From IMG/VR virus record IMGVR_UViG_3300042868_005134, positions 310,001 through 374,000 of that record: a stretch of DNA of 64,000 nt, one strand, 5' to 3'. The position numbers and the translations under genes were made by a program. Of the stretch, positions 1 through 64,000 are shown in pieces. Numbering within the stretch: the stretch's first letter is position 1; every line of letters begins with the position of its first letter. The notes below the pieces were generated by a model. That model made no database searches. It was not told the DNA's origin and was given only the letters and a program-made list of their open reading frames with translations.

Positions 1-2352
1 CTTGGCGCCTGGTATGTTGGCAAAGTTTCCGCCCCAGATGCTTTCTAATGGTCTGTATGTTCTTGACTCAACATTGCTGAAATCATCCCAGCCGTCGTTG
101 TTCCATAAACTGCCTGTGGGAGTATTAGTACCGTGCTCTTCATCTTCTAATGCGTTATACAGCCAACCTTGATCGTCTTTAGTGATGTGTAGTCCTTCAC
201 TGATCTCGTCAATTTCGTCACCGTAGTCGGTTCTAGTAAATGTTATCAACGGACCTGCGTATGGATCACCTATGATGTTGATATGTGACACCGCATTGTC
301 AAAAGTCTGAGCGGCTATGTTTGGTCCATAGATATTACCGCTGATTATTGCGCTGCCAGAGTCTGGACCGCTACCACTAGTACCAATAGTAGTACTTGAG
401 TTGCCGGTAACAAACAATCCAAATATACTGTCTCGGTAAACAAAACTATATGATGATCCTGTGCCAAATGCTGCTGCACCGTCGACTACAGTATTTCCAC
501 CGTTATAGGCAATCTCATTTAGGTATGAACTGTTAATATAGTTGCCGCTGTCGTACTCATCTTCGCCACCATCACTGATATTGTTGTTTCTCCATACTAC
601 TGGAGCAGTTCCTGAACTGGTACTGCCATATGCTTCGCCGAGGCCGCTAATGCTGTTAACTGTTATAGTAATGTTGTTGGCAGGTGTTGTACCACCAGTA
701 ATGTTGGCTCCCAGCAAGGTTATCACATCACCTACTACATAGTTAGTTCCGTAACTGCTTATGCCGACATAAGTTTCATATTTGTACACAACGGCCACGC
801 TAAATCCGCTACCTACATTATAGTTGGTGCCTGTGACTGGTCCGTAAGTAAAAAATTCAGTACCTGCGGCTACGCCTTCCACACTCCAGTTCAATATCCC
901 TTCTGAATCAACGCTGTTTACAGTTATGATACAGTCGTTAACACCGTCAACGCCACCTAATGCACTACCTAAAATCTTGATCTTGTGTCCTGGTAGATAG
1001 TTAATGCCACCACTTATCACACCAGAACCGTTGTAAGTGCCATCGCCTAAGTCTTGAATCTCAAATATCGCACCACTACCTTCTCTAACTGTAGTTGGGC
1101 CGCCATCGATTACGTTTATATTATTTTCAAAGAATTCAAAGTTAGTGGCTACGCCGCCCACTGCTGTGACTAGGTCTGCGTAGGCAGCGTCAAATGCTGC
1201 CTTCATTTGATCCACTGTGCGGAATTCGCCTTCTGTCCCTTCAAACAAGATCACAGTATCTATAACTTCTTCGGCAAATGCTGTAATGTCGCTAAGTGGT
1301 TTAGCCCCGTTGACATCGCCTATGATGACAAACATTGCCAGTATATCACTAGAGCCTACACCTGACACTTGGAAGAAATCATCGTTGCTGTCATCTGTGA
1401 TAGTGGTAGTTGTGGCCGCTGGTTTGTGTATGACTACTTTGGTAACATTTCGTGTGCTACTTTGACCGGTGTTAGTATGGAAACCACCGTAGGAAACTTG
1501 TAGTCCCTTGTAATCTGTGCCAGTCTCTGCTGGTACTGTGACTGTGGGCAATCCTTCGCCGCCACCCAATACCGAGTTACCTGCGCTGTCTTTAATATCG
1601 CCGCCTACCGGTAATGTTAAATCACCATCTGCGCCAAACGTCCAACCGTGAGCAGTAGGAGTAGGACCACTGTAGGTATATATTTGAATATCTTTGTCAA
1701 CAGCACCGTCTATGATAAATGCATCTGTTCCGTCAGCGGTGGCAATTGTGGTGCCTTGTGGGAATGTTAATGCACCACTGTTGTTAAATGTCCAAGTATG
1801 AGCATCTGTACTGTAGTTTGTGGCAATAGTAGCGCCATTGTTGTCAACCCACACCCACGAATCTTCATCCTTGCCTGCTGGGCTTGCTGGGCCTGCTGTG
1901 ATACCAGCATAGTTGCCTGCTATGGTTTTTAGTGTAGCACCGTTGATGATACTCTGATCTGGCAATACAACAACACCTGTGGTAGTTAGTTCTAGTCTAT
2001 AATGCTGTGTTGGCTGTGTGATATCGCTACTGAATAGTTTATTAGTAACAACTTTGTCGTCGTCTGTTAAACTAAATCCTTCACCAAAGTCTCCAATAGA
2101 TATTCCACCACCACCGGTTACAGTACTGGTTAAGGTGTTAGTTGTTGAATCGTATGCGAATGTAATCCCAGTATGATTGCCATTGACAAACAAGGGCGCA
2201 ACACGATCCTGGGTTATGTTTTCAAGTTCCGGACCAGTGTATATGGTAGAGTTAACCATCCACTTTTCACCGTCCCATATATAAACAGCCCCATTAGGTG
2301 CTGTGTATAACTCACCATTAGCTGGATCTGTTGGAAATGTAATTGCTGTCAT
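1..2352 (-). CDS. Tail fibre/virion structural protein, 3' end runs off the window
   Basis: ATG at 2352 (MTAITFPTDPANGELYTAPNGAVYIWDGEKW...); WxFxxxGxLT repeats like the adjacent fibre gene; absent from the ORF track because it is truncated. Confidence 0.75.
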   Translation of the reverse strand, partial: MTAITFPTDPANGELYTAPNGAVYIWDGEKWMVNSTIYTGPELENITQDRVAPLFVNGNHTGITFAYDSTTNTLTSTVTGGGGISIGDFGEGFSLTDDDKVVTNKLFSSDITQPTQHYRLELTTTGVVVLPDQSIINGATLKTIAGNYAGITAGPASPAGKDEDSWVWVDNNGATIATNYSTDAHTWTFNNSGALTFPQGTTIATADGTDAFIIDGAVDKDIQIYTYSGPTPTAHGWTFGADGDLTLPVGGDIKDSAGNSVLGGGEGLPTVTVPAETGTDYKGLQVSYGGFHTNTGQSSTRNVTKVVIHKPAATTTTITDDSNDDFFQVSGVGSSDILAMFVIIGDVNGAKPLSDITAFAEEVIDTVILFEGTEGEFRTVDQMKAAFDAAYADLVTAVGGVATNFEFFENNINVIDGGPTTVREGSGAIFEIQDLGDGTYNGSGVISGGINYLPGHKIKILGSALGGVDGVNDCIITVNSVDSEGILNWSVEGVAAGTEFFTYGPVTGTNYNVGSGFSVAVVYKYETYVGISSYGTNYVVGDVITLLGANITGGTTPANNITITVNSISGLGEAYGSTSSGTAPVVWRNNNISDGGEDEYDSGNYINSSYLNEIAYNGGNTVVDGAAAFGTGSSYSFVYRDSIFGLFVTGNSSTTIGTSGSGPDSGSAIISGNIYGPNIAAQTFDNAVSHINIIGDPYAGPLITFTRTDYGDEIDEISEGLHITKDDQGWLYNALEDEEHGTNTPTGSLWNNDGWDDFSNVESRTYRPLESIWGGNFANIPGAK

Positions 2353-2381
2353 AATATTTTATCCTATTCTTATATTTATTG

Positions 2382-5300
2382 TTACCAAGTACCTGCGCCG
2401 TGTGCCGTACGTTTCCAGATGTCTGTGGTGTCATTAACATAGTTTGCTGTACAATAATAGATGTACGTGGAATCAAATGCCAACATACCTGCTTGATCGC
2501 CGGCTGCTCCATAACTGTGTGCTGGGACTGCTACTTTCTGATAAGCTGTGGTCTGTACTGTGGCGTCTGGGAATGTAATCTGCCCACCTGATGCCAAAAT
2601 CAATCTATCAGCATTGATATATTGAAAATAATCAATTGAGTTTGTACTTCCGCCTGTGCCTGAAGATGATGCCAAAGTTGAGTTTGGTTTATCAAACACG
2701 CAGTTGAAAATTGAATAAAACCCTGATAAAGAAACTGGAGCAACGGCAGTTAATGCTGAAGTTAATATTTGGCAATTGGCTAAACTGACCACAGTTGAGG
2801 CACTAGATGTGACAGCGTTTGTGACAGCTGCAATTACTACGGCATCTACAACATTTAATGTTCCTGCAATTACCGATGGGGCAATACAAGACATACTATT
2901 TTTGATAATTACACTTGCACCAGCATTATTCACTGTTACAAAAGATGGATTACCATCATTAATAGTCACAAGTCCATTGCCTGTTATATTACAAGCGGTG
3001 CCAATGTCACAGTTGTGTATATCAGTAAAAGTGGCATTTCCACTTTTAGTTAATGTTCCACTTATATTACAATTAATAATATTAGGAACTCCAACACCTG
3101 TACCAGCAGTAATGGTAAGATTTTCAATTGTTAATCCTGTAATTGTACAGCCCACAGATGTACTGACTGTTCCAATAATCGCAGTATTCCCACCCAATGG
3201 TTCAAATGTGGTTAAGACTGTGTATTGAACTGTTATTGTTGGGCTTTCAGTATAGGTGCCTGGGTGAATAATAATTGTTCTACGTTGCCCACTTATCAAA
3301 GTCAACGCCTTGGTGATGGATGCTACTGGTTTAAGCAGGTCGCCATTACCACTGGTGTCGTTACCGTCAGTTTGACTAACGTGGATTTCATAGTCATATC
3401 CAGTAAAGATACCTGGGTAGGCTGTGCTTTGAACTGTGTTGTCGGGGAATGTTAAACCGCCCGTTGTGCCAAACTGCCATTGCTTACCAACTGCTGTGCC
3501 TGTAATAGTAGTAGTCAATATCCCTCCACCACCGTTTATTGTGGCAACCGTGATTTGTATATCATTGGCAGGTGTAGTACCACCAAGTTCATTGCCTGGA
3601 ATTTTGAACCAGTTGCCCGGGTTAAACCCATTACCAATACCAGTGACATCAACAGTATAAGTGCCGTTTTGATTGGCTGTCACTGTACAGGCAAAATATT
3701 GTGCGTTGGACGAAGGTGTAAACATTCGTGTGACATTTGCATTCAATGCTTCCCAATAGGCTTGATTAAATGTGTAAGTTGTTGTTGAATGGGTTGCTAT
3801 GTTTAATGCTGTTTCATTTGTAAGAATAGAACTATCTGCGGGCAATGTTAATGCACCATCTGTGCCAAATCTCCAGAGCTTAAAGCTCTCAACTGAGTTA
3901 GCAAAAATAGAAAACTCTCGCTCACTGGTTATTGCTAACCCAGTTGCATTTTCCCCAATCGTTCCATTTGAATCTCCTGGTAGTGTTAATGTACCATCCG
4001 TGCCAAATCCCCAAGTCTTATAGTCACCGTCCGCCTGCTGTTTTGCGCGAATAACAACATCGCCAGACATTGTAATGCTACTGAGGCCTGGATTAGTTAG
4101 ACGTATATTATTATGCCACGATTCAATCAGCTGTAGAAAGGGCAGTTGTATAATACCCTTTCTATGAGTTGGATTGCCGGTGCCCTCTTCGATGTTGTCA
4201 AATGCCCATACGACTGGATAATCTGGTTGGGCAGGATCATTGGCCCAAATCCCAACACCGGTAGTACCCTCTATATTGCCTTGAGATAATACTAAGTGTC
4301 CGTAATTATCAAGAGTCGCTGTGTGAACACCGTTGACTAAACTATTTACACTGCCAGTCCATGCCGTAGTTTGAACTGTGCTATCTGGGAATGTCAATGC
4401 ACCATCGTTGCTAAATGTCCAACGCTGTAGTGTAGGGCCAGCAGGATCAATGTCGATGTTGATGTTGCCCAGGCTCCTGATGTCACCTGGGATTCGTAAA
4501 CTTCCATCTCCGGCGAATTGCCAACTATGGCTCACATCTTGGTCATTGAGTAATCCTATGTTAAGTCCAGTAACGCCAGCATATATGCCAGCAGTCTGTA
4601 CATCTTCTCCAACAGGAAGTTGATTATTTCCCGCAGTCCACTCCACGACTAATTGATTCAGACCAGTGTGAACTATATAAAGACTACCGTTGGGACTGGT
4701 GTTAGTAATCTCGGCGTGACCGTTAGCACCACCAAATCTAAGGCCGACTGGAGTTGTCAAATTACCATCTGTGTCAAACGTCCACTCATTCTCATTGGCA
4801 AGTATACTGATGTTGCTACTTGTTCTTGTTGAATAATTTGGACTCTCAACTGAATATGGTGCTGATTCTAGAGGAAGGTTAGCATCAAATGTTAATTCTA
4901 AAATTGTGTTGCCTTCTACATATTCGGCGGCAAGTACTGTGTAGTAATCGGTTGTGCCGTCAGGATTAAATTGCCAGTCAACTAGGCCTGTGGCATCCAT
5001 AGCGTCTTTCAAACTTTGTGGAGTAGTATCCATCCAGAACCCAGCTGTCTTAGCGTTGATGTCTGCACGAATCCATCCTGGGATATCAGTGAGTCTAGTA
5101 CCAACTTCTGGAGTTGTTAGCGTTTGAATAACACCGCCCACTGGTAATGTTAATTCACCGGCGTCACCAAAAGTCCAGGCGTCGTCAATTATGCCAGCAC
5201 CAGGGGTTGTGGTTTTTATCAGTACCTTACTATTGTAGCCATCAATCTCAACGACTGCGGTTTTCCCACCTCCACCATCTACGTTTAGTTGTAGGTTGTC

Positions 5301-6620
5301 AAATCCCTTAATGGCTTTGTTGCCGGGAACAGATAAATCGCCAGCATTACTAAAATTCCAAGTATGCCCCGCTACTTGAATATCTAAGTAGATTGGTTCT
5401 AGTGCTGACCCTAATGCCAACCATGCAGTTCGTACTGATTGAGCAAGCGGTATCCATTCTGGTCGTATAGCAGGATCAGTAGATAATAGCAATGCATTGT
5501 AAGAGTTTGGTCCTGCTGGCCAGCCATCGCCTTCATAGCTGTCTGCCGCAAATGCCGCGTTCAACTGTTCTCTACTATTATCATAGGCGAGTTCTAAATC
5601 TTGTAACACACTGATGTCACCAACTGCTACAGTTGCCGAGTCTGGCAATGTTAGTTTACCATCTGTGCCAAACTTCCAAGTGTATTGGTCAATGCCGCTT
5701 AGTGTACGAACGAATACAGATTTGTTTGATGAGCCTAACACTATACCAGGATCAGTATTGTCATTTAAAGTTATAACACCATCTTGTAATACTATAGTTC
5801 CCGGAACTGTTAGCATACCTATTTCATCTAATACAAGTTCTGAAGTACCGTTAACTAATCTATCAGTAATGCCGGTAATGCTAACAGCACTGACCCACTG
5901 ATTGTTATAGTACACATACAGGTTGCCGTCATTCATGTTCCACCAGACGTTACCTTCTGTAAGTGGATTTGGCGCACTTAAAGAAAATTGTACTTGCGTT
6001 CCTGGATCGCCTTGCGGCCCTGGATCGCCATTAGTGCCATTAATTCCAGCTAGCCCTCTAGGTCCTTGCTCGCCTTGTGGTCCCGTTTCACCGTTTGTTC
6101 CATTCGTTCCGTTTGTGCCAGGATCGCCTTGATCACCCTTAATGCCACGTGGTCCTTGTGCGCCAACTTCACCTTGAATTCCTTGTGCTCCGTCAAGGCC
6201 GTTTGCACCAGCATCTCCTTGATCACCTTTTAATCCACGTGGTCCAACTTCTCCTTGCGCACCAGTTTCTCCCGTAAACCCGCGAGGTCCAATATCTCCT
6301 GTGTTGCCTTTGAGACCTCTGATTCCGGCTGGACCTTCTAGACCTTGTGGTCCAATTTCACCTTGCGGTCCTTGTACTCCTGCATTCGCACTGGTCCACA
6401 CACCTGAATAGTAAACATACAGATTACCATCGGTTGTATCCCACCACAAATCGCCTTCGCCTGGCGATACTGGCGGACTTGCTGATGTACTAACTACGCC
6501 AGTTGCAATTACACTACTGTAAAGTTCAGTAAAGTTGTCATTTACTTTGTCAAAAGCTGTACGCAACGGATCGCCATTGCCACTATCTGCTGTACCTAAA
6601 TTTATTGATTGTTGTGACAT
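2382..6620 (-). CDS. Tail fibre protein with collagen-like repeat
   Basis: 1412 aa; T4 gp9/gp10-like N-terminus (GNGDPLRTAFDKVNDNFTELY); Gly-X-Y run; many WxFxxxGxLT(L/F)P repeats. Confidence 0.8.
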   Translation of the reverse strand: MSQQSINLGTADSGNGDPLRTAFDKVNDNFTELYSSVIATGVVSTSASPPVSPGEGDLWWDTTDGNLYVYYSGVWTSANAGVQGPQGEIGPQGLEGPAGIRGLKGNTGDIGPRGFTGETGAQGEVGPRGLKGDQGDAGANGLDGAQGIQGEVGAQGPRGIKGDQGDPGTNGTNGTNGETGPQGEQGPRGLAGINGTNGDPGPQGDPGTQVQFSLSAPNPLTEGNVWWNMNDGNLYVYYNNQWVSAVSITGITDRLVNGTSELVLDEIGMLTVPGTIVLQDGVITLNDNTDPGIVLGSSNKSVFVRTLSGIDQYTWKFGTDGKLTLPDSATVAVGDISVLQDLELAYDNSREQLNAAFAADSYEGDGWPAGPNSYNALLLSTDPAIRPEWIPLAQSVRTAWLALGSALEPIYLDIQVAGHTWNFSNAGDLSVPGNKAIKGFDNLQLNVDGGGGKTAVVEIDGYNSKVLIKTTTPGAGIIDDAWTFGDAGELTLPVGGVIQTLTTPEVGTRLTDIPGWIRADINAKTAGFWMDTTPQSLKDAMDATGLVDWQFNPDGTTDYYTVLAAEYVEGNTILELTFDANLPLESAPYSVESPNYSTRTSSNISILANENEWTFDTDGNLTTPVGLRFGGANGHAEITNTSPNGSLYIVHTGLNQLVVEWTAGNNQLPVGEDVQTAGIYAGVTGLNIGLLNDQDVSHSWQFAGDGSLRIPGDIRSLGNINIDIDPAGPTLQRWTFSNDGALTFPDSTVQTTAWTGSVNSLVNGVHTATLDNYGHLVLSQGNIEGTTGVGIWANDPAQPDYPVVWAFDNIEEGTGNPTHRKGIIQLPFLQLIESWHNNIRLTNPGLSSITMSGDVVIRAKQQADGDYKTWGFGTDGTLTLPGDSNGTIGENATGLAITSEREFSIFANSVESFKLWRFGTDGALTLPADSSILTNETALNIATHSTTTYTFNQAYWEALNANVTRMFTPSSNAQYFACTVTANQNGTYTVDVTGIGNGFNPGNWFKIPGNELGGTTPANDIQITVATINGGGGILTTTITGTAVGKQWQFGTTGGLTFPDNTVQSTAYPGIFTGYDYEIHVSQTDGNDTSGNGDLLKPVASITKALTLISGQRRTIIIHPGTYTESPTITVQYTVLTTFEPLGGNTAIIGTVSTSVGCTITGLTIENLTITAGTGVGVPNIINCNISGTLTKSGNATFTDIHNCDIGTACNITGNGLVTINDGNPSFVTVNNAGASVIIKNSMSCIAPSVIAGTLNVVDAVVIAAVTNAVTSSASTVVSLANCQILTSALTAVAPVSLSGFYSIFNCVFDKPNSTLASSSGTGGSTNSIDYFQYINADRLILASGGQITFPDATVQTTAYQKVAVPAHSYGAAGDQAGMLAFDSTYIYYCTANYVNDTTDIWKRTAHGAGTW
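5995..6380 (-). repeat. Collagen-like (Gly-X-Y)n coding repeat
   Basis: GVQGPQGEIGPQGLEGPAG...GPQGDPGTQ, about 40 triplets. Confidence 0.9.
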
Positions 6621-6634
6621 TGTTATTTCCTATA

Positions 6635-9600
6635 TTAAGCGAATGTAGCATCTAAGTTATACCAGTCGCCACCTACCCCACTAGTTGCTCCCAGTCCGCA
6701 AATGAATTCCAATCCAGCACCGGGGACAATGGGAGCTGCACTAGGATCATCGGCAGCGCCGCCATTAATAGTAGCGCCGGCTTCTGGGTATATTGCCAGG
6801 TCGTTTAATCCATTATTTCTAATAAAGATTTTATATCCTGCCACAGCCACAGGCAATTGAACCTTGCCGCCCAGCGGGCATACAGTAATTATGTTAATAT
6901 CTTTTGAGATTAACGTACCAGTGCCAGTAGTGATAGCTGTCACTGAACTATTAACACTAAATTGAGCGTGCCCACTTATGCTTAAACTGGTCAACGTGCC
7001 CACACTGGTCAAACTAGAATTTATCACAGTACTTGCCAATGTAGTTCCAGTTAGTGAATTAGCATCCCCATCAGGAATTACAAGTTCATTCCATACCGGT
7101 GGAAACCCGGTACCTTGACTTTTTAGATACCTACCCGATGTTCCAGGCGCTAAGAATGTGGTGGCATCAACAGCACTTTGATAAGGAATATAACCAACTA
7201 ATCCGCCTGCCAAGTTAGTGGCTGTTGTTGCTGATGAAGCTGTGCCAGTTAAATTGCCTATAAATGTAGTAGCATATACCGTATTGAATTTGTTAGCACT
7301 GTTACCTAAATTACTTGTTGCATCTGTTTTAACTATACTACTTGCTGCCGCTGTTTGACTTACACTTTGTACACCCAAGTACACAACAGTATCTATATTT
7401 GAAACTGTGGGACTAGTTGGTTCCACTGTAAATGACAAGTCGTTAGCGGGTGTTGCGCCACCCAATAACAAACCTGACACAAACAACTGATCACCTTCAG
7501 CATAACCCTGCCCGCCGTATGTCACCGCAACACCAGAATATGATCCGCCACTGCGACCCACAGTTACTCTTGCTCCAACACCACTGCCTGAAATACCGCT
7601 TACTGGAATATCCAAGAAATCTCCAGAGCCGCTTATGGCAACACCTGCTATGGTAATAAAACTAGATGACGTTTTTAAACTGTTGACTCGACGAGTCATT
7701 ACAAAAGCACCGTCATCCACTGCGGTAAACAAACTGTTAATACCATTCTGAACAATGCCACTGGCTGAAACTTCTTGAACAGATGCCGCTGAGCCAGTCA
7801 AGTTTCCTAAAATAGTACCTGCTGCAACGTCTTGTATTTCTGCGTAGACAATGCCTTTGTCTTTAATAGTAACAGCACCAGCTGTAACACTAAAGTTGTC
7901 TGTGCTAAAACTTGCTTTACCTAACGCACTATCTGTTGCAGTATCTACATAGGCAGTCACGTTGGTTAAGGCAAGTTTAGTTTGCTCAATAGCAGCAATG
8001 GCACTAACGTCAGCATTAACTATTACACCTGGTTGTATTTGTAAATTAATACTGCTATTGTCTAATCCAATTACCGTAGCACCGGTCAAATGATCTGCTG
8101 CCACTGTCAAGAACTTGGCTCGTGTCACTCCATCGAAACGGTTTGACACAGGAGTTGTTCCTGAATATTGAAATACTTCACTGTCAATTTTTATAAAACC
8201 TGAAATTGGAAATCCAGTGATGTCCACTATGGTAATAGTACTGGCAGTACTTGCAAGCAGATAATCAGCAGTTATGGTAGACATATTTGAACTGGTAAAT
8301 GTTCCTCCGATGTCTCCACTTAAACTGGTACTAACTACATGCTTGCCAGCACCAGTAAACGCCATGATGTCTCCAGCACCGGGAGTCATTAGATTAACTT
8401 CTTTCAGTTCTGTCAATTGATCGAATGCTGCAACCTGTAAGTCCACATAGGCTTTTGAAGTAGCTTCATCGTTACTTATTGGTGTAAGCGATAGATTGAA
8501 AATTCTGTGGTTTGAGCCACCGCCGCCCATATCCAAATCAGCACTCAGTTGTGGGCTGTTGTACACTGATAAGAATCCACCAGTCAATGTTGGAATTCTA
8601 TCAGCTGCAGGCACAATGGCACCACCGTGTGTGTAGCCTAATCTCTTGTCAATATAACTTCTAATAGCACTTTCTACGGGTACCGTATCGTCGGCATTGT
8701 CAGTCATGGTAGAATCCGTTGAGAATTCTTTCACAACCGTACCACGTTTGAACCCAATACCGTCTAAGTTACTCAAGGCAATACTTGCCGCAAATGTAAC
8801 TGTTCCAGTTCCTTGGTCAACAGTAAAGAACTTACCAACACGGAAAATACCAAATTGATCTGTACTTACGTAGAATACACGACCTGAAGTTTCTTCTACA
8901 GCTTCGTTAGCTCTTATAGGAGTTTGCGTTGGAGCACCCAACAAGTTATTTGGATAATTGGTGGTATTAAAACCACCACTACCTATATCTAAGAAGTCAT
9001 GACCTGTGGCACGACATGTACTGATATTAACAGTAACTTCACCCGGAGAGCTTGCTTGTAAACTTGCTCTCAATGTAGTGCTTCTTGTTTCTGTGAATAC
9101 AGTTCGTATACCAGTGGCAGTTGGATCAGTGGTTGGATCTATAATAGTTCCAGCACCCCATGCCTTGGGACTGGATTGAATGGTTATGTGTGCGGGTATA
9201 GGACCAGCTGCAACTACATATCCTGTAACAACGTGCATTCTACCATCCCAACAGAATACCTTATCTCCAGCATTCAGTTTGGCCTTGGTTGAATCACTGG
9301 TTATTTCTACCACAGCAATCTTTACATCGCCCACTGCACTTCCGTAACCACCTGTTAACATGGTAGGATCAGTTTGAATAATTACATGATCGAAACTGTT
9401 ATCAAATGATAGGATAGCCTGATCACCATAACTGATACTGCCAACCGCAGTCGTTCCAGCTGACACAGCAGTACCACTATTTAAATAACTAAATTCAGTT
9501 GGACTAACATATGTCACTGACACTGATGTAGTTGTGTTGAATGAGGTATTAGCAAGTCCATCCACTGTGGTTATGGTAATATTCACACTTGTACCGCTAG

Positions 9601-12600
9601 TCAAGCCATGAGGTGTAGTTGTGGTAATAGTTGCCGTACTTACCACACGCTCGACATATTGTACAGTTCGAGTTGTTAGTAAACTTTCGCCAGTGGGATA
9701 AGACAATTGATATGAAAGTGTTCTGTAAACAGTTCCTTGTAAATCAGCATTTGTAAATTCCAATGCCGTGCTGGGTCGCACTGGTCTAACTCTTTCAACT
9801 CCAGTAAACCTAAAGTTTTGTAGTCCACGTATTGTAACAATTTGATTATTGTCTAATGGAGCATTTAGTCCTGAACCACTAGCAGTGTTTAAATTTAATT
9901 TTACGACTGTTCTAGCTTCTTTCGCGGTACCAGTTCCACTACCTATTCCTGTGGCAATAAATGTTACACCAATAGTGTTAGTTGCTGCGCCGCTGGCTGT
10001 AAAGTTTGGACTAGCGTCCAGCGTTAAAATAGTATATCGATAGCCGATAACAAATGAGCCGGGTGTAACGATTGCGCCACTCGGCCCAACACCTTCACCG
10101 TAGTCTGTGGTTGTTTCTATATTGCTTATTTCGTAACGATCAATGTTGCCCAAGAATGTTCCTGTAATAGTACATAGTGTACCTGCACTTGGAGACTCTG
10201 CAGCCGTTGCCATGGCAACACCCTTAACTGTGGGCCACACACCAGCAGGACTTACACTGTATAATCCACCATCGGATACTGAAACACTAGTAACACCACC
10301 ACCACCGTTGACAGTTTCAATTCTTAGTCTTGCTACAGTACCACCTGGATATAATGTACCTCCAACTATGGTAATAAAATCTCCTGCGGCGTACCCTGAT
10401 CCAGCTGCTGCTATGGTAACGTTGTTAGGTAACGTAGTGGTATTGGCAATAAGGCTAGACTTTTTATTACTGTGATCCACTTCGAGTTCACTGACATTAT
10501 AGATGGAAGGCTGAATAGTTAGTCCAGCGTAGGTATAAAAATCAATATAGACGCTTTCTTCATCTGCTAAATTCTTACTGGCAAACGAACCTTCGGAATA
10601 TACCCTAGCATTTTGTACCATGGTATCACCGAGTACAACTGGATCAGGTACTTCATTTGGATCCGAACCTGCAGCACGTAATCCGTATTCTCCGTTACAG
10701 CTAGAGCCGTTTAAACTTCGAATTTGTCCACCATTAAGCGCATAGTAACTGGTCCAGTTATAGTATGTGAATACGCTAACTGCTTCAGCAATTCCGTTAT
10801 TGGTACAAACAAGTCCATAACCCAAGTCATTAACCTGTGTAAAGTCATTGGACAACATACTTCTATTACCAGCAGTTTCTATTATAATGCTAACAGGCAC
10901 GGTGTAGGCTGGTGAATAAGGAGTGGCAATGTCAAGCAGTACTGTACAAGTGCCGGTGCTACGATTGTAGCTTTCAACAGCATTGATTTGATAACGAGCA
11001 CCGTTAATATAAAAACTGTTAGGAACTTGAGGTGCTCTTACAATGAGTCCGTCCAACAATAGTTCTGTAACAGAATTCTTTCCAATAATTCTTGCTGGTA
11101 AGTTACCATTAAATCCGTCGATAAACATGCCGCCGCGGAATGCTTTTTTATTAACACTGCCACTTAGACTTGTTAAGGTTTGGAAATAAGGCGATTTAGT
11201 CTGTATTTGACCTTCTGGATCAAGTACACACATGAATCCGCCGTGTCCTTGAGCAGTGATGTTTCTCAAAATTGTTCCGTCATTCAACATGAACACATCC
11301 ATGTCTTTGTTCTGCTTTGGAGGATTATTAACACCCACAATGGTATTGATAATACCATTAACAAGATCTGCCACCTGTATGTTAGCACCAACTTCACTAG
11401 TGCCTCCACTGGTATTTTGTGTGATGGGAGTGACTATTCCGCCAACTGTTCCTGATATATTTCGTTTACCAACTGTGGCTCCACTGCCTGCCGGCACACT
11501 AGGAGTCGCAATAGTAGTTTTTGGCAGTATCAATTGAACAAGTTCGTTGATGTAATTGATACCATCAAGCGTTTCTGTCAATTGAGTTGTTATGGCAATT
11601 AAAGCACTGGCGTTTCTTCTATAGGCCTGTGCTGCCGCAATGGTTCTAGTAGTTCCACCATTGGTGATATCGTATACCAATGCGTCAACAATGTAGCCAA
11701 CATCGCGGGCACACAATGTTTGATTGTAACTGGCGGCAAATGTCGTGCCATATTTGGCATTGATATACAGTACAGTCTCTACTTGTATAAAAGATTTGTT
11801 ATTGTTTAACAAACTGGCAGCGTTGGTCCTACCTGAAGATTTTAAAATACTGTCATCAAAGATGCCACTAACACCACTAGGGTCTGTTAGGTAATGATAT
11901 CCGAAGTTTGTGTTGGTAGGAGCAAGTCCAGAACTATTTAATCCTCGTACTGTGGCACCTAAAAGTGTGACACTTGGAGCATGACCAATTTCAAATTCGG
12001 TGGTGCTTATAATTCTTGTCACGGTAGTTGCTGGAGAAAATGATCCTGTTCCAGCAGTAACATACATGTACATTCCAGTTTCTAATCCTGTTGTACTAGA
12101 CACTGTAACTTTGTAATAGGCAGGACTTCCCACATACTCTGTATTTGCAGGAACAAAGCTACTGGCCGCACTGGCCGCAGAAGTATACGTTCTGGTCATA
12201 GCGTCGAAAGTACTGTCTCTATAAAAATACATTGCTGCCCATGGGCTGGTACTTACACCTGGAGCTGGTCTGATAATTACACGTCGGAATTCGTCGCCTT
12301 TGATAGACACGTTGGTAGGCACACGAATAGGCATCTGTTCGTAGTAAATACCACTTTCTACTCTGACGGTAATTTGTAATTCAGGAACAGGCTGACCAAA
12401 TTCTAGTGGTTCGTCATCTAAAAATTCTAATGCTGTGCCGTTGCCGCTTAGGCCGTATTGTACAATATTTGTAATACTGGCTACTAGTCTAGTTATCAAT
12501 GTTCCGGCAGCTGCTTCTCCTGCTGTGCCTAGGGTGTTTTGTGTACTGGGCACAGCTCTAAAACCAAAACCGGTCGAAGTAGTTGCGACAGGAATAACAG

Positions 12601-14401
12601 TATTGGTGATAATCTGCTGAGCAAGCAAGTTGATATAATTGATACCATCGATAGTTTCAGTTACTTGTCCTGCCGGTAACACTGAAACTGCACCATTAAA
12701 GTAAGCTCTTGCGGCACGTATGGTCCTGGTGTTTCCGCCATACCTAGTATCAAATACTAGCGCATCAACAATGATCCCAGTATCTCTGCTGCACTTTATT
12801 TCGTCAAATATCAAACTAGGGTATTTGTCCTTGATGTATTCAACTACTTCGGCGGCAATAAATGCTCTATTATCTTCTAAATTTTGCGCGGCGTACTTGT
12901 AGTCTGATTGAAAATATGTAACATCATCTATGGTATGAAGCAACTCTACAAGATAAGAATCAGTAAGACTAACTGGAGCAGTATATGTGATAACACGACC
13001 TGTGGCACCACTACGTATGCCTTTAACAATACTGCCTTCTCTCAAATCTCTGTTATTGGCGTCTTTACTCTGATCCACTCCGCCGCCATTAGTATAAACA
13101 TTTAATGTTCTACGCACACCTGTGCCTGTACTAAAACTATCTAAATAGGCAAAGTTTGTGTTGTTGCCGTATGTTATTTGTTGTCTATATGGACCAGGTT
13201 CTGTGAGTGATTGATTTATTAAATCTTCAGCACGTTGACAGGCTCTATTTATGGTGGCAAACGCATAGGCAAATGCTCTACCTTGTTTTTCCAAAGGTAC
13301 ATTGTCCTGATCATCTATGCCTGAATTGGCCACAAACAAATTGGATTGGCTGGCAAAACTGGAACTGTCCACGTAGAATTTTGTAGCTGCCTGTAAATCA
13401 TCTGTTCCGTTGGGACTACCTTGTCCTGCAAATTCTCCAGGATGGTCGTGCAAATATAATGCGCCAGCCATGTGATCACCTTGTCTTCGCACAACTGATT
13501 TTCTAGGCAATGCTTCATTGCTGACCCAGAAACCGTCTAGTTCATATCCGTCCTCATCTTCGGTCATGTACATGGCATCAGTTAGATATTCTGTACCTCT
13601 GTCAATTGCGGGAACGTTGGGATCGTTCACTATAATTCTAGCAATATCATCAATGGCGTTGTCTCTAGTCAAGTAAACGCCCATTCTATCTTTGGTAATG
13701 TATCTTAAATAATATGTGTCACCGATAGTTAAACCTGTGGCAGGAGCACTTCCTGTAATACTGTATACATAGGCAATACCGTTGCTACCACTGTTAAATC
13801 CATGATCGGGGATACTGGCATAACCATTTACCCATAAATCTATAATGATTGTATATTCGGAAGCATTCAAAGGTTCGTCACGAATACGAATTTGACTGCC
13901 AGTACCGGGTCCACCATTGGCTTGTAGGTACCGTTGGTCAGCATAACCTTTGTTGATAACAAGGTCGTCTGCGGTAAGCGATGTGCTGTGTAAAGCATTG
14001 AATAACACCGCAGTTTCGTCTGTAGGTTCGGCCAAATTTCCAATTGTAAAATTTTGTGCGTTTAAGTGCCCGCCTAGATTGGGTCTAATATCATTACCAA
14101 CTTTACCACCAGTGCTGATAATACGTATTTGATTTTCATCAGTATGATCAACACTGATGCCTTCGCCGCCTACTAGTTCTTTAGCAACGAGACTGTCCCC
14201 TTCAGCATTGGAAACAATTACCTGATCGGCACCATATGTTTCAGGCGTGTCATCTAGATCTTTAAAGCTGATGGTATCACCAGCGCCAAAGATAGAAAAT
14301 AATTGTACAAAGTTTTCATTAACTTTACGGAAAGATTCGCGAATACTATCGCCGGTGCCGTCATTACCTTGTACACCAATATCAACGTTTTGTCTTGCCA
14401 T
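6635..14401 (-). CDS. Very large virion structural protein (baseplate/tail-associated)
   Basis: 2588 aa; gp9/gp10-like N-terminus (GNDGTGDSIRESFRKVNENFVQLF); internal duplicated C(S/A)RDxGxIVDALVxD motif; beta-rich, Gly/Thr-rich. Confidence 0.75.
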   Translation of the reverse strand: MARQNVDIGVQGNDGTGDSIRESFRKVNENFVQLFSIFGAGDTISFKDLDDTPETYGADQVIVSNAEGDSLVAKELVGGEGISVDHTDENQIRIISTGGKVGNDIRPNLGGHLNAQNFTIGNLAEPTDETAVLFNALHSTSLTADDLVINKGYADQRYLQANGGPGTGSQIRIRDEPLNASEYTIIIDLWVNGYASIPDHGFNSGSNGIAYVYSITGSAPATGLTIGDTYYLRYITKDRMGVYLTRDNAIDDIARIIVNDPNVPAIDRGTEYLTDAMYMTEDEDGYELDGFWVSNEALPRKSVVRRQGDHMAGALYLHDHPGEFAGQGSPNGTDDLQAATKFYVDSSSFASQSNLFVANSGIDDQDNVPLEKQGRAFAYAFATINRACQRAEDLINQSLTEPGPYRQQITYGNNTNFAYLDSFSTGTGVRRTLNVYTNGGGVDQSKDANNRDLREGSIVKGIRSGATGRVITYTAPVSLTDSYLVELLHTIDDVTYFQSDYKYAAQNLEDNRAFIAAEVVEYIKDKYPSLIFDEIKCSRDTGIIVDALVFDTRYGGNTRTIRAARAYFNGAVSVLPAGQVTETIDGINYINLLAQQIITNTVIPVATTSTGFGFRAVPSTQNTLGTAGEAAAGTLITRLVASITNIVQYGLSGNGTALEFLDDEPLEFGQPVPELQITVRVESGIYYEQMPIRVPTNVSIKGDEFRRVIIRPAPGVSTSPWAAMYFYRDSTFDAMTRTYTSAASAASSFVPANTEYVGSPAYYKVTVSSTTGLETGMYMYVTAGTGSFSPATTVTRIISTTEFEIGHAPSVTLLGATVRGLNSSGLAPTNTNFGYHYLTDPSGVSGIFDDSILKSSGRTNAASLLNNNKSFIQVETVLYINAKYGTTFAASYNQTLCARDVGYIVDALVYDITNGGTTRTIAAAQAYRRNASALIAITTQLTETLDGINYINELVQLILPKTTIATPSVPAGSGATVGKRNISGTVGGIVTPITQNTSGGTSEVGANIQVADLVNGIINTIVGVNNPPKQNKDMDVFMLNDGTILRNITAQGHGGFMCVLDPEGQIQTKSPYFQTLTSLSGSVNKKAFRGGMFIDGFNGNLPARIIGKNSVTELLLDGLIVRAPQVPNSFYINGARYQINAVESYNRSTGTCTVLLDIATPYSPAYTVPVSIIIETAGNRSMLSNDFTQVNDLGYGLVCTNNGIAEAVSVFTYYNWTSYYALNGGQIRSLNGSSCNGEYGLRAAGSDPNEVPDPVVLGDTMVQNARVYSEGSFASKNLADEESVYIDFYTYAGLTIQPSIYNVSELEVDHSNKKSSLIANTTTLPNNVTIAAAGSGYAAGDFITIVGGTLYPGGTVARLRIETVNGGGGVTSVSVSDGGLYSVSPAGVWPTVKGVAMATAAESPSAGTLCTITGTFLGNIDRYEISNIETTTDYGEGVGPSGAIVTPGSFVIGYRYTILTLDASPNFTASGAATNTIGVTFIATGIGSGTGTAKEARTVVKLNLNTASGSGLNAPLDNNQIVTIRGLQNFRFTGVERVRPVRPSTALEFTNADLQGTVYRTLSYQLSYPTGESLLTTRTVQYVERVVSTATITTTTPHGLTSGTSVNITITTVDGLANTSFNTTTSVSVTYVSPTEFSYLNSGTAVSAGTTAVGSISYGDQAILSFDNSFDHVIIQTDPTMLTGGYGSAVGDVKIAVVEITSDSTKAKLNAGDKVFCWDGRMHVVTGYVVAAGPIPAHITIQSSPKAWGAGTIIDPTTDPTATGIRTVFTETRSTTLRASLQASSPGEVTVNISTCRATGHDFLDIGSGGFNTTNYPNNLLGAPTQTPIRANEAVEETSGRVFYVSTDQFGIFRVGKFFTVDQGTGTVTFAASIALSNLDGIGFKRGTVVKEFSTDSTMTDNADDTVPVESAIRSYIDKRLGYTHGGAIVPAADRIPTLTGGFLSVYNSPQLSADLDMGGGGSNHRIFNLSLTPISNDEATSKAYVDLQVAAFDQLTELKEVNLMTPGAGDIMAFTGAGKHVVSTSLSGDIGGTFTSSNMSTITADYLLASTASTITIVDITGFPISGFIKIDSEVFQYSGTTPVSNRFDGVTRAKFLTVAADHLTGATVIGLDNSSINLQIQPGVIVNADVSAIAAIEQTKLALTNVTAYVDTATDSALGKASFSTDNFSVTAGAVTIKDKGIVYAEIQDVAAGTILGNLTGSAASVQEVSASGIVQNGINSLFTAVDDGAFVMTRRVNSLKTSSSFITIAGVAISGSGDFLDIPVSGISGSGVGARVTVGRSGGSYSGVAVTYGGQGYAEGDQLFVSGLLLGGATPANDLSFTVEPTSPTVSNIDTVVYLGVQSVSQTAAASSIVKTDATSNLGNSANKFNTVYATTFIGNLTGTASSATTATNLAGGLVGYIPYQSAVDATTFLAPGTSGRYLKSQGTGFPPVWNELVIPDGDANSLTGTTLASTVINSSLTSVGTLTSLSISGHAQFSVNSSVTAITTGTGTLISKDINIITVCPLGGKVQLPVAVAGYKIFIRNNGLNDLAIYPEAGATINGGAADDPSAAPIVPGAGLEFICGLGATSGVGGDWYNLDATFA

Positions 14402-14402
14402 T

Positions 14403-14756
14403 TTATTCCCCTACGTGATCGTAGAACTCATCTGCTACTGAAAAACTGCTTCCGCAACCGCATGTTGTTTGTGCGTTGGGATTTTTGATAGAAAACGTAG
14501 CGCCCATAAGATCTTCTTTATAATCTATTTCAGCATCGTTTAAGTATGTCATACTCATGCTGTCCACAAGCAAAGAAACGCCTGATTTTTCAATACTGAA
14601 ATCGTCATCGTTTTGTGCTTCGTCAAAGGTAAACCCATAGCTCATGCCGCTACAGCCCCCGCCTTGTACAAAAACACGCAATTTTAAGTTAGGATTGCTT
14701 TCTTCGGCTATTAAGTCTTTGATTTTTTCTACGCAAGAATCTGATAGTGTTAACAT
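14403..14756 (-). CDS. erpA: A-type Fe-S cluster insertion protein (ErpA/IscA, HesB family)
   Basis: [17 protein letters not shown] and [14 protein letters not shown] motifs. Confidence 0.92.
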
Positions 14757-14814
14757 GTTTTTCCCTTTATAGAATATTTATCGTATATTTTTATAACCTT
14801 AATGTAAATAGTGT

Positions 14815-15102
14815 ATGTACTTGAGTAAAGAATACCGAACAATAACCTATACCAGAACCAGTAAGTTAGGGCATGAGCATGAGTATACCCGCACTCGAAC
14901 TCTATTAATGTTTAGGTGTGACAATTGCGGCGAACTGTTCACTAGACTCAAAGAGAAGATGAGTCCGGCAAGATTAAGCAATAATTATTTTCATTGTTGC
15001 GAGCACTGCGATGTCAAACGATTCGCACAAAAGAAAGGCGCAGAGCGTAGGACTATATGGGATAAGCCAGCAAGTAGCCTTGATGATATTAGCAAGATAT
15101 AA
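14815..15102 (+). CDS. Hypothetical protein, putative Zn-binding
   Basis: CDNC...CCEHC cysteine pairs. Confidence 0.65.
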   Translation: MYLSKEYRTITYTRTSKLGHEHEYTRTRTLLMFRCDNCGELFTRLKEKMSPARLSNNYFHCCEHCDVKRFAQKKGAERRTIWDKPASSLDDISKI

Positions 15103-15127
15103 ATAAATCATTAAGGAGGAACACAGA

Positions 15128-15472
15128 ATGTTCAACACAATTAAAGAGTTTATTTTTGGAAAACCAGCACCAGTGGCTGATGTAGTTGCACCCGGTGGTG
15201 CACCATACAAAATCGATCCTGTTGTATCAGGTGAAGATAGAACTGGAGTTGCTAAGGAAACTCCAAGTCATATACAAAATGAACAACGTCAGCACACCGC
15301 AACAGTAGCAGAACACGTAGTTATTCCGGCCGGTACAGAAGCTTCAATTGCAGCACCTGTTAAGCAGCCACGTACTCCTAAAGCAGTTATAGAAAAGACA
15401 GTCGTAAAAAAAGCGGCCCCTGTTAAGAAGGCCGCCGCCATTAAAGCTGCCCCTAAGTCAAAGAAGGTCTAA
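15128..15472 (+). CDS. Hypothetical protein with Lys/Ala/Pro-rich tail
   Basis: Strong AGGAGG RBS; KKAAPVKKAAAIKAAPK C-terminus. Confidence 0.7.
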   Translation: MFNTIKEFIFGKPAPVADVVAPGGAPYKIDPVVSGEDRTGVAKETPSHIQNEQRQHTATVAEHVVIPAGTEASIAAPVKQPRTPKAVIEKTVVKKAAPVKKAAAIKAAPKSKKV

Positions 15473-16495
15473 TTCTTTAGCCCTGTTAGCTAGTGTAAAA
15501 CTAGCTAAGTTTTTGCCCTTAGATTCGCACATAATATCATGTGTGTCTAAAAAGCTCAAAGCCCAATCATTAACACTACTATTCCAGTAGAAGTTAGAGT
15601 GGGCTCTGAGCTTTTGTCTTTTATAACCAGATTCAATTAACTGTTTAAAGTCGGGCATAGTTTTGTCACAGTGATCAACAAGGCAATCTTCCCTACTCAC
15701 GCTATAATGAATAACAGGCCGGACACCGCGCCAGCTGTCAATTATGCGTAATACTCTATCATCGGAGGGTTGAATGTAACCTCCAGTATTGATCCAGTTA
15801 TGGTGTATATCAAGCACAAGGGCGCAGTGATTGACAAGTTCGAGACTGCTATCAACTCCCCAGGACATTTCGTCGTTTTCAATTGTGATAACGTTTCTTG
15901 CTTCGGGGGTAAGTCGTCCGAGTACATCTTTAATGCCTTGGGGACCTTTTCGACCCGAAATGTGTACGTTGACTTTAAAGTCCTGGAACGACTTACCGTA
16001 TCCCATCCACCGGGCCATATCCACATGATATTCAAACTCCTCTATACTTCTATTTACAATATCTGGAGTATCACTAGCAAGCACAGTAAACTGACCAGGG
16101 TGCATAGACAGGCGAACACCCATCTTGCGAGACAGATCTCCCACGATTCGAAATTCTCTTTCGCAATAGGCTCTAACGTCGCTAGTCCGCCAAAACCAAG
16201 CCCAATCACACTGAGTGTACACAGGCAGGATATCGCTGCTGAGTCGTACCATTCTAAGATTTTCATCAAGTGTTCCTACACGTTCAACAAGTTTGCGGAT
16301 ACTTTCGATGTTACCTTTCATGAGGTCCCACAGCTTTTCTACTGCCACATCCTTGTGCTGTCTATTTAACCAAGAAACTGTAGTGCTACCTGTGTTAAAG
16401 ATTTTACAGTCATCCTTGGGTTTAATGCCGTTAACTTGCTCGGGACGATCAATCCATTTACAAGCAAAACCAATACGCTTAATCATATTAACCAA
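15458..16495 (-). CDS. uvsE: UV damage endonuclease (UvsE/UvdE family)
   Basis: RIGFACK, RLSSDILP, RLSMHPGQF, IENDE, LDIHH, AHS motifs. Confidence 0.9.
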   Translation of the reverse strand: MVNMIKRIGFACKWIDRPEQVNGIKPKDDCKIFNTGSTTVSWLNRQHKDVAVEKLWDLMKGNIESIRKLVERVGTLDENLRMVRLSSDILPVYTQCDWAWFWRTSDVRAYCEREFRIVGDLSRKMGVRLSMHPGQFTVLASDTPDIVNRSIEEFEYHVDMARWMGYGKSFQDFKVNVHISGRKGPQGIKDVLGRLTPEARNVITIENDEMSWGVDSSLELVNHCALVLDIHHNWINTGGYIQPSDDRVLRIIDSWRGVRPVIHYSVSREDCLVDHCDKTMPDFKQLIESGYKRQKLRAHSNFYWNSSVNDWALSFLDTHDIMCESKGKNLASFTLANRAKELDLL

Positions 16496-16555
16496 TCAAA
16501 AAAATAGACATAGTGTATTGTAACATCTATGTCTATTAAAAGCAATCACATTGGA

Positions 16556-17110
16556 TTATTCAAACAAGTTTTCATTCCATTCTCTATGACCTTCTCGGAA
16601 AGCCATATTGCTTTGTGTCTCACGCACTTCAACACGATAACACCACAGCCGCTTGCTTTCGCCTTCACCCCACATCTCAGGAATGTAAACTCCGTTAACG
16701 TATTTGTAAAGCATATCGCTAAGACCTTCACAGCCTAGTTTTGGAAGAACAACAATTTTAGCCATGTTACGTTCTTGTAGCAGTTTGAATGTAGCCATTT
16801 CTGGATCATCTTGCGCCACAATAAGTGTATGATCAAATTGGTCTTCTAGGATCTTTTTAAGTTCTTTTAAACCACCATAGTCTGCCGCCCAATTACGAAC
16901 GTCGAGATCATTAGTTCCAAAATAAAACTTCATACTAAACGAGTAACCGTGAATTAAATTACAGTGACTGTCAGATCGCCATTGGCGATAAGCGCAAGGG
17001 AATGAGTCGTGATACTCTTTTGTGCTTGTGTACTTATACAACACCGGTTTAGTGTTTTCTAAGTTGTCTTCTAAGTGACGAATTAAGTCACTGGTTGATG
17101 ATATTGCCAT
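16556..17110 (-). CDS. queD: 6-carboxytetrahydropterin synthase / PTPS-like protein
   Basis: HCNLIHGYS, DYGGLK, FDHT, VEVRET motifs. Confidence 0.8.
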   Translation of the reverse strand: MAISSTSDLIRHLEDNLENTKPVLYKYTSTKEYHDSFPCAYRQWRSDSHCNLIHGYSFSMKFYFGTNDLDVRNWAADYGGLKELKKILEDQFDHTLIVAQDDPEMATFKLLQERNMAKIVVLPKLGCEGLSDMLYKYVNGVYIPEMWGEGESKRLWCYRVEVRETQSNMAFREGHREWNENLFE

Positions 17111-17118
17111 TATATTCT

Positions 17119-17180
17119 CCTATGTTAAATTATAGCATAGGCGGCAGAGTTTGTAAAGCGGGAGTGACGCCAAGACCGCT
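17119..17180 (-). promoter_or_regulatory. Candidate preQ1-I-like riboswitch/pseudoknot in the queD leader
   Basis: AGCGG/CCGCT stem; loop GGCG complementary to downstream CGCC; competing CCTATG/CATAGG hairpin covers the AGGAG RBS. Confidence 0.45.
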
Positions 17181-17190
17181 AGACTAATAT

Positions 17191-17757
17191 TTATTGTTTG
17201 CGTTCCCACACCCAATATAATCGTTCATTTCGCTGATTTTCAAATTCCACAACAGGTTGCGTATATAGTTCTAAACCATATAATTTACCTGCTTCTATTA
17301 TATCAGCTAAGTTCCATATATAAAATATGTCAGCTATGCCTTGCTTTCGACTGGCCAAGCTGGCTAGTGTCCTACATCGCATAAACAATCGTCCGTTAAC
17401 CTTAAGCCATTTACTAATGATACTTAATTGATTAAATGTATGAACTTTGTTGCCAAAATGTAAACTACCTAACGCAACTATTGCATCCGCAGATTCTGGC
17501 TCAAAATGAACAGTTTCTATATCTGCTTGTAAGTCAGCGGTAGGATAAGGTAGTCGATCAAACCCTATAAGATTTTTAACATGCGGTTTTAACTGATTGA
17601 AACCGCATCCAACATCGATCACTAACAACGGACTCATCGAATTTAACTCTTTAGCAAGGGTAAATAGCGTTCGACGATGATCTGGATTCGTAGGACTACC
17701 CGGCGGATTATTGATATCCGGCAGATAAGTCTTATCAATCTTATCTTGCAATGACAT
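17191..17757 (-). CDS. Class I SAM-dependent methyltransferase
   Basis: VIDVGCGFN motif I; ALGSLHFG; paralogue of 20148 and 60228. Confidence 0.8.
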   Translation of the reverse strand: MSLQDKIDKTYLPDINNPPGSPTNPDHRRTLFTLAKELNSMSPLLVIDVGCGFNQLKPHVKNLIGFDRLPYPTADLQADIETVHFEPESADAIVALGSLHFGNKVHTFNQLSIISKWLKVNGRLFMRCRTLASLASRKQGIADIFYIWNLADIIEAGKLYGLELYTQPVVEFENQRNERLYWVWERKQ

Positions 17758-18935
17758 TAACCTACCTTAAGCAACATAGTTTCTTCGTTAAGACGACCAT
17801 TCATCATGGTGTCTGTAGCATTGATTTCATCCAAGAACTTTCGAAGCGCAATCTTACCAGCTGCCTTAAACTCTTTGAGTTTTTCTTCCGGCTTTCGCAG
17901 TGTCTTACAAATGCTCTTGATTTGATCAAAGCCTGTGATTGTGGTTCCTTTAACACCGAGAGTATTAAATTCTGAGGCAACATACTTGCCCAATTTACGG
18001 CTCTTGGTATTATAGACCCACAATTCGCCTGCGCCGATAATGTCCACAGGGTTAACACTAACCAACTTTAAGGGTTCGTTAGTTTTCATGTACTTGAGCT
18101 TGGCAACGACCTTGCTGGTGTCTGTTGGCTTTTTGGCACGAGGCTTTTTGTTCACCTTGGCTTCTTGCATCAACATAGTACAGGCAGTTTGTACTTCAGT
18201 CAAAAACTGAATAAAGTTTTTAATCTGTTTGCGGCTACGATGCTTGTAGCCTTCTTTCAATTGTTCGTCGGCATTACCGCTGGCAAGTTCTTCAAGCTCT
18301 GCTAAGTCACGGGCATAAAAGTCTTTAATGATACGGGCATGTGCTGCCTTGGCCTGCTGACTCTTCAACAAGTTTAGAACCTTAAATGCTTTTGGATCAA
18401 ATGCGTCAGGATCAGTTTGAAAGCTTTCGTAGGCGTTTTCAATTTCTTCAGTCATTTTATATGCGGCATCTCGCACCCGTTCCTGAATCGAAGGAACATA
18501 TACATTAGTCTTGACTGCTTGCGCCGCAACCGCATCTTCGTCGATATCGTTCTTGCCTTCGTCGATAACTTTGGCAATTTCTTTACCTAACCAAGTGGCA
18601 GTATCGCGGCCATTGTTGAAGTCCGGTCGTGTGCTTTGCATACCACGAAGTAGGCAAGAGGCAATTGAACCCACTGTCAATGAGCAACGATTGTCTTTGG
18701 TTTTCTTAAAACTAGCAATGGTCTTTTTGTCGTAGCCGTTTTTACCCATCCAGTCAATAACTTTGCCTTTGAGTTCTTTACTGCTAGACTCCATACGGTA
18801 GTAGGCCATAGAGCTGTGAAAATAGCGAAGAAATTGATTTTCGTCCCACGCCTCACAACCAACCCAACTAGGACTGTAATCGCGTTTGGCTTTTTCGCGG
18901 ATTGCGATAGATGCTTTTTTAAGGTTAGTTGCCAT
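17757..18935 (-). CDS. Hypothetical protein
   Basis: 392 aa ORF with GGAG RBS and its own promoter; no recognisable motif. Confidence 0.75.
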   Translation of the reverse strand: MATNLKKASIAIREKAKRDYSPSWVGCEAWDENQFLRYFHSSMAYYRMESSSKELKGKVIDWMGKNGYDKKTIASFKKTKDNRCSLTVGSIASCLLRGMQSTRPDFNNGRDTATWLGKEIAKVIDEGKNDIDEDAVAAQAVKTNVYVPSIQERVRDAAYKMTEEIENAYESFQTDPDAFDPKAFKVLNLLKSQQAKAAHARIIKDFYARDLAELEELASGNADEQLKEGYKHRSRKQIKNFIQFLTEVQTACTMLMQEAKVNKKPRAKKPTDTSKVVAKLKYMKTNEPLKLVSVNPVDIIGAGELWVYNTKSRKLGKYVASEFNTLGVKGTTITGFDQIKSICKTLRKPEEKLKEFKAAGKIALRKFLDEINATDTMMNGRLNEETMLLKVG

Positions 18936-18965
18936 ACTTGCTCCAATGTGTTAAACAATATGTAT

Positions 18966-18994
18966 ATTATACAGTCAATTTATCTAGAAGTCAA
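18966..18994 (-). promoter_or_regulatory. sigma70-type promoter
   Basis: TTGACT-17 nt-TATAAT. Confidence 0.75.
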
Positions 18995-19054
18995 GGCTTT
19001 TTTAGCCAAAAGAAAACCCGCCTGTTTAGCTATGCCAAAGTGAGGTGGGCCAAA

Positions 19055-19300
19055 TTATTTCTTTTTAGCGTCTGCTGGAGGTGCCTCTTTTGGTTTTTCA
19101 ACTTTGGGCATTTCTTTTGAAGGCTTTTTACATTCAGTTTTGTCAGCATTGGCTTTGTCCTTACAATCAATCTTTGCTGATTTTGGAACTCTAGCTTCTA
19201 CTGTTTTATTACCAACTTTGATGTCTTTGGTTTCTTCTTTGGCTTGAACCGGACTGGCAAGAACTAATGCCAAACCCATAACAAAAATAATATTCTTCAT
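19055..19300 (-). CDS. Small secreted Lys-rich protein
   Basis: Signal peptide MKNIIFVMGLALVLASPVQA; two Cys. Confidence 0.7.
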   Translation of the reverse strand: MKNIIFVMGLALVLASPVQAKEETKDIKVGNKTVEARVPKSAKIDCKDKANADKTECKKPSKEMPKVEKPKEAPPADAKKK

Positions 19301-19321
19301 GTTTATCTCCTACGTAACTAT

Positions 19322-19612
19322 TTATCGTTGATAGCAGGTACGTTCACGAAGGATAGTACCATCTTGTTGTTGGACTTCTCTCCAAGAACTACACACCGTT
19401 TGTTGTTGTAAAATAATGGGTTGTTGTTCTATTACAACAGGTTGAGGAGTTGGTCGTGTTAGCACATAAGTAACTACACCTCCAATAATAGCAGGTGCCA
19501 TCCAATTGTTGGCACTGCCATGCCAGTGATGATGTCTTAGGCCGTGTCCATGATGCTGTGCCATGGCAGGAACAGAAATCATCAACATTAAAGCTAACAT
19601 AAATTTTTTCAT
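19322..19612 (-). CDS. Small secreted His-rich protein
   Basis: Signal peptide ending AMA; HHGHGLRHHHWHG; C-terminal Cys pair. Confidence 0.7.
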   Translation of the reverse strand: MKKFMLALMLMISVPAMAQHHGHGLRHHHWHGSANNWMAPAIIGGVVTYVLTRPTPQPVVIEQQPIILQQQTVCSSWREVQQQDGTILRERTCYQR

Positions 19613-19654
19613 ACCGAACTCCTAAACTAATATTTATTCTAGAAGTTTGGGGTG

Positions 19655-19894
19655 TTACCCCCAAACTTCGTAGTACTTCTTCATTGCTAACTGTCTAGCT
19701 AGCCATAATCTAAACTTTACATGATCTGATAGTTCATCATCTTGAACTAACTTACCAAACTCTGCACTTCGTCGATTACGACCAAAAGTGACCTCATCGT
19801 CTATTATGAGGTCACTGTGTTCTAGATCAAAATTACTTTGCTGGAACAGCAGGCTTTGCGTCTGCTTTAGATGCGTCTTTCTTAGCAGGCTCAC
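19655..19894 (-). CDS. Hypothetical protein, start uncertain
   Basis: Protein-like C-terminal part; the only usable start codon is a GTG inside the upstream gene. Confidence 0.45.
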   Translation of the reverse strand: MSLLRKTHLKQTQSLLFQQSNFDLEHSDLIIDDEVTFGRNRRSAEFGKLVQDDELSDHVKFRLWLARQLAMKKYYEVWG

Positions 19895-20054
19895 TTTTTG
19901 CAGGCTTCTTTTCGTCCTTCTTAACTTCTTTCTTTGCTTCTACTTTAGCTGGAGCACTTACGGCAGCGGCAGGAGCAGCCGGCGCCTTAGCTGGCTCAGC
20001 GGCGAATACAGTTGCGGCAAACATTGTTGCGATTAGAGTTGCGATCAATTTCAT
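19833..20054 (-). CDS. Small secreted Ala/Lys/Pro-rich protein
   Basis: MKLIATLIATMFAATVFA signal peptide; AAGGA RBS before ATG 20054. Confidence 0.75.
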   Translation of the reverse strand: MKLIATLIATMFAATVFAAEPAKAPAAPAAAVSAPAKVEAKKEVKKDEKKPAKSEPAKKDASKADAKPAVPAK

Positions 20055-20147
20055 TATAAAGTTTCCTTTTTGTTTAATATACAGAAAACTATCTGTATAC
20101 ATATATAACGCCTTAGCCTAACAAACAGTTGACACAGATTAATAAAA

Positions 20148-20687
20148 TTATTTTAAATTCCATTCTGCATATAATCTTCGAGGAGTATCAAAACAACATT
20201 CAATTAATACAGCATTAAATTTATCTGCTAATCGAACATGCTCATTGATAGTCCATGGATAAAAATTAATATTTTTACATTCTTCGTTGGCATGATCGTG
20301 AAGGCCTGGGTTACAACGCCAATAGATCCGTGCGTTAGGTTTTAATAAAGATATCACTTTGGCAATTTGCCGTTCGATATCATTGACTGTTCCAAAATTA
20401 ATACTACCTAGGCAGAAAGCAACATCAAATCTATCGTCTGTTTGGAACTCTTCGATTGTACATTTAAAGTCGGCTTGATCAAACGCAGGGTCTACTCCTA
20501 CAATATGTGGTATAAGATTTTTAAACGGATTTGTGCCACACCCCACGTCAATTACACGTTCACCTGGTTTAATTTTATCAGCTAACGATAGTCCTGTTTT
20601 ATCATATTTGTCTAAACGACTGTCTGTTTTATACCAAATTGTGCTAAAATAATTATTAAGATATTCTTGATTAACTTTTATGTCCAT
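20148..20687 (-). CDS. Class I SAM-dependent methyltransferase
   Basis: VIDVGCGTN; CLGSINFG; WRCNPG. Confidence 0.8.
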   Translation of the reverse strand: MDIKVNQEYLNNYFSTIWYKTDSRLDKYDKTGLSLADKIKPGERVIDVGCGTNPFKNLIPHIVGVDPAFDQADFKCTIEEFQTDDRFDVAFCLGSINFGTVNDIERQIAKVISLLKPNARIYWRCNPGLHDHANEECKNINFYPWTINEHVRLADKFNAVLIECCFDTPRRLYAEWNLK

Positions 20688-21514
20688 AACGAGTCTCTTG
20701 CCTTAATAAGGCGAATCATCATGGCTTCGTCCTCTTTTTCGTAGTCAGCTTCAATCTTTTGTAGAAGCTTGTGAGTTTTATTACTTAGTTTTTCTAGTTC
20801 GGGAGTTTTCTTGCTGCCGAACAATTTACCACCATTCAGTTCTCGACTCCGTTCACAGTACTCAGTCCAACCACTTGCGTCATATGGATCGGGACGATTT
20901 GGATAGACAGTAGTCCACCATGTGTAAAGCTCTTTGATTTCTTTCGCACGTATGGCCTGTCCAGTTGGCTTGTTGTAGTCAGGATGATCTGGCCCACACC
21001 AATCGCTGTTGGTCAATGTCATTGCCCAATCTAAGTGATCAAGGCCTGCTTGTGGGCAACGCCAGACCCGCCAACGGAACCAACCACTAGCCCAAAATGG
21101 AGGATCGTATTTTGCGCGAGCTTCTTTATCACCCCAAGCAATGTGACTCCACGCTGATTCTATCTCAACAAAATCAACCAGCTCATTGAATAAGCAAGGC
21201 AAAAAGCGGTTCCCCACGTCCTGCCATTGACCAGGCTTAATATCCCGGGCATGAGCGGTAAGACTATGAGTGCGACTAACCCAACGGTTGTTAATGTAGT
21301 ACTTGATATCATAAATTTTCCTTATAGGCCATGTTACAAAATCTTGGATATGCCCGAGTGCTTCTTCCGCCAACCAATAGCGGAAGTTATGTTTCATTTG
21401 GGCCGCAGTTGTCCATTCGTCCCATTCCTCGCTAGTCCCGGCGCCGAGTTTTTTAGTGCCGCGAATCCAGTCTGCGAACGGAGTACAACTCCAGTAACGT
21501 GTGTGTTGTGCCAT
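20678..21514 (-). CDS. Hypothetical Trp-rich phage protein
   Basis: 278 aa ORF coupled to its neighbours. Confidence 0.7.
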   Translation of the reverse strand: MAQHTRYWSCTPFADWIRGTKKLGAGTSEEWDEWTTAAQMKHNFRYWLAEEALGHIQDFVTWPIRKIYDIKYYINNRWVSRTHSLTAHARDIKPGQWQDVGNRFLPCLFNELVDFVEIESAWSHIAWGDKEARAKYDPPFWASGWFRWRVWRCPQAGLDHLDWAMTLTNSDWCGPDHPDYNKPTGQAIRAKEIKELYTWWTTVYPNRPDPYDASGWTEYCERSRELNGGKLFGSKKTPELEKLSNKTHKLLQKIEADYEKEDEAMMIRLIKARDSLWT

Positions 21515-22189
21515 TTAGTCCTTCTTTACGCCAAACAGTTGTAATAGATTGATGAATAGATTGATGAAATCCATATAGAGTGTTAGAGCTCCGATTACTT
21601 CTTCACGACCTGTGTTGTCATAACTAACCAATTCACGAATACGTTGTGTATCATAGGCAGTCAATCCCAAGAAGATAATAATTGCCAAAGCACTAATAAC
21701 CATTTGCATCACTGTACTGCCAATAAAGATATTAATGATGCTGGCAATGATAATGGCAATTAAACCAATAATCATAAATTGTCCAACTCCAGATAGATCT
21801 CGTTTGGTAAAGTAGCCATACCCACTCATAACGCCAAAAAGTACACCAGCACCCATAAAGGCACTTACAATACTACCCATAGTATAAATGGCAAAAATTG
21901 TGGCAAAACTCAGACCCATCAAGGCCGCAAAGCCGTGTAAAAATAGCTGTAGCCCACTCTTGCTAAGTCGTTCACTAGCAAATGTAAAGGCAAAAATTGC
22001 TACCAGTGGGGCAAAGATTACAATCCATTTCAATACGCCTGTAAAGAAAAATGCCAGTAGTTCAGGACTGGATCCTACAAAGTAACTAACAATCATGCTA
22101 GTTATAACAGCCAAGCTCATGTGACCGTAGACACGTCCCATTGCTGAATTAATCTCGCTTGCTGAGCGGTACATTGATGTTGTGTACAT
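21515..22189 (-). CDS. Bax inhibitor-1/YccA family membrane protein
   Basis: About 7 hydrophobic segments; AYDTQRI and ALTLYMDFINLF motifs. Confidence 0.9.
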   Translation of the reverse strand: MYTTSMYRSASEINSAMGRVYGHMSLAVITSMIVSYFVGSSPELLAFFFTGVLKWIVIFAPLVAIFAFTFASERLSKSGLQLFLHGFAALMGLSFATIFAIYTMGSIVSAFMGAGVLFGVMSGYGYFTKRDLSGVGQFMIIGLIAIIIASIINIFIGSTVMQMVISALAIIIFLGLTAYDTQRIRELVSYDNTGREEVIGALTLYMDFINLFINLLQLFGVKKD

Positions 22190-22218
22190 AAGTTTCTCCT
22201 TGTGTGTACTATATTTAA

Positions 22219-22443
22219 TTATCTTAGTGCGTCCATGGTAAGTTCTTTACCATGGACATGTGCTACAGGTTTAAGCCATCCATACTCAATACATTCAGCA
22301 AGAACTTTTGCGTAATTTGTAGGACACTTTTCACTGATTTCAAATCCTGCTCTAGGGCATATCATTAGACCGTCCTGAAGCATAAACTTAGGGTCACCCT
22401 GACGTATGGTTCGAATATTAGTTGTTCTAGCACTTATCTTCAC
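22219..22443 (-). CDS. Hypothetical protein
   Basis: 74 aa ORF overlapping the ligase stop (GTGA). Confidence 0.6.
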   Translation of the reverse strand: MKISARTTNIRTIRQGDPKFMLQDGLMICPRAGFEISEKCPTNYAKVLAECIEYGWLKPVAHVHGKELTMDALR

Positions 22444-23762
22444 AGTTTCTCTCCTACTTCAAATCCTCTGAACCGTAGGAACCGTGGAAATCGCAAACTG
22501 TATGTTCCGTCTTGGTTTTGTGTGACTGCGTCTGCTCGCACTTCCACGATCTGACCAAGTAAGGAATCACGTGAACTCCAATAACTATCACGATCACTAT
22601 CACTAAAACCACTGCCAACATTGACTTGAATAGTTTTTCCGTCATCGACTCCCTGGCATACAATCGCTCCAAGTCGTCCAATATTTTTTCCTGTGCCTTC
22701 TTCAACATCGATTACCTCTAAACTTACTTCGATAAACGGCTTCAGCTTGAGCCATGCTACACTGCGTTTACACTTATATCCAGCATCAGCATCTTTAAGC
22801 ATGATGCCTTCGTAGCCGCCCTTGATAGCCAATGCGTTAATCTCTTTGTAACGCTTTTGTCCTGCTTCAGTATCCAAGTCCACAGTTTCCTGTGCCACAA
22901 CTGTTATGTTGGGAATTTTATCTTCCCAAGTTCCATGCCAAACTTTGAGCAACATACTGCGTTCTGATTGTGTGCGGCCACACACGCCTGTTTCAAAATC
23001 TTCAAGCGGAATAATGTCAAACAAGTTAAGCACCGCATCGTTGGCTTGAGCACTGCTCTTGCGATGAATCTGTTTCATCAAGTCTTGAAACGAGCCACTC
23101 ATAATCTCACCGTCAAAAACAGTAGGCTGACTGATGCCACCTTCTGCCGCTACAGCTTCAAACTGTGCCTTAACGTGCGGAAAGTTTACAAGTTCCTTGC
23201 CATTACGACTAAACTGATCCACGCGACCATCGGGATACACAATAGTGATGACACGCACTCCGTCTAACTTAACTTCGATAATTTTTTTGCCTGTAACTTT
23301 TGCTTCGTGATTAGCACTATCGTGAGCAAGCTGACAGCTAAACACAGGAACAGCATATTGCGGGTACTGTTTTTCTACAACTTTGTTAACTGTGTTTTCA
23401 CTAAATCCGGCTCGCATGTCTTTAATAAGAATTCTGCGATACCATCCGTTCCATTCGGCCTTAGTGGCCGTCTTCATCATGTTCGCAACAGTGTCACGAG
23501 CAAGGTTGCCTGTGAATGAGCGATTGACAAAGCCAGTAATAATGAGACTAAAACTATCCCAATCCAAGCCAACACCATCTTCATCTTTTTTCTCCGGAAT
23601 TTGTTTAAGCCCAAATGTAATCATGGAATCGTAGCAAAGGCGCAAACCTTCAAAAAATTCTTGATTACCTGCTTCCGCTTGAGCTTGAATAATAGCTTCT
23701 TTATTCAAACGGCTAGGATGGTCCTCCAAAGAGGAAATAACGCTGTAACATGGGTCTGACAT
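22440..23762 (-). CDS. ATP-dependent DNA ligase
   Basis: EVKLDGVR, FDGEI, YEGIMLK, WLKLKP, SLRFPRF motifs. Confidence 0.95.
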   Translation of the reverse strand: MSDPCYSVISSLEDHPSRLNKEAIIQAQAEAGNQEFFEGLRLCYDSMITFGLKQIPEKKDEDGVGLDWDSFSLIITGFVNRSFTGNLARDTVANMMKTATKAEWNGWYRRILIKDMRAGFSENTVNKVVEKQYPQYAVPVFSCQLAHDSANHEAKVTGKKIIEVKLDGVRVITIVYPDGRVDQFSRNGKELVNFPHVKAQFEAVAAEGGISQPTVFDGEIMSGSFQDLMKQIHRKSSAQANDAVLNLFDIIPLEDFETGVCGRTQSERSMLLKVWHGTWEDKIPNITVVAQETVDLDTEAGQKRYKEINALAIKGGYEGIMLKDADAGYKCKRSVAWLKLKPFIEVSLEVIDVEEGTGKNIGRLGAIVCQGVDDGKTIQVNVGSGFSDSDRDSYWSSRDSLLGQIVEVRADAVTQNQDGTYSLRFPRFLRFRGFEVGEKL

Positions 23763-23792
23763 TTGGGCTCCTATATCTTTTACAATACAAGT

Positions 23793-23821
23793 ATTATAGC
23801 ATCGAACGGTCAGTAGGTCAA
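23793..23821 (-). promoter_or_regulatory. sigma70-type promoter for the ligase
   Basis: TTGACC-17 nt-TATAAT. Confidence 0.6.
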
Positions 23822-24541
23822 GTGATTTGTTGTTCGAAATGGTTTACCAATTTGGGCGTAGGGCAAGTTTCGAATTATTTTCTTTTTCATGGAGCGTATG
23901 ACAGGATGGTTATGATTCCAATCAAACGTCTTTAAATACTTATGATAGCTGGATTTTTTGGCACGTTTTGCCAAATTGCTGTCTAAATATCGTTTGGCTG
24001 CGTCAAAATCGTCGCCAAATTTATCGTACAATTCACAGGCAATGTTAAAACTAAATGCGCCCATTTCGTCTTTGTGCCCGTAATACTCTTGCTCTTTGCG
24101 ATCTCTCGCATAATAGGCTGTGCTTTCGTAACCTGGAATATCTTTAAATGTTCTAGTACGATATTGCCTCACGTGTATTATTTCGTGTAGCATGGTATCC
24201 GCAAACAATTTACACATTCTATCCCATCTGCTGTCCGATAGTTTGATGGTAGCATTGGTATCTTTATAACTAAACGTTATTTCAACATGCCGACGATTTT
24301 CAACATCATTATCAGAATAATATGCGCCGCCAATATAGACCAGCCCTTTTTCGTGAGTGAGATCCCGTTTCAAGGTAACTTTAATGGGTAAGTGCCATTT
24401 GATATGCGCTGCCAATAACTTTTGTAAGTCTTTGATGGCGATACGGCGCCCCACAACAGAGGGCTTCAATTCGTATAGCATAGTATACAAATTGGTTCTG
24501 TCCAATACTGACCAGTTAAATGGTTTCCTATTCATTGCCAT
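23810..24541 (-). CDS. HEXXH zincin-like protein
   Basis: MLHEIIHVRQ plus downstream DEMGAF; paralogue of 30626. Confidence 0.6.
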   Translation of the reverse strand: MAMNRKPFNWSVLDRTNLYTMLYELKPSVVGRRIAIKDLQKLLAAHIKWHLPIKVTLKRDLTHEKGLVYIGGAYYSDNDVENRRHVEITFSYKDTNATIKLSDSRWDRMCKLFADTMLHEIIHVRQYRTRTFKDIPGYESTAYYARDRKEQEYYGHKDEMGAFSFNIACELYDKFGDDFDAAKRYLDSNLAKRAKKSSYHKYLKTFDWNHNHPVIRSMKKKIIRNLPYAQIGKPFRTTNHLTY

Positions 24542-24592
24542 TCCCCTATAACATATTTATATTATACAGGGAATACCAATTAACTGCGTAGT

Positions 24593-25183
24593 TTACGGAC
24601 GTTTTGTTATGATTTCGTCAATCAATCCATAATCCAGTGCTTCTTGTGCGCTCATAAACTTGTCACGTTCCATATCAGCACTAAATTGAGCAAAGGTTTT
24701 ACCTTTACTATTGTGGGCAACATAGATTCCGGTTAGCTCTTTTTTCATTTTCAAAATCTCTTCCACTTGAATCTGCATATCTGTAGCTTGTCCACGGGCG
24801 CCGCCACTGGGCTGATGAATCATGTGTCTAGCAAACGGCAACATCTTACGCTTGCCTTTCGCACCCGCTGTGGCTAGCAAACTGCCCATACTACAGGCCT
24901 GCCCCATAACCACAGTACAAACATCGGGTTTGATAAACTGCATTGTGTCGTAGATGGCCAAGCCCGCCGTAACTACACCCCCAGGGCTGTTGATAAAGAA
25001 TGTGATATCTTCATTACCTTGGCTTTCCAAAAACAGCAACTGAGCCACTAGTAAACTGGCACTATGCTCATTCACGTCCGTGTCTAGCATCACAATACGA
25101 TCTTTAAGTAGTCGACTATAAATGTCGTAACTGCGTTCTCCTCGAGCTTCTTGCTCGATTACCATAGGCACTAAATTAGGCAT
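24593..25183 (-). CDS. clpP: ATP-dependent Clp protease proteolytic subunit
   Basis: [39 protein letters not shown] motifs. Confidence 0.96.
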
Positions 25184-25191
25184 TTGTTTCC

Positions 25192-25992
25192 TTATTTTCC
25201 GTTAGTTTGTACAGTGGGAGTTACAACACCATTGATGACTAAAGTCTGGCCCTTGAAGTTGGCAATAGCATCTGGCAACTTACGCATGGCTTCTGCTTGG
25301 GCTTCCGCCATCAGCAACGGAATTGCCATCGGGTTGGCCTGCATCGACTCGTTACGCTTACGTGCTGTAGCCACTTTGACTTCTTCAGTCTTGAATTCGT
25401 TCTTGGCCTTGACCAATTCGTTAGCACTTGCCACAACTGAATCAGCTGGCACAATATTACGAATCAATACTTGACTAATACTGATACTACCGTCCAATTT
25501 TTCTTCGGCAAGATTGCGAACAATTTCTTCCTTAATAAAAGTTTCCATGTCGCTACGAGCATCTGCCATGTCCAATGCTTCGTACTTTCGTGCCGCCTTG
25601 TAGATAGCGTTACGAGCATTTTGTACAATGTAGTTGTACATTACAAATGTATCACCTTTGAACTCGGCGTGGAAGCTCTTGTTCTTAGTTGAATACAATT
25701 CAGAGACTTGCTGGGGGTTAATGTTGTAGACAACCACTGCATCAAAGTCTTTCATGGTCGAGTTGTCTTTGGCAACAGGTGTCATGTCGTTAAGAGTTAC
25801 ATTCACATCCTTGATAGGAAATGTAAGTACTTCTCCAATGATGGATTGGTTGAAAGAACCAGGAAGCAGTTCACCACTTTGAACTTGTTTGTCGAATCCA
25901 ACTCGAACACCGACTTCACCAGTTTCAATACGAGTACAACCTGTTGCCAGCACAGCCGCGGCAAGAACGGAAAGAGTCAAAATACGTTTCAT
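25192..25992 (-). CDS. SPFH/Band 7/prohibitin family lipoprotein
   Basis: Lipobox-like LATGC; IETGEVGV; SPFH-like body; start reassigned to ATG 25992. Confidence 0.8.
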
Positions 25993-25993
25993 T

Positions 25994-26080
25994 TTAAATA
26001 ATACCTTGTGAAAAAAGAAAAAAGCAAACAGCAAAACCCAAAGCAAAATACAAAGGGCGAAGATAACGATCATTGATCAT
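25994..26080 (-). CDS. Small membrane peptide (28 aa)
   Basis: AAGGA RBS; MINDRYLRPLYFALGFAVCFFLFSQGII. Confidence 0.45.
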   Translation of the reverse strand: MINDRYLRPLYFALGFAVCFFLFSQGII

Positions 26081-26088
26081 ATAAATCC

Positions 26089-26265
26089 TTAAAATAAAAT
26101 AACAATTATAGCCATCACTAGAACAGCTAGTAATGCGACAATTATACTATACGCAATGGACTTTGTCAAGGTCCAACGTTCCTTACCTTCCATCTTTCTC
26201 CAGGCAGTAATGCCAAAGTGAATGATAACAGCAAGGATGGCAAATGCTAACCAAAGTCTAATCAT
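26089..26265 (-). CDS. Small two-TM membrane protein
   Basis: MIRLWLAFAILAVII...; AAGGA RBS. Confidence 0.65.
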   Translation of the reverse strand: MIRLWLAFAILAVIIHFGITAWRKMEGKERWTLTKSIAYSIIVALLAVLVMAIIVILF

Positions 26266-26266
26266 T

Positions 26267-26947
26267 TTATTCCTTTGTAAAATTAAATTGGAATAGAGTG
26301 TAATAGTACATATTATCAATTCTATTTGGTTTGTAGTAGGTTGTAAATTTACAAAGTTTACCAGGCTCAATCATGGTGTTAAACATTTCTAAAAACGGAT
26401 TGTCGTCTAACACTTCAATGTTAAACAGGTGGGTACTATCGGTAAACCAAAATCTAACTAATTTTCTCTTTTGTTGTCTACTAAGTGTACTTTTCAAATA
26501 GGTTAATTCTAAATTTTGTTTAGCAGAATTATTACCGTGAACTAAGCCTGTGGTAGTGTTATATTGTTTTTTAAATTCGTCGTAGATCATATCTTCGTTA
26601 TAGAACCATGGTAATTTATAATATATACCAGAATCCTTTTCCATACACTCGCGAATTCGTCCTTCTAACAAAACACAAACTCTTCGCCTATAATCACTCA
26701 TGTGATTGCTATTTTTCAACGACTGCCAAAGAAACTTTCGCGTGTAATACTTACGAACAGCTTCCGAATATGTACGGGTGTCGTCTGTAATATTATCCAG
26801 TACTTCTTGACTTTCCAGTTGGCGATACTTGCCGGGTTCTTTTTTACCAAGCTCGTATAATGAACAAGCAAGCACTAAGGGATCTTCGGTGTACTTGGTT
26901 GCGCTTTCCTGATAGCTTGTAGTGATCCAATCTTGAATAGCGTTCAT
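26267..26947 (-). CDS. Hypothetical protein
   Basis: ATGA-coupled to the upstream ORF; similar to 29900 (LACS/LACA, AEEIRKFFR/SEAVRKYYT). Confidence 0.65.
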   Translation of the reverse strand: MNAIQDWITTSYQESATKYTEDPLVLACSLYELGKKEPGKYRQLESQEVLDNITDDTRTYSEAVRKYYTRKFLWQSLKNSNHMSDYRRRVCVLLEGRIRECMEKDSGIYYKLPWFYNEDMIYDEFKKQYNTTTGLVHGNNSAKQNLELTYLKSTLSRQQKRKLVRFWFTDSTHLFNIEVLDDNPFLEMFNTMIEPGKLCKFTTYYKPNRIDNMYYYTLFQFNFTKE

Positions 26948-27369
26948 TGGTATGTGTCGTCTAAGTTTACGTTGGTTAATCCTGCTACAGTTTGGAACTT
27001 TTCCCAAGCCTTCTTGGCTGTAGGATTCTTAGCAAGTTCTTCGCTGGGCAATACAGTCTCTAGCCAAAACTCCGGACGACGTCGAGGATGAGCACCAAAT
27101 TGCCGAGGCTGATGCATTTTGCCATCTGTGTAAAGCATGGTGCTCACACTGCGAAATTTGTCCTCATCGTCTTTGCTGTTGAAATCGTAGTGACCCCATT
27201 CAGTATTACTCATACCTCCTAGGCAGTAGCCTGACCAAATACCACTCCATTGGACATCGTCTCGTGGGTCGAAATTTGTACGAGTAATCAACACTAGTAC
27301 ATCTTCCATGTCTACACGGCCTTCTACAATGTCCAAAATGCAACGACTATAGCTTAATCCGATTTTCAT
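26944..27369 (-). CDS. Hypothetical protein
   Basis: 141 aa ORF in the operon. Confidence 0.65.
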   Translation of the reverse strand: MKIGLSYSRCILDIVEGRVDMEDVLVLITRTNFDPRDDVQWSGIWSGYCLGGMSNTEWGHYDFNSKDDEDKFRSVSTMLYTDGKMHQPRQFGAHPRRRPEFWLETVLPSEELAKNPTAKKAWEKFQTVAGLTNVNLDDTYQ

Positions 27370-27371
27370 TT

Positions 27372-27599
27372 TTATCTACCTTGTCTGTATGTGCTAACTG
27401 TTGGACCGTCTGTGCTAAAGTTAAGACCGGCCACACCGCCTTCGTAAAACTTACCATTCCATTGTAACTGAACTTTGACCTTCTTGTCAACACTCACTGA
27501 CAAGTACTGTCGATCTTTAAAGTCCAAAACGTCAGCTACCATTTTGCGACCGTTTGATTCGCAAAGGATTTCGCAAGTGTCTTCAATATATTGTCTCAT
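27372..27599 (-). CDS. Hypothetical protein
   Basis: 75 aa ORF in the operon. Confidence 0.6.
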   Translation of the reverse strand: MRQYIEDTCEILCESNGRKMVADVLDFKDRQYLSVSVDKKVKVQLQWNGKFYEGGVAGLNFSTDGPTVSTYRQGR

Positions 27600-27901
27600 A
27601 GTGTTAACCTTATTTGTTTAATACTATCCCATCTAAAACTTTTCCATGCCCGTGATTCAAGATCGTAAACTGGCATGATATCTTCGCTAACTTTACGTTC
27701 TTTCTTGGCAACAGGAAAGTCAATAGGGTTGTCTGTGTTTGTCTCATGTAACACTTGGGGAACAAGTGATGTATTAGTTGTACATTCCATCACTCGTTCC
27801 GAGCCGTCTTTCTTGGTGAAAATAACAGTTACAGGACCATAGTTGAGATGACTTCTCAACCACTTCTTGAATAATTTCAAGTCTTGTTCACTTAAGGTCA
27901 T
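27596..27901 (-). CDS. WYL_2/Sm-like SH3 beta-barrel protein
   Basis: VIFTKKDGSERVMECT...VYDLESRAWKSFRWD pattern. Confidence 0.7.
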   Translation of the reverse strand: MTLSEQDLKLFKKWLRSHLNYGPVTVIFTKKDGSERVMECTTNTSLVPQVLHETNTDNPIDFPVAKKERKVSEDIMPVYDLESRAWKSFRWDSIKQIRLTL

Positions 27902-28046
27902 CTTGATGTAACTCTAGTTTGCGTTTAAGTTCGGCATTTTCTGCCTGTAGCTTTTCAATATGAGTTGACAGTTCCATCAACATCTCATACATGTTTTTGG
28001 CAGTCACTCTTGTTAAGTCAACAATGTTAATTTTTTCTTCAATCAT
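27888..28046 (-). CDS. Small coiled-coil protein
   Basis: MIEEK...IEKLQAENAELKRKL. Confidence 0.55.
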   Translation of the reverse strand: MIEEKINIVDLTRVTAKNMYEMLMELSTHIEKLQAENAELKRKLELHQDDLK

Positions 28047-28047
28047 T

Positions 28048-28902
28048 TCAAATCTCCAATACAATGTCAGGATTCCAGCCAGTGTCTTCGCTGTATCCGT
28101 CGCCTTCATAACCACGAGGGTTACATACAACTCTAGTCTCACCAATTACATAATCAAACGGATAATGGGTGTGACCATGTGTCCACAGTTTGACCTGTGG
28201 GTGATCCATGATAAACTCGCTCAAGTCACTATGATAGCCACCGTTCATCAAGTACTGCGACTTGTAAGACTCATGTACACTTTGATAGCTGGGACTGTGA
28301 TGCCCAACTACCACGCACTTTTTATCTTTGTTATCTGCCAACACCGATTTAAAGTATCCAAGTGTACGAGCATGACGATCCGCAACATCTCTAGCACTCA
28401 TTGAAGCATAGTTACGCTTGTCGTTTTTAATGATACGGAAGTCGTTCATCATACCTTCAATAGCATGCATGGTCAAAGGATCACCTTTATTCATGTCAGT
28501 CCACAACGTGCCGCCCACGAATGTTACATCGTCAATTACCTTGGTATCTTGTTCCAACATATAGATGTTGGGATACTTAGCAATTTCTTCACGCATGTGA
28601 TCGATGCTAGCAAAGAATTTACCGTGGTAAAATTCATGGTTGCCCATAACGTAGATCACATGCGGAAACTGGAACGAACAACGCTTCAAAAAATCACGGA
28701 AGCGAGCAACACGTTGCATTTTTCGGCTAAGGTCTGCCAAGGCACCATTACTGTAAGGATTAAAGTCTGCGGCATGATGGTCGTGGAGATCCTGAGCAAC
28801 CATGATATCGCCTCCGAGAATCAAGACATCGCAGCCTTGATCATTTTTAATATTGATATCGGAAAACTCTAAATGGAGATCCGATACTAGTTTAATTTTC
28901 AT
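28048..28902 (-). CDS. Calcineurin-like metallophosphoesterase
   Basis: SDLHLE, GGD, GNHE, GHH, HGHTH, CNPRGY motifs. Confidence 0.9.
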   Translation of the reverse strand: MKIKLVSDLHLEFSDINIKNDQGCDVLILGGDIMVAQDLHDHHAADFNPYSNGALADLSRKMQRVARFRDFLKRCSFQFPHVIYVMGNHEFYHGKFFASIDHMREEIAKYPNIYMLEQDTKVIDDVTFVGGTLWTDMNKGDPLTMHAIEGMMNDFRIIKNDKRNYASMSARDVADRHARTLGYFKSVLADNKDKKCVVVGHHSPSYQSVHESYKSQYLMNGGYHSDLSEFIMDHPQVKLWTHGHTHYPFDYVIGETRVVCNPRGYEGDGYSEDTGWNPDIVLEI

Positions 28903-29105
28903 AATCTTTCGCTTAATAATATTCTACATAAGTCAGCATCTTTTGTTGACTTAAATGTAAACGTCATAAAATCTTCGCTAGGCGTGTATACAAATCTGTG
29001 TCCTGGCAAGCCAAACACTTCAAGTACAAGAGCACAAGTGTCGTTCCACCAAGTCACACCTTGCATGTGCCAATCTACAATTACTTCATGATCGCTGGGC
29101 GTCAT
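28899..29105 (-). CDS. Hypothetical protein
   Basis: MTPSDHE... fills the gap between neighbours. Confidence 0.5.
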   Translation of the reverse strand: MTPSDHEVIVDWHMQGVTWWNDTCALVLEVFGLPGHRFVYTPSEDFMTFTFKSTKDADLCRILLSERL

Positions 29106-29679
29106 ATTCTGCCATATCTTTGGCACGTTTAACTTCACGTGCTTGTTCACAAGGTTCGCAAATAGTACGAATCCACCCAGGTCCATGTGTTTCAGCTGGT
29201 GCGCTACATTCTTCACAGGTAACGCCACTCATGCTTTCTGCCATACGTACCATACCACTAATCTCATCATCACCACCTGTGTAATAAAATCTCAGTGTAC
29301 CAAACTTTTCTTTAACTTGATCCAATGTCACTTGCGGAATGCTTTCTGGAATCTGTCTAAAATCTCCAGCAATAATTTCTGCCAATCTTTCATCTTTGTA
29401 TGCTTGATTGGTAATAGAACTATTTTGTTCAAAAAATAATTTACAATCACCAGCCTTGGCTTGTGCGGCCATTTCATTATATTCCATAGCCCACTTACGC
29501 TGTTTCTCTTTCCAATCAATGTGATGTTGGATATTACCCATAAGTTGATCCAGTATATTGAACCAACCATCACCACATTCGAATCCCCAACACATACAAG
29601 TTTCCTGCATGTTCTTGTTGCGGTTCACCATCATCTTTGGATATTTCTTACAAAGCAGTTCGTCTAGTTCTTGTTTCAT
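29086..29679 (-). CDS. Hypothetical phage protein with Zn-ribbon-like end
   Basis: CGDGW, QVKEKFGTLRFY, CEEC...CEPC. Confidence 0.7.
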   Translation of the reverse strand: MKQELDELLCKKYPKMMVNRNKNMQETCMCWGFECGDGWFNILDQLMGNIQHHIDWKEKQRKWAMEYNEMAAQAKAGDCKLFFEQNSSITNQAYKDERLAEIIAGDFRQIPESIPQVTLDQVKEKFGTLRFYYTGGDDEISGMVRMAESMSGVTCEECSAPAETHGPGWIRTICEPCEQAREVKRAKDMAEYDAQRS

Positions 29680-29903
29680 TATTCTTTTCCAAAGTGTTTG
29701 ATAACCAAATTCAATGCTTCTATAGTTCGTATGTTACCACTTACGTCTTCAGGGTGTAGCCAGTATCCGTCTGGGTTAGAATCCGTCCTGGGATTCTTTT
29801 TCCATTGCGCCAATTCTTTTTTAAGGTAGGCACGATAATCTTGTAGATTAAGCACCGTAATACGGTCTGCCGCTTCACCATCCAATTCAATTTTTCTACT
29901 CAT
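29679..29903 (-). CDS. Hypothetical protein
   Basis: 74 aa coupled ORF. Confidence 0.6.
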   Translation of the reverse strand: MSRKIELDGEAADRITVLNLQDYRAYLKKELAQWKKNPRTDSNPDGYWLHPEDVSGNIRTIEALNLVIKHFGKE

Positions 29904-30622
29904 TGTGCTGCCTTTACATAGTTAAGACGTGTTTCAATTTTCTTAGTGTGCCAATTTTCGCCGATTGTTTTTACTTTGGCCTTGACAACAACGCAAGGTC
30001 CAGTTTTCAATTCTACTTTGCTGAACCAGCTGACTATCCTGTTGTTAATTATAGCACAGATGTTCCAAGCGTCAAAGTTTTCCGAGCGTCTTGCTGAAAC
30101 AATTTCGCAATCCAAATCGGTAAACACATCTCCTGGCATACCCAACGGCTCATTGTCTGCCGACTTGAGACTGCGTGTTTGGTTAAGTCTTTGTTTATCT
30201 CTTTCCATGACGCTGGGCAAACAGGCAATAAACCCAAATTTATTCCGAGCAACAGTTTCTGAACTCAAAATAGAGTTAACTTCTGTTTGAAACTCATTGT
30301 CACCTGCTACAGCACCAAACATATAACGTCGAAAGAATTTTCGAATTTCTTCTGCTTGTTCTCTATCTGCTTGTATAACATTCAAGGGCTCGGGCCTAGT
30401 CTGTTCATCGTAGGCTTTTTCTAGTCCTAGTGTAAACAACATTAGATACTTGTTTGCTTCTTTTCGGTATAATGGTTTCATTTCCGAATCGTAAACGAAT
30501 TCGGTTTGCTTAATATAGGCATTGTTAATGCGCTGTGCCGCGCAGGCCAAATCTAACACTTGTTCCAAAGTAAACTCAGGGTGTGACATTTCAAACTTTC
30601 CGTTATCGTTTGCGAGTATCAT
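29900..30622 (-). CDS. Hypothetical protein, possible C-terminal OB-like fold
   Basis: 240 aa; beta-rich C-terminus ending ETRLNYVK. Confidence 0.6.
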   Translation of the reverse strand: MILANDNGKFEMSHPEFTLEQVLDLACAAQRINNAYIKQTEFVYDSEMKPLYRKEANKYLMLFTLGLEKAYDEQTRPEPLNVIQADREQAEEIRKFFRRYMFGAVAGDNEFQTEVNSILSSETVARNKFGFIACLPSVMERDKQRLNQTRSLKSADNEPLGMPGDVFTDLDCEIVSARRSENFDAWNICAIINNRIVSWFSKVELKTGPCVVVKAKVKTIGENWHTKKIETRLNYVKAAQ

Positions 30623-30625
30623 ATT

Positions 30626-31288
30626 TTACACGAATATATGTCGTTTGTCAAGCACTTCTAAATTTTTATAGACCTTTTTGGCTAATCGATTGAGTAATGG
30701 ATTGTTGCGAAAATGCGACACGTAGGCTTGTAAATTGGTACTAACGTAAACCGGACCAAATCGCATTTTGGCTAATACCGTTAATCTACTCATGTATCGC
30801 TTGGCCCGTTCAGCAGTCATAACTCTTAGCAAATCTACAGCTATACTAACCGCATAGGCATCTAGCTCGTCAGGATCTGCTAGATATTTGTCATAAGGAG
30901 ATTCAGCATGATCGCTGAAATTTTCATATTTACGATGTTTACTTTGCTGTTGATGACGTAGCTCGTGTACCGTAGCATCATATATTTCTACTAGAAGTTC
31001 TGTAGTTTGACTGTCTTTAAACTTTAGTAAGTCATCAAAGTTGTGATGAATAATAACTTCGATTGGCGTTTCATTATTGAAATCGCTGTCAGCATCGTAG
31101 TATGCTAACACGTAAAAATTAGATGGTTCTAATTTCTTATCTTTTTTGGTTTTTAGATCTATATCTAAATCCTGTTCCTTGAATTCTTTTCTTACACTGC
31201 CCACTAGTTTCTTAAAACTAATTGAGTCACAGTTAATGTCTCGAACATTTTTACATACTGTATTCACACGCCCGAGCAAAGAATTCAT
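30626..31288 (-). CDS. HEXXH zincin-like protein
   Basis: VHELRHQQQ plus DELDAY. Confidence 0.6.
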   Translation of the reverse strand: MNSLLGRVNTVCKNVRDINCDSISFKKLVGSVRKEFKEQDLDIDLKTKKDKKLEPSNFYVLAYYDADSDFNNETPIEVIIHHNFDDLLKFKDSQTTELLVEIYDATVHELRHQQQSKHRKYENFSDHAESPYDKYLADPDELDAYAVSIAVDLLRVMTAERAKRYMSRLTVLAKMRFGPVYVSTNLQAYVSHFRNNPLLNRLAKKVYKNLEVLDKRHIFV

Positions 31289-31289
31289 C

Positions 31290-31511
31290 TTACATCCTAT
31301 AAGTTATTCTACCCTTGGTTAAATCATAAGGGCTCATTTCTATCTTAACCTTGTCTCCAAGTATAATTTTAATTTTATGTTGCTTGAGTCGTCCACCTAT
31401 GTAGCACAAAACTATCTGTCCTACATTGTCAACCTTAACTCTAAAAGTGGTATTTGGCAATACTTCATCTACTACACCAGTGAGCTCTATTAACTCTGAT
31501 TTTTTACTCAT
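31290..31511 (-). CDS. infA: Translation initiation factor IF-1
   Basis: [14 protein letters not shown]...[21 protein letters not shown]. Confidence 0.95.
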
Positions 31512-31671
31512 GTTTTGTCACAACTATTGCTCCGTTTTCCAGTTTGATGTCGAGTGTATCACCAGTCTTCCATCCTGTTTGTTCAATAATTTCCGGAGGA
31601 AATTTTAATAACACATTGTCGGGATCTCCTGGAATGTCTTCAAATATATCTTCTACGTTAAATGTTGGCAT
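31504..31671 (-). CDS. AbrB/MazE/SpoVT-like small protein (55 aa)
   Basis: Hand translation: ...[34 protein letters not shown]; AGGA RBS. Confidence 0.6.
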
Positions 31672-31737
31672 ATTGGTCCTGAAATTTCTTACTAGTATTT
31701 ACATTAATTAAATACAGTATACACTTTTTATCAACCA

Positions 31738-32487
31738 ATGTCAAACGCAATAATGCCAATCGATTACGAAAACATTTTAACAAATGGGATTACCATTTGT
31801 AGTTCAGGAACAAGCGGTCGACCATCTGCTTATTTTCAAACTCCAAAAAAACTCAAATGTGCCAATGACGTAGCAATCAATGTCCAACAATTAACCAAAG
31901 ATAGTAGAGTATACACTTGCTGTAGTTTGGAACATGCAGGTGGCCTTCTTGCTCAAACATTGCCAGCATTGAGTATAGGGGCAACAGTCGATGTAGTAAA
32001 GTTCAGTGCTTATGATTTTGTACGCGATGTTAACAAATATACGCATACTCATATAACACCGTTACATGCTAAAGCAATAATGCTTACTAAAGGATTCGAT
32101 ACCTTAGACCTACATGGCGTATGGGTTACATGTGGCGCAGATCCGGTTACGTGGAATATCATCGAAGCATTTGTACAGCGCGGTGCGACATTCATGACTA
32201 ATTGGGGAATGAGCGAAGTGGGTCCTATAGCTATTAATACTATTTTCGACAGTATGGAGAAAATTAATAAGTATAAAACACTCGCGCCCACTAATGCCAC
32301 TATTATGGGTGACCAATACTGGTGTAGCATAAATGTAGTTGACAACGAATTACGGGTCAAGGGTGACATTTGTATATTCGATAGTTGGTTTGAAACTAAG
32401 GATAAAGTGTGTATGATTAACGGCGTCATGTATTACATGGGCAGAACTAATAAGGAGGTAGACTTATGGTCTCCGAAGAAAGGTTAA
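31738..32487 (+). CDS. Minimal adenylate-forming (AMP-binding) enzyme
   Basis: SSGTSGRP loop, WGMSE, WFETKD, MGR; only 249 aa. Confidence 0.75.
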   Translation: MSNAIMPIDYENILTNGITICSSGTSGRPSAYFQTPKKLKCANDVAINVQQLTKDSRVYTCCSLEHAGGLLAQTLPALSIGATVDVVKFSAYDFVRDVNKYTHTHITPLHAKAIMLTKGFDTLDLHGVWVTCGADPVTWNIIEAFVQRGATFMTNWGMSEVGPIAINTIFDSMEKINKYKTLAPTNATIMGDQYWCSINVVDNELRVKGDICIFDSWFETKDKVCMINGVMYYMGRTNKEVDLWSPKKG

Positions 32488-33056
32488 AAACAGTCCAATA
32501 CTCTCCAGAGCATTTGGAATCATTAAAAATATTTTGCGAAAAGTGTAGGCTTGAGGGCAATTTAAATAATAGCTCATTAAAAGCTATGCGATTAGAATGG
32601 GCATTAGAAACCGGGGGACAGTTTTTCTTGACTTATTTAGACGATGAACTTATCAGTGTCAGCGGCTGTCATCCATTGCCAGCGGCAGGCCCTGGAATAT
32701 TTAGAGTCTTATTTAGAGGTATAGAACTTGCCGAGTACCGCAATGTATTCGATATTGTTAGTAAGTCCCATATGTCATCTATTCCATTTTATTACCATTT
32801 ACCATTACAGCGTGAGTGGGCTAAACAACAGGGTGCTGAAACATTAGTTATTACTACTAATAAACAAAATCCTGACGGTATTGTTTCAATGGATCAAAGT
32901 CATAGGGTATTTCAATTACTAGAAAAACAAGGCATGGTAACTTGCTTAACAGAAAGTATTATGCTTTTTGATACTGAGCAATCTATATGGGGTATAAATT
33001 TAGATTATTACGATACTGCCCGTGAAGGATTCCGAGAAAGAAATGGATTACGCTAA
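32466..33056 (+). CDS. GNAT-like acyltransferase
   Basis: FFLTYLDDELISVSGC...FRVLFRG...YR...WAKQQG pattern. Confidence 0.55.
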   Translation: MVSEERLKTVQYSPEHLESLKIFCEKCRLEGNLNNSSLKAMRLEWALETGGQFFLTYLDDELISVSGCHPLPAAGPGIFRVLFRGIELAEYRNVFDIVSKSHMSSIPFYYHLPLQREWAKQQGAETLVITTNKQNPDGIVSMDQSHRVFQLLEKQGMVTCLTESIMLFDTEQSIWGINLDYYDTAREGFRERNGLR

Positions 33057-33852
33057 CAGTGATAAATTAATTTTTATTTTAGCAAGCCCCGGTGGCAGCG
33101 GCCACCGCCTTGGCAGAATAGTGTCCTGTTTTGACAATGTCTATTGGTATAATAATAAGACTCACAACGGAATCACTCCCTGGGATGTTTTTCATACTAA
33201 CTTAGTAAAGGGAAAAACAATCAGTCCTCATCATTTTGATAGACGTACTACTAAGAACATGATCCCATTAATGGGAGAACGAATTGAAAAGTTTTGGGCT
33301 GACGAATTTGTACATATTTTATACGAAACACGTTGGCCAGACGCAATGGCAGCGGCAGGTGCAGATGAAATTCTCAACGAGGGTAAACATTTAGTCTGGG
33401 TATTACATGATATAGGCGATTATCTGCTGACTCATTTCCCTAATGCTAAGATTATTAATCTAATAGATCAAAATGTTGAATACATAGTTGACAGGTACAT
33501 TAACACAACAGCACTATTTCCAATTAACATAGAAAACAAAAGTTTAAAACCTATCGCAGGTAAGGAAAGCAAGTTTGCATTATCGTTAGCCAAGTTGCTG
33601 GATATAAATCCAATCCCGACACATCGCGATTATTGGGCATGGTCGACACACGGAGACACGGTGTATTCTTCCGTGTATGATTCCGAGTATTACGATTATG
33701 TGGCAACAATTTTGACCACACAACACATTGAGCGTATAAAGAAAAATCCCAAGTACATTAATGTAACTTGGGATAATCTAGATTTAGAACTTATAAAATC
33801 TTTTATAGGCGCAACATCGATAGATCTTAATTATAAAAATCTTATGAAATAA
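33043..33852 (+). CDS. Sulfotransferase-like/P-loop protein
   Basis: IFILASPGGSGHRL; FPNAKII. Confidence 0.5.
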   Translation: MDYANSDKLIFILASPGGSGHRLGRIVSCFDNVYWYNNKTHNGITPWDVFHTNLVKGKTISPHHFDRRTTKNMIPLMGERIEKFWADEFVHILYETRWPDAMAAAGADEILNEGKHLVWVLHDIGDYLLTHFPNAKIINLIDQNVEYIVDRYINTTALFPINIENKSLKPIAGKESKFALSLAKLLDINPIPTHRDYWAWSTHGDTVYSSVYDSEYYDYVATILTTQHIERIKKNPKYINVTWDNLDLELIKSFIGATSIDLNYKNLMK

Positions 33853-34444
33853 TTTCCCAACACATTGCTTCTATATTACTAGTTAGAGGAGCATTCCCTC
33901 CGTTAAATAATTCTGCGTTAAATGGTTGCCAGTCGTGTACAATATGAAGGTTATTTATAGCGTTAGCTTGATTTGTAAGTTTGCCCATTCTAATTTCTAC
34001 AAATTTCAATGCTTGTTCTATAGTAGTTATTGAATCGCCGTATTCTTCAATAATTCTATGGTTACCGGCTTGGGAACAGTTATTAGACATATCGATTAAA
34101 CATTCAGCAGTTACTCTTGTATCGGTTGGTCTAAAAAACCATAATCGAGATCCTATCGCCGCTTTTTCCATCACCGTTTTAGTTGTATTTTTAAATCCAA
34201 AGAATCCTAAATTACATACTGTTTTATTGTCGACTATATTAAACATTTTGGACAATACAGTATCTAGTGTATCTGCTCTGTTTAATGGTTCTCTCATTAA
34301 GGGGCCCGTGATCATCTGTATATTAGTAAGAGCAAGTTCTTGTTGTAACTTGTTATTATTTGGTAACGCAATGGAAGGTCCTCCTACCATATCATCAACT
34401 AACTTATGTGTCCCTTCTATACCTACAAATATATTAATTTTCAT
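33842..34444 (-). CDS. Hypothetical protein
   Basis: 200 aa ORF coupled to the upstream gene. Confidence 0.55.
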   Translation of the reverse strand: MKINIFVGIEGTHKLVDDMVGGPSIALPNNNKLQQELALTNIQMITGPLMREPLNRADTLDTVLSKMFNIVDNKTVCNLGFFGFKNTTKTVMEKAAIGSRLWFFRPTDTRVTAECLIDMSNNCSQAGNHRIIEEYGDSITTIEQALKFVEIRMGKLTNQANAINNLHIVHDWQPFNAELFNGGNAPLTSNIEAMCWEIIS

Positions 34445-35306
34445 GTTTTTCCTTTATTATACGATTATAATGCTCTAACTTTTCGATACCGAACTCATCT
34501 ACAATCTTTTGTTCAACTGCGGACCATTCATATTGTCTTTGAAATTGATAAGCACATTTAATAAGTGAATGATCAAACTCTTCTGCGCTGTTAAATTTAG
34601 TGGAAATATTTTTATTATAAATTCCAATAGCCGATACAGAAGCTTTAGAATGGAATTCATCTGCTTGCTTAACTATATCGTAAATTAAGTCATAGTCTGC
34701 CTGAGTTAATTTATCAAAATATTCAATCTCATCAGTAAACGCTAAATCTTTTATTAATGAATCGTAGTTTTCATGAAATTTAAATTTTATCAAGTGACGT
34801 CTTGCGAAATCTGTGATGGTCTTATTATTCTCTTGAATAACGTCGTACATATATTCATCATTTTGATACCATTGATACGATGGAAATGTTATATCGAACC
34901 CACCATTATACATCCACCATTTGTAAGAGGCGGCGTCACCGTTATAAAACAACATAATACTAGCATCTGGAAAATTAGATACTAACCAATCTAGATTTTT
35001 ATTATGGCAGAACCAATGCGATTTGATTATCTTTACACCAGTGTCCCAATTTGAGAATGGCTTTTTAATTTCTGCCAAGAACTCTTCTTTAGTTAGCTTT
35101 GATAAGTCTTCAAAGTTTTCGCCGATTTCGTTGTACGGTCCAAAGTATGCACCAAAGTGATGTACTGCCCTAGTAAAGTTTTGTTTTTTTACATTGGCGG
35201 CGTCGGAGTTATTTATTGCGGGGTGAAGTGATAATAAAGATAACACTCTAGTCCATCTGGATCCAGGTGCCCCTGCCGCAAAAATTAAATCGTGTCCGTT
35301 ACTCAT
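34434..35306 (-). CDS. Sulfotransferase-like/P-loop protein
   Basis: IFAAGAPGSRW, HFGAYFG, IKSHWF, FPDA; paralogue of 59551. Confidence 0.6.
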   Translation of the reverse strand: MSNGHDLIFAAGAPGSRWTRVLSLLSLHPAINNSDAANVKKQNFTRAVHHFGAYFGPYNEIGENFEDLSKLTKEEFLAEIKKPFSNWDTGVKIIKSHWFCHNKNLDWLVSNFPDASIMLFYNGDAASYKWWMYNGGFDITFPSYQWYQNDEYMYDVIQENNKTITDFARRHLIKFKFHENYDSLIKDLAFTDEIEYFDKLTQADYDLIYDIVKQADEFHSKASVSAIGIYNKNISTKFNSAEEFDHSLIKCAYQFQRQYEWSAVEQKIVDEFGIEKLEHYNRIIKEKHEN

Positions 35307-35307
35307 A

Positions 35308-35976
35308 TTATACTTCAAATGTATGTTTATTTTTGGCAGCAGATAAAAATTCAATTGTTTTTGTTGTCAGTGTGCCCGTTGTTAGTAAACTAACTCGCGG
35401 AGTCAATCCTGCGTTAGCGGAAGAGTGCGGAACATTATGCCAGTCAAATGTATGAATGTCACCTGCTTTCCAACCTTGATATGTAAAGTTTCCGTACTGA
35501 CTGAAATGTCCTTGATCCCAATCTGTTAATTGTATCATGATTCTCATAATTTTACTAGGATCTTCAGGATTAAACTTTTCTAATTTATCTAGGTGTTTAT
35601 TGAATACTTGCCCTGGCATTTGAACATGTATTCTGTCCATCCTATTAGCCAATCCAATAACGTCACACATCTTTTTAAATATGTCAGGTAGCTTGTAATC
35701 GAAATTGCTAATAATCAGTTCAGGATTAGCGCCTGCTACTTCTAAGTCATATTCTTCAGAAGCAAGTTCTTCTTCGGGGCGAGACGGCTTGTTAGGATCC
35801 CCGCGTGTTCTCCAAGATACTGGTTTAGATGTTTCTTTGACAACTTCTAACTCTTTACTCCAGTCTCCTGCAAATTTTCCTAACTCAATTATACAGTCCC
35901 ACTTAGGGTCTATTACTGTGGTATCGAAATGATATTGTGATTTAACTTTTAATTTTTCCCAGTTACTATTATTCAT
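35308..35976 (-). CDS. 2OG-Fe(II) oxygenase-like (Asp-hydroxylase-like)
   Basis: PGQVFNKHLD...WKAGD...PHSSANAGLTPR (HxD...H...R). Confidence 0.7.
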   Translation of the reverse strand: MNNSNWEKLKVKSQYHFDTTVIDPKWDCIIELGKFAGDWSKELEVVKETSKPVSWRTRGDPNKPSRPEEELASEEYDLEVAGANPELIISNFDYKLPDIFKKMCDVIGLANRMDRIHVQMPGQVFNKHLDKLEKFNPEDPSKIMRIMIQLTDWDQGHFSQYGNFTYQGWKAGDIHTFDWHNVPHSSANAGLTPRVSLLTTGTLTTKTIEFLSAAKNKHTFEV

Positions 35977-36592
35977 CTTTATTTTCCCATATTGCGTATT
36001 GTTCGTATTTCTTAAGACTACGTGCTATTAAATTTTCATGTTTGACCGGATCAACCCATCCATGACAAAATAATATATATCGATCCTTTGGTATCCCTGT
36101 ATTAGTATGTAATGTTGTTGTGTGTCCTAACACATAGCAGTCGGTGTCCTCTGGCATAGTTGGACGAAGTATATCGTCTTTGACTCTTACTTCTAATTCG
36201 CCAGAACGCGATCCTTGTATCACAATCCTATATCCGCAAGGTTCGAATTGTTGATTGTGTGTGTATAATTCTGGATTACGATCTGGTGATCTAAAATCAA
36301 TATGCCACGTAGATTCTTTAATAACATTATGCATTTTGATAGTTACCAGTTTTGTAAACGGAAGATACAAGTCCACATATTCTTTTAATTTTTGCTGACT
36401 ATATGTTAGGTCGTTGCGCCAAGTCGCGTCTTTATAATTATGATAATCTTCATTTGAGTCACACACTGTCAACCGCTGAGCAGCGAATGCCAACGCCGAT
36501 GGCGGGATAAATTCACATTTAAAATCTTGGACTATTTCTTTACAATATTCAAACTTAGGAATATCTATAGGTAGCCAGTGTAGTCTTTTCAA
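35969..36592 (-). CDS. 2OG-Fe(II) oxygenase-like protein
   Basis: WHID...LH...R pattern. Confidence 0.5.
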   Translation of the reverse strand: MKRLHWLPIDIPKFEYCKEIVQDFKCEFIPPSALAFAAQRLTVCDSNEDYHNYKDATWRNDLTYSQQKLKEYVDLYLPFTKLVTIKMHNVIKESTWHIDFRSPDRNPELYTHNQQFEPCGYRIVIQGSRSGELEVRVKDDILRPTMPEDTDCYVLGHTTTLHTNTGIPKDRYILFCHGWVDPVKHENLIARSLKKYEQYAIWENKDE

Positions 36593-37209
36593 AATTTATA
36601 TCCTATTAACATGAATCGTTTATATTGATCTAAGTCTAATGTACCTGCGTATAAAATATCCAGCGGATACTTTGTTTTCATTTCTTCTACATTGTCGCAT
36701 AAATTAGCGTGATCTTCCGCTGGCATATTTGTACTGTGTAATATAACTAACGAACCAGTTCCTATACCGTCGAACCACGTATTATTTATAATATGCTCAG
36801 AACTAGGGTTAATTATCAACTCGTAATCGTTAAGATTTATGTCATTGACATCTGCGGTAACATGTTTAAATTGTTTATTAAATCTATTTAAATGTTTAGC
36901 AAACACTGTTAATCTACCATCAGGATCTACTTCTGTTATATTGGTGAATCCTAACTTCCATAAGCAGAAAGAAGTAAATCCAAACCAGGATCCTATAACT
37001 AATACGGGTACAGTTTTGTCTAGGCAATAATTTTTTAACTCATCTAGCAACCACGTTTTCCCCTGCATTTGTTTTATTCTAAATGCGTCTCGCATTTCTG
37101 TTAACGATGTTGAAGAAAATGCGTCTGGGTTATAAAGAGAATTCATAACTTCGGGAATATACGAAGCAACTAACGAGTAGTCTAAATCTGATCCTTTTAA
37201 ATTATTCAT
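36589..37209 (-). CDS. Methyltransferase-like protein
   Basis: GKTWL, VLVIGSWFG, INPSSEH, RFMLIG. Confidence 0.6.
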   Translation of the reverse strand: MNNLKGSDLDYSLVASYIPEVMNSLYNPDAFSSTSLTEMRDAFRIKQMQGKTWLLDELKNYCLDKTVPVLVIGSWFGFTSFCLWKLGFTNITEVDPDGRLTVFAKHLNRFNKQFKHVTADVNDINLNDYELIINPSSEHIINNTWFDGIGTGSLVILHSTNMPAEDHANLCDNVEEMKTKYPLDILYAGTLDLDQYKRFMLIGYKF

Positions 37210-37894
37210 GTTGTCTAGAATTAAAATGAGTAATTAGCCATTTATAATCATTTATTTTATACAATAAATCTAAATCGTCATTACACAAGTTTACATACTG
37301 TTCTGCATCAAGGTAACCTCTATAGCACCATATCGCATTGTTTGTGCCGTTATCTAAATGTTGGTATGATTTCCATATGTCTAAATATTTTTCAACGTTT
37401 ACTGCTAATGGACGATCTCTAAAGATCTTAGATAATAACTTAACGCAATGCCTAAAAGAAGTTTTCCAAGCATCGTATGGTATAGTGTTATATCTAGTAA
37501 TTGATAAAACTTTATCCGGACTAATTTTTGCAGCAGTTGCAGCAACAGAAAAATCTCCCTGGCTCATGTCAGTATTAACAAAACAATCTTTTCGCCATAG
37601 TTTAACTCCGCCATTTTTTACACGTATATCGAGTACCGGATCCAGAGCGTAGAACCATAATAAATCTCTCGCAGGATCTGGCTCCCAATCTAAGGTTTCA
37701 GTTAGCCAGTTATCTCCGTCAATAGTCCAGAAATGTTCAGTCGTTGATAACGCATTACATGCCATATGTGCTTTATCAATTCCCAAGATACCATGTATTC
37801 TTTTTGCGGCTGGATGAAGTTCAAGTACACGTAACCAATTTTCTTCTTGATTGGCTTCATTAAATGTAATATGAAAAATATCAAACGTAGTCAT
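37202..37894 (-). CDS. Glycosyltransferase-like protein (GT-A)
   Basis: GIDKAH...FWTIDGDN (DxD), GGVKLW, AWKTSFR. Confidence 0.6.
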   Translation of the reverse strand: MTTFDIFHITFNEANQEENWLRVLELHPAAKRIHGILGIDKAHMACNALSTTEHFWTIDGDNWLTETLDWEPDPARDLLWFYALDPVLDIRVKNGGVKLWRKDCFVNTDMSQGDFSVAATAAKISPDKVLSITRYNTIPYDAWKTSFRHCVKLLSKIFRDRPLAVNVEKYLDIWKSYQHLDNGTNNAIWCYRGYLDAEQYVNLCNDDLDLLYKINDYKWLITHFNSRQHE

Positions 37895-38478
37895 TCATCG
37901 TCCTTTAAGTCAGCAACCAACCAACCGATTTTAAATAAGTCATCGGTTATCTCGTCAGTAACTACACTTTCAGGAACATAGGCAGCAACTTTCTTACGAA
38001 TTATTTCTTGTTCTATAGTTAGTTCTTGTCCGTCATCTTGATCATCTAGGTACCCGTCATTGCGTATACCGCTACAGTACCAATCAATATAATCACCTTC
38101 TTCTCTCATATCGGCAATTATGCCACCGGCATGTCTCCAACTACAACTCCATCGTTCGTCTTTCAAAATAGGCCACATCTCGCGTTTAGTGAATTCATTA
38201 TTACACATGGCAGCATATAGATGTTGGGCATATACTTGATCTCCTCGAACTTTTTCTAACATCCATTCACAAGTTCTTAAATCGTACTCCATATTATGTT
38301 TTTGCCATGCTGGATTATCTTCCTGTTCCTCGGCTTGCTCTGTCCAGCTATTGTAAAATTTAATCATGCTTACTACATCTGGATCTTGGAGACTTGTGCC
38401 TTTTTGTTCTATTCGAGCAATATAATTATTACGTTGAAAAGTGAATCGCTCACTGCTTTTAGATATTTTTTTTGACAT
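37891..38478 (-). CDS. Hypothetical phage protein
   Basis: YAQHLYAAMCNN...WSCSWR...GDYIDWYCSG. Confidence 0.7.
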   Translation of the reverse strand: MSKKISKSSERFTFQRNNYIARIEQKGTSLQDPDVVSMIKFYNSWTEQAEEQEDNPAWQKHNMEYDLRTCEWMLEKVRGDQVYAQHLYAAMCNNEFTKREMWPILKDERWSCSWRHAGGIIADMREEGDYIDWYCSGIRNDGYLDDQDDGQELTIEQEIIRKKVAAYVPESVVTDEITDDLFKIGWLVADLKDDE

Positions 38479-38483
38479 ATACT

Positions 38484-38512
38484 ATTATATAGCATACATA
38501 AATTTTAGTCAA
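38484..38512 (-). promoter_or_regulatory. sigma70-type promoter
   Basis: TTGACT-17 nt-TATAAT. Confidence 0.65.
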
Positions 38513-38539
38513 AAAAATAGGCACCAAAGTGCCTATTTT
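38511..38539 (-). terminator. Intrinsic terminator
   Basis: AAATAGGCAC/GTGCCTATTT hairpin followed by a T-run on the minus strand. Confidence 0.8.
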
Positions 38540-38541
38540 AA

Positions 38542-39258
38542 TTATTGTTCTAGGAAAGATACTACTGCTCGCCTGGCTTCTGCTGAAGATACAGTTCCGT
38601 GTCCTTGTCCGTTTAATAGAACTAATTTACCATTTGTCCTGTCACCCCACTGTGAATCGCATTGAAAGCCTCCGTTAGCAAAATACGGATCGTTACCCCA
38701 AGATATAGCTATGATTGGTGTATTAGCACTAGCCATCACACCTAAGCTACATACAAATCCAGACACAATGACGCCTTTAAATCCCATATCGGGAGTGCGT
38801 GTCGCGGCCATAGCACCTTCGCTATGTCCCATTAAAAAAATACGTTTTTTGTCTGCCCATTTCATAGTTTGAAGTTGAGACATGGCATACGCTACTTCTG
38901 CTGGCCTAAGCCTGTTAACAGGTACTAATCTTAAATTGTTAATTCTCTCTGTGGTAGAGCAGTTAACAACTCGATTAGGTATTGCGAAAGAATCAGGTAA
39001 CACTACAATATATCCATTATCTTTCAGCAAACGAGCCCACTGTGTTTCCTCTTGTGTAATGCCTGTACACCCGTGCATCAAGACAACAACAGGCAGTGGA
39101 CTGGTTACTTCCACAGTACTAATTTGTTTGGTAAAGAAATTTCCAGGAACATGTACTTCGGCCTTTTCCCAGGATTTACTAATGTCGTAGGCTTCTAACG
39201 GCAATGCGTTAACAGAACTAGCTAATAAGAATAACAATGTAGCAATAATTTTAGACAT
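38542..39258 (-). CDS. Secreted alpha/beta hydrolase (dienelactone hydrolase-like)
   Basis: Signal peptide; MHGCTG; GHSEG nucleophile elbow; C-terminal GHG. Confidence 0.8.
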   Translation of the reverse strand: MSKIIATLLFLLASSVNALPLEAYDISKSWEKAEVHVPGNFFTKQISTVEVTSPLPVVVLMHGCTGITQEETQWARLLKDNGYIVVLPDSFAIPNRVVNCSTTERINNLRLVPVNRLRPAEVAYAMSQLQTMKWADKKRIFLMGHSEGAMAATRTPDMGFKGVIVSGFVCSLGVMASANTPIIAISWGNDPYFANGGFQCDSQWGDRTNGKLVLLNGQGHGTVSSAEARRAVVSFLEQ

Positions 39259-39712
39259 ACCAAATTTCCTTAAATCCTTCTTCTTCTGTTGGATCTTCCC
39301 AGCTAGCAATCATGCTGGCAATAACATGATCCGGAATCTCTTTGCCAGGGCGGCCCATCAATCGTCGCATTAGTTCCGTATGCTCAGGTGTCTTAAACAC
39401 CACGGCAATATGCTCATAGTCTGTTAACATGTTAAACTTGCGAGCACGACTTTTAACGGTAGTGCTTGTTTGATCCCAAATGATGTCGCGATTCATTTCA
39501 CGAGCCACAACAACTTCTTTTGCCATAAGGTCTACGGCAGTGGGCATAAAGTCTACAAACACTTCACTGTAGGTGCGTCCTACTTCCTTTGCGTAGATTT
39601 CAACCCATTTGTCTGTACTAATATGGGCACAGGTTAACGCCCAGTCTTGTTCAGCTACCCAGGTAGATTTTCCGCTACCTGGGACTCCAATTAGTTGATA
39701 ACACTTTGGCAT
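39251..39712 (-). CDS. P-loop kinase (AAA_33, polynucleotide kinase-like)
   Basis: GVPGSGKST, ISTD, IIWDQT. Confidence 0.8.
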   Translation of the reverse strand: MPKCYQLIGVPGSGKSTWVAEQDWALTCAHISTDKWVEIYAKEVGRTYSEVFVDFMPTAVDLMAKEVVVAREMNRDIIWDQTSTTVKSRARKFNMLTDYEHIAVVFKTPEHTELMRRLMGRPGKEIPDHVIASMIASWEDPTEEEGFKEIWYV

Positions 39713-39720
39713 AATACTCC

Positions 39721-40323
39721 TTACATTGTTGGGCCGTTGCCGTTTTTAAAACCTACACTGCCACCTTCGGCTTCGATACGAGCAATAACATCTTCGAACA
39801 AGATAGGTTCAAAGTCAGTTTGCTCCACGCAAACACAATGATAACGAACATCGTTCTCATCGCTGTATAAAACTTCGCCAGTTCTAGCATCAACACCGCG
39901 AGCCTTCTTCACACGGTTGGCGTGAGTGTGTCCGTGAATGTTAACTCCAAAACGACCCATGCTATCACTATGTAACGGGATATGGCTCAAGATCATTCCG
40001 TTCATAACATGATATGCTCGTAATTCACGGAAGTAAGTCCTATACTCGTCATCACGGAAGATGTCGTGGTTACCGCGGATTAAGACCTTGTCACCGTTTA
40101 AGCGACCTAATGTCTTTAATGCCTTACGGTTAATGACCGCATCACCTAAGTGATAAACTTTATCAGTTGGCTTAACTTTGGCGTTCCATTTAGCAACCAT
40201 GGCTTCGTCCATTTCCTCTGGACTGTCCCATGGCCTTAACTTGGTAACACCGTCGTTACGTGTGAAGCGACATACACCCATGTGACCAAAGTGTGTGTCG
40301 CTTACTAAAAATACACTAGGCAT
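39721..40323 (-). CDS. Calcineurin-like phosphoesterase
   Basis: SDTHFGH, HLGD, GNHD, SHIP, HGHTH. Confidence 0.9.
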   Translation of the reverse strand: MPSVFLVSDTHFGHMGVCRFTRNDGVTKLRPWDSPEEMDEAMVAKWNAKVKPTDKVYHLGDAVINRKALKTLGRLNGDKVLIRGNHDIFRDDEYRTYFRELRAYHVMNGMILSHIPLHSDSMGRFGVNIHGHTHANRVKKARGVDARTGEVLYSDENDVRYHCVCVEQTDFEPILFEDVIARIEAEGGSVGFKNGNGPTM

Positions 40324-40338
40324 ATTGCCCTCCTTTCT

Positions 40339-40509
40339 TTAATAAATTTCTTTTACAATTTTAAATTCTGTTCCTGGATACTTTGCTTTGAATTCGTCAG
40401 TTTTAACATAGTCGTTAAACTCTTTTGCGTTAAAAAACACTCGATGAAAAACTGATTTGTGATCCAGAGTAGTTACTGTGAGGTAAACTGATTTTGCTTT
40501 GCCAGCCAT
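40339..40509 (-). CDS. Hypothetical protein (56 aa)
   Basis: AAGGA RBS; MAGKAKSVYLTV...IVKEIY. Confidence 0.55.
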   Translation of the reverse strand: MAGKAKSVYLTVTTLDHKSVFHRVFFNAKEFNDYVKTDEFKAKYPGTEFKIVKEIY

Positions 40510-40521
40510 TAAAGTGTCCTT

Positions 40522-40923
40522 TTATTCAATTGCTTTTCTAAAAACTATCTCTTGTCGGGCAAAAGCATCTTGTTCCCAAGGCTGATCCAGATATTTTGTT
40601 CGTTTAGTGTAGCGTTTGCCGCACCAATAATTTACACCATTCTTTACTTTAAGAATGCCTTTGGCAAATTGGCGTACATGGACCATCTCGTGTGCCAGCG
40701 TAACTCCGATAGACTTGATAGACATAGTGGGTTTAATAACTATTACATAGCTATCCAAAATGTCCACAGGAACAGTATAACCCATTCCTTCACAATCTTG
40801 TTCTAATCGAATAACCAGCGACTTCCTAGTGTTGGTTAAGCCCAATTGCTCAACTATCGAAGGAAGAATAGCTTCGATAAACTTTTTCTTCGTTCGACTA
40901 CGTGCTTCTACAAGATAATCCAT
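40522..40923 (-). CDS. HEXXH metallopeptidase-like protein
   Basis: TLAHEMVHVRQ...QPWEQDA. Confidence 0.75.
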   Translation of the reverse strand: MDYLVEARSRTKKKFIEAILPSIVEQLGLTNTRKSLVIRLEQDCEGMGYTVPVDILDSYVIVIKPTMSIKSIGVTLAHEMVHVRQFAKGILKVKNGVNYWCGKRYTKRTKYLDQPWEQDAFARQEIVFRKAIE

Positions 40924-40948
40924 GCTCGCTCCTTGTTAGTGTAAATGT

Positions 40949-40977
40949 ATTATAACACAGAACTCGCGGTCAGTCAA
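40949..40977 (-). promoter_or_regulatory. sigma70-type promoter
   Basis: TTGACT-17 nt-TATAAT. Confidence 0.7.
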
Positions 40978-41437
40978 CCGATCTAAAAGTTCTCCAGTCG
41001 TCTAAATTAGGCTTTTCGTCCGAATCGTATGTCCAGCCGAGGGCTTTCATCATACGATGCTTGACCAAAAGATTTGGACTACGGAATCGACCCGTATCTT
41101 CAAAACCCAACATGACTCCAAGCTCACAAACCGCACCCGATCTGCAAACGCCGGCGTAGCAATGAACTACAACGTTCATACGGTTAGCCAAAGCGTGTTG
41201 TAGCAGTCGAACAAGTTCAGCGGCCTGCTCATGACTACACCGCATGGCTTCGTCTAATGCAAAGTCCTTTTCTTCTATGTCTAAAAATTCAAAGTTATGT
41301 TGTTCTTTGAACTTGTGTGCGGGTACGGGGCGCCAGCTGGCTGGATCAACAATGCTGATCAGCATACTGTTCTCTCCGGCTTCGTGATGGAACCTTGTGG
41401 GTATATCAGCAGCCGCTACGTTTTCAATCCATGGCAT
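40970..41437 (-). CDS. Cys-based (tyrosine/dual-specificity) phosphatase-like protein
   Basis: VHCYAGVCRSGA = HCX5R. Confidence 0.85.
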   Translation of the reverse strand: MPWIENVAAADIPTRFHHEAGENSMLISIVDPASWRPVPAHKFKEQHNFEFLDIEEKDFALDEAMRCSHEQAAELVRLLQHALANRMNVVVHCYAGVCRSGAVCELGVMLGFEDTGRFRSPNLLVKHRMMKALGWTYDSDEKPNLDDWRTFRSVD

Positions 41438-41446
41438 ATATGCCTC

Positions 41447-41653
41447 CTAAGTTTCTATGTCGATGTGTCGACCTTTGTCTAAATCTAGACGAAGATTCCT
41501 TGCCACTCGTTCTGCTATTATTTGATCAAGTCTGCGCTGTTCAATCTGCTTGCTGTAATCTTGTTCTCGTTGTTTTTCCAATCGAGACTGATCCAGACGA
41601 TACTGTTCTTGATTATATTTTATAACACTTTGTTCTGCTCTTGATATTTCCAT
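41447..41653 (-). CDS. Hypothetical coiled-coil protein
   Basis: 68 aa; KGRHIDI end. Confidence 0.55.
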   Translation of the reverse strand: MEISRAEQSVIKYNQEQYRLDQSRLEKQREQDYSKQIEQRRLDQIIAERVARNLRLDLDKGRHIDIET

Positions 41654-41880
41654 TACACTCGTTCCTTTTTAACACGGCCGATGCGACTCGCCTTGTTCCA
41701 ATCATAAACAACACCATCTGGGCATAGTCCGTTTTTAACGCTGTCAACACCAAACATGCCCACAATTTCAAAATCTGGACCTGTGATAGAGACAAACTCA
41801 TTCATTGCCTTGGCAGTGCTCATTGCTTCATCCAATGTTGTTACATCGAATGTTACTACCGATCCTTTTACCTTATACAT
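41653..41880 (-). CDS. Hypothetical protein
   Basis: MYKVK...; coupled to its neighbours. Confidence 0.55.
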   Translation of the reverse strand: MYKVKGSVVTFDVTTLDEAMSTAKAMNEFVSITGPDFEIVGMFGVDSVKNGLCPDGVVYDWNKASRIGRVKKERV

Positions 41881-42283
41881 TTTTTGTTCTATCTTCAAAA
41901 TTTTCATCATTACATAACGGATCAAATATCAACATCATTGCGCCTTCCAAATATGTGCGATCAACTGCTTTTGAGCATTCAAAATATTCGATAGTCCATG
42001 ATACAGGATCCCACCATTGTTCTTCTCGGGTCGCTTTCCAACCCTTACCGTGGCTAGTGCCTTCTTTCAGAATGGCATACGCCTTATTGTGGTGATGTTC
42101 AAAACGAGCACGGATGCCTGAACCACCACCGCCTTGTCCTACATAAATGCAAGTATCACCTTGCCAAATGCTGTACAGTCCATTACTTTTTGGTAACGAT
42201 TTAAACTCGTTAAAAGAATGGGTTTGGATAGCTGGGCTAATGCCGCAACGCTGAAAGTCGGGTTGTAGTTTTGCTAATTTCAT
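41873..42283 (-). CDS. GIY-YIG-like nuclease
   Basis: GLYSIW...IYVGQ...IRARF...LE...PLCN; ATG immediately after the -10 box (leaderless). Confidence 0.7.
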   Translation of the reverse strand: MKLAKLQPDFQRCGISPAIQTHSFNEFKSLPKSNGLYSIWQGDTCIYVGQGGGGSGIRARFEHHHNKAYAILKEGTSHGKGWKATREEQWWDPVSWTIEYFECSKAVDRTYLEGAMMLIFDPLCNDENFEDRTKNV

Positions 42284-42289
42284 ATCATT

Positions 42290-42318
42290 ATTATAACAGC
42301 ATCTGACTATCTTGTCAA
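42290..42318 (-). promoter_or_regulatory. Consensus sigma70 promoter
   Basis: TTGACA-17 nt-TATAAT. Confidence 0.85.
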
Positions 42319-42328
42319 TAGCCAAATG

Positions 42329-42346
42329 TGTTGTATATTTACAACA
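42329..42346. promoter_or_regulatory. Palindromic operator-like site TGTTGTA-N4-TACAACA
   Basis: Perfect inverted repeat just upstream of a -35 box; recurs at 55295 and 55475. Confidence 0.55.
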
Positions 42347-42457
42347 TTTATGACCCATTTAAATGCCCTACAAGCGTCGATAACGGTTCTAAGCAGGTCA
42401 ACATTGCCCTAGCTGTTTTAAACTCAGTGTAGGGCTGTATTTTGGGTAACAACAGCC

Positions 42458-42484
42458 AAAAAAATAGCACCCGAAGGTGCTATT
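42458..42484 (-). terminator. Intrinsic terminator
   Basis: AATAGCACC-TTCG-GGTGCTATT plus T-run. Confidence 0.85.
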
Positions 42485-42501
42485 CAAAACTAAGTTTTTG
42501 C

Positions 42502-43602
42502 TTAAAAAGCATCGTAGTAGTGGAAGTTCTTTTCTTTCACTTTGGTAAGTGTAAGAGCATGACCATCCTTGTTCATGAAGATAAACATGCCACTTTGTGG
42601 ATCAATCTTTTGGATTTCAGCTGGCGTAAAACTAGCTTCTTCCCAGTTCCAATCTGCATCTTCCTTGTCGTCGTCTTTGTCAGTCCAGGGTAGGCCTGCG
42701 TTAGACACTTTGAACGACAAGTGGATCTTGCTTTGGAGTGGATTACCTTTCCATTCGCGAGACTCCAGATGCTTTTGTTCAACAGGAATACCTTTGAAGC
42801 TCAGTTGAGTTGAATACTTGTTGCCGTCATCAAATTCTGGTTTGGCATTCAACATCTTCAATGCTTCTTCAGGAGATTCATTGTAGCGATTCATTTCTTC
42901 AACTAATGCTTTCAGCATGTCAAAGTTGAACTGGTTAAACAACATGGCAATTGAGCAAATCTTAGCAATGTGTTCCTTGGCATTCAAGTTGTCCTCACAG
43001 TACTCGATGATAAAGTCCTGTGTCAAGCCTGTGTAGTCCAGCATGTAGTAGATACGACCTGGACGATTACGCATGTGGCTATCCACACGCCACTTGTCGT
43101 TACAGGTAATCACAAACATTTTCTTGCTGGGGAATACACCGTCCAACAAAGTCAGCATGGCTTCTTGCTCTTGTGCGTCGTAGACTTTTTCAAACTCGTC
43201 AAACAACACAACACATGGTTGCTCGATAGCCTGAATCAAGGCATTGAACTTATCACCGGTCCACGCATTGTTAATAACAATGGTAGGATGGCCTTGATTG
43301 GCTGCATGAATTGACAAGGCTTTTGCCAGCAAACTTTTGCCGCTACCTTTCTCACCAGTAAGCATTACGCCAGTGCTGGCACTACGATCCATGAATGTAT
43401 TAAAAATACGATTTGTATTTTTGTCTAAGTCGCCGTACCGCTTGCCTTTGATCTCAAACGAATCAATTTGTTCAAGATACAACTCACCACTCATTGGATT
43501 TTCTTTAATGGTAAAATTAGCCGCTGGTAGTGCCTCGTGTAGGTCCATGGCTTCTTTTGATGTTACACGAAACGAGATTCCTGATTTTAAAAAATATGAC
43601 AT
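42502..43602 (-). CDS. AAA+ ATPase
   Basis: Walker A GEKGSGKS, Walker B VLFDEFEK, NRPGRI. Confidence 0.9.
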   Translation of the reverse strand: MSYFLKSGISFRVTSKEAMDLHEALPAANFTIKENPMSGELYLEQIDSFEIKGKRYGDLDKNTNRIFNTFMDRSASTGVMLTGEKGSGKSLLAKALSIHAANQGHPTIVINNAWTGDKFNALIQAIEQPCVVLFDEFEKVYDAQEQEAMLTLLDGVFPSKKMFVITCNDKWRVDSHMRNRPGRIYYMLDYTGLTQDFIIEYCEDNLNAKEHIAKICSIAMLFNQFNFDMLKALVEEMNRYNESPEEALKMLNAKPEFDDGNKYSTQLSFKGIPVEQKHLESREWKGNPLQSKIHLSFKVSNAGLPWTDKDDDKEDADWNWEEASFTPAEIQKIDPQSGMFIFMNKDGHALTLTKVKEKNFHYYDAF

Positions 43603-43693
43603 GTTAGTCTTTTGATGTAGTGTAGTACAATTACTATAGGTTAATTATAACATCTAAAATGTTTCTAGTTGCCTACTTTGACAGAATTAATAT

Positions 43694-43721
43694 AAAAAAA
43701 ATAGCACCCGAAGGTGCTATT
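43694..43721 (-). terminator. Intrinsic terminator, identical hairpin to 42463-42484
   Basis: AATAGCACC-TTCG-GGTGCTATT plus T-run. Confidence 0.85.
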
Positions 43722-43735
43722 TAAAAACAATGTTT

Positions 43736-45151
43736 TTACAGCTTGTAACGATCACTCATTACAGTCTTAAGCATGATGCCTTCTGGAGTGAACTGATCCA
43801 AGTCAGCGGCTAGCAAGCTAGTCATTATACTTGGGCTGAATCCACTTACCAATGCGGCACCACTCTTGTCAGCCTTAACAGGCACGTTGTCTGAACTGTT
43901 TAGGTTCCAGAAAACAACTTGTGGCATGCTGTAGCCTGCGGCTTCGAACTTGCGTTCGATCATTTCCATTGCGCTGTCGTCGTGCTTGGCGCATTGGTCA
44001 AACTGCATGTCACTCAAGATCAGCAACATGGCTGGCATGTCGCTGGCTGGTACTGAACCCTTAACCGCTACGTCTAGAATCTTGTTCATAGCCGCGTTTA
44101 GGTTAGTGCTCATGTCCCAATCACTCTTGCTCATTTGAGCAACCTTGTCAACAATGTTACCCTTTAGAGTAACAAGTTCTGGCTTGCTAGAGAAAGTCAA
44201 GAAAGTGTCCTTGAACACACCCTTGTTCTTGTCTGCTAGGTACAGGCCCAAGCTGATTGAAACATCCATACAAGTCACATTAGTGTTCTTTCCTGCTGGG
44301 CAAGACATAGAACCGCTAACGTCTACGATTGGCATGATGCTGGCATCTCCCACATAGTTTGGCAAAGCATCCCACTGTGCCACGATGTGGTCAGTGGCTG
44401 TCTTGTCCAAAATTGCACGGTTGTAGCTTCCGATAACACCCTTCAACACGTCATGTGGGAAGATTGCGCTGGCGTTAACCTTGACAGTCTTGTCACCACT
44501 TACCAACTTGGCCACATACTCAGCGAATGCTGGTGTGTGACGGCTGAATGCCTTCTTGTAGTTGCGTGAAGCAACACTTGGCACGTGACTGAAGTTGATG
44601 TTGTCCCAGTCGTTGGCACACATTTGTGTTTCCACAACTGTGGTCATTCCCACTAAACTCTTACGATACTGCTTTGGAGTCATTCCAAAGAATGCTCGTA
44701 CTTCAGCCGCAATCTTGCCCTTACGAGGAGTCCACTTTGCGGCCAGACCGTTACGGGCACGTAGGGCATCGCCCAACATGGTATAAGCGGCTGACTTCAA
44801 GTCAGGGTTAGTGAAGACAAAGATGTCATCCCAACGGCCAACTTCAGGGATCTTGCGTAGCAAAGCCAAAGCGGCGTCTGGGTCACGCTTTTCTAGATGT
44901 ACTAGAATGTCGCGGAACAATTGACGTTCACCTGCACCACCACGGACATCACGTGCCCATTGTGCGATGCGTAGTGCTACGTCACTGTTTTCTACATAAG
45001 CGGCAGTGAAGTCGCCTACAATGTTCTTACCACGGCTTGCGCCGATCTTGTAGAACAGGTCCACAGTGGCCTTGGCTGTGCTCTTACGTGCCTTCATGCC
45101 ATTGGCAGTACGGGCTTCTTGGTTTGCTATTGCTGTTACAAATGCGTTCAT
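43736..45151 (-). CDS. TROVE/Ro60-like RNA-binding protein with vWA domain (DUF2828-type)
   Basis: ARDVRGGAGER, GRWDD, AAKWTPR helical region; MIDAS DVSGSMS; STN; ILSDMQFD; VFWNL; LVSGFS. Confidence 0.8.
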   Translation of the reverse strand: MNAFVTAIANQEARTANGMKARKSTAKATVDLFYKIGASRGKNIVGDFTAAYVENSDVALRIAQWARDVRGGAGERQLFRDILVHLEKRDPDAALALLRKIPEVGRWDDIFVFTNPDLKSAAYTMLGDALRARNGLAAKWTPRKGKIAAEVRAFFGMTPKQYRKSLVGMTTVVETQMCANDWDNINFSHVPSVASRNYKKAFSRHTPAFAEYVAKLVSGDKTVKVNASAIFPHDVLKGVIGSYNRAILDKTATDHIVAQWDALPNYVGDASIMPIVDVSGSMSCPAGKNTNVTCMDVSISLGLYLADKNKGVFKDTFLTFSSKPELVTLKGNIVDKVAQMSKSDWDMSTNLNAAMNKILDVAVKGSVPASDMPAMLLILSDMQFDQCAKHDDSAMEMIERKFEAAGYSMPQVVFWNLNSSDNVPVKADKSGAALVSGFSPSIMTSLLAADLDQFTPEGIMLKTVMSDRYKL

Positions 45152-45162
45152 TTTATTACCTC

Positions 45163-45220
45163 ACAGAATGTGTTTTTTTTCGATATGCGTGAAAATTTAA
45201 AGTTGCTGTTAACATTCTAA
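45163..45220 (-). ncRNA. Family-1 element, copy 0 (in the 5' UTR of the TROVE-like gene)
   Basis: AGAATGT-TAACAGCAA...ACATTCT-GT, abutting the GAGGT RBS. Confidence 0.7.
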
Positions 45221-45226
45221 AACTTT

Positions 45227-45472
45227 AACAGGATGATCGTGCCAATTTGTTTAGTATTCTGGTCTGACCAATTACGGCACTCAGACCCTATCAACATTCA
45301 TGTTGACTATTCACACTCGGCTTTCTGTAGTGAACACATAGTATGTCTTTCCATACTGTCGTCTATTCCATCTGCGTACATGGTATTTCACATGTATAAA
45401 CTTTTCAGTCCACCCTTACGGGGCACATTCTATAGCATTAAGCGTTAGTTTAAATTGCTGTAGTCATCCAAA
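45227..45472 (-). ncRNA. Family-1 Y-like RNA, copy 1 (about 240 nt, multi-hairpin)
   Basis: GGATGA-CTACAGCAA...TCATCC-TGTT enclosing at least 5 hairpins. Confidence 0.7.
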
Positions 45473-45475
45473 TAT

Positions 45476-45650
45476 AACAGGATCGTTTTCTACTTTTTGT
45501 TTTTATCGAGGAGACTTATCGAAACTCCTCTATCTTCACTGTCCTTGCTTGCGCATTGTCTTTAACCTTCAAAGCCCCGAAAGGCTCCAGCTAATAACAG
45601 GGTAAGTGAAGCAATCCATAGTAATATGTAGTTGCTGTACCGATCCTAAA
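45476..45650 (-). ncRNA. Family-1 Y-like RNA, copy 2 (about 170 nt)
   Basis: AGGATCG-GTACAGCAA...CGATCCT-GTT; internal CTTCACT/AGTGAAG and GAGGAG/CTCCTC stems. Confidence 0.7.
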
Positions 45651-45684
45651 ACTGTCCACAAGCATTATTGCTTGCTATGTGACT

Positions 45685-45713
45685 ATTATAACAGTATTGC
45701 GCTGTCTTGTCAC
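45685..45713 (-). promoter_or_regulatory. sigma70-type promoter for family-1 copies 2, 1, 0 and the TROVE-like gene
   Basis: GTGACA-17 nt-TATAAT. Confidence 0.65.
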
Positions 45714-45744
45714 TACATTTTGGCTAAACTGCTAAAATATAAAT

Positions 45745-45821
45745 TGGTCGGAGTACAAGGATTCGAACCTTGGACCCCCTGGTCCCAAACCAGGTGCGCT
45801 ACCAGACTGCGCTACACTCCG
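45745..45821 (-). tRNA. tRNA-Pro(TGG)
   Basis: Cloverleaf; loop TT-TGG-GA; CCA. Confidence 0.95.
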
Positions 45822-45823
45822 AA

Positions 45824-45976
45824 TTAACTTGCTACAATATGCGGTATATATGGAACTGCTCTTGGACCACCATACAGTTGCTCGAAAAGTTTTTTAGCCT
45901 CTTGCGGTGTATCCGCATAGATACGTTTCTTTTCTTCACCTTGAGGTGTTCTTACAGTTGCTTCATACATTGGCAT
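45824..45976 (-). CDS. Hypothetical protein (50 aa)
   Basis: AAGGA RBS; MPMYEATVRTPQG... Confidence 0.55.
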   Translation of the reverse strand: MPMYEATVRTPQGEEKKRIYADTPQEAKKLFEQLYGGPRAVPYIPHIVAS

Positions 45977-45990
45977 ATTGTATCCTTAAA

Positions 45991-46066
45991 TGGTACCTGG
46001 TGTCAGACTCGAACTGACATCGTTCTCCGTGTAAAGGAGATGCATAACCTCTCTGCGCAACCAGGC
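45991..46066 (-). tRNA. tRNA-Val(TAC)
   Basis: TCTCC-TTTACAC-GGAGA; CCA. Confidence 0.9.
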
Positions 46067-46075
46067 ATTAAATTT

Positions 46076-46149
46076 TGGAGCGGGATGGGAGAATCGAACT
46101 CCCGACATTAGATTGGAAATCTAAGGTAATGCCATTTTACGAATCCCGC
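46076..46149 (-). tRNA. tRNA-Gly(TCC)
   Basis: TTAGA-TTTCCAA-TCTAA; CCA. Confidence 0.92.
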
Positions 46150-46488
46150 ACACTTTATAGGTGCTCTCTGTGGCGCTTGAATCCACGGCAGCCCTTCTCT
46201 TCATGGCCGGTCCTTGCTTTGGTCGACGTTGGCAAGTTTCTCGGTGTTCCATTGTAGCTACTCAGAAAGCACGTATAAAGTGTCCGGCTACTCACACCAC
46301 ATGAGCCCCGGACTGAGCAGTTACTCTGTCCATAACATTTTCTTCTTCTGGAAAGGCTGTTAATCCTCACCCTAGGCAGTTTCCAGTATCCCTTAAATGG
46401 GGACTGTGAGGTCAGGTCCTAGTGTACCCTCTGGTCTATCGTTACAGAGACGCTATTTCGTTACGTAGAAATAGTAAGACGGGTTTTT

Positions 46489-46610
46489 AACAGGATAGGC
46501 TTTGCCTTATTTTTTATTTAAAACTTGACAAAGCGAACAAGTTCGTCCGGGTCGCCCCAGACCTTTGATACGGTTATTCACCGTTAGTGGTTTGCTGTCT
46601 CTATCCTAAA
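46489..46610 (-). ncRNA. Family-1 Y-like RNA, copy 3
   Basis: AGGATAG-AGACAGCAAA...CTATCCT-GTT with internal hairpins. Confidence 0.7.
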
Positions 46611-46612
46611 AC

Positions 46613-46687
46613 TGGTGCCCAATGTCTGATTCGAACAGACGACCTACCGCTTACAAGGCGGTTGCTCTACCCCTGAGCCAATCGGGC
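46613..46687 (-). tRNA. tRNA-Thr(TGT)
   Basis: ACCGC-CTTGTAA-GCGGT; CCA. Confidence 0.95.
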
Positions 46688-46693
46688 TATATG

Positions 46694-46876
46694 TTACTTA
46701 TTTGTTGCTGTCTGTATATTATAATTGATTTGACTTTGTTTGTCAAGTCTTTCAAATTCTTCATCTTCAAGTTTGGCTTCTTCTAGACGCCTAGGATCAG
46801 GCTTTCGAAAAATAGTATCATAATTCGAACCAAATGCTTTCAAATCTGTTGGACGTTGTTTACTGCCCTTACTCAT
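46694..46876 (-). CDS. Hypothetical protein
   Basis: AGGAG RBS; MSKGSKQRP...NYDTIF. Confidence 0.55.
   Translation of the reverse strand: MSKGSKQRPTDLKAFGSNYDTIFRKPDPRRLEEAKLEDEEFERLDKQSQINYNIQTATNK
46718..46746 (-). promoter_or_regulatory. Consensus sigma70 promoter
   Basis: TTGACA-17 nt-TATAAT. Confidence 0.8.
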
Positions 46877-46895
46877 AATAAACTCCTACTATTCT

Positions 46896-46971
46896 TGGTG
46901 GAGGTGACAAGGATCGAACTTGCTACATCCTGCTTGCAAAGCAGGCGCTCTCCCAAATGAGCTACACCCCC
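46896..46971 (-). tRNA. tRNA-Ala(TGC)
   Basis: G3:U70; CCTGC-TTTGCAA-GCAGG; CCA. Confidence 0.95.
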
Positions 46972-46977
46972 AAATAT

Positions 46978-47053
46978 TGGCTCCACAGCCTGGGCTCGAA
47001 CCAGGGACCAATTGATTAACAGTCAACTACTCTACCAACTGAGCTACTGCGGA
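46978..47053 (-). tRNA. tRNA-Asn(GTT)
   Basis: GTTGA-CTGTTAA-TCAAT; CCA. Confidence 0.95.
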
Positions 47054-47060
47054 ATAATTC

Positions 47061-47282
47061 TTAAACTTGAGTACTTGCTGTACCCGTATCATTTGTTTGG
47101 TAATTTGCGGCACCCTGTGGACGCTTGTTATCTCGCGGTTCACGTTTTGGAACAATGGCAGCGGCTAATTCTGCTTGGATCATTGCTCTCTTAAATTCGT
47201 TACGCTCATGTGCGTCAACGATAGTACACATGAATCTTTTTGACTGCTTACTGAGCTTGAATGTCTTGTTTGGTTTTAACAT
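47061..47282 (-). CDS. Hypothetical protein
   Basis: AAGGT RBS; MLKPNKTFKLSK... Confidence 0.6.
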   Translation of the reverse strand: MLKPNKTFKLSKQSKRFMCTIVDAHERNEFKRAMIQAELAAAIVPKREPRDNKRPQGAANYQTNDTGTASTQV

Positions 47283-47302
47283 AATTACCTTTTTAAAAAA
47301 CT

Positions 47303-47392
47303 TGGCGGAACGACTGAGACTCGAACTCAGAACCCGGATTACGCCGAGCGACAGATTAGCAATCTGCTCTAATACCATTATAGGACCGTTCC
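47303..47392 (-). tRNA. tRNA-Ser(GCT)
   Basis: GCAGA-TTGCTAA-TCTGT; long variable arm; CCA. Confidence 0.9.
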
Positions 47393-47402
47393 ATATATAC
47401 TA

Positions 47403-47512
47403 TGTAGCTGGGAGGCTTCGAACCTCCATGGAATCCTGGATTATATCCTGACCCGTCCCCTGACCTATGCTATGAGCATAGCGGGAGCTTTGCCTATTTG
47501 CTTACAGCTACA
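47403..47512 (-). ncRNA. tRNA-like RNA with extended CAT anticodon arm, no CCA
   Basis: GTAGCTG/CAGCTAC acceptor; GGAGG-TTCGAAG-CCTCC T-arm; CTATG-CTCATAG-CATAG stacked on an extra CCCG/CGGG helix. Confidence 0.65.
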
Positions 47513-47517
47513 CAGTA

Positions 47518-47546
47518 ATTATACAATCTAGCTGTGAGTATGTCAA
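47518..47546 (-). promoter_or_regulatory. Consensus sigma70 promoter
   Basis: TTGACA-17 nt-TATAAT; predicted start coincides with the 5' end of the tRNA-like RNA. Confidence 0.8.
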
Positions 47547-47552
47547 GTGTTT

Positions 47553-47627
47553 TGGCGGGTCTTGAGAGGATCGAACTCCCACCCTCGGTTTCGAAGACCG
47601 AGATGATATCCATTTCACCAAAGACCC
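47553..47627 (-). tRNA. tRNA-Arg(TCG)
   Basis: TCGGT-CTTCGAA-ACCGA; CCA. Confidence 0.88.
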
Positions 47628-47631
47628 TAAC

Positions 47632-47706
47632 TGGCCTCGCCACCCGGAATCGAACCAGGATCTACTCTTTAGGAGAGAGTGGTTCTATCCATTGAACTAT
47701 GGCGAG
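47632..47706 (-). tRNA. tRNA-Arg(CCT)
   Basis: ACTCT-CTCCTAA-AGAGT; CCA. Confidence 0.92.
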
Positions 47707-47714
47707 ATATAAAT

Positions 47715-47806
47715 TGGTACCAGCGGAGGGAATCGAACCCTCTCAAGAACGCTAATCTGGCGCTAAAAGGCTTATAAGACCTCTCTGACTTCCAAGTCTC
47801 GCTGGC
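47715..47806 (-). tRNA. Atypical tRNA, anticodon TAT (Ile by anticodon)
   Basis: Short D-arm GACT-TGGA-AGTC; loop CT-TAT-AA; long variable arm; CCA. Confidence 0.7.
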
Positions 47807-47817
47807 ATAAAAATGAA

Positions 47818-48036
47818 TTTGTTAAAGATGTTCCACCACATTATAGGAACCATTCACCCGAATTAACAAGCTCGAGCGGGATTCGGTAAGTTACTTGGAA
47901 TACTTGTCCAGCTTGCAACCGATCTGCCCGCGGACACTACGTGCCCGGGTGGGAGTCGAACCCATTACCTTCTACTATATCAGTCCTTCGAAGAAACCTA
48001 GATAGCGTGACTTTCTCTTGCTAACACTCTAACAAA
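47818..48036 (-). ncRNA. Structured RNA with internal T-arm and loop-closed stem
   Basis: Terminal TTTGTTAGAG-TGTT/AACA-TCTTTAACAAA pairing; TGGG-TTCGACT-CCCA followed by CGGGCAC-GTA-GTGTCCG. Confidence 0.5.
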
Positions 48037-48039
48037 ACT

Positions 48040-48113
48040 TGGAGCGGGATAGGAGAATCGAACTCCTGACTAAACCTTGGCAAGGTTTCGTTTGACCATT
48101 AAACTAATCCCGC
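48040..48113 (-). tRNA. tRNA-Gly(GCC)
   Basis: AAACC-TTGCCAA-GGTTT; CCA. Confidence 0.93.
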
Positions 48114-48120
48114 ATTATAT

Positions 48121-48197
48121 TGGTGCCCAGGGCGAGACTCGAACTCGCAAAATTTGGCTTCTAAGACCAACACGTATACCAATTCCATCACCTGGGC
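48121..48197 (-). tRNA. tRNA-Leu(TAG), short variable loop
   Basis: TTGGT-CTTAGAA-GCCAA; CCA. Confidence 0.88.
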
Positions 48198-48203
48198 TTA
48201 ATT

Positions 48204-48277
48204 TGGATGCGGGTGACAGATTCGAACTGCCGATGCACCTGGCTTATGAGACCGGTGTGGTAACCACCCTACCCGCG
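48204..48277 (-). tRNA. Atypical tRNA-Met(CAT), initiator-like C1:A72 mismatch
   Basis: CGCGGGT/ACCCGCA; loop CT-CAT-AA; reduced D-arm; CCA. Confidence 0.7.
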
Positions 48278-48287
48278 TAACTATTTA

Positions 48288-48518
48288 TTATCTGACTCTT
48301 CGCAGATAATCTGAATTGATTTTTCCACTCTGTATTTCTAACAGAGCTGTAACCGGAGCATTCAATTGCTCAGGACTTTCACTTAATCTGTGTTGCCTTG
48401 CCAATTCTCTTGCTCGAATTGCGGCAACAATAACAAGGTCGAATCTGTTGCCTATGTTGCTAACACAGATATCGGTATTGATATCTGTTCCCCGACTTGC
48501 TATATTATTACGTTTCAT
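48288..48518 (-). CDS. rpoZ: RNA polymerase omega subunit homologue
   Basis: IGNRFDLVIVAAIRAREL...PVTALLEIQSGKI. Confidence 0.85.
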   Translation of the reverse strand: MKRNNIASRGTDINTDICVSNIGNRFDLVIVAAIRARELARQHRLSESPEQLNAPVTALLEIQSGKINSDYLRRVR

Positions 48519-48538
48519 AAGTTTCCTATTAAAAAAAT

Positions 48539-48612
48539 TGGCGTACCCACTAGGACTCGAACCTAGACTGACGGTTTTGGAGACCGCGATGCTGCCATTA
48601 CACTATGGATAC
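48539..48612 (-). tRNA. tRNA-Trp(CCA)
   Basis: GCGGT-CTCCAAA-ACCGT; CCA. Confidence 0.92.
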
Positions 48613-48766
48613 ATATTGAATTTGTCTATCGTCACACAATGTCCAAGTCGTGCGCTGAACCCTACTGCTATTACGTTCGGGCTTGCTACGGGCTTCGAGT
48701 ACATACACAAGTGTCTTGGGCGACTCGCGTATCACATAAGGGTAACCGTACACACATAAACAAAAC

Positions 48767-48843
48767 TGGCGCCCCGCAGGGGACTTGAACCCCTGACCCT
48801 CGGCGTGACAGGCCGATACTCTAACCAACTGAGCTAGCGGAGC
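48767..48843 (-). tRNA. tRNA-Asp(GTC)
   Basis: TCGGC-CTGTCAC-GCCGA; CCA. Confidence 0.95.
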
Positions 48844-48850
48844 AGAAACT

Positions 48851-48928
48851 TGGAGCAACGAGAGGGATTTGAACCCCCGGTTTTACGGATTTGCAATCCG
48901 TTGCATTGGGCCACTCTGCCATCGTTGC
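48851..48928 (-). tRNA. tRNA-Cys(GCA)
   Basis: ACGGA-TTGCAAA-TCCGT; U73; CCA. Confidence 0.92.
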
Positions 48929-48934
48929 ATAAAT

Positions 48935-49019
48935 TGGTGGAGATTACTGGGATCGAACCAGTCGTGCCCGAAGGCGGCGGATTTACAGTCCACTGCATCA
49001 CCATTGATGCTTCATCTCC
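48935..49019 (-). tRNA. tRNA-Tyr(GTA)
   Basis: GTGGA-CTGTAAA-TCCGC; variable arm; CCA. Confidence 0.9.
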
Positions 49020-49020
49020 A

Positions 49021-49090
49021 TATAGAAACACACTAACACCGCTGGCAAAGTAATTATATTACTTGATACGATACCTAATGTATTTCTATA
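49021..49090 (-). ncRNA. Family-2 long-stem element
   Basis: TATAGAAATACATTA/TAGTGTGTTTCTATA stem; inner AAGTAAT-ATA-ATTACTT. Confidence 0.5.
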
Positions 49091-49166
49091 TGGCGTCCCT
49101 ACGGGGATTCGAACCCCGGTACTCACCGTGAAAGGGTGATGTCCTAGGCCTCTAGACGATAGGGAC
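49091..49166 (-). tRNA. tRNA-Glu(TTC)
   Basis: TCACC-CTTTCAC-GGTGA; CCA. Confidence 0.95.
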
Positions 49167-49219
49167 AAAATTCACAATTGATTTTTTAAAGAACAGTGTT
49201 AATTTCTTAACATGTACTT

Positions 49220-49248
49220 ATTATAGCGTCTTCTGAGGTTGCTGTCAA
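49220..49248 (-). promoter_or_regulatory. Consensus sigma70 promoter heading tRNA array A
   Basis: TTGACA-17 nt-TATAAT. Confidence 0.85.
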
Positions 49249-49260
49249 CTACTTTTTGAA

Positions 49261-50679
49261 TTATTTTAAATTATATTCTAAATAATTCTTAAAAAATTCT
49301 TTATTTTTTTCAGCAAGTAACTTATAGTCTAGGTCTTGTTTGTTTGTATTCATTATTTCAGAAAACTCAAAACCCGCACTCGCATGTTCTCCCAAACGCC
49401 AAGACGTTGGCTTACCAATATGGTCCATTATAGAATTTAGTGACTTAGAAAATTCTGTTACTGTTTTTGCGTCCCAGTAATCGTTTTCCCAAAACTCTGT
49501 CTGTAATGGTTTCATAAATCTGTAACCGTACTGGCTATAGTTCTCATCAAACTTACTTTTGTAGGCCGAAGCTGGATCTCTAGATATCCCTAATGGATTA
49601 AATCTCCAATCATACATTTCATTGTCCAAACACCACTGATGAGTAGCGTATAAATCTTCTCTAGTTTCACCAGTTAGCCCAGCAATAAAACTCAATTCAA
49701 ATGTTATTTCGTCTTTCCATGTTTGCTTTAATGTTTGTAAAAATTCTTTTCCGTGTACGCCATTCCAACCTTTACCTACAATTTTACAAGCATCCTTATG
49801 AAAACTTTCAATTCCAAAGTATGCGCTTTTGAGTCCTGAGTCTTTTAATTGCTGTATTGAACCTGGTCGAGATCCTATCAAATCTAATCGATTGTAGCCA
49901 ATCCATTCTAACTTAAATGGTAAATTTTGTACTATTTCAGTTATAGCTTCCATTTTTTCCTGACTCTCGTTAACTGTATCATCAATGAAAAAATATCTAG
50001 TTGTACCAAACGTTTCGTAATTGTACATAAGTTCTTCCTTAACCAAGGAATAATCTCTTAGATAAGTATTTTTCTTTTTACCTAGATTAGGATATCTGCA
50101 AAATGAACAAGAAAACTGACAGCCCCGACCTAATTCAATTGGCAACACTTCGTACGATTGAACAAAGTCATCTTTCACAAAAGCAGGACTAAGTGTTTTA
50201 ATATCAAAAGGTGTCCGCGTTAACGATACATTAGATTCCTGATCTAGAAATTTTAATAAATCATTCTCAGCATTTCCGTGCAGCTTAATCCAATCTAAAT
50301 AGCAATTTTTTGCGTATGAATTAGAGCCTCCTAAAATCCATTTTAACTGAGGGAACTTATTTTCAAGTAGTGGCCTCGAGTTTAAAATCCATTCGGGTTC
50401 GCTCACTACCATAGATAGTCTGCCAGTCGTTGTTGCTTTGCGTAATGCCCCGTCGTGCCAAAATGTAGAACTTACACCTATGCCTATAGTTGTAGAGTCT
50501 ACAAATTTCGAAGTTACTTCAACTAATTCATTAGTAGTAAATTTCTGACAAAAGTCTATTACTTTAACAGTATAGCCATGTCTCCTTAACCATGCGGCTA
50601 ATTGATACGGACCCAGTGGTCTCGTATGTCCCGATTTATCTGGTAGATAAATCGAATTCCAAATTATAAAATGTGCCAT
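49261..50679 (-). CDS. B12-binding-domain radical SAM protein
   Basis: RPLGPYQLAAWLRRHG N-terminus; ELGRGCQFSCSFC; FIDDT; GIES. Confidence 0.88.
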   Translation of the reverse strand: MAHFIIWNSIYLPDKSGHTRPLGPYQLAAWLRRHGYTVKVIDFCQKFTTNELVEVTSKFVDSTTIGIGVSSTFWHDGALRKATTTGRLSMVVSEPEWILNSRPLLENKFPQLKWILGGSNSYAKNCYLDWIKLHGNAENDLLKFLDQESNVSLTRTPFDIKTLSPAFVKDDFVQSYEVLPIELGRGCQFSCSFCRYPNLGKKKNTYLRDYSLVKEELMYNYETFGTTRYFFIDDTVNESQEKMEAITEIVQNLPFKLEWIGYNRLDLIGSRPGSIQQLKDSGLKSAYFGIESFHKDACKIVGKGWNGVHGKEFLQTLKQTWKDEITFELSFIAGLTGETREDLYATHQWCLDNEMYDWRFNPLGISRDPASAYKSKFDENYSQYGYRFMKPLQTEFWENDYWDAKTVTEFSKSLNSIMDHIGKPTSWRLGEHASAGFEFSEIMNTNKQDLDYKLLAEKNKEFFKNYLEYNLK

Positions 50680-50712
50680 GAGATATTTATTGTACTATCG
50701 ATCTCATGAAAA

Positions 50713-51378
50713 TTAACTAATATGTAGGACAGGAATAGTTACTTTCGGTTTTGCTGGATATTTTAAATCTGGTTTTGTATGATGAATCCGTCTGTTTCTA
50801 TTAATATCTTTATAACCAACTCCTAAAATTATCATAGGCTGTCCCTGGATATTTAACACTGTCTGAAGACCGGCTATATCAAAGCATCCGCAATAACCTG
50901 TTGAGTATCCTAATTGATGTGCTAATAGATTCAAGTATCCACTAGCTATACCTATGGACATGTGAATGTCGATTAACATACGTTTCTTTGCCGTATCCGA
51001 CACTAAGCCTGCTGGATGTCTAAACTCTTCAAAGTACGTATTCAAATACGGCCTGTCTGAATTAGCTGTAAGTATATCTGCTAGTGTTAACTGTTCGAAT
51101 ACTACTAACATGTTTGCCAATGTTTGTGAATTATTTTCTATGCTCATTGAGGGTGGAAAATCGAAACCACTTGTATTGTTGTAAACTTGTTCTATTACAG
51201 TCCGATTAGTAATAAAATGGCATCGATAAAATGCAGCATTTTGTTTACTGGGGCATTGGGTTACTGCTTCAACTAATAAGTCGATATCTTCTTGCGGAAT
51301 TGATCGTGTTAAATCCCAATTTCGTTGGCAATGTTGACTTTTTTGAATAGTAATTTTTACTGCTGATTTATCGATCAT
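50713..51378 (-). CDS. Nitroreductase family protein
   Basis: QRNW...IP...CPSKQN; IGIASG...LGYSTGYCG; GVGY. Confidence 0.8.
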   Translation of the reverse strand: MIDKSAVKITIQKSQHCQRNWDLTRSIPQEDIDLLVEAVTQCPSKQNAAFYRCHFITNRTVIEQVYNNTSGFDFPPSMSIENNSQTLANMLVVFEQLTLADILTANSDRPYLNTYFEEFRHPAGLVSDTAKKRMLIDIHMSIGIASGYLNLLAHQLGYSTGYCGCFDIAGLQTVLNIQGQPMIILGVGYKDINRNRRIHHTKPDLKYPAKPKVTIPVLHIS

Positions 51379-51411
51379 AATTTCTCTTTAGTTAAAAAAT
51401 TATTTATCGTT

Positions 51412-51485
51412 TGGTGCTCCTAGGAAGGATCGAACTTCCAATTACACTATACCAAAGTGTCGGTATTCCATTTACCTATAAGAGC
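51412..51485 (-). tRNA. tRNA-Thr(GGT)
   Basis: ACACT-TTGGTAT-AGTGT; CCA. Confidence 0.9.
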
Positions 51486-51487
51486 GT

Positions 51488-51562
51488 TGGTACCGCTTAG
51501 TGGAATCGAACCACTATTCACACTTTAGAAGAATGTTGTCCTATCCATTGAACGAAAGCGGT
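51488..51562 (-). tRNA. tRNA-Arg(TCT)
   Basis: ACATT-CTTCTAA-AGTGT; CCA. Confidence 0.9.
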
Positions 51563-51569
51563 AAAATTT

Positions 51570-51645
51570 TGGCAGGGGAGATGAGATTCGAACTCATGAT
51601 GACGATTTCAAAGACCGTTGCCTTAGGCCACTAGGCGACACCCCA
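51570..51645 (-). tRNA. tRNA-Gln(TTG)
   Basis: ACGGT-CTTTGAA-ATCGT; CCA. Confidence 0.88.
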
Positions 51646-51653
51646 ACAAATAA

Positions 51654-51776
51654 AACAGGATACGTTTTTTACGAAGGGCATGGAGCCCTTTGCTCAACCG
51701 CTGAGCGAATCTGCCATAAGGCAAATGTTGGAATCGAACCAACGTGTCATAAATGACTTTGCTGTGCGTATCCTTA
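51654..51776 (-). ncRNA. Family-1 copy 4: YrlA-like circularly permuted tRNA mimic
   Basis: AGGATACG/CGTATCCT helix + ACAGCAAA enclosing T-arm, loop-closed acceptor stem, D-arm and anticodon-like arm, in that order. Confidence 0.8.
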
Positions 51777-51779
51777 ACT

Positions 51780-51899
51780 TGGTGTCGTTGCTGGGATTCG
51801 AACCCAGATCTCTTCCTTTAGAGTGGAATTTTGATTGTGCTGACTGTATCCTTAACAGGATAACCTTTTATAAGCGTCCTACCATTAGACGACAACGAC
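51780..51899 (-). ncRNA. Family-1 copy 5: 120 nt tRNA-like RNA with internal family-1 helix and CTA loop
   Basis: GTCGTTG/CAACGAC-ACCA; D- and T-arms; insertion TATCCT-GTTA-AGGATA-CAGTCAGCA; TTCC-ACTCTAAA-GGAA. Confidence 0.7.
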
Positions 51900-51904
51900 A
51901 TGAC

Positions 51905-51981
51905 TGGTACCCCTAGGCAGATTCGAACCGCCATCCAGCAGATTTTAAGTCTACCCGCACTACCAATTAGCGTACAGGGGC
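51905..51981 (-). tRNA. tRNA-Leu(TAA), short variable loop
   Basis: GTAGA-CTTAAAA-TCTGC; CCA. Confidence 0.88.
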
Positions 51982-52158
51982 ATAAATATTTTTGTGAAAA
52001 CTTACGATCACTTAACACCGCAAGGATTACAGTTTCACCTTTGTTTGTACCAAGGTGTGTGCTGTGTTATGGTACACGATATATACGACAACACCTACTT
52101 CGAATTACAATACTTCACTGACGTTAACAAAGCACTTCGCTTTGTCAACAATTTATAA

Positions 52159-52235
52159 TGGTACCCCTTGTCTGATTCGAACAGACAGCCAACTCCTTTT
52201 GAGAGAATCCGCACTACCAATTAGCGTAAAGGGGC
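52159..52235 (-). tRNA. tRNA-Leu(CAA), short variable loop
   Basis: Loop CT-CAA-AA; CCA. Confidence 0.88.
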
Positions 52236-52238
52236 ATA

Positions 52239-52315
52239 TGGTACCTTCGGGCGGGTTCGAACCCCCAACCAACAGTTTCTAAAACTATCCGCACTCCCAA
52301 TTAGCGTACGAAGGC
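52239..52315 (-). tRNA. tRNA-Leu(TAG), short variable loop
   Basis: Loop TT-TAG-AA; CCA. Confidence 0.85.
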
Positions 52316-52326
52316 ATTTAAATTTT

Positions 52327-52401
52327 TGGTAGTCGATGCTGGGTTCGAACCAGCGACCTACACGATGTCAACGTGGTGCTCTACCACTGAGCTAATCGAC
52401 T
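52327..52401 (-). tRNA. tRNA-Val(GAC)
   Basis: Loop TT-GAC-AT; CCA. Confidence 0.92.
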
Positions 52402-52402
52402 A

Positions 52403-52477
52403 TGGTACCCTTGGACAGTTTCGAAATGTCGACCCTCGCCTTATCAAGACGATGCTCTTCCTCTGAGCTACAAGGGC
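52403..52477 (-). tRNA. tRNA-Ile(GAT)
   Basis: TCGTC-TTGATAA-GGCGA; CCA. Confidence 0.9.
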
Positions 52478-52491
52478 ATAAACTACTTAGG

Positions 52492-52562
52492 GGTGACTAT
52501 CGGGGCTCGAACCCGAACTACCAGAGTCACAGTCTAGGTTGCTACCATTACAACATAGCCAC
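52492..52562 (-). tRNA. tRNA-His(GTG), no encoded CCA or G-1
   Basis: CTAGA-CTGTGAC-TCTGG; C73. Confidence 0.85.
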
Positions 52563-52574
52563 ACCTAAATAGTC

Positions 52575-52648
52575 TGGTCCTCTCGACAAGAATCGAACTT
52601 GTAATGGCCGGTTATCAGCCGACTGTTATACCATTTAACTACAAGAGG
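52575..52648 (-). tRNA. tRNA-Ile(GAT)
   Basis: GTCGG-CTGATAA-CCGGC; CCA. Confidence 0.88.
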
Positions 52649-52654
52649 AATAAA

Positions 52655-52720
52655 AACAGGATAGCATTTTTTGGCTTTTTTTACAGAAAAGATTTTTTTG
52701 ATTTGCTGTTGCTATCCTAA
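52655..52720 (-). ncRNA. Family-1 copy 6: mini RNA with GTA (Tyr) anticodon stem-loop
   Basis: AGGATAGCA/TGCTATCCT; ACAGCAAA; CTTTT-CTGTAAA-AAAAG. Confidence 0.75.
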
Positions 52721-52722
52721 AC

Positions 52723-52812
52723 TGGCAGTGAGTAAGGGATTCGAACCCTTGGGCCCCTAGCGGAGCCGACAGTTTAGCAAACTATTGGGTTAAGCCACTC
52801 CCCCAACTCACT
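52723..52812 (-). tRNA. tRNA-Ser(GCT)
   Basis: ATAGT-TTGCTAA-ACTGT; variable arm; CCA. Confidence 0.9.
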
Positions 52813-52974
52813 ATATAGGTTTTCCCGGCGACCAACTATCTTTCTTAAGGACTCGCTGGCTTGTCTCGTGTGAAAGAGTTTATACAGACCTTGTACAATT
52901 CTACTGGCGTGTCATGCTCAAGAAATAGGGCACTAGAATACAAGGGACTCATCTCAACGTCTAGCTGGGAAACT

Positions 52975-53066
52975 TGGCGGAAGACGGAGGAGTCGAACCC
53001 CATCCCATTTCTGAGAACCCAGTTTTCAAGGCTGGTCGGCGCACCAACGCACCTGCATCATCTTCC
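52975..53066 (-). tRNA. tRNA-Ser(TGA), 8/4-type cloverleaf
   Basis: 8 bp acceptor GGAAGATG/CGTCTTCC; 4 bp T-stem; 6 bp D-stem; loop CT-TGA-AA; CCA. Confidence 0.8.
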
Positions 53067-53072
53067 ATAACT

Positions 53073-53147
53073 TGGTGCTCCCTCACGGACTCGAACCGCA
53101 ATAACCGGACTACAAAACCGGTATAATAGCCTTTATATTAAAGGAGC
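53073..53147 (-). tRNA. tRNA-Thr(TGT)
   Basis: Loop TT-TGT-AG; CCA. Confidence 0.85.
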
Positions 53148-53152
53148 AAATT

Positions 53153-53227
53153 TGGCGCCCACATATGGAATCGAACCACAATCCCCGGTTTCGTAAACCA
53201 GTATATTATCCATTATACTATGCGGGC
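53153..53227 (-). tRNA. tRNA-Arg(ACG)
   Basis: CTGGT-TTACGAA-ACCGG; CCA. Confidence 0.9.
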
Positions 53228-53232
53228 AAATT

Positions 53233-53307
53233 TGGTGGTAATAGTAGGATTTGAACCTACACCTTGCTCCGTATGAAGGAGGTGCACTACCGTTATGCTA
53301 TATTACC
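53233..53307 (-). tRNA. tRNA with CAT anticodon (Met or Ile2)
   Basis: Loop TT-CAT-AC; CCA. Confidence 0.85.
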
Positions 53308-53308
53308 A

Positions 53309-53402
53309 TATAGAAACACACTAGAGTTTTACGATAAACTACGCTCCTGAGTTTCTGCCCAAGAGCTCATAGGTCTGCCTATGTTTCTAATGTGTTTTTA
53401 TA
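53309..53402 (-). ncRNA. Family-2 long-stem element with three inner hairpins
   Basis: TATAAAAACACATTAGA/TCTAGTGTGTTTCTATA; CATAGG/CCTATG; GCTCTTGGG/CTCAGGAGC; AGTTT/AAACT. Confidence 0.55.
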
Positions 53403-53477
53403 TGGTAGGGGCACAGGGAATCGAACCCTGATAGACCGGTTAAAAGCCGGATATTCTAGCCGTTGAATTATACCCCC
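53403..53477 (-). tRNA. tRNA-Lys(TTT)
   Basis: Loop CT-TTT-AA; CCA. Confidence 0.9.
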
Positions 53478-53480
53478 ATA

Positions 53481-53556
53481 TGGTCCACAGCGTCAGATTC
53501 GAACTGACACCTCATCGGTTAAGAGCCGAGTACGCTACCGTTAACGCCAGCTGTGG
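53481..53556 (-). tRNA. tRNA-Lys(CTT)
   Basis: Loop CT-CTT-AA; CCA. Confidence 0.88.
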
Positions 53557-53641
53557 ATGGATCGTAAATATTTTCTTTTACGTGCCATCCAGGACCATAC
53601 GGGATCCGGGATGACACTACAGTTTACCTGTACGTTTCATG

Positions 53642-53770
53642 TCATTCTCCTTTGTTGATATTTCTCTTTTGTGCTTGGCGTTCTGATTTCCAGAACACTC
53701 GTTTCCAATCTTTCAAATGCTTCCACCATTGTGGAGGCGCAGTTAGGTTACCTTTTTTGACATTTGCCAT
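53642..53770 (-). CDS. Small basic Trp-rich protein (42 aa)
   Basis: AAGGA RBS; MANVKKGNLTAPPQWWKHLKDWKRVFWKSER... Confidence 0.55.
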   Translation of the reverse strand: MANVKKGNLTAPPQWWKHLKDWKRVFWKSERQAQKRNINKGE

Positions 53771-53786
53771 AGGATTTCCTTTATAA

Positions 53787-53846
53787 AACAGGATGCTTAT
53801 TTTTCAATTAAAAGTTGAATTTTTGAATTTGCTGTTCGCATCCTAA
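53787..53846 (-). ncRNA. Family-1 copy 7: mini RNA with TTT (Lys) anticodon stem-loop
   Basis: AGGATGC/GCATCCT; ACAGCAAA; TTCAA-CTTTTAA-TTGAA. Confidence 0.75.
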
Positions 53847-53848
53847 AA

Positions 53849-53924
53849 TGGTACACCCTGTTGGAATCGAACCAACTTCAACGGCTCTTCAGACCGCCGC
53901 TATGACCACATCAGCTAAAGGTGC
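53849..53924 (-). tRNA. tRNA-Phe(GAA)
   Basis: GCGGT-CTGAAGA-GCCGT; CCA. Confidence 0.88.
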
Positions 53925-53932
53925 ATTATACT

Positions 53933-54008
53933 TGGTCTCCCTACCAGGATTCGAACCTGGACCACACGGCCCCAAACCGTGTACGCAACCTGATAACGCT
54001 TTAGAGAG
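53933..54008 (-). tRNA. tRNA-Pro(TGG)
   Basis: CACGG-TTTGGGG-CCGTG; CCA. Confidence 0.88.
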
Positions 54009-54015
54009 ATAAAAT

Positions 54016-54090
54016 TGGTGGAGGCCGAGGGAATCGAACCCTTCTAGTCACGATGCTTGCAAGGCAACGCCGTAGCCCACTACTGCCCCC
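54016..54090 (-). tRNA. tRNA-Ala(TGC), reduced D-arm
   Basis: G3:U70; GTAG-TGGG-CTAC; loop CT-TGC-AA; CCA. Confidence 0.8.
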
Positions 54091-54160
54091 AATTACAAAG
54101 CATACTATTCTAACTCGTCAAAAGAGTCTGCGTTATACGTCTTTAGTATACTTTGTAATT
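54091..54160 (-). ncRNA. Family-2 long-stem element
   Basis: AATTACAAAGTATACTA/TAGTATGCTTTGTAATT; inner GACTC-TTTTGAC-GAGTT. Confidence 0.5.
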
Positions 54161-54237
54161 GGCTGTCCGACTAGGGATCGAACCTAGCTCATTCTTCGTT
54201 AACAGCGAAGCGCCTACACCATGCTTGCTCTCGGACA
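54160..54237 (-). tRNA. tRNA-Asn(GTT)
   Basis: CTTCG-CTGTTAA-CGAAG; CCA. Confidence 0.85.
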
Positions 54238-54244
54238 ATAAAAT

Positions 54245-54320
54245 TGGCGCCATGGACGGGACTCGAACCCGCCTGGTACGGATAGACAATCCGCTGCCCT
54301 ACCCCGAGGACTACCATGGC
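54245..54320 (-). tRNA. tRNA-Asp(GTC)
   Basis: GCGGA-TTGTCTA-TCCGT; CCA. Confidence 0.88.
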
Positions 54321-54324
54321 ATGT

Positions 54325-54399
54325 TGGTATCGCGTACGGGGATCGAACCCGCCTGAGTAAGTTGAAAGCCTACGGACCTCACCAGAAGTCAAACGCGAT
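54325..54399 (-). tRNA. tRNA-Glu(TTC)
   Basis: GTAGG-CTTTCAA-CTTAC; CCA. Confidence 0.85.
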
Positions 54400-54406
54400 G
54401 TAATAA

Positions 54407-54468
54407 AACAGGATAGCATCTTTTTTCCATTAAAAGTGAAATTAGAATTTTTGCTGTTGCTATCCTAA
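54407..54468 (-). ncRNA. Family-1 copy 8: mini RNA with TTT (Lys) anticodon stem-loop
   Basis: AGGATAGCA/TGCTATCCT; ACAGCAAA; TTTCA-CTTTTAA-TGGAA. Confidence 0.75.
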
Positions 54469-54471
54469 AAT

Positions 54472-54559
54472 TGGTGGAGGCTGATGGAATCGAACCACTT
54501 GACAGCCACCCTGCTTAATATGTCTACCGGGTTACAGCCGGCAACAGGGAACAACCTCC
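54472..54559 (-). tRNA. Atypical D-armless tRNA-Tyr(GTA)-like gene
   Basis: GGAGGTT/AGCCTCC-ACCA; GCCGG-CTGTAAC-CCGGT; normal T-arm; no D hairpin. Confidence 0.65.
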
Positions 54560-54817
54560 AATTTGTTAACACACTCACGACCGGTAATTACCAATCCATA
54601 AGCAAACTATGTTCACTTATAAAGAATGTGTATATTAAAAGCCACTAGCAGGAAGAACTATGTTCCACTAGCCTCCAAGGACTAGCCCAACACCAATTGC
54701 TTTTAATATGACAGATTTTTCGCTCTAGAAGAAGAGTTTCATCCTTGCCACCGCCCGTTTGCCCATGTTTTAAGTGCGGGCCAGGACCTCGTTTCCTGTA
54801 TGTTCACACTTTGCGGT

Positions 54818-54970
54818 CTACAACTGCCCTTGAGCAATCTCGCGCTTTCCAACAGCTTTGTGGTATAGTTTAGCTCTTGCTAACTTGTTCACAATCAATT
54901 GCTTGAACTGTTCTTTAGTTAACTCGTACTGCCTAGTCCACTCTGCTTCTTTAATCTTTTTTTCTATCAT
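54818..54970 (-). CDS. Hypothetical basic protein (50 aa)
   Basis: MIEKKIKEAEWTRQYEL...; first ORF after the attenuator. Confidence 0.4.
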   Translation of the reverse strand: MIEKKIKEAEWTRQYELTKEQFKQLIVNKLARAKLYHKAVGKREIAQGQL

Positions 54971-54980
54971 TCTTCTTGCG

Positions 54981-55018
54981 AAAAACAAAAAACCCCAGGA
55001 GTGTTAATCCTAGGGTCC
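54981..55018 (-). terminator. Intrinsic terminator (attenuator) upstream of tRNA array B
   Basis: GACCCTAGGA-TTAACAC-TCCTGGGGTT followed by TTTTGTTTTT. Confidence 0.85.
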
Positions 55019-55041
55019 TTGGAGTGAGCGTGTAATTTGTG

Positions 55042-55188
55042 TTACACAATGTCCTCCCGGACCCTTGAAATCTCTGGTGTACGATCATATGATAGACTTC
55101 CGCCATTAATCGATAACCAAGCGCAGGCTATTACACCTGCCTGTTTGGGCATCGTATTAAACAGTTGATGTCTATTGGACAATTGCAT
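55042..55188 (-). CDS. Candidate attenuator leader peptide (48 aa)
   Basis: MQLSNRHQLFNTMPKQAGVIACAWLSINGGSLSYDRTPEISRVREDIV; its last codons carry AGGGTCC, complementary to the terminator 5' arm. Confidence 0.7.
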   Translation of the reverse strand: MQLSNRHQLFNTMPKQAGVIACAWLSINGGSLSYDRTPEISRVREDIV

Positions 55189-55245
55189 TTTGTTTCTCTT
55201 TAAAACCTTGTTTACTTAAACAGCACCATTGCTGTCTATGTGTTA

Positions 55246-55274
55246 ATTATAACGCCTTTCAGCGTCCCTGTCAA
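55246..55274 (-). promoter_or_regulatory. Consensus sigma70 promoter P1
   Basis: TTGACA-17 nt-TATAAT. Confidence 0.88.
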
Positions 55275-55345
55275 CAACTTTTGGAATCTTTCTTTGTTGT
55301 ATTTTTACAACACTCGCAGACTACATTGTTTGCTAACTTGTTTCT

Positions 55346-55374
55346 ATTGTACTACTAATTAGTCTCTGTGTCAA
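55346..55374 (-). promoter_or_regulatory. sigma70 promoter P2
   Basis: TTGACA-17 nt-TACAAT. Confidence 0.8.
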
Positions 55375-55431
55375 CAACTTTTTGTCTTTTTGGACAAATT
55401 GTTTTAACAGCGAATCTTTAACAGTCTTTCT

Positions 55432-55460
55432 ATTGTATGTTTATTTAGTCTCTTTGTCAA
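55432..55460 (-). promoter_or_regulatory. sigma70 promoter P3
   Basis: TTGACA-17 nt-TACAAT; spacer similar to P2 (AGAGACTAA). Confidence 0.8.
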
Positions 55461-55529
55461 GAGCCATATGATAATGTGGCATTTTTACAACAAAATAAAA
55501 AAGCCACATCGTTATTTAAAATGAACAGT

Positions 55530-56555
55530 CTAGATTACATGTTTAGTTACCATAATTTCGTCAACTGTTAGACACTGTGATCGTCTACATATAGTTGGAA
55601 TTGTGTTGAAAACTATTTCATCGTTGAACACATTGCCAATCTTGCCATCGTTCTTACAAATGCCAAAGTGCATGTCGCCGTTGGCATCTATAGCAAGTTT
55701 TTTCATTCCTACATTACAACTCCAGCCTTTGAACTTGTTTAAGTCTTTCATTATAATAGAGTATGCACTTGCCTGTGTAGTTTTAATTATGCCATCTTCT
55801 TCTACAGTTAAGTTTATCTTAAAATTTTTTCGATTGTTAGTGGGTGCTGCGTTTTTACGCTCATCCTCTATTGATTTAATAATAGCTTTTTCGTCTTCGG
55901 AAAAATAATCAAGAGTTAAATCAGACTTTTGTGTGTAATCTTCAAGGTGTCTACTTGTTTGGAATGGCAAATTAATGTGCTGGGTAGTAGTGTTTACTAA
56001 TGGGAATATAATAAGTTTGTTAATGCCAATCGAGTGCGGTTTTAACTTTTCTTCTAACACATTCACTCTATCGAACAGCGTAGGCACCAGCATGGCCCGT
56101 ACTTCAACTTTGCCGCCATTTTCTTTTAGACGCACTGCAAGATTAACAAATTTTTCAATATCTGCGGTTTCTGGATGAAAACTAAGAAATATGTTAACAG
56201 ATTTTAAAGCTTCGCTACAACGCTCGTACATCTTTGCGGGCATACTACCATTAGTAAAAATAAAAATCTTAAACTTGTGTTCTACTAATCGTTGTAAGAA
56301 TAACTCAAAATTTGGTATGAGAAAAGGTTCGCCGCCAGTTAGTACTACTAACACAGTTTTATCTTCCGGCACTGCTGCCTTTATCTTGTCCGATACTGCC
56401 ATTAAGTCTTCGACTTTTGGCATTGTGTTAACATCTATAGTTCTGTGATTGTAAGGCTCGCAATAAGAACAGTCGTAATTACACATATCAAGTGGCTTCC
56501 AATGTACAATGTAATCAGTTAACCAATTGTCTTTTTCAATTCTTAGGAGATTCAT
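55530..56555 (-). CDS. Radical SAM protein with SPASM/twitch-like C-terminus
   Basis: CNYDCSYC; TGGEP; TNGS; SFHP; C-terminal Cys residues. Confidence 0.88.
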   Translation of the reverse strand: MNLLRIEKDNWLTDYIVHWKPLDMCNYDCSYCEPYNHRTIDVNTMPKVEDLMAVSDKIKAAVPEDKTVLVVLTGGEPFLIPNFELFLQRLVEHKFKIFIFTNGSMPAKMYERCSEALKSVNIFLSFHPETADIEKFVNLAVRLKENGGKVEVRAMLVPTLFDRVNVLEEKLKPHSIGINKLIIFPLVNTTTQHINLPFQTSRHLEDYTQKSDLTLDYFSEDEKAIIKSIEDERKNAAPTNNRKNFKINLTVEEDGIIKTTQASAYSIIMKDLNKFKGWSCNVGMKKLAIDANGDMHFGICKNDGKIGNVFNDEIVFNTIPTICRRSQCLTVDEIMVTKHVI

Positions 56556-56614
56556 ATTTTGTAGCATAAAAAACAATGTGGCCGAAGCCACATTGTTTAT
56601 AAATCAATTTGTGT

Positions 56615-57208
56615 TTAGATTGATTCAATCCAATCTGGTATGTGATTTAAAACGTTCTTGTTAATTCCTAACAGTTCGTTAACTTCATTGGGCAGTACAG
56701 GAACTTCCATCATTTCAGGATGCCACACTAAACCCCAGATTGGTTTAGTCTTATGTTTAAACCCTTCGATGTTGCCATCTAAGTCTACTGCAATTGCGTC
56801 ATAATCAGTACCTACAGTAACAATGTTAGAACCGTGGAAGCTATTAACTAACACATTATGTCCTTCCATTGTTACTACATGTTCTGTTCCTCTATGATTT
56901 TCAATATCATCACACACTGCTCCAGATATCTCTGCTAGAAAAAATGCCCCATGACAAATACCAAGAATAGGAATATTGTGTTCTATAGCATAGTTATATA
57001 ACTTTAACTCAGTGTACAAACGTGTCATACTAGAATTCCCGCCACTTAATATTAACATATCAAATTCGTAAATCTTACCAGTATCCACATTTGGTATGGG
57101 CATAACATCATGTTTCTTCAAGAAGGTATGCCATACATGACTTAAACAATCATGTGTGAGACCGCTGTTTCCAACAATCTCTTCACGTTGACTAATTGCA
57201 ATTTTCAA
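56615..57208 (-). CDS. Class I glutamine amidotransferase-like (peptidase C26) protein
   Basis: ILSGG; LGICHG; VNSFH; WHPE. Confidence 0.85.
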   Translation of the reverse strand: MKIAISQREEIVGNSGLTHDCLSHVWHTFLKKHDVMPIPNVDTGKIYEFDMLILSGGNSSMTRLYTELKLYNYAIEHNIPILGICHGAFFLAEISGAVCDDIENHRGTEHVVTMEGHNVLVNSFHGSNIVTVGTDYDAIAVDLDGNIEGFKHKTKPIWGLVWHPEMMEVPVLPNEVNELLGINKNVLNHIPDWIESI

Positions 57209-57209
57209 C

Positions 57210-57989
57210 TTATACCTGCTCTTGTGTTAACGGGCGAGTAGTTTTGCCATAAGCAGCTTCGATCATTTCACGAGTGCCTGGTAATTCCACTGTACCTTTA
57301 CAGTTAACTTCGAACAAATCTAAACGCATCTGTTTTGCCAACTCAACTACGCGAGCTTGCTTTTCAGGTGTGTCACAGATTTGTAAAAGTTTACGACGTC
57401 CCATCTTGCTATGAAATTTTTCATCACGAGCAATCTTAGCATAAGTGGTTGCAATGAAAGAATCTTCAACACAAGTTGCCATCATGGCCCAGTTACGTGC
57501 AGCACGGCCTTCGCCGATCAACTGATATAACGCCATGGCTAATTCGTCTGTGTCGCAATTATATTCTGTAAGAATCTTTGCGCCACGAATTGCTTTGTTA
57601 TTTGCCATGTCAAACTCAACTGCTGCAGCAACATCGATAGGACCTTGATTTAGATATTCAACAACATCTTTAACCATACGGAAGTGATTGGCTTCGTCCA
57701 GGGCCTGCTTGCTCAACAACTGAAGTTCTTTTGGATCCATGTCGACTGGAGCATTAGCCACTTGGCCAGCAAGTTCAATCATGTTCATGCGTTCATTAAC
57801 CATGCGGCCAGTGAAGTGCTTGACTAATTCTTCTCTTGTTCTGCCTTTGTAGTATGCTTCAACTTGACGCTCCGAAGCTGCAAACAATGTTTCATTTTCC
57901 GCTTCGATTTGATCTACAAATGAAGTTACTTGCTTGCTGCCGACTTCTTCGGCTACCATTTTTTCTAATTCTGCTGTATCAAATTTCAT
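57210..57989 (-). CDS. Ferritin-like di-iron protein
   Basis: NERMN...DEANH...GEGRA...DEKFH (two ExxH motifs). Confidence 0.8.
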   Translation of the reverse strand: MKFDTAELEKMVAEEVGSKQVTSFVDQIEAENETLFAASERQVEAYYKGRTREELVKHFTGRMVNERMNMIELAGQVANAPVDMDPKELQLLSKQALDEANHFRMVKDVVEYLNQGPIDVAAAVEFDMANNKAIRGAKILTEYNCDTDELAMALYQLIGEGRAARNWAMMATCVEDSFIATTYAKIARDEKFHSKMGRRKLLQICDTPEKQARVVELAKQMRLDLFEVNCKGTVELPGTREMIEAAYGKTTRPLTQEQV

Positions 57990-58004
57990 AGTTAATTCTC
58001 CTGA

Positions 58005-58760
58005 TTAATAAATTTCTGCCACTGCTGTGGTTTTATGTTCGCCGCGAGCATCTAATGCCCAGTCAGCGCCATAGAAATCTTCTACCATCTGACGGCTTTC
58101 TTCAATTCGCATTGTGCCGTTACAGTTAACTTGGAACATATCTTTACGCATCTGATCAGCGATTGTACGTGCGTACTGTTGCTTTTCTTCTGTGTCAAGT
58201 AATTTCACTAACTGTGTTTTACCTATTTTACTGTGGAAACGCTCATCAGCTGCGATCTTTGCGTATGTATTAGCAAGGAACGGATCTGTTAGGCAGTCTG
58301 CCATCATTTGCCAGTTACGGCTTGCTTGCCCTTCAACAATTGCTTGGTATAAAGCAAGAGCGATAGGATCGTTTTCGCAATTGTATTTCTTTAAAAGTTT
58401 AGCACCTTTAACGAATGTGTCTTCTAGTTCACGTGTAACAGTTGATCCAATGTCGACTTTTTCTTCGCCGATATATTCAACTACATCACGTACCATACGG
58501 AAGTGATTGGCTTCGTCAAGAGCTTGTTTACATAGGCTCATGAGTTCTTTTGGGTCTGCGCTTGCGTCTGAATTTGCTACAGATTTCATAATTTCTGTTA
58601 AATTCATTCTTTCGTTAACCATTCTACGTGTAAAGTTTTTAACTAAATGCTCTTTAGCTGGCTTACTGTCGTAAAATGCTTTGATTTGTAATTCACTTGC
58701 TCTGTAAAGAACTTCCGTATCTTCCCAGATTTGATCTACTACTTGTTCTGATGTTGTCAT
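58005..58760 (-). CDS. Ferritin-like di-iron protein (paralogue)
   Basis: NERMN...DEANH...VEGQA...DERFH. Confidence 0.8.
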   Translation of the reverse strand: MTTSEQVVDQIWEDTEVLYRASELQIKAFYDSKPAKEHLVKNFTRRMVNERMNLTEIMKSVANSDASADPKELMSLCKQALDEANHFRMVRDVVEYIGEEKVDIGSTVTRELEDTFVKGAKLLKKYNCENDPIALALYQAIVEGQASRNWQMMADCLTDPFLANTYAKIAADERFHSKIGKTQLVKLLDTEEKQQYARTIADQMRKDMFQVNCNGTMRIEESRQMVEDFYGADWALDARGEHKTTAVAEIY

Positions 58761-58794
58761 GGTTGACTCTCCTTGGTTGTCTATTGTATTTATT

Positions 58795-59514
58795 TCAAAT
58801 TTTAATATTTGGAGTGTTTGACGCTTTCCATAAGAATTCGTCAGTTTCAGGAGTACGTAATCCTGTAATTAACAGCATTGCTCTTGGTGTAAATGCTGCG
58901 TTAGCGGAGTAGTGCGGTGTGTGTGCGTGACGTAGAGTGTTGAAATCGCCAGCTTTCCACCCTTGATGTATATAATTTCCGTATCCAATCAAGTGCCCAG
59001 GGACCCAATCTGTAAGCATAACCATTACACGCATTAGCTTAGTTTGATCCTGTGGCGCAAATCTAGTTCTTCTTTGGAAGAAATCAATATGATACGGAAA
59101 TACTTGACCCGACATTTGGATATGGCAGGTATATTGGAAAGGTTCTGGTTCAAATTTAAAAGCATTAACCATCTTCATGATAGTTGGGCCTAATTCTGCT
59201 GTTTTATTGATAATCTCATATTTTTCATATGAAAAATCAGTCGACTCGTTAAAGAAATCTTTTTCTTGATTGTAATGTTCTATTACATTACCTTTTGGTG
59301 GGAAGTATTGTTGAGTTAGTGATTTCCCGTCAACTGTACTATGTGCCCTATTGGCCATAGTAGTTGGTTTAGATACAGCTATTGCATCTTGTAGTTCTTT
59401 TGCCCAATCACCTTCAAACTTACCCAATCCGATTACTCCGTCAAATCTTGGATCAATTCTGGTTGGGTCAAAGTGATATGCACTGTGCGAAACACATTCT
59501 TCTAGTAAATTCAT
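58795..59514 (-). CDS. 2OG-Fe(II) oxygenase-like protein
   Basis: GQVFPYHID...GWKAGD...PHYSANAAFTPR; paralogue of 35308. Confidence 0.7.
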   Translation of the reverse strand: MNLLEECVSHSAYHFDPTRIDPRFDGVIGLGKFEGDWAKELQDAIAVSKPTTMANRAHSTVDGKSLTQQYFPPKGNVIEHYNQEKDFFNESTDFSYEKYEIINKTAELGPTIMKMVNAFKFEPEPFQYTCHIQMSGQVFPYHIDFFQRRTRFAPQDQTKLMRVMVMLTDWVPGHLIGYGNYIHQGWKAGDFNTLRHAHTPHYSANAAFTPRAMLLITGLRTPETDEFLWKASNTPNIKI

Positions 59515-59550
59515 AAAAACTCCATTATATATTAACTATATTTATCATAG

Positions 59551-60240
59551 TTACTTGACGTTCCAGGGATTTATTACGGCTACTGTTAAGGTTTCAGGAA
59601 GACCCTTGCTAATTCCGTCCGTGTGCTCTAGTAGTATTCCGGAGCCGCGGTTTGCGTTTTCGAATCTAGGACACACAGTGGGGAAGTTTTCTTTAATCCA
59701 TTCTAGTGTAAATTGAGATGTTTCTAAATTATGCCGCTTGATAAAATCTTTACTGGCAACTAATTCTTTGTTTATTTCGTCCCATATAGCATTGTAGTCA
59801 CCGTTGTACCAATAGTAAGCATCGTACACAGTCTTATGTCCACCTGAAAATTCCCACCATACATAACACTTGTGAGGTTCTTGTAATACAATTACAATAG
59901 CATCATCTGGAAACATTTCTTTAATCTTGTCCAGATGGTACGCAAATAAATGAGATTTGTGTATTCTCACTAATTCCGTCACACCTTCTTGATTAACAAA
60001 TACTGAGTCAACAGTCTCAATGATATGTTCTTTAGTGTAGGTGTTGAAATTCAGAATCCACTCTCCAAATTCGTTACCTAGATTAAAGTAGGCACCGCGG
60101 TGTCCTCTGTGACTGCGAGCAGGTGTTACGTCAGTATTATCACTTGTTGGAATTGCTGCTCTTAGCTGGCGGTCTACACCTGACCACATAGAACCCGGTG
60201 GTCCTGTTAAGAAAATTCTTTTTATTTTTACTTCTGCCAT
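59551..60240 (-). CDS. Sulfotransferase-like/P-loop protein
   Basis: IFLTGPPGSMWS; HRGAYF; HKSHLF; FPDD. Confidence 0.6.
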   Translation of the reverse strand: MAEVKIKRIFLTGPPGSMWSGVDRQLRAAIPTSDNTDVTPARSHRGHRGAYFNLGNEFGEWILNFNTYTKEHIIETVDSVFVNQEGVTELVRIHKSHLFAYHLDKIKEMFPDDAIVIVLQEPHKCYVWWEFSGGHKTVYDAYYWYNGDYNAIWDEINKELVASKDFIKRHNLETSQFTLEWIKENFPTVCPRFENANRGSGILLEHTDGISKGLPETLTVAVINPWNVK

Positions 60241-60722
60241 ACAAATACAAACCTTTTATTATCGTTTAATGTAATAGGCTTCACAAACAGTAGATTATGT
60301 TTGTTTGCCAAATACTCTATCTCTTCTTTTTTCCAGTAATACGTGCCAGGTGCACCATCCCCCGGATTTACACGCATATATATTTTGCCGCCTGGCTTTA
60401 ACCAAGACAGTGCTTTTTCAACTTGTCTCTCTATTAGTTTGAATGTGCCTAGATTAATAGAACCTAAAATTAATAATATGTCAAAGGATTCTGCTTCACA
60501 TTCAAAATCCATCATGTCAACAACATAATCGGCAGCATTATTATATTTGTCAATGCCTATAAGGTTTTTAATGCGACCTTTAAACTGATTAAATCCACAA
60601 CCAATATCTAACACCTTTGCGTCATCGGGAATTTCCGATACTATAACTGCGTCACTTTCAACATTTCTATCTTTCACAAAATTTTCAAAATAAGTTGATA
60701 GTGCTGAATCGTAATCAGTCAT
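60228..60722 (-). CDS. Class I SAM-dependent methyltransferase
   Basis: VLDIGCGFN; LGSINLG; LKPGG; RVNPG. Confidence 0.82.
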   Translation of the reverse strand: MTDYDSALSTYFENFVKDRNVESDAVIVSEIPDDAKVLDIGCGFNQFKGRIKNLIGIDKYNNAADYVVDMMDFECEAESFDILLILGSINLGTFKLIERQVEKALSWLKPGGKIYMRVNPGDGAPGTYYWKKEEIEYLANKHNLLFVKPITLNDNKRFVFVWQK

Positions 60723-61410
60723 CTTTCTTCCTTAAGGTATAGCGATAGCTTTCGCCCACTTGTCCGTGAAATTTTACAACTTCTTTCATATGATCATCTA
60801 ACCAGTGTGTTTCTACAGGCGTAATGTACTTAGCATTTGCGTTATCTTGTAAAATTAAATCTAATCTGTCCTTAGCCACATCGATAGGAAAGTCTAACAG
60901 TTGCGAGAGCTGTTCCAAGTATCGATGTTTATACAAATATAGAGTTTCAGTACTTACAAAAATTGGTTTATACTTATCTAAGAATTCATCGTAGGCATCT
61001 AAGAAAATTGGAGTTGTTATTTTCTTACGTACTCTGCTTTGTTGACACTCTAAAATATTTCTATCTCTAGCGATTACTCCTAACTTGACTTCAAATCCTG
61101 CTAATTCTGCTGCGCTAATAAATTCATCAAATTTAGGTGTTCGTAGAACTATAGTATCGTCAATCTCCGGACCACCTCTATTGATATAAGGGCATGAGAT
61201 ACTAGTGTAGTAGTAGTCATGTGGCCAATCTAATTTTTGAAATAAGCTCGGGTCTTCCCATACTTCGGCAAATGGTTCGTCACCGTGTCCTATCCAATAG
61301 TCTTTAGTCAGCTGATGCCATCCTTGTACAGTAGGAGTTTCGCTGAATATTTTTGCCCACATATGATTGCCCGAACCTTGCGGGCCTGTTAGAATTAAAA
61401 GTTTTTTCAT
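60715..61410 (-). CDS. Sulfotransferase-like/P-loop protein
   Basis: LILTGPQGSGNH; IARD. Confidence 0.55.
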   Translation of the reverse strand: MKKLLILTGPQGSGNHMWAKIFSETPTVQGWHQLTKDYWIGHGDEPFAEVWEDPSLFQKLDWPHDYYYTSISCPYINRGGPEIDDTIVLRTPKFDEFISAAELAGFEVKLGVIARDRNILECQQSRVRKKITTPIFLDAYDEFLDKYKPIFVSTETLYLYKHRYLEQLSQLLDFPIDVAKDRLDLILQDNANAKYITPVETHWLDDHMKEVVKFHGQVGESYRYTLRKKDD

Positions 61411-62474
61411 TTTGCTTTATATACAATTTCTGGCTTATACACTGCGTCCAAACCGATACCCTCTGTGGTAAATTTGTGTAGATTTTTTAAATTCTTTTCT
61501 GTTACCTGTTTACGAATAACGTCATAAGCACGAGTCATATCTTTACCTACAAACCATTCGTAGTCGCCGCTGTCTTCTTCGATAGCTTTCATAGCAACCG
61601 GGTCATTTAATACTGCCACAATTGCTCCTCGTAGTTTGGTAGCATTGGGATTATCTTTGCCCATCCACAACGACTTTTGTAAAACGTCACGATAATTCTT
61701 TACTAACACATAGCTGTCATAAAATTCACCTTTTGGTTGAACTTTCCACTTTGCTTTATATGCTTGTTCAAAAGTAGGAAGATTAAAATTTTTGTCATTT
61801 ACAATCTTGCCTGTTTTTAAATCAAGTACTCCATGATTGAACCAATCTACAATTTTGCCCTCTTTGATAGCGGGCATTATAAACTTCTTGTGACTTACGA
61901 ACGTTTCTCTGCTCATGTTTAATTCACCACGTAGCATTGCCAATCTAGCATCTGCCGGCTTCATTCCTTTTACAAAAGTAACTCGTTGATTGTAACAAGC
62001 GATGTACGCATCTACTGTGGGTTTAGGGCCGCAAGCCATCATTACAATTGCCATCAAGTCGGGTCTACGACCTGAAGTACTTCCAAAGTTGATATGATCT
62101 TTGTATGGATCCATGCCTTTAGCATGACTCACTACAATATTTAAATTCACAAGAGCAATGGGTTCATACAAATCATAGTTGTAATCAACTTTATCTGTTA
62201 AGAAACTTTCAGCATTGCCGCCGTGTGCTACCATAATAACTTTAGGATCAGTTCTTAAGCTATTATGAAACTTATTAAATCCCGGAACGTCATTGGCGCC
62301 TGGAATGTGTTCAATGATAACAGGCTCGCCTAGAACTTTGGCAATGTGTGGTGCTACTACGTGTGCCCACACACTAGTGCCGCTGCCAGGCGTTTGTGGC
62401 ACTATCATTCGATAGTCTGCCATGGCTAATGTTGAGATTAAACTGGTTAAAAGAATTGACAGAAATCGTTTCAT
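61407..62474 (-). CDS. TctC/Bug-like periplasmic substrate-binding protein
   Basis: Signal peptide; MIVPQTPGSGT...VIIEHIPGA; adjacent to TctA. Confidence 0.7.
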   Translation of the reverse strand: MKRFLSILLTSLISTLAMADYRMIVPQTPGSGTSVWAHVVAPHIAKVLGEPVIIEHIPGANDVPGFNKFHNSLRTDPKVIMVAHGGNAESFLTDKVDYNYDLYEPIALVNLNIVVSHAKGMDPYKDHINFGSTSGRRPDLMAIVMMACGPKPTVDAYIACYNQRVTFVKGMKPADARLAMLRGELNMSRETFVSHKKFIMPAIKEGKIVDWFNHGVLDLKTGKIVNDKNFNLPTFEQAYKAKWKVQPKGEFYDSYVLVKNYRDVLQKSLWMGKDNPNATKLRGAIVAVLNDPVAMKAIEEDSGDYEWFVGKDMTRAYDVIRKQVTEKNLKNLHKFTTEGIGLDAVYKPEIVYKAK

Positions 62475-62484
62475 TTGTGGTTCC

Positions 62485-63945
62485 TTAAATATATGAAATT
62501 TTTGTTTTGTTAAAAAATATGCCGTACACTATAACCGATAATGTTATTACAAATAAGGTAAAACTTATCGGTCGATAAAATACATGATCCCATGCGTACA
62601 ATGTATTGTATTGTAGTAGCATCTTTTCCAATTGATCACTGAGTGCAAAACCCACAATTAAGGCGGCACGGCTCAGTTTGAGATATTTAATTACTATGCC
62701 TAATATACAACAAATTGCGAACATGAGGTAATCTTCCCAGTAGCCTGTATATTGTACACTACTCCATAACAACAAAGCTATAATAGGCCAGAAGTAATAT
62801 TTAAAAGGCATAGCCATAAATTTTATTGCGTATCGTATAAACAATATTGAAATAATAAACGTTAGTGTCATTGACAACATGTAACTATAAGTCAACATGT
62901 TGAAAAATTTAGCATCGGTTAATAACGTAGGAGTACCTAGTTCAAGTCCCACTAGTACAAACAAACTCATTAATACAACTTCAAACGGAGCTCCTGGAAC
63001 TCCAAACAATATAGTAGGCACATAGCTTGTTGCTTTTTGTGCGTTGTTTGCGCCTTCGCTACCCACGACTCCTTTGATATTACCTTCACCAAATGGAATT
63101 TTTTCATTCTTATTTAGGGCAACTGTTTGACCGTATGCTAACCAATCTGCGATACTGCCGCCGATGCCCGGTATAACACCTACTATAGCACCAATAGCGC
63201 CGCCGCGTAACCCGTCCCATTTATGTTGCCAACTATCAACGAACCCTTGCCAAATTTGTTGCCATGGCCGCTCAGAATTTGTTACAGGTGCTTCGTACTG
63301 TTTTTTGTATGCTTCAACTAATTCCGGAAATGCTAATATTCCAGCTAACACCGGAATTAGTTGTATACCGTTGGCTAAGTAATCCCAGCCGCCTGTTAGT
63401 CTAGAGCTTCCACTAATTGGATCGATACCCACAAGTCCAGCAAATATGCCTACAACTAGGGCAATGATTCCCCTGAACCAATATTCACTGTTGATAAAAC
63501 ACACACAACTGAATGCCAATAATAAAAACATCAACATTTCAGGTATACCAAATTTTAATATCAACGTAGCGTATAATGGCAAAAATACAAATACCATGGC
63601 ACCCCAAATAAATCCGTTTACTGTGGAGGTAACAATACTGGCACTGAGAGCTCTGCCAGCTTCGCCACGTTTTGCCATAGGAAAACCATCTACCATGGTG
63701 GCGGCACTGCCGCCCGCACCTGGTATGTTTAATACTACACTGCTAAAGCTGTCTCCGATTGTGCTGGCCACAACAATAGCTGTGGAAAAAACTACCAGTG
63801 TGTAAGGATCTGCTCTGAACACATCTAAAAAACTAAAGATTGTAATTAATGCAGTAGCAGTACCTGCAACAGGCACAATACCAAAGAAAAAGCCATACAA
63901 GGTACCTGATAGTAACCAGGGCAAATATTGTACTACTAGATCCAT
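62485..63945 (-). CDS. tctA: Tripartite tricarboxylate transporter large subunit (TctA-like)
   Basis: LNIPG...ATMVDGFPMAKRGEAGRAL; GVIPGIGG; EGANNA; PTILFGVPG. Confidence 0.9.
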   Translation of the reverse strand: MDLVVQYLPWLLSGTLYGFFFGIVPVAGTATALITIFSFLDVFRADPYTLVVFSTAIVVASTIGDSFSSVVLNIPGAGGSAATMVDGFPMAKRGEAGRALSASIVTSTVNGFIWGAMVFVFLPLYATLILKFGIPEMLMFLLLAFSCVCFINSEYWFRGIIALVVGIFAGLVGIDPISGSSRLTGGWDYLANGIQLIPVLAGILAFPELVEAYKKQYEAPVTNSERPWQQIWQGFVDSWQHKWDGLRGGAIGAIVGVIPGIGGSIADWLAYGQTVALNKNEKIPFGEGNIKGVVGSEGANNAQKATSYVPTILFGVPGAPFEVVLMSLFVLVGLELGTPTLLTDAKFFNMLTYSYMLSMTLTFIISILFIRYAIKFMAMPFKYYFWPIIALLLWSSVQYTGYWEDYLMFAICCILGIVIKYLKLSRAALIVGFALSDQLEKMLLQYNTLYAWDHVFYRPISFTLFVITLSVIVYGIFFNKTKISYI

Positions 63946-64000
63946 TTATTTCTTTTTGTCCTGAAGTTCACGTTCCAACCGTGCCATGGCAGTATAATCG

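Follow-up and report, generated by a model that had tools for sequence, protein, structure and literature searches.

Does the short stretch of DNA in front of a queD-like gene in a giant lake-water phage encode a riboswitch, and if so, is it a member of the preQ1-I family? We analyzed a window of 64,000 nucleotides (positions 310001-374000) of the 383,411-bp IMG/VR virus record IMGVR_UViG_3300042868_005134, which is estimated complete. It carries 34 tRNA genes, and it recurs in lake-water metagenomes from more than 20 studies. An earlier note, made from the sequence alone, had proposed that the minus strand upstream of queD carries a TAAATA promoter-like motif, a 5-bp stem, and a loop-tail pairing (GGCG/CGCC) that together form an H-type pseudoknot of the preQ1 type. 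It had also proposed that the pseudoknot shares its CC with a hairpin occluding the ribosome-binding site (RBS), that pseudoknot formation would therefore switch translation on, and that the ligand may differ. Every sequence element described in that note was found letter for letter at its position (Table 1).

Table 1. Features of the queD leader and its flanking genes (window coordinates, all on the minus strand)
Feature	Position	Sequence	Remarks
Upstream ORF	17191-17757		188 aa; weak methyltransferase match; not part of the element
TAAATA box	17188-17193	TAAATA	Overlaps the TAA stop of the upstream ORF; 7 nt before P1; candidate phage promoter element
Aptamer-like core	17140-17180		41 nt; H-type pseudoknot
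P1 5' strand	17176-17180	AGCGG	Pairs with 17157-17161
Loop	17162-17175		14 nt; comprises L1, P2 5' strand, and L2
L1	17172-17175	UCUU	Consensus N-C-U-u (agcGGnCTt with P1); C and first U at least 97% conserved
P2 5' strand	17168-17171	GGCG	Pairs with 17140-17143
L2	17162-17167	UCACUC	Consensus tca--tCCC (into P1); final C at least 97% conserved, immediately 5' of the P1 3' strand, the position of the specificity C in preQ1-I (PMC11625349)
P1 3' strand	17157-17161	CCGCU	
L3	17144-17156	UUACAAACUCUGC (DNA, TTACAAACTCTGC)	A-rich part, then a nearly invariant UCUGC; consensus nTA-nAAAnTCTGC
P2 3' strand	17140-17143	CGCC	Switch strand, shared with the RBS sequestor
Sequestor 5' strand	17136-17146	UGCCG-CCUAUG	CCUAUG at 17136-17141
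Ribosome-binding region	17105-17124		Contains the next five rows
Sequestor 3' strand	17119-17124	CAUAGG	In the SD; pairs with CCUAUG in the MFE fold
Shine-Dalgarno (SD)	17117-17121	AGGAG	
Start codon	17108-17110	AUG	
Start-codon pairing strand	17105-17109	UGGCA	Spans the start codon; pairs with UGCCG in the MFE fold
GGCA	17105-17108	GGCA	
Embedded sigma70-type promoter	17129-17157		17-nt spacer
-35 hexamer	17152-17157	TTTACA	
Extended -10	17136-17137	TG	
-10 hexamer	17129-17134	TATAAT	
QueD-like gene	16556-17110		184 aa; PTPS family; regulated gene

Taken alone, the leader does not fold better than shuffled sequence (minimum free energy [MFE], -19.5 kcal/mol; z = -1.26), so the case rests on comparison with relatives. 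A protein-guided scan of IMG/VR returned 80 loci with QueD at 80 to 94% identity, out of 588 confirmed, and a motif pattern scan returned 120 more loci, of which 109 have a perfect stem and about 10 are chance matches without one. Together they give 187 instances, about 139 distinct leaders, and 116 to 118 distinct cores. On an unfitted MAFFT alignment of 45 distinct cores, and again with 100 distinct sequences, 99.6% of the P1 cells are paired, with double compensatory changes at 3 of 5 pairs, and RNAalifold finds exactly this helix with no input structure. Over the 100 distinct sequences, the pair types are A-U 88/U-A 11, G-C 90/C-G 8/U-A 1, and C-G 91/A-U 7/U-A 2, while the two G-C pairs are invariant.

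The loop-tail helix P2 also covaries. Relatives of the GGCG/CGCC pairing include GGUG/CACC, GGCU/AGCC, GGCA/UGCC, GGACA/UGUCU, GGCAU/AUGCC, GACAU/AUGUC, GACUU/AAGUC, GACGC/GUGUC, and AUGGCAU/AUGUCAU. Column-based counts give 75 to 77% paired, with double changes at 3 of 4 pairs on the unfitted alignment and at 4 of 5 on the fitted one. For P1 and P2 together, 0 of 500 shuffles reached the observed paired fraction, number of double-change cells, or covariation score, and slid registers fell to 35 to 51% paired. It is important to note that the column counts for P2 are underestimates, because L2 is 5 or 6 nt long and neither aligner absorbs that difference; a covariance model with P2 as its helix did not fully fix the register either. 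To examine P2 without a register, we calculated loop-tail duplex energies. The mean cognate energy was -4.98 kcal/mol, compared with -1.60 for shuffled loops (z about -22) and -2.85 for shuffled tails, the cognate tail was better than noncognate tails in 85% of sequences, and there were 59 distinct P2 duplexes. Some members need a bulge or a mismatch (for example, GGACA/UGCC and ACG-U-CAU/AUG-U-CGU), and since the sequences come from related phages, the cell counts overstate the number of independent events. G-U pairs are common in P2 and occur in the RBS-pairing helices described below, which fits RNA of the queD sense strand and not DNA or the opposite strand. Thus, the structure seen in the single sequence is confirmed, with comparative support far beyond chance.

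About 17 unpaired positions are at least 97% conserved. The consensus is agcGG-nCUu-(P2 5')-uca-uC-CCgcu-nUAnAAAnUCUGC-(P2 3'), in which L1 ranges from 4 to 10 nt, the whole loop from 13 to 20 nt, and P2 from 4 to 8 bp, and L3 is 13 to 14 nt in all sequences.

The motif occurs once per locus (100 hits in 100 loci, 864 kb) and once in the whole 383-kb genome, where a covariance model scores it at 57.7 bits and the next hit at 15 bits. Neither a regular-expression search nor the covariance model found extra copies or a regulon in this genome, and nothing lies upstream of the phage's FolE/QueE locus. A QueD-like gene is the first gene after the motif in 179 of 187 instances. In a few loci a cupin or an unknown gene is interposed and queD follows one or two genes later, and in two loci the contig ends. 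Upstream neighbors differ between loci (HIT, methyltransferase, radical SAM); the element therefore belongs to the queD transcript. In 25 of 134 distinct upstream regions there is a sigma70 promoter of at least 10/12, eight of them 12/12, and in 23 of those 25 the -10 ends 7 to 8 nt before the first base of P1. A further 92 regions, including that of the window, have a TAA(A/G)TA box, mostly 5 to 11 nt before P1. In the 383-kb genome, TAAATA is the rarest of the 15 same-composition hexamers, yet 20% of its copies precede an RBS plus ORF, compared with 4 to 7% for most permutations. This supports it as a phage promoter box; the earlier note had called it promoter-like, and the T4 late promoter TATAAATA is similar. 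The predicted transcription start thus places the element at the 5' end of the mRNA, although evidence for the start is indirect. The only RNA data, a metatranscriptome in the form of assembled contigs, cover queD and the motif bin and give nothing over 17215-17698 in the upstream ORF, which is suggestive only, because contigs cannot show a 5' end and part of the signal is from relatives.

We next asked how the pseudoknot relates to the RBS. Four platform designs exist. In group A, which includes the window, CCUAUG pairs with CAUAGG of the SD, with compensatory variants CCUAUA/UAUAGG in relative L142 and CUCUAUU/AAUAGAG in relative L181, and UCUAUG with a wobble. In group B, the P2 3' strand UGUCAUC pairs with GAUGGCA across the start codon, with the variants UGCCAUC and UGUCGUC, and relative L094 has GAUGACA. 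In group C, UGCCAUUG(UU) pairs with (AA)CAAUGGCA over 8 to 11 bp, and in group D, UGUCUU pairs with GAGACA. In every case the switch strand starts 0 to 5 nt after UCUGC; it is therefore the P2 3' strand itself or overlaps it by at least two bases. Both sides covary, and the mean helix score is 15.4, compared with 10.5 for shuffled switch strands. In the window, the MFE fold is P1 plus a two-tier sequestor with CGCC in its middle. Sequestors alone are worth -6 to -14 kcal/mol and are stronger than P2, so the predicted default state is closed and P2 formation should open the RBS. This supports the ON logic inferred in the earlier note. An OFF mechanism would need the ligand-bound state to lack the covarying P2, which is less parsimonious but is not excluded.

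Such an equilibrium between a weak P2 and a stronger sequestor could in principle be shifted by temperature or Mg2+ rather than by a metabolite. We consider this very unlikely, because about 17 nearly invariant unpaired nucleotides are more than a thermometer needs and the strict coupling to one enzyme gene suggests metabolic sensing. A less remote, though still unlikely, alternative is a constitutively folded leader pseudoknot that serves as the operator for a phage or host RNA-binding protein, or as a 5' stabilizer or translation modulator, without a small-molecule ligand. The T4 gene 32 mRNA leader is likewise a phage 5'-leader H-type pseudoknot that controls translation of the downstream gene, and the conserved loops here could be protein contacts; the lack of a known ligand and the unusual ON logic for a biosynthetic gene also fit this view. 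However, the T4 pseudoknot is the nucleation site for an autoregulatory single-stranded DNA/RNA-binding protein, whereas the gene here encodes a metabolic enzyme. Further, the competing P2 and RBS helices are maintained in four different platform designs, which is the hallmark of a conformational switch, the architecture parallels a known metabolite-binding fold, and no candidate regulator gene travels with the motif.

The earlier note missed a near-consensus sigma70 promoter inside the proposed structure, embedded in L3 and the sequestor loop. TTTACA-17-TGcTATAAT scores 11/12 with an extended -10 TG. In group A, 57 of 82 distinct leaders score at least 10/12, 17 more score 9, and 77 of 82 hairpin loops keep TAnnnT while positions 3 to 5 vary, a conservation pattern typical of a -10. 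Only 2 group A leaders have an upstream sigma70 promoter. In contrast, none of the 55 leaders of the other groups has an internal promoter of 10/12 or better, and 23 have the upstream one. So a predicted host-type promoter sits either before the aptamer or, in group A, inside it. Transcripts from the internal promoter would start near ACAUAGGAG, would lack both the aptamer and the anti-SD strand, and so would escape control; in group A, regulation may matter only for transcripts that start upstream. These data, together with the z of -1.26, could suggest that the region holds only DNA-level signals, a strong promoter for queD plus a weak hairpin after the upstream gene, with an incidental RNA fold. 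As a sole explanation this is contradicted: the P1, P2, L2, and L3 core is equally conserved and covarying in the 55 leaders without an internal promoter, the G-U pairs are strand specific, and P1 and P2 covary within group A as well, so the aptamer remains under selection there. Nor is the stem an intrinsic terminator of the upstream gene, since it has a 14-nt loop in the window and no U-tract, and a terminator scan does not list it. A leader peptide was also rejected, because the AUG-CUA-UAA mini-ORF in the hairpin is not conserved as an ORF across loop variants.

Is the element then a divergent preQ1-I riboswitch that binds preQ1 or preQ0? A review of the family (PMC11625349) lists as hallmarks an H-type pseudoknot, a specificity C right before the P1 3' strand (UC in type I, AC in types II and III), UU after the P1 5' strand, an A-rich tail interrupted by a C in type I, and a P2 3' strand at the SD. 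The phage motif has the first two: the pseudoknot is supported by covariation, and the conserved C is preceded by U in at least 75% of sequences and otherwise by A or C. In L1, which is pyrimidine/U-rich, one variable base intervenes before C-U-u, and the A-rich tail is interrupted by a pyrimidine. P1 is 5 bp, L2 is sizeable, the predicted control is translational, and the gene downstream belongs to a 7-deazaguanine-pathway family (COG0720). However, L3 is about twice as long as in preQ1-I and carries an invariant UCUGC absent from the preQ1-I descriptions. P2 is longer, and its 3' strand is an anti-RBS strand rather than part of the SD, which in the leaders inspected lies roughly 13 to 45 nt downstream of P2; folding thus predicts ON rather than OFF. 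Comparison with the Rfam preQ1 models had been proposed as a check beforehand: Rfam 15 gave no RF00522 hit at the gathering threshold for the window, or at E <= 10 in a 200- to 400-nt search space for the window or the most preQ1-I-like variant, and no other riboswitch family, only spurious hits on other families or the opposite strand. We therefore do not file the element in the preQ1-I family and regard simple membership as unlikely. Our literature searches found no paper describing the motif. Translational ON riboswitches with competing helices, such as the add adenine riboswitch and guanidine-III, also use a ligand-stabilized fold that captures a strand otherwise masking the SD or AUG, and guanidine-III is also a small H-type pseudoknot, but their sequence and consensus are unrelated and Rfam matched none of them here. 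The THF-I and THF-II (folE motif) riboswitches control genes of GTP-derived pterin metabolism and recognize a guanine-like face, but they have different folds (a three-way junction with a pseudoknot and a hairpin with an internal loop), are OFF switches, and gave no Rfam match here.

The genes point to a GTP to H2NTP to CPH4 (to CDG) route. The downstream gene is of the PTPS/QueD family (Pfam PF01242, 8e-15; PHROG 2389 "QueD-like," 1.6e-34) but divergent, scoring 32.7 bits against the NCBIfam QueD equivalog cutoff of 89.25. Its only PDB relative is the CPH4 synthase 7v0f (E 2e-4), with IHGH replaced by IHGY. The phage encodes GTP cyclohydrolase I (FolE) and a QueE-like radical SAM protein about 75 kb away, and a search of the genome found no QueC or TGT-family gene. 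This lack also speaks against simple preQ1-I membership, as does the absence of the motif from the cellular genomes searched, apart from phage-like contigs. In some relatives a QueE-like gene directly follows queD, and in another the cluster reads FolE-HIT-x-rSAM-[motif]-QueD-B12 rSAM-glycosyltransferase-methyltransferase. The other downstream genes are mosaic.

The motif was found only on phage or phage-like contigs. A strict pattern scan of 185,579 cellular genomes gave 13 hits, of which only 2 were real, both on phage-like contigs in freshwater Bacteroidota MAG bins that each hold two motif-bearing contigs. In 150 other genomes of that order nothing exceeded 24 bits, and those hits have no stem. 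Because the pattern was strict, diverged cellular homologues are not excluded. Among 50,697 cultured-phage records, blastn of the leader found no aptamer match, and the 1.3-kb region had no DNA match.

We conclude that the element is a genuine, strongly selected cis-regulatory RNA pseudoknot of about 41 nt in a clade of freshwater jumbo phages. With moderate confidence, we read it as a translational ON riboswitch in which a small ligand stabilizes the pseudoknot, a new and, so far, phage-restricted riboswitch-like class with preQ1-I-like architecture. The analysis itself establishes the two helices, the competing helices, the position relative to predicted promoters, and the exclusive link to the queD-like gene. 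That a small molecule binds and acts as the trigger, the direction of switching, the identity of the ligand, and the activity of the promoters are inferred. An ON switch on a biosynthetic gene is unusual and would be illogical for preQ1 itself, and the model does not account for the invariant UCUGC. The interpretation in the earlier note is thus partly supported: the pseudoknot, the RBS-occluding hairpin sharing its CC, the ON logic, the caution about the ligand, and the promoter-like box held up, whereas membership in the preQ1-I family did not find support. Our guess is a ligand with a guanine-like face from the pathway, such as its substrate or an intermediate, a 7-deazapurine, or a pterin; for an ON switch, a substrate, an intermediate, or a guanine-like signal is more logical than preQ1. 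More tentatively, it is possible that this is a new class, found so far only in jumbo phages, that senses a metabolite other than preQ1 and turns on translation of the QueD-like enzyme, and that in one sublineage a host-type promoter has been built into the switch so that early transcripts escape control.

Riboswitch classes restricted to viruses are very rare, and none is known to have been described for the phage 7-deazaguanine or pterin genes that are widespread as auxiliary or DNA modification genes. With more than 100 distinct natural variants, clean covariation in both helices, and four natural expression platform designs, the motif is immediately testable as a roughly 50-nt RNA with a short list of candidate ligands. 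If a ligand is found, it would reveal which metabolite these giant phages monitor during infection, would help define the end product of their FolE/QueD/QueE plus radical-SAM gene sets, and would show how the preQ1-I-type pseudoknot scaffold can be rewired from OFF to ON.

We examined promoter-like signals around the RNA motif and across the phage genome (G000 in the table below). The TAAATA hexamer that precedes the motif is depleted genome-wide, with 285 copies, and is the rarest of the 15 permutations of its composition. Despite this depletion, 20% of its copies precede an RBS plus ORF within 110 nt, with a preference for A at −1, making TAAATA a candidate phage-specific promoter that is similar to the T4 late promoter. 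A second promoter-like site, TTGAAA-18-TATATT (10/12), lies inside the end of the upstream ORF, about 35 nt before P1, and could also feed aptamer-containing transcripts. Within the sequestor hairpin loop, just after the −10 hexamer, DNA runs showed a 1-nt length polymorphism of the T-run in about half of the contig depth, and one RNA-library contig showed 2 nt left out at the same place.

Features observed in the phage genome and in motif-bearing loci (window positions unless another sequence is named)
Feature	Location	Strand
Large ORF, 2588 aa	6635-14401	minus
IscA-like Fe-S assembly protein	14403-14756	
UvdE UV endonuclease	15458-16495	
QueD-like enzyme	16556-17110	minus
Length polymorphism in T-run of sequestor hairpin loop	17127	
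TAAATA hexamer	17188-17193	
Second promoter-like site	17214-17243	minus
tRNA genes	45748-54320	minus
Radical-SAM ORFs in the window (two)	about 49633-50139 and 56103-56492	
Radical-SAM cluster (twelve ORFs, outside the window)	G000 contig C1, 220000-237000	
FolE and QueE-like genes	G000 contig C1, 251141-254095 (locus L240, 5136-8282)	
Variant motif in locus L014	83-130	
Variant motif in locus L088	6573-6621	minus
Variant motif in locus L027	2941-2991	
Motif-bearing contigs of MAG bin G001 (locus L222)	contigs C1 and C58	
Motif-bearing contigs of MAG bin G002 (locus L227)	contigs C25 and C2	

Among the related loci that carry the motif, we identified natural variants with a damaged P1. The variant in L014 has lost the 5′ strand, whereas the variant in L088 pairs AGCGG with CCGGU, giving one mismatch, and the variant in L027 has a U-U at the first pair. 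These variants may be recombinants or decaying copies. In addition, two freshwater Bacteroidota MAG bins (one Haliscomenobacter and one uncultured Bacteroidetes) each contained two motif-bearing, phage-like contigs, one of them 183 kb long. This reflects either mis-binned jumbo phages or a hint about the host.

The gene content around the motif and elsewhere in the genome was also examined. The QueD-like enzyme is divergent, scoring 32.7 bits against the 89-bit QueD cut-off, and it has IHGY where a solved CPH4 synthase has IHGH, so that its metal binding or chemistry may differ. FolE and a QueE-like gene sit together about 75 kb from queD, without the RNA motif, and no QueC or TGT-family gene was detected in the genome. 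Within the window, the 2588-aa ORF is followed by the IscA-like protein and the UvdE endonuclease, and a separate stretch of about 8.6 kb carries 34 tRNA genes. In total, the phage carries 14 radical-SAM ORFs of 320 to 477 aa, 12 of which are clustered in about 17 kb. This is an unusually radical-SAM-rich biosynthetic region for a phage.

What the first reader, a model, noticed from the sequence alone, without database searches (positions are those of the whole stretch)
43736..54468. Ro60/TROVE-like (DUF2828-type) protein with a nine-member family of Y-like RNAs sharing a covarying handle
Seen: nine minus-strand elements (45163, 45227, 45476, 46489, 51654, 51780, 52655, 53787, 54407). They share a terminal helix with compensatory changes (AGGATAG/CTATCCT, AGGATCG/CGATCCT, AGGATAC/GTATCCT, AGGATGC/GCATCCT, GGATGA/TCATCC, AGAATGT/ACATTCT), an unpaired (A)CAGCA(A) just after the 5' strand, and GT(T) after the 3' strand. 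The enclosed cargo varies from about 35 to 220 nt. Three copies sit in tandem under one promoter directly upstream of the TROVE/vWA gene. Established: Ro60/Rsr binds a terminal helix of Y RNAs, whose other end is an effector module, often tRNA-like. Inference: this is a modular RNP system with one protein, one handle and many cargos. The handle does not resemble the canonical Ro-binding GGUCCGA/UUGAC helix, so it may be a new RNA class and may assign a function to DUF2828.
Basis: partly seen in the sequence, partly recalled or inferred. Interest (0 to 1): 0.9.

Follow-up and report, generated by a model that had tools for sequence, protein, structure and literature searches.

The report
Phage Ro60-like protein's handle-tagged small RNAs
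A phage tRNA-gene cluster carries a family of small RNA genes sharing one conserved "handle"; the same handle sits beside the same Ro60-like protein gene (DUF2828) in very different phages, so it is probably that protein's unrecognised RNA partner.

Summary

- **Window elements.** Eight minus-strand elements lie between 45165 and 54466. A ninth is a closed-hairpin variant inside a tRNA-like gene.
- **Shared module.** Each has a 7-bp Watson-Crick terminal helix, NN-ACAGCAA after the 5' strand, an A-rich run before the 3' strand, and an unpaired G after it.
- **Other phages.** The same module, with different but complementary helix letters, lies on the gene strand beside DUF2828/DUF7788 genes in 11 of 12 lineages examined. 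These include T4-like phages, Felixounavirus, a cyanophage and a mycobacteriophage, plus Listeria, Staphylococcus, Enterococcus, Bacillus and Campylobacter phages.
- **Genome loci.** It is found in at least 49 of 80 diverse DUF2828 loci from genome assemblies.
- **Reverse test.** Searching IMG/VR with the RNA motif alone, 74 of 113 stretches hold the gene, 73 on the same strand, at a median distance of 76 nt.
- **Controls.** The T4 and T5 tRNA arrays lack it, and no Rfam family matches.
- **Protein.** Its AlphaFold model matches only a phage Ro60 structure over its full length (TM 0.52), although no TROVE HMM hits.
- **Cargo.** Some cargos are circularly permuted tRNA-like modules, as in YrlA.

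Best reading: a new, widespread family of Y-RNA-like partners of a divergent phage Ro60-like protein. Binding and function are untested.

The parts
54410..54466 (-). Short handle RNA (57 nt): AGGATAG(CA)-ACAGCAA ... (TG)CTATCCT, then G
   Evidence: covariance model R1, 57.3 bits, E 3e-10
53790..53844 (-). Short handle RNA (55 nt): AGGATGC / GCATCCT. It starts 4 nt after tRNA-Phe.
   Evidence: (63 bits)
52658..52718 (-). Short handle RNA (61 nt): AGGATAG / CTATCCT. It lies between tRNA-Ser and tRNA-Ile.
   Evidence: (55.9 bits)
51780..51897 (-). tRNA-like RNA with ordinary acceptor ends, D arm, T arm and a CCA end. The handle module is present as a closed hairpin (TATCCT-GTTA-AGGATA) followed by CAGCACA. 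It is a circular permutation of the design of the next element.
   Evidence: Homologues in L013, L043, L077 and L078 have covarying acceptor stems, GTTA or GACA loops, and then ACAGCAA.
51657..51774 (-). Handle RNA (118 nt) with circularly permuted tRNA-like cargo. Order: hairpin, T arm, acceptor-like stem closed by a TTAT loop, D arm, anticodon-like arm. Handle AGGATAC / GTATCCT.
   Evidence: 30.4 bits; RNAalifold recovers handle, T arm and D arm with compensatory changes
46492..46607 (-). Handle RNA (116 nt) with a cargo of three to four hairpins, one a 7-bp stem with a GCGA loop. Handle AGGATAG / CTATCCT.
   Evidence: 27.8 bits
45479..45647 (-). Handle RNA (169 nt), first of the tandem trio. 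Handle AGGATCG / CGATCCT.
45229..45470 (-). Handle RNA (242 nt), second of the trio. The helix is 6 bp, GGATGA / TCATCC.
45165..45218 (-). Short handle element (54 nt) forming the mRNA leader. Its 3' strand ACATTCT ends 2 nt before the GAGG Shine-Dalgarno sequence and 13 nt before the ATG of the DUF2828 gene.
   Evidence: 54.4 bits. The same leader position is conserved in related loci.
45685..45713 (-). Sigma-70-type promoter match (GTGACA-17-TATAAT with an extended TG) in front of the tandem trio and the gene
43736..45151 (-). Gene for the DUF2828 + DUF7788 (vWA-like) protein, 471 aa, with a predicted Ro60-like fold
43699..43722 (-). Intrinsic-terminator-like hairpin with a T run, closing the transcription unit
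39251..43602 (-). Possible accessory genes just downstream: AAA ATPase (42502-43602), DSP/PTP-type phosphatase (40970-41437), metallophosphoesterase (39721-40323) and P-loop kinase AAA_33 (39251-39712). Together they look like an RNA end-healing set.
   Evidence: Their link to the ribonucleoprotein (RNP) is inference only.

Best explanation
**What it is.** The elements are genes for small non-coding RNAs, plus one mRNA leader, that all carry the same protein-docking module. The module has four parts:
- a 7-bp, almost purely Watson-Crick helix;
- on the cargo side, an asymmetric internal loop with 5'-NN-ACAGCAA on one strand and an A-rich run on the other;
- at the far end of the helix, an unpaired G when the ends are open, or a G-N-N-A loop when the helix is closed;
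- a cargo that is free to vary.

**Proposed partner.** The module is the binding site of the co-encoded DUF2828/DUF7788 protein. That protein is predicted to be a Ro60-like helical-repeat ring with a vWA domain.

**Cargo types.**
- A small A/U-rich hairpin, comparable to YrlB.
- A circularly permuted tRNA-like body (T arm, closed acceptor-like stem, D arm), comparable to YrlA.
- Larger folds of unknown kind.

**Proposed working.** By analogy with Ro60-Y RNA particles, the RNAs would gate the protein or tether it to other factors such as tRNA-handling, RNA-repair or RNA-decay enzymes. This would happen during infection, in a context of phage tRNA supply and counter-defence. The copy in the mRNA leader abuts the ribosome-binding site, and in KVP40 it overlaps the start codon, so it probably gives feedback control of translation.

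**Shown.** The family exists, is strand-specific, has a covarying helix and invariant single-stranded letters, and is tightly linked to the gene across distant phages. The protein's predicted fold is Ro60-like, and some cargos are tRNA-like.

**Inferred.** Transcription into discrete RNAs, binding by the protein, autoregulation and the biological role.
For: **1. Motif beyond chance, and strand-specific.**
- Window pattern counts exceed shuffles.
- An anchor test that does not assume pairing was run on the window and five known phage regions. There were 33 anchors on the gene strand against 3 on the opposite strand. A perfect 7-bp partner was found for 22 of 33, against 8% for shuffled stems.
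- Across 12 DUF2828 lineages and the T4 control region, 43 of 73 ACAGCAA sites on the gene strand have a partner, against 12% for shuffled stems. On the opposite strand it is 1 of 12.

**2. Covariation.** Pairing is 100% in alignment A3 (13 short elements from the window and four known phages), 99.7% in A4 (132 hits in related IMG/VR loci) and 100% in A7 (23 hits in independent genome loci). Five to six of the 7 pairs change on both sides. Pairing collapses to 32-49% when the 3' partner is slid by 1-3 columns.

**3. Invariant letters.** CAGCA is present in 39 of 39 curated elements and the 3' G in 39 of 39. An A-rich run lies at positions -12 to -2 before the 3' strand.

**4. Linkage to the gene.**
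- Elements are found on the gene strand within 8-9 kb of the DUF2828 gene, in several lineages directly adjacent, in KVP40, cyanophage BUCT-ZZ01, Felixounavirus HK3 and Cronobacter S13. They are also found in Listeria LP-125, Campylobacter F375, mycobacteriophage Lumos, Staphylococcus S-CoN_Ph4, Enterococcus VRE9_1 and Bacillus PJN02.
- The Staphylococcus and Mycobacterium phages have no tRNA array at the locus.
- In genome assemblies, 46 of 80 diverse loci have at least one strict element on the gene strand, against 3 on the opposite strand. Of 100 elements in loci where the gene's 5' end is matched, 69 end within 400 nt upstream of the gene. Three more loci are added by the covariance model.
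- Reverse test from the motif alone in IMG/VR: 74 of 113 stretches hold the gene, 73 on the same strand, median distance 76 nt. Only 2 of the 39 gene-less stretches have more than 4 kb of sequence on both sides of the element.
- The T4 tRNA region and the first 50 kb of T5, which hold its whole tRNA array and no DUF2828 gene, have none.

**5. Protein.**
- Pfam DUF2828 + DUF7788.
- AlphaFold2 model with pLDDT 78 and pTM 0.76.
- The only PDB hit with E<=0.001 is the Ro60 of Thermus phage phiLo, chain 9l5y_B, E 4e-6, TM 0.52/0.53 over the full length.
- The DxSxS metal-site motif of vWA domains is invariant.
- An independent preprint reports that the Felixounavirus Bas63 protein gp130, encoded directly upstream of that phage's tRNA genes, is structurally similar to Ro60. 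Its authors guessed at undiscovered Y RNAs (PMC11482910).

**6. tRNA-like cargo.** It has T and D arms with compensatory changes, which is the architecture described for YrlA (PMC4201824).

**7. Closed-hairpin form.** The module is conserved inside a tRNA-like RNA. It therefore works as an internal binding module and is not merely an end-processing site.

**8. Leader copies.** One abuts the Shine-Dalgarno sequence in the window. Others overlap the ATG in KVP40 and in locus L190.

**9. Neighbouring RNA-repair genes.** Examples are RtcB and an RNA ligase in LP-125, an RNA ligase in fHe-Yen9-04, and phosphoesterases or a kinase in the window and other phages.
Against: - No expression or binding data were available, so discrete RNA ends are unproven.
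- The protein has no TROVE HMM hit even at E<=10. Its profile reaches the phiLo Ro60 sequence only at E 0.13. A TM-score of 0.52 is moderate.
- Bas63 gp130 alone, expressed from a plasmid or from T7, counters the ppl defence. At least one activity of the protein therefore does not need the phage's RNAs.
- The helices contain almost no G-U pairs. Wobble pairing therefore cannot be used to prove an RNA-level rather than a DNA-level structure, and the argument rests on strand bias.
- Some DUF2828 loci show no recognisable element. Examples are Yersinia phage fHe-Yen9-04 within 8 kb and about 40% of genome loci under strict criteria. Akkermansia-type loci carry other repeats.
Confidence: 0.65

Rival explanations
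1. The RNAs are substrates rather than cofactors. The handle marks RNAs to be cut and rejoined, for example circularised or un-permuted into tRNA-like molecules, by repair enzymes such as an RtcB-type ligase. The DUF2828 protein would act as the platform.
For: - The same tRNA-like body exists in both circular permutations side by side, at 51897-51780 and 51774-51657. The closed hairpin reads like the joined ends of an open element.
- In Cronobacter S13 the loop closing the acceptor-like stem contains ACCA.
- RtcB, RNA ligase and phosphoesterase genes lie nearby in several phages.
Against: - Most elements carry only a tiny hairpin with nothing to mature.
- Many loci have no ligase nearby.
- The permutation can be explained by tandem duplication at the DNA level.
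Confidence: 0.12
2. The helix with ACAGCAA is only a processing or cis-regulatory signal, such as an RNase site that punctuates polycistronic tRNA transcripts or a leader that controls the downstream gene. There would be no stable RNP.
For: - Elements are spaced 4-11 nt from neighbouring tRNAs, exactly like tRNAs, and the helix is 7 bp like an acceptor stem.
- One copy is always in the mRNA leader in this lineage.
- Some leader copies overlap the start codon.
Against: - The motif follows the DUF2828 gene even where there is no tRNA array, as in the Staphylococcus and Mycobacterium phages.
- Copies lie downstream of the gene or kilobases away.
- The tRNA arrays of T4 and T5 lack it.
- The closed internal version has no ends to process.
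- Invariant single-stranded letters together with a freely covarying helix are typical of a protein-binding site.
Confidence: 0.12
3. The elements are protein-independent decoy or counter-defence RNAs, for example tRNA-like baits for host anticodon nucleases or RNases. They would merely be co-inherited with the DUF2828 gene.
For: - Some cargos are tRNA-like.
- The elements lie in tRNA arrays, which are thought to counter tRNA-targeting defences (own knowledge).
- gp130 works without the phage's RNAs against ppl.
Against: - The only part conserved across phyla is the handle, not the cargo.
- The median distance to the gene is 76 nt on the same strand.
- Outer helix letters are more alike within a genome than between genomes, 0.81 and 0.94 against 0.56. 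That pattern is expected if a genome-specific partner reads them.
Confidence: 0.06
4. The elements are DNA-level features: inverted-repeat mobile elements, recombination sites or integron-attC-like sites.
For: - They have terminal inverted repeats with variable content.
- The helices have almost no G-U pairs.
Against: - Strand polarity relative to transcription is absolute, 132 of 132 and 23 of 23 hits on the gene strand.
- Inner helix pairs differ between copies within one genome while staying complementary.
- No transposase or integrase is associated.
- There are no target-site duplications.
- The asymmetric ACAGCAA has no mirror copy.
Confidence: 0.02

Closest known systems
Bacterial and phage Ro60 (Rsr) with YrlA/YrlB Y RNAs (Chen et al. 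2014, PMC4201824)
   Same: - The RNA genes lie next to, and on the same strand as, a ring plus vWA protein gene.
- The 5' and 3' ends form a helix with a short conserved motif near the 5' end.
- One RNA class carries a tRNA-like module (T arm, closed acceptor-like stem, D arm) and another is short.
- RNA-repair genes are often nearby.
   Different: - The protein belongs to Pfam DUF2828/DUF7788, not TROVE.
- The RNA motif is NN-ACAGCAA with an A-rich strand and a 3' G, not GNCGAAG or the bulged GGUCCGA helix.
- There is no Rfam match.
- A locus can hold up to nine copies (the window), often embedded in tRNA arrays, with very varied cargo. A closed-hairpin version exists inside a tRNA-like RNA.
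Thermus phage phiLo Ro60 with Yrl1/Yrl2 (PMC12135203; PDB 9KOP and 9L5Y)
   Same: - It is the best and only significant structural match of the model.
- It is phage-encoded, with its RNAs just upstream of the gene and binding shown by EMSA and cryo-EM.
   Different: - phiLo Ro60 is a TROVE-domain protein, and its RNAs carry the CGAA motif.
- Sequence relation to the window protein is marginal, E 0.13.
Bas63 (Felixounavirus) gp130, which counters the ppl defence (PhageMaP preprint, PMC11482910)
   Same: - It is probably the same protein family. This is inferred: Felixounavirus HK3 has the DUF2828 gene directly upstream of its tRNA genes, as described for g130.
- The authors noted Ro60-like structure and suspected hidden Y RNAs.
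   Different: - No RNA partner was identified there.
- Here four handle elements are located inside the Felixounavirus tRNA array, at L084 10719-11471.
Small stable RNAs in the tRNA clusters of T4 (rnaC, rnaD) and T5 (RNAI, RNAIII, RNA1 and others)
   Same: They are non-tRNA small RNAs, some tRNA-like, co-transcribed within phage tRNA arrays and of unknown function.
   Different: They lack the handle module. The covariance model and the pattern scans find nothing. No DUF2828 gene is annotated in the T4 tRNA region or found by tblastn in the first 50 kb of T5.
Circularly permuted tRNA genes of the red alga Cyanidioschyzon merolae (own knowledge)
   Same: The 3' half (T arm and 3' acceptor strand) precedes the 5' half (5' acceptor strand and D arm), and the outer ends pair.
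   Different: - No bulge-helix-bulge splice motif is present.
- Most relatives lack an anticodon arm.
- There is no evidence of circularisation.

Membership tests
Pfam DUF2828 (PF11443) / DUF7788 (PF25043) proteins | Match to both HMMs above the gathering score | tested here: met
   DUF7788 scores 167.5 bits and DUF2828 91.3 bits. phrog_850 'RNA-binding protein' hits at E 3e-142.
Ro60 / TROVE protein family | Sequence match to the TROVE domain | tested here: not met
   No TROVE hit at E<=10 for three family members. phmmer against PDB sequences finds nothing. The family profile reaches the phiLo TROVE protein only at E 0.13, in the vWA stretch.
Ro60 / TROVE protein family | Overall fold: N-terminal helical-repeat ring followed by a vWA domain with a metal-site motif | tested here: met
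   The AF2 model has pLDDT 78. Foldseek gives 9l5y_B (phage Ro60) at E 4e-6 and TM 0.52/0.53 over the full length, and all other hits cover the vWA domain only. The D-x-S-x-S motif is invariant. The TM-score is moderate, and ring closure was not inspected.
Ro60 / TROVE protein family | Binds Y RNA on the outer ring surface and threads single-stranded RNA ends through the central hole | not testable with these tools
   Needs biochemistry or an experimental structure.
Y RNAs (Y_RNA, YrlA, YrlB) | Match to the curated covariance models or the canonical Ro-binding motif (bulged GGUCCGA helix; GNCGAAG in YrlA) | tested here: not met
   No Rfam 15 family reaches even E<=10 on the elements apart from chance-level hits. 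The conserved motif is NN-ACAGCAA.
Y RNAs (Y_RNA, YrlA, YrlB) | Encoded beside the Ro60-type gene on the same strand | tested here: met
   The median distance is 76 nt, and 73 of 74 are on the same strand.
Y RNAs (Y_RNA, YrlA, YrlB) | The 5' and 3' ends pair into a conserved helix that carries the protein-binding site | tested here: inconclusive
   The terminal helix with covariation is shown. The true RNA ends and protein binding are not known.
Y RNAs (Y_RNA, YrlA, YrlB) | Effector module resembling tRNA (T arm, acceptor-like stem-loop, D arm), as in YrlA | tested here: met
   This holds for a subset: window 51774-51657 and its relatives, HK3 element 11347-11471 and S13 element 11154-11288. 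About 13% of long cargos have a canonical T arm.
tRNA | Cloverleaf with an anticodon arm, recognised by ARAGORN or Rfam RF00005 | tested here: not met
   None of the nine elements is called as a tRNA. Only isolated T-arm fragments score, at 14.6 bits.
T4 rnaC/rnaD and T5 stable RNAs | Sequence or structure similarity to those RNAs | tested here: not met
   R1 finds no hit at E<=1 in the T4 region (L083), and only one weak plus-strand hit (E 0.07) outside the tRNA array in T5 (L160). The pattern scans find no elements.
DNA inverted-repeat elements (MITE, attC, retron ends) | No fixed polarity relative to transcription; associated transposase, integrase or reverse transcriptase | tested here: not met
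   All covariance-model hits are on the gene strand. No such enzyme genes lie beside the loci.

The most novel reading that the evidence does not exclude
DUF2828/DUF7788 proteins form a very large family: 6211 clusters at 50% identity, also present in giant viruses. They would be a second, phage-centred branch of Ro60-like RNPs. Their partner RNAs are defined by a portable helix-ACAGCAA tag that can be attached to any cargo, including whole tRNA-like bodies in either circular permutation. The RNP would be a general phage device for protecting, repairing or repurposing RNA during infection, and for evading host defence. The tag would give a ready-made handle for finding its many unknown cargo RNAs.
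Probability: 0.5. Interest if true: 0.88.

Novelty: new variant of a known kind. Interest (0 to 1): 0.85.

Why it matters
- **A testable partner for a domain of unknown function.** DUF2828/DUF7788 is found in hundreds of cultured phages (706 records), including KVP40-like, FelixO1-like, Listeria P100-like and cluster L mycobacteriophages. It is also found in thousands of metagenomic clusters. This finding gives it a concrete RNA partner to test.
- **It explains previously unannotated sequence.** It accounts for part of the unannotated 'gaps' in phage tRNA arrays.
- **It supplies what one study lacked.** An experimental study of a Felixounavirus counter-defence protein suspected hidden Y RNAs but could not name them.
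- **It broadens the Ro60-Y RNA paradigm.** One protein would serve many cargos through a new recognition module.
- **The module is easy to search for.** It is short and well defined, so further cargo RNAs can be found, and EMSA or RIP experiments can be designed directly.

Tried and rejected
- **Source phage.** A megablast of the locus against 50,697 phage records found only tRNA-sized matches, so the source phage is not in that collection.
- **Literature.**
  - 'DUF2828' gives nothing relevant.
  - Searches for Ro-like phage RNAs gave only the papers cited.
  - AcrIIIA1, a Staphylococcus phage protein-RNA anti-CRISPR, looked promising but is an unrelated small protein.
  - The catalogue of 10,006 viral structured-RNA candidates makes no link to this protein.
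  - The Ro60 review and the supplements of Chen 2014 are not held.
- **Sequence search of PDB chains** with the single protein found nothing.
- **T4 rnaC/rnaD** were read by eye and scanned. They share no handle.
- **G-U versus A-C mismatch test** for RNA-level pairing was uninformative, because the helices are nearly all Watson-Crick.
- **A first RNAalifold run** mixed unrelated cargos and recovered only the handle. A homogeneous subset was needed.
- **A regular-expression count of D arms** was too strict to be useful.
- **Folding of the 342-nt gap** (46491-46150) and of the tRNA-like stretch before the first element gave unremarkable z-scores.
- **Considered and rejected:** integron attC sites, MITEs, retron a1/a2 repeats, intrinsic terminators and kink-turns. 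Each fails on polarity, associated genes or motif.

Full report
**1. Setting**

The window is about 41% G+C and has no close relative among 50,697 deposited phage genomes. It carries 38 ARAGORN-called tRNA genes, all on the minus strand between 45745 and 54320. Rfam confirms 33 of these and adds one more at 48938-49019.

The ORF at 43736-45151 (minus strand, 471 aa) matches Pfam DUF7788 (167 bits) and DUF2828 (91 bits). It also matches PHROG 850 'RNA-binding protein'. tblastn finds relatives in 706 phage records. They include KVP40-like vibriophages, Felixounaviruses and cluster L mycobacteriophages, plus Listeria, Staphylococcus, Enterococcus, Bacillus and Campylobacter phages. Their annotations are 'RNA-binding protein', 'Ro-like RNA binding protein' or 'hypothetical'. 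An exhaustive HMMER search finds 6211 clusters at 50% identity.

**2.

Reading the minus strand shows eight elements of the form:
- a 7-nt 5' strand, then NN, then ACAGCAA;
- a cargo;
- the 3' strand, then GTT.

They lie at 54466-54410, 53844-53790, 52718-52658, 51774-51657, 46607-46492, 45647-45479, 45470-45229 (6 bp) and 45218-45165. A mechanical scan recovers seven of them. The eighth, with its 6-bp helix, was confirmed by reading and by the motif search. Motif counts are far above shuffles.

The ninth 'member' (51897-51780) is a tRNA-like gene with ordinary acceptor ends, D arm, T arm and a CCA end. Its handle is closed into the hairpin TATCCT-GTTA-AGGATA, followed by CAGCACA.

The elements sit 4-11 nt from neighbouring tRNAs, the same spacing as between tRNAs.

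A promoter match at 45713-45685 precedes the tandem trio. A terminator-like hairpin at 43722-43699 follows the gene.

**3. The same module in distant phages**

Around the DUF2828 gene of other phages the module recurs on the gene strand with different helix letters.

| Phage | Helix 5' strands | Position relative to the gene |
|---|---|---|
| KVP40 | AGCAATC, AGACAAT, AGACATT | In the tRNA array upstream; a leader copy's 3' strand overlaps the ATG |
| Cyanophage BUCT-ZZ01 | TGGTAGG, AGGTTGC, AGAATTG | Tandem, upstream |
| Felixounavirus HK3 | AGACCAA and AGACCGT, four copies in all | Inside the tRNA array, downstream |
| Cronobacter S13 | AGGATTG, AGGATGC | One about 8 kb upstream, one about 750 nt downstream |
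| Listeria LP-125 | AGGAATC, AGAGAGC, AGGAAGC | Tandem, upstream |
| Campylobacter F375 | ATGGTAC, AGGGTAT | Tandem, upstream |
| Mycobacteriophage Lumos | TGGACAC, TGGACCC, TGGACGG | Tandem, downstream |
| Staphylococcus S-CoN_Ph4 | AAGACAC, AAGTCTC, AAAGGAC | Tandem, downstream |
| Enterococcus VRE9_1 | AAGAATC, AAGAACG, AAGAACC | Three within the tRNA array upstream, one directly upstream |
| Bacillus PJN02 | AAGGCAC, AAGACAC, TAGACAC | Four copies within 2.5 kb upstream |

The Staphylococcus and Mycobacterium loci have no tRNA array. Only Yersinia jumbo phage fHe-Yen9-04 showed none within 8 kb.

In 39 curated elements:
- CAGCA is invariant;
- the preceding base is A in 35 and the following base is A in 38;
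- the base after the 3' strand is G in all 39;
- positions -12 to -2 before the 3' strand are A-rich.

Lengths fall into a short class of 51-79 nt (25 elements) and a long class of 106-247 nt (14 elements).

**4. Statistics**

*Anchor tests that do not presuppose pairing*
- Using AG-N7-N-CAGCA[AT] as the anchor, on the window and five known phage regions, there are 33 sites on the gene strand against 3 on the opposite strand. A perfect 7-bp partner lies within 400 nt for 22 of 33, against 8% for shuffled stems.
- Using ACAGCAA alone across 12 DUF2828 lineages and the T4 control region, 43 of 73 gene-strand sites have a partner, against 12% for shuffled stems. On the opposite strand it is 1 of 12.

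*Covariance model R1.* It was built from 13 short elements with a 7-bp helix.
- It finds untrained long elements.
- It finds 132 hits in 59 related IMG/VR loci, all on the gene strand.
- It finds 23 hits in independent bacterial-genome loci, all on the gene strand.

*Pair counts.* Pairing is 100%, 99.7% and 100% in the three alignments. Five, five and six of the seven pairs change on both sides. Pairing drops to 32-49% when the 3' partner is slid by 1-3 columns. These alignments were selected by, or fitted to, the helix, so the anchor tests are the fairer measure.

**5. Linkage to the gene, tested in both directions**

*From the gene.* Eighty diverse DUF2828 loci from genome assemblies, 30-66% identical to the window protein and from many phyla, were scanned.
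- 46 have at least one strict element on the gene strand, 106 elements in all. Three loci have one on the opposite strand.
- 17% of anchors have partners, against 0.7% for shuffled stems.
- Of 100 elements in loci where the gene's 5' end is matched, 69 end within 400 nt upstream of the gene, usually as 1-6 tandem copies.
- The covariance model adds three more loci.
- Some of the remaining loci hold variants.

*From the motif.* The pattern AAGACAC-NN-ACAGCAA-N25-55-GTGTCTTG was searched in IMG/VR and gave at least 113 stretches.
- 74 contain a DUF2828 homologue, 73 of them on the same strand, at a median distance of 76 nt.
- Only 2 of the 39 stretches without the gene have more than 4 kb of sequence on both sides of the element.

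*Negative controls.* The T4 tRNA region and the first 50 kb of T5 have no elements. That T5 stretch holds the whole tRNA array and several annotated stable RNAs. tblastn finds no DUF2828 gene in it.

*Within-genome pattern.* The two outermost helix pairs are more alike within a locus (0.81 and 0.94) than between loci (0.56 and 0.56). Inner pair 6 is free in both comparisons (0.31 against 0.33). This pattern is expected if a genome-specific partner reads the outer pairs.

**6. The protein**

- AlphaFold2 with an 18-sequence alignment gives pLDDT 78 and pTM 0.76. The model is helical to about residue 260, followed by an alpha/beta domain.
- Against the PDB, the only hit with E<=0.001 is the Ro60 of Thermus phage phiLo (9l5y_B, E 3.9e-6, TM 0.52/0.53, full length). 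The next hits are vWA domains only.
- Against predicted viral structures, the best matches are DUF2828/DUF7788/vWA proteins of phages and giant viruses. A 'Ro-like RNA binding protein' of a Gordonia phage matches further down.
- By sequence the family is distinct from TROVE.
- The D-x-S-x-S metal-site motif is invariant.

**7. Cargo**

*tRNA-like cargo.* Ten elements align to give the handle, a 5-bp T arm with a TTCGANT loop and a 4-bp D arm with an AATGGTA-type loop, with compensatory changes. They come from the window at 51774-51657, its relatives, and HK3. By eye, a covarying acceptor-like stem closed by a TTAT or TTCAT loop lies between the two arms. The order T arm, closed acceptor-like stem, D arm inside a terminal helix is the YrlA design (PMC4201824). 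Only the window copy and one relative also keep an anticodon-like arm.

*Closed-handle tRNA-like RNA.* It is conserved in relatives with different acceptor stems and GTTA or GACA loops. The module therefore also works as an internal hairpin.

*Short elements.* They carry only an A/U-rich hairpin, comparable to YrlB.

*Long cargos.* Those at 45647-45479, 45470-45229 and 46607-46492 match no Rfam family.

**8. Mechanism proposed**

*Shown*
- A strand-specific, covarying RNA-type module with invariant single-stranded letters.
- Its linkage to the gene across phyla.
- The Ro60-like predicted fold.
- tRNA-like cargos.

*Inferred*
- The module is the docking site of the DUF2828 protein.
- The RNAs act like Y RNAs, as gates or tethers.
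- The leader copy lets the protein repress its own translation. It lies next to the Shine-Dalgarno sequence in the window and overlaps the ATG in KVP40 and L190.

*Context.* The setting suggests RNA repair or tRNA-centred counter-defence.
- The elements lie in tRNA arrays.
- RtcB and an RNA ligase are nearby in LP-125, and an RNA ligase in fHe-Yen9-04.
- Phosphoesterases are nearby in several phages.
- In the window a DSP phosphatase, a metallophosphoesterase and an AAA_33 kinase lie just downstream.
- The Felixounavirus homologue counters the ppl defence. It does so even without the phage's RNAs, which limits how far the RNAs can be said to be required.

**9. Novelty**

Rfam 15 has no matching family. 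No held paper describes these RNAs. The 2024 PhageMaP preprint only guessed that some tRNA genes might be Y RNAs. The kind of system, a Ro60-type RNP with Y RNAs, is known. New here are the protein branch, the recognition module, the multi-copy modular arrangement and the closed or permuted tRNA-like forms. I therefore rate it a new variant of a known kind, of high interest, with binding and function still to be shown.

Noticed in passing
window 39251-43602 (minus strand): Directly downstream of the DUF2828 gene lie an AAA ATPase, a DSP/PTP-type phosphatase, a calcineurin-like metallophosphoesterase and a P-loop kinase (AAA_33). Together they look like an RNA end-healing set with an ATPase partner for the vWA protein.
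   Followed up: partly
window 49261-51378 and 55530-57989 (minus strand): A radical-SAM protein (472 aa) and a nitroreductase-family protein sit in the middle of the tRNA array. A second radical-SAM protein, a class-I glutamine amidotransferase and a weak DUF455-like ORF lie just upstream of the array. They may act in nucleoside or tRNA modification.
   Followed up: no
window about 54556-54470 and about 53062-52972 (minus strand): Two tRNA-like sequences that ARAGORN and Rfam did not call. The first has an 8-bp acceptor stem, a T arm and an ACCA end. The second has a long variable arm and a GCCA end.
   Followed up: partly
window 46150-46491 (minus strand), plus other gaps of more than 150 nt in the array (53072-52813, 52158-51982, 48538-48278, 48039-47807, 47552-47393, 47302-47054, 46895-46688): These are unexplained spacers inside the tRNA array. 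The 342-nt spacer has no Rfam hit and an unremarkable fold z-score of -1.25. They may hold further small RNAs or small ORFs.
   Followed up: partly
window 55274, 49248, 47546, 46746 (minus strand): Four perfect TTGACA-17-TATAAT promoter matches divide the tRNA array into several transcription units.
   Followed up: no
L160 (phage T5) 30284-33949 and 40848-41566: T5 annotates eight 'stable RNAs with unknown functions', some tRNA-like, inside its tRNA array. They lack the handle module, so they are a separate unexplained RNA set.
   Followed up: partly
L198 (Akkermansia MAG) about 5580-6000: Upstream of its DUF2828 gene are three tandem repeats of about 150 nt with GC-rich hairpins, in place of ACAGCAA handles. 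This may be an alternative partner RNA type.
   Followed up: no
L081 (KVP40) 7965-8007 and L190 about 5975-6010: The leader handle's 3' strand includes the start codon of the DUF2828 gene, which suggests translational feedback.
   Followed up: partly
L081 2353-2565 and 4595-4841; window 45470-45229: The long cargos of KVP40 and the window share a hairpin followed by ATAGTCAA(C/T). This hints at a conserved long-cargo class of unknown function.
   Followed up: no
window 62485-63945 (minus strand): A 486-aa ORF matches the TctA tricarboxylate-transporter family strongly (305 bits), which is unusual for a phage region.
   Followed up: no
BFVD matches of the protein model: DUF2828/DUF7788-fold proteins also occur in giant viruses (Pithovirus, Marseillevirus, Mimiviridae, CroV) with TM 0.64-0.75. 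The family therefore spans phages and eukaryotic viruses.
   Followed up: no

What the first reader, a model, noticed from the sequence alone, without database searches (positions are those of the whole stretch)
45152..45220. Handle copy abutting the Ro60-like gene's RBS: predicted translational autoregulation
Seen: AGAATGT-TAACAGCAA...ACATTCT-GT-GAGGT-AATAAA-ATG. The helix has compensatory changes relative to the other copies yet keeps ACAGCAA, and ends 2 nt before the Shine-Dalgarno. Inference: excess protein binds its own leader and represses translation, matching protein level to RNA ligand supply. This independently links the motif to this protein.
Basis: partly seen in the sequence, partly recalled or inferred. 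Interest (0 to 1): 0.7.

Follow-up and report, generated by a model that had tools for sequence, protein, structure and literature searches.

The report
Ro60-like gene leader carries its RNA handle
A giant freshwater phage places a weak copy of the RNA "handle" shared by its small Y-RNA-like RNAs directly against the ribosome-binding site of its Ro60-like gene. This arrangement is conserved with compensatory changes and recurs in distant phages, so the protein most likely limits its own translation, though nobody has tested binding or repression.

Summary
On the minus strand, 45164-45219 forms an 8-pair helix (U·G plus AGAATGT/ACATTCT) enclosing TA-ACAGCAA and a small inner hairpin. The helix ends 1-2 nt before the Shine-Dalgarno GAGG of a 471-aa DUF2828/DUF7788 gene (43736-45151).

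- **Protein:** its AlphaFold model matches only Ro60 structures over its full length.
- **Family:** the hairpin is one of nine same-strand "handle" copies, all in the tRNA region. A covariance model built without any leader copy finds it at 38 bits (E 5e-6).
- **Close relatives:** in 41 distinct leaders from relatives (85-100% protein identity) the helix is 100% paired, 4 of 7 pairs show compensatory changes, and ACAGCAA is invariant. The hairpin stays against the SD even where a new ORF and promoter were inserted upstream.
- **Distant phages:** leader handles recur in LAh_8, phiN3, DLP_6 and KVP40. In KVP40 the 3' arm contains the AUG. Many other orthologues lack one.
- **Stability:** leader copies are much weaker (-3.5 to -6.3 kcal/mol) than the free copies (-11 to -14).

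Best reading: an autogenous translational operator that mimics the protein's RNA ligand (confidence about 0.5). Binding and repression are inferred, not shown. Main rival: it is simply the last small RNA of a tandem array, or a 5' stabiliser.

The parts
45212..45219 (-). 5' arm of the leader helix: U·G wobble plus AGAATGT
   Evidence: Covariation.
45203..45209 (-). Invariant ACAGCAA on the 5' strand, preceded by TA (45210-45211)
   Evidence: the column is invariant in 41 leaders.
45177..45195 (-). Inner A/U-rich hairpin (UUUUC...GAAAA), followed by the A-rich 3' strand 45172-45176
   Evidence: fold. By eye the arms change together among relatives (TTAC/GTAA, TTTCA/TGAAA, CTTTT/AAAAG); this was not formally counted.
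45164..45171 (-). 3' arm of the leader helix: ACATTCT plus G
45158..45162 (-). Shine-Dalgarno GAGGT, starting 1-2 nt after the helix
   Evidence: in all relatives an AGG or GAGG lies within 4 nt of the helix.
43736..45151 (-). Ro60-like gene, 471 aa, DUF2828 + DUF7788, phrog_850; MIDAS D277-x-S279-x-S281
43699..43722 (-). Intrinsic-terminator-like hairpin closing the transcription unit
45685..45713 (-). Sigma-70-like promoter (GTGACA-17-TATAAT with TG), the nearest one upstream of the two long handle RNAs, the leader and the gene
   Evidence: consensus match only.
45479..45647 (-). Long handle RNA: AGGATCG-GT-ACAGCAA...CGATCCT-GTTATATT
45228..45470 (-). Long handle RNA directly upstream of the leader hairpin: GGATGA-CT-ACAGCAA...TCATCC-TGTTAAAG
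   Evidence: The 3' part is very deep in metatranscriptome contigs.
46492..46607 (-). Long handle RNA: AGGATAG-AG-ACAGCAA...CTATCCT
   Evidence: 24.6 bits.
51658..51773 (-). Handle RNA with a tRNA-like T arm inside
52659..52717 (-). Short free handle RNA between tRNAs
   Evidence: -13.8 kcal/mol.
53790..53844 (-). Short free handle RNA; a small ORF's AAGGA follows 8 nt later
54411..54465 (-). Short free handle RNA between tRNA-like genes
   Evidence: -14.4 kcal/mol.

Best explanation
The hairpin is the 5' leader of the mRNA for a phage Ro60-like RNA-binding protein. It is a deliberately weak copy of the 'handle' that defines the phage's family of Y-RNA-like small RNAs. The handle has a closing helix with a UAG/CUG base, a single-stranded ACAGCAA on the 5' strand, a small inner hairpin, and an A-rich 3' strand.

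Proposed mechanism:
- The small RNAs are the protein's preferred ligands.
- When protein exceeds free small RNA, it also binds the leader copy.
- The helix ends 1-2 nt from the Shine-Dalgarno, so a bound 53-kDa ring blocks the 30S subunit and translation falls.

Shown: the structure, its family membership, its conserved position against the ribosome-binding site, its recurrence in distant orthologues, its lower stability, the Ro60 fold of the protein, and the co-occurrence of handles with this gene.

Inferred: that this protein binds the handle, and that binding represses translation.
For: 1. **Structure under selection.** 41 distinct orthologous leaders are 100% paired. 4 of 7 pairs change on both sides, giving three alternative stems (AGGTTAT/ATAACCT, AGAATGC/GCATTCT, AGTTTAG/CTAAACT). 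ACAGCAA and the UAG/CUG base are invariant while the interior drifts.
2. **Position under selection.** The SD begins within 4 nt of the helix in every relative. In L025, L028 and L029 an ORF plus a TTGACA-17-TACAAT promoter was inserted upstream, yet a handle with a new stem still sits between promoter and SD. The hairpin therefore travels with the gene as its 5' UTR.
3. **Family membership.** A model trained only on non-leader copies gives 38.2 bits, E 4.9e-6. There are only four hits in the 383-kb genome, all on this strand in this region.
4. **Recurrence at the ribosome-binding site in distant orthologues (36-48% identity).**
   - LAh_8: GAATGT-TT-ACAGCAA-28-ACATTC-TGAAAGGAG.
   - phiN3: hairpin directly after its own promoter, 5 nt before AAGGA.
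   - DLP_6: 3' arm runs into GGAG.
   - KVP40 and Vibrio 1.081: the SD lies in the loop and the AUG in the 3' arm.
   - L137 and L163: 3' arm abuts GAGGAG or GAAAGGAGG.

5. **Leader copies are weak.** They fold at -4.4, -3.5, -6.1, -6.2 and -6.3 kcal/mol. The free short copies fold at -10.9 to -14.4. This is what a lower-affinity operator would look like.
6. **The protein has a Ro60 fold.** The top 13 PDB matches are all Ro60, TM 0.47-0.62, and the MIDAS DxSxS is invariant.
7. **Handles go with the gene.** 48 lie on the gene strand, 4 on the opposite strand and 3.7 in shuffles, over 23 loci. 5 of 5 phages with the gene have handles, against 0 of 5 tRNA-rich phages without it.
8. **Transcript abundance.** Metatranscriptome contigs give the leader the low depth of the gene body, not the very high depth of the adjacent small RNA. 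One contig spans small-RNA end, leader and gene start (weak evidence).
Against:
- The leader handle is patchy. It is absent from S13, Ci1, Ahp1, RSP15, Sf17 and fHe-Yen9-04. Only 3 of 51 distinct IMG/VR relatives of KVP40 have a strict one, plus two variants.
- Short copies of the same architecture occur between tRNAs far from the gene (54411-54465, 53790-53844, 52659-52717), so the leader copy could be just another small RNA.
- In BUCT-ZZ01, RHph_I1_18, BUCT194 and Campylobacter F361 the last copy ends 11-30 nt from the SD or start with a U-rich tail, like an ordinary small RNA.
- In the window the SD and AUG are not themselves paired, and the helix is marginal (z 0.03), so any repression rests wholly on protein bulk.
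- The cross-phage handle set was collected by a search that required the stem, so its 100% pairing is partly by construction.
Confidence: 0.5

Rival explanations
1. The hairpin is simply the last member of a tandem array of short handle RNAs. It is transcribed with the gene and cut away, or left on as a 5' stem-loop that protects the mRNA from 5'-end-dependent decay. There is no feedback on translation.
For: - It has the same short architecture as three free copies between tRNAs.
- Tandem handle arrays directly upstream of the gene are common: Listeria LP-125, LAh_8, BUCT-ZZ01, RHph_I1_18, BUCT194.
- In several of those the last copy keeps a U-rich tail and sits 11-30 nt from the SD or start.
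- Many orthologues manage without a leader copy.
Against: - The window-clade leader has lost the U-rich tail that follows every free copy and has an SD in its place.
- It is far less stable than the free copies, which is odd for a stable small RNA or a protective stem.
- It is retained with a new stem after promoter insertion.
- In KVP40 and Vibrio 1.081 the 3' arm contains the start codon, so the element cannot be removed from the mRNA.
- Metatranscriptome depth over it matches the gene, not the abundant neighbouring small RNA (weak).
Confidence: 0.25
2. The handle is recognised by some other factor, such as a host or phage ribonuclease or a tRNA-processing enzyme. It marks cleavage points in long tRNA/small-RNA/mRNA precursors, and the leader copy merely defines the 5' end of the mRNA.
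For: - All copies lie in the tRNA cluster on the transcribed strand, usually right after a tRNA 3' end.
- Promoters are few and far apart there, so processing must occur.
- The link to the Ro60-like protein is by co-location only.
Against: - The same ACAGCAA handle accompanies the gene in phages of Proteobacteria, Firmicutes, Actinobacteria, Cyanobacteria and Campylobacter, whose RNases differ.
- It is missing from five tRNA-rich phages that lack the gene.
- It also occurs in leaders that have their own promoter and no upstream tRNA: phiN3, KVP40, L025.
Confidence: 0.13
3. The protein binds the leader handle but activates or localises rather than represses. For example it could stabilise the mRNA, or load newly made protein onto RNA in cis.
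For: The same structural and comparative evidence as the main explanation. Nothing computed here gives the sign of the effect.
Against: - A bulky ligand 1-2 nt from the SD usually hinders 30S binding, as in the established thrS, T4 gene 43 and ribosomal-protein operators.
- In KVP40 the AUG is inside the helix the protein would stabilise.
- Positive autoregulation of an abundant RNA-binding protein would be unstable.
Confidence: 0.08
4. Chance resemblance without function.
For: - The helix is not more stable than shuffles.
- ACAGCAA alone is only about twofold enriched in the window.
Against: - Covariation and invariance across 41 leaders.
- Covariance-model E 4.9e-6.
- Recurrence in distant phages.
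Confidence: 0.02

Closest known systems
Ro60 / Y RNA ribonucleoproteins (metazoan Y RNAs; bacterial Yrn1, YrlA, YrlB; Thermus phage phiLo Ro60 with Yrl1/Yrl2)
   Same: - The protein is a ring-shaped HEAT-repeat plus vWA fold with a MIDAS motif.
- The partner RNAs are encoded next to the gene on the same strand.
- The RNAs are closed by a helix formed from their 5' and 3' ends, with a conserved motif on the 5' strand.
- Some RNAs carry a tRNA-like module (PMC4201824, PMC12135203).
   Different: - The protein belongs to Pfam DUF2828/DUF7788, not TROVE, and shows no sequence-level PDB match.
- The conserved motif is ACAGCAA, not GNCGAAN0-1G or GGUCCGA (PMC4201824).
- No window RNA reaches any Rfam Y-RNA model. 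A mycobacteriophage Lumos copy reaches only 39 of the 69 bits needed for YrlA, through its tRNA-like part.
- I found no report of a copy of the binding site in the protein's own leader for any Ro60.
Autogenous translational operators that mimic the protein's main RNA ligand (E. coli thrS leader and tRNA-Thr; ribosomal proteins S8, L1, L20, S15 and rRNA; T4 gp43 and RegA; MS2 coat protein and the replicase start)
   Same: - A paralogous, weaker copy of the protein's RNA ligand motif sits at or over the ribosome-binding site of its own mRNA.
- The geometry varies between lineages, from abutting the SD to enclosing the AUG.
- The comparison to these systems rests on established knowledge of them, not on tests here.
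   Different: - Different protein and RNA families.
- Here neither binding nor repression has been measured.
- The ligand is a family of phage small RNAs, not tRNA or rRNA.
Suspected Y RNAs of model phages with a Ro60-like gene (Bas63 gp130, PMC11482910; Listeria phage CKA15_055, PMC12282133)
   Same: - This appears to be the same protein family, sitting next to tRNA genes, although neither protein was compared here.
- Those papers proposed, without defining a motif, that nearby unannotated or 'tRNA' transcripts are Y RNAs.
- Relatives Sf17 and LP-125 carry clear ACAGCAA handles in exactly those places.
   Different: - Those papers give no RNA motif, structure or leader element.
- They report a counter-defence phenotype (ppl) and presence in virions, which this analysis cannot address.

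Membership tests
ACAGCAA-handle RNA family (defined here from 25 non-leader short copies of 12 phages) | Full-length match to covariance model R1, which was trained without any leader copy | tested here: met
   Window 45162-45221(-) scores 38.2 bits, E 4.9e-6, model positions 1-65. It is one of four hits in the 383-kb genome. Three window paralogues were in the training set.
ACAGCAA-handle RNA family (defined here from 25 non-leader short copies of 12 phages) | Closing helix supported by compensatory changes, with invariant ACAGCAA 1-3 nt after the 5' arm | tested here: met
   100% paired, 4 of 7 pairs changed on both sides, ACAGCAA invariant.
ACAGCAA-handle RNA family (defined here from 25 non-leader short copies of 12 phages) | U-rich or A/U-rich 3' tail after CUG(U), as in the free copies | tested here: not met
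   The leader has GAGGTAATAAAATG instead. This is the feature that sets it apart.
Y RNA (Rfam Y_RNA, YrlA) | Match to the Rfam covariance model at its gathering score | tested here: not met
   No Y-RNA hit in the window at gathering score or at E up to 10.
Y RNA (Rfam Y_RNA, YrlA) | Ro60-binding motif GNCGAAN0-1G or GGUCCGA near the 5' end (PMC4201824) | tested here: not met
   The sequence shows ACAGCAA instead.
Y RNA (Rfam Y_RNA, YrlA) | Encoded next to, and on the same strand as, a Ro60-type gene | tested here: met
Y RNA (Rfam Y_RNA, YrlA) | Bound by the Ro60-type protein | not testable with these tools
Ro60 / TROVE protein | Pfam TROVE domain | tested here: not met
   Only DUF2828 and DUF7788 match. 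No PDB sequence match.
Ro60 / TROVE protein | HEAT-repeat ring plus vWA fold | tested here: met
   The AF2 model has pLDDT 92. The top 13 Foldseek PDB hits are all Ro60 over the full length, TM 0.47-0.62 for most.
Ro60 / TROVE protein | MIDAS motif DxSxS in the vWA domain | tested here: met
   D277, S279 and S281 are invariant in 74 homologues.
Autogenous translational operator by ligand mimicry | The operator resembles the protein's main RNA ligand | tested here: met
   That these RNAs are the protein's ligand is itself inferred.
Autogenous translational operator by ligand mimicry | The operator overlaps or abuts the ribosome-binding site | tested here: met
   The gap is 1-2 nt in the window and at most 4 nt in all close relatives. 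The AUG lies inside the helix in KVP40.
Autogenous translational operator by ligand mimicry | Conserved in orthologous leaders | tested here: inconclusive
   Present in all close relatives and several distant lineages, absent from many others.
Autogenous translational operator by ligand mimicry | The protein binds the operator and lowers translation | not testable with these tools
   Needs bench assays.

The most novel reading that the evidence does not exclude
The ACAGCAA handle may be a portable address tag for a very widespread phage Ro60-like protein. This protein family (phrog_850) is found in more than 700 sequenced phages, including Felix O1-like, KVP40-like, Listeria P100-like, Staphylococcus and mycobacteriophages.

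Phages appear to graft the tag onto four kinds of RNA:
- minimal ~60-nt RNAs;
- RNAs with a tRNA-like insert;
- the anticodon position of tRNA-like genes, in circularly permuted form;
- the protein's own mRNA.

Together these would form a previously undescribed ribonucleoprotein system with built-in feedback. Its free-protein level would report how many tagged RNAs are intact during infection.
Probability: 0.3. Interest if true: 0.8.

Novelty: new variant of a known kind. Interest (0 to 1): 0.68.

Why it matters
Ro60-like proteins are encoded by hundreds of well-studied phages. Their RNA partners have only been guessed at (PMC11482910, PMC12282133). One family member counters a bacterial defence system, and another is packed into virions.

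This finding gives three things:
- A concrete, conserved RNA motif that goes with the gene.
- A minimal ~55-nt candidate binding site for gel shifts and structural work.
- A testable regulatory circuit.

If the leader copy is an operator, it would be the first case I could find of a Ro60-type protein controlling its own synthesis through a Y-RNA mimic. It would also give a simple genetic read-out, a leader-reporter fusion, for who binds what in this system.

Tried and rejected
- **Rfam.** At gathering score, and at E up to 10 over 45100-46700 and 51600-54500, only tRNAs and noise turned up, such as Dictyostelium class I RNA at about half its threshold.
- **PDB by sequence.** No match.
- **Complex prediction** with protein plus leader RNA was counted but not folded, so it is no evidence either way.
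- **Megablast of the locus against phage records** matched only tRNA genes; there is no close cultured relative.
- **Literature.** Searches for DUF2828 found only unrelated plant and animal papers. ACAGCAA with Ro60 found only unrelated papers, mostly human or medical.
- **Terminator reading rejected.** The stem is weak, has 2 G-C pairs and is not followed by a T run.
- **Promoter reading rejected.** TTAACA within the hairpin has no usable -10 on this strand, and stem covariation with variable interior length points to RNA.
- **Free-energy test.** The leader helix is not better than shuffles, so I rely on covariation rather than energy.
- **Metatranscriptome runs** are held only as contigs from mixed strains. 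They show presence and rough depth, not transcript ends.
- **S13 and Ci1 leaders.** They have a hairpin with an AG/CUG base before UAUAGAGGA but no ACAGCAA, and it overlaps the predicted -10. I left these unclassified.

Full report
**Setting**

The window is bases 310001-374000 of a 383-kb IMG/VR phage record. The region 45.1-54.5 kb is a minus-strand cluster of 38 tRNA genes, interspersed with small ORFs and non-coding stretches. At its downstream end lies a 471-aa ORF, 43736-45151 on the minus strand.

This ORF matches Pfam DUF7788 (E 3e-49), DUF2828 (E 8e-26) and PHROG 850 'RNA-binding protein'. An AAA ATPase gene follows it. Both genes end with the same terminator-like hairpin.

**The observation**

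Folded alone, the 60-nt piece adopts the proposed structure. That structure is an 8-pair outer helix including a U·G wobble, an unpaired UA-ACAGCAA on the 5' side, a 5-pair A/U inner hairpin, and an A-rich 3' strand.

The fold is only -4.4 kcal/mol and no better than shuffles. With more flank, the minimum-energy fold differs. Energy therefore does not establish the helix; comparison between sequences does.

**The handle family in this genome**

Nine elements share the pattern (T)TTT-AGGATnn(n)-n-ACAGCAA ... nn(n)ATCCTG-T(T/A-rich). All are on the minus strand and all lie between 45165 and 54465.
- Three are short, about 55-60 nt: 54411-54465, 53790-53844 and 52659-52717.
- Five are longer. One of these (51658-51773) holds a tRNA-like T arm.
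- The leader copy has the short architecture but differs in three ways. Its third pair is A-U rather than G-C. It has 2 G-C pairs rather than 3-4. An SD replaces the U-rich tail.

**Conservation in close relatives**

A protein-guided scan of IMG/VR returned 80 loci at 85-100% identity. Every locus with enough upstream sequence has the hairpin, giving 41 distinct versions.
- On the alignment the 7 Watson-Crick pairs are 100% paired.
- Four pairs change on both sides, giving stems AGGTTAT/ATAACCT, AGAATGC/GCATTCT and AGTTTAG/CTAAACT.
- No shuffle of 500 reaches the covariation score. Sliding the partner drops pairing to 29-65%.
- RNAalifold independently predicts the same helix plus the invariant U·G.
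- ACAGCAA is invariant while the interior drifts.
- The SD (GAGG, AAAGG or AAGGA) always begins within 4 nt of the helix.

In L025, L028 and L029 an ORF and a TTGACA-17-TACAAT promoter have been inserted between the upstream small RNA and the gene. A handle with a different stem and a shorter interior still sits between that promoter and the SD. The hairpin thus belongs to the gene's 5' UTR. It is not merely the tail of a small-RNA array.

**Formal family membership**

I aligned 25 non-leader short copies, three from the window and 22 from eleven cultured phages, and built covariance model R1.
- In the window, R1 finds its three training copies, then the leader copy (38.2 bits, E 4.9e-6), then one long copy.
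- In the whole genome it finds only four sites.
- All 46 hits in 31 other loci are on the gene's strand. They include leader variants L064 (45 bits), L057 (34.5), LAh_8 (30.7), L025 (22.7) and phiN3 (17.9).

Caveat: the training copies were collected with a script that required a 6-pair stem. The 100% pairing in that alignment is therefore partly by construction.

**The protein**

An AlphaFold2 model built from 74 diverse homologues has pLDDT 92 and pTM 0.90.
- Its 13 best PDB matches are all Ro60, from Thermus phage phiLo, Xenopus, human and Deinococcus Rsr.
- These matches cover the full length, with probability 1.00 and TM mostly 0.47-0.62.
- The next matches are isolated vWA domains.
- The MIDAS DxSxS (D277, S279, S281) is invariant.
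- Some GenBank records already call orthologues 'Ro-like' or 'Ro sixty-related'.

**The handle goes with the gene across phages**

I examined 22 cultured phages whose protein is 33-48% identical. Their hosts are Proteobacteria, Cyanobacteria, Campylobacter, Firmicutes and Mycobacterium.
- Within ±3 kb of the gene, these loci plus the window hold 48 strict handles on the gene strand. There are 4 on the other strand and 3.7 ± 2.0 in shuffles.
- ACAGCAA itself occurs 61 times against 7.
- R1 finds nothing below E 0.3 in five tRNA-rich phages without the gene: T4, T5, Atu_ph07, IME260 and S-H25.
- R1 finds hits in all five tested phages with the gene, including KVP40 and S13, which gave no training data.
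- The Lumos middle copy reaches YrlA sub-threshold through its tRNA-like part, so some of these RNAs overlap the known YrlA class. The ACAGCAA handle lies outside that match.

**Leader handles in distant orthologues**

Present:
- LAh_8: GAATGT-TT-ACAGCAA-28-ACATTC-TGAAAGGAG, about 8 nt before ATG.
- phiN3: AAACGA-CA-ACAGCAA-12-TCGTTT-TGAAAAGGA, right after its own promoter.
- DLP_6: AGATTGA-CC-ACAGCAC-...-TCAATCT-GGAG.
- KVP40, a 96% relative and Vibrio 1.081: GACATT-nn-ACAGCAA-19/20-AATGTC. The SD is in the loop and the ATG is in the 3' arm. Stem and motif are kept while the loop differs.
- IMG/VR contigs L137 and L163: the 3' arm runs into GAGGAG or GAAAGGAGG.

Intermediate: in BUCT-ZZ01, RHph_I1_18, BUCT194 and Campylobacter F361 the last handle RNA ends 11-30 nt from the SD or start and keeps a U-rich tail.

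Absent: S13, Ci1, Ahp1, RSP15, Sf17, fHe-Yen9-04, and most of 51 distinct IMG/VR relatives of KVP40.

With strict criteria, 7 of 23 loci have a handle ending between -30 and +4 of the start. About 0.03 would be expected from the shuffle rate. About 0.4 would be expected if the observed handles were scattered at random along the loci. That second figure is too low a baseline, because handles can only occupy intergenic DNA.

All leader handles tested are weak, at -3.5 to -6.3 kcal/mol. The window's free short copies fold at -10.9 to -14.4.

**Transcription**

The nearest good promoter upstream is at 45713-45685. No promoter-like site lies between the upstream small RNA and the hairpin. A terminator follows the gene. 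The two long handle RNAs, the leader and the gene therefore probably form one transcription unit.

Freshwater metatranscriptome contigs cover the locus. The bin holding the 3' part of the adjacent small RNA is up to about 180 times deeper than the leader and 5' gene bins. One contig bridges 44952-45253. These are assembler depths from mixed strains and are only suggestive.

**Interpretation**

A Ro60-like protein's RNA-ligand motif is duplicated, in weakened form, at the ribosome-binding site of its own mRNA. This is the layout of classical autogenous translational operators such as thrS, the ribosomal-protein operators, T4 gp43 and RegA, and MS2 coat protein.

The steps 'this protein binds the handle' and 'binding represses' are inferred. 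Because the leader copy is patchy, this would be a lineage-specific refinement and not a defining property of the system.

The rivals are:
- it is the last small RNA of an array, or a 5' stabiliser;
- it is a processing mark read by another factor;
- it is a positive effector site.

None is excluded. The first is the most serious.

**Literature**

- Y RNAs next to TROVE-type Ro60 genes are known in bacteria and 22 phages. Their binding motif is GNCGAAN0-1G (PMC4201824).
- Thermus phage phiLo Ro60 binds two upstream Y-like RNAs (PMC12135203).
- Bas63 gp130 was noted to be Ro60-like, to sit next to tRNAs and to counter the ppl defence (PMC11482910).
- Listeria phage CKA15 has three very abundant unannotated transcripts upstream of its Rsr-like, virion-associated protein (PMC12282133). 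Its relative LP-125 has three ACAGCAA handles in that position.

I found no description of the ACAGCAA handle or of a leader copy.

Noticed in passing
window 51781-51900 (minus); also L089 4085-4200 and 4215-4320; L091 4396-4516 and 4526-4638: These tRNA-like genes have normal acceptor, D and T arms. In the anticodon position they carry a circularly permuted handle: 3' arm, CUG-containing tetraloop, 5' arm, then (A/U)CAGCA. The window example is UAUCCU-GUUA-AGGAUA-CAGUCAGCAC. It folds as a cloverleaf with the handle hairpin (z -2.7). ARAGORN does not call it, and S13's annotators call theirs tRNA-Ser and tRNA-OTHER.
   Followed up: partly
window 53744-53790 (minus): The short handle copy 53790-53844 is followed 8 nt later by AAGGA and the ATG of a small ORF of about 45 codons. 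This is a second gene whose ribosome-binding site lies close to a handle. I did not check whether the ORF is conserved.
   Followed up: no
window 42502-43602 (minus): An AAA+ ATPase gene (phrog_2376) lies directly downstream of the Ro60-like vWA gene and ends with the same terminator hairpin sequence (43699-43722 and 42462-42485). AAA+ ATPases of the MoxR type often partner vWA proteins, and LAh_8 also has an ATPase nearby.
   Followed up: no
window 48290-48520 (minus): A small ORF inside the tRNA cluster has a stretch (…VIVAAIRARELARQH…) that by eye resembles the RNA polymerase omega subunit. I did not test this.
   Followed up: no
window 55274, 49248, 47546, 46746 and 42318 (minus): Five perfect TTGACA-17-TATAAT sites, all on the transcribed strand of the tRNA region. 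This suggests the cluster is read by the host sigma-70 polymerase in a few long units. The ACAGCAA at 49239-49245 is just the -35 of one of them, not a handle.
   Followed up: partly
L105 2624-2883 (Listeria phage LP-125); L104 4716-5540 (Shigella phage Sf17): Clear ACAGCAA handle RNAs lie exactly where two published studies suspected unidentified Y RNAs: upstream of the Rsr-like gene of P100-like Listeria phages, and among the 'tRNA' stretch next to the gp130-type gene of Felix O1-like phages.
   Followed up: partly
L091 2440-2500 and L094 2940-3000 (Cronobacter S13, Citrobacter Ci1): These leaders lack ACAGCAA. They do keep a hairpin with an AG...CUG base followed by UAUAGAGGA, which looks like a handle 3' half against the SD. 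The hairpin overlaps the predicted -10, so it is unclear whether it is transcribed.
   Followed up: no
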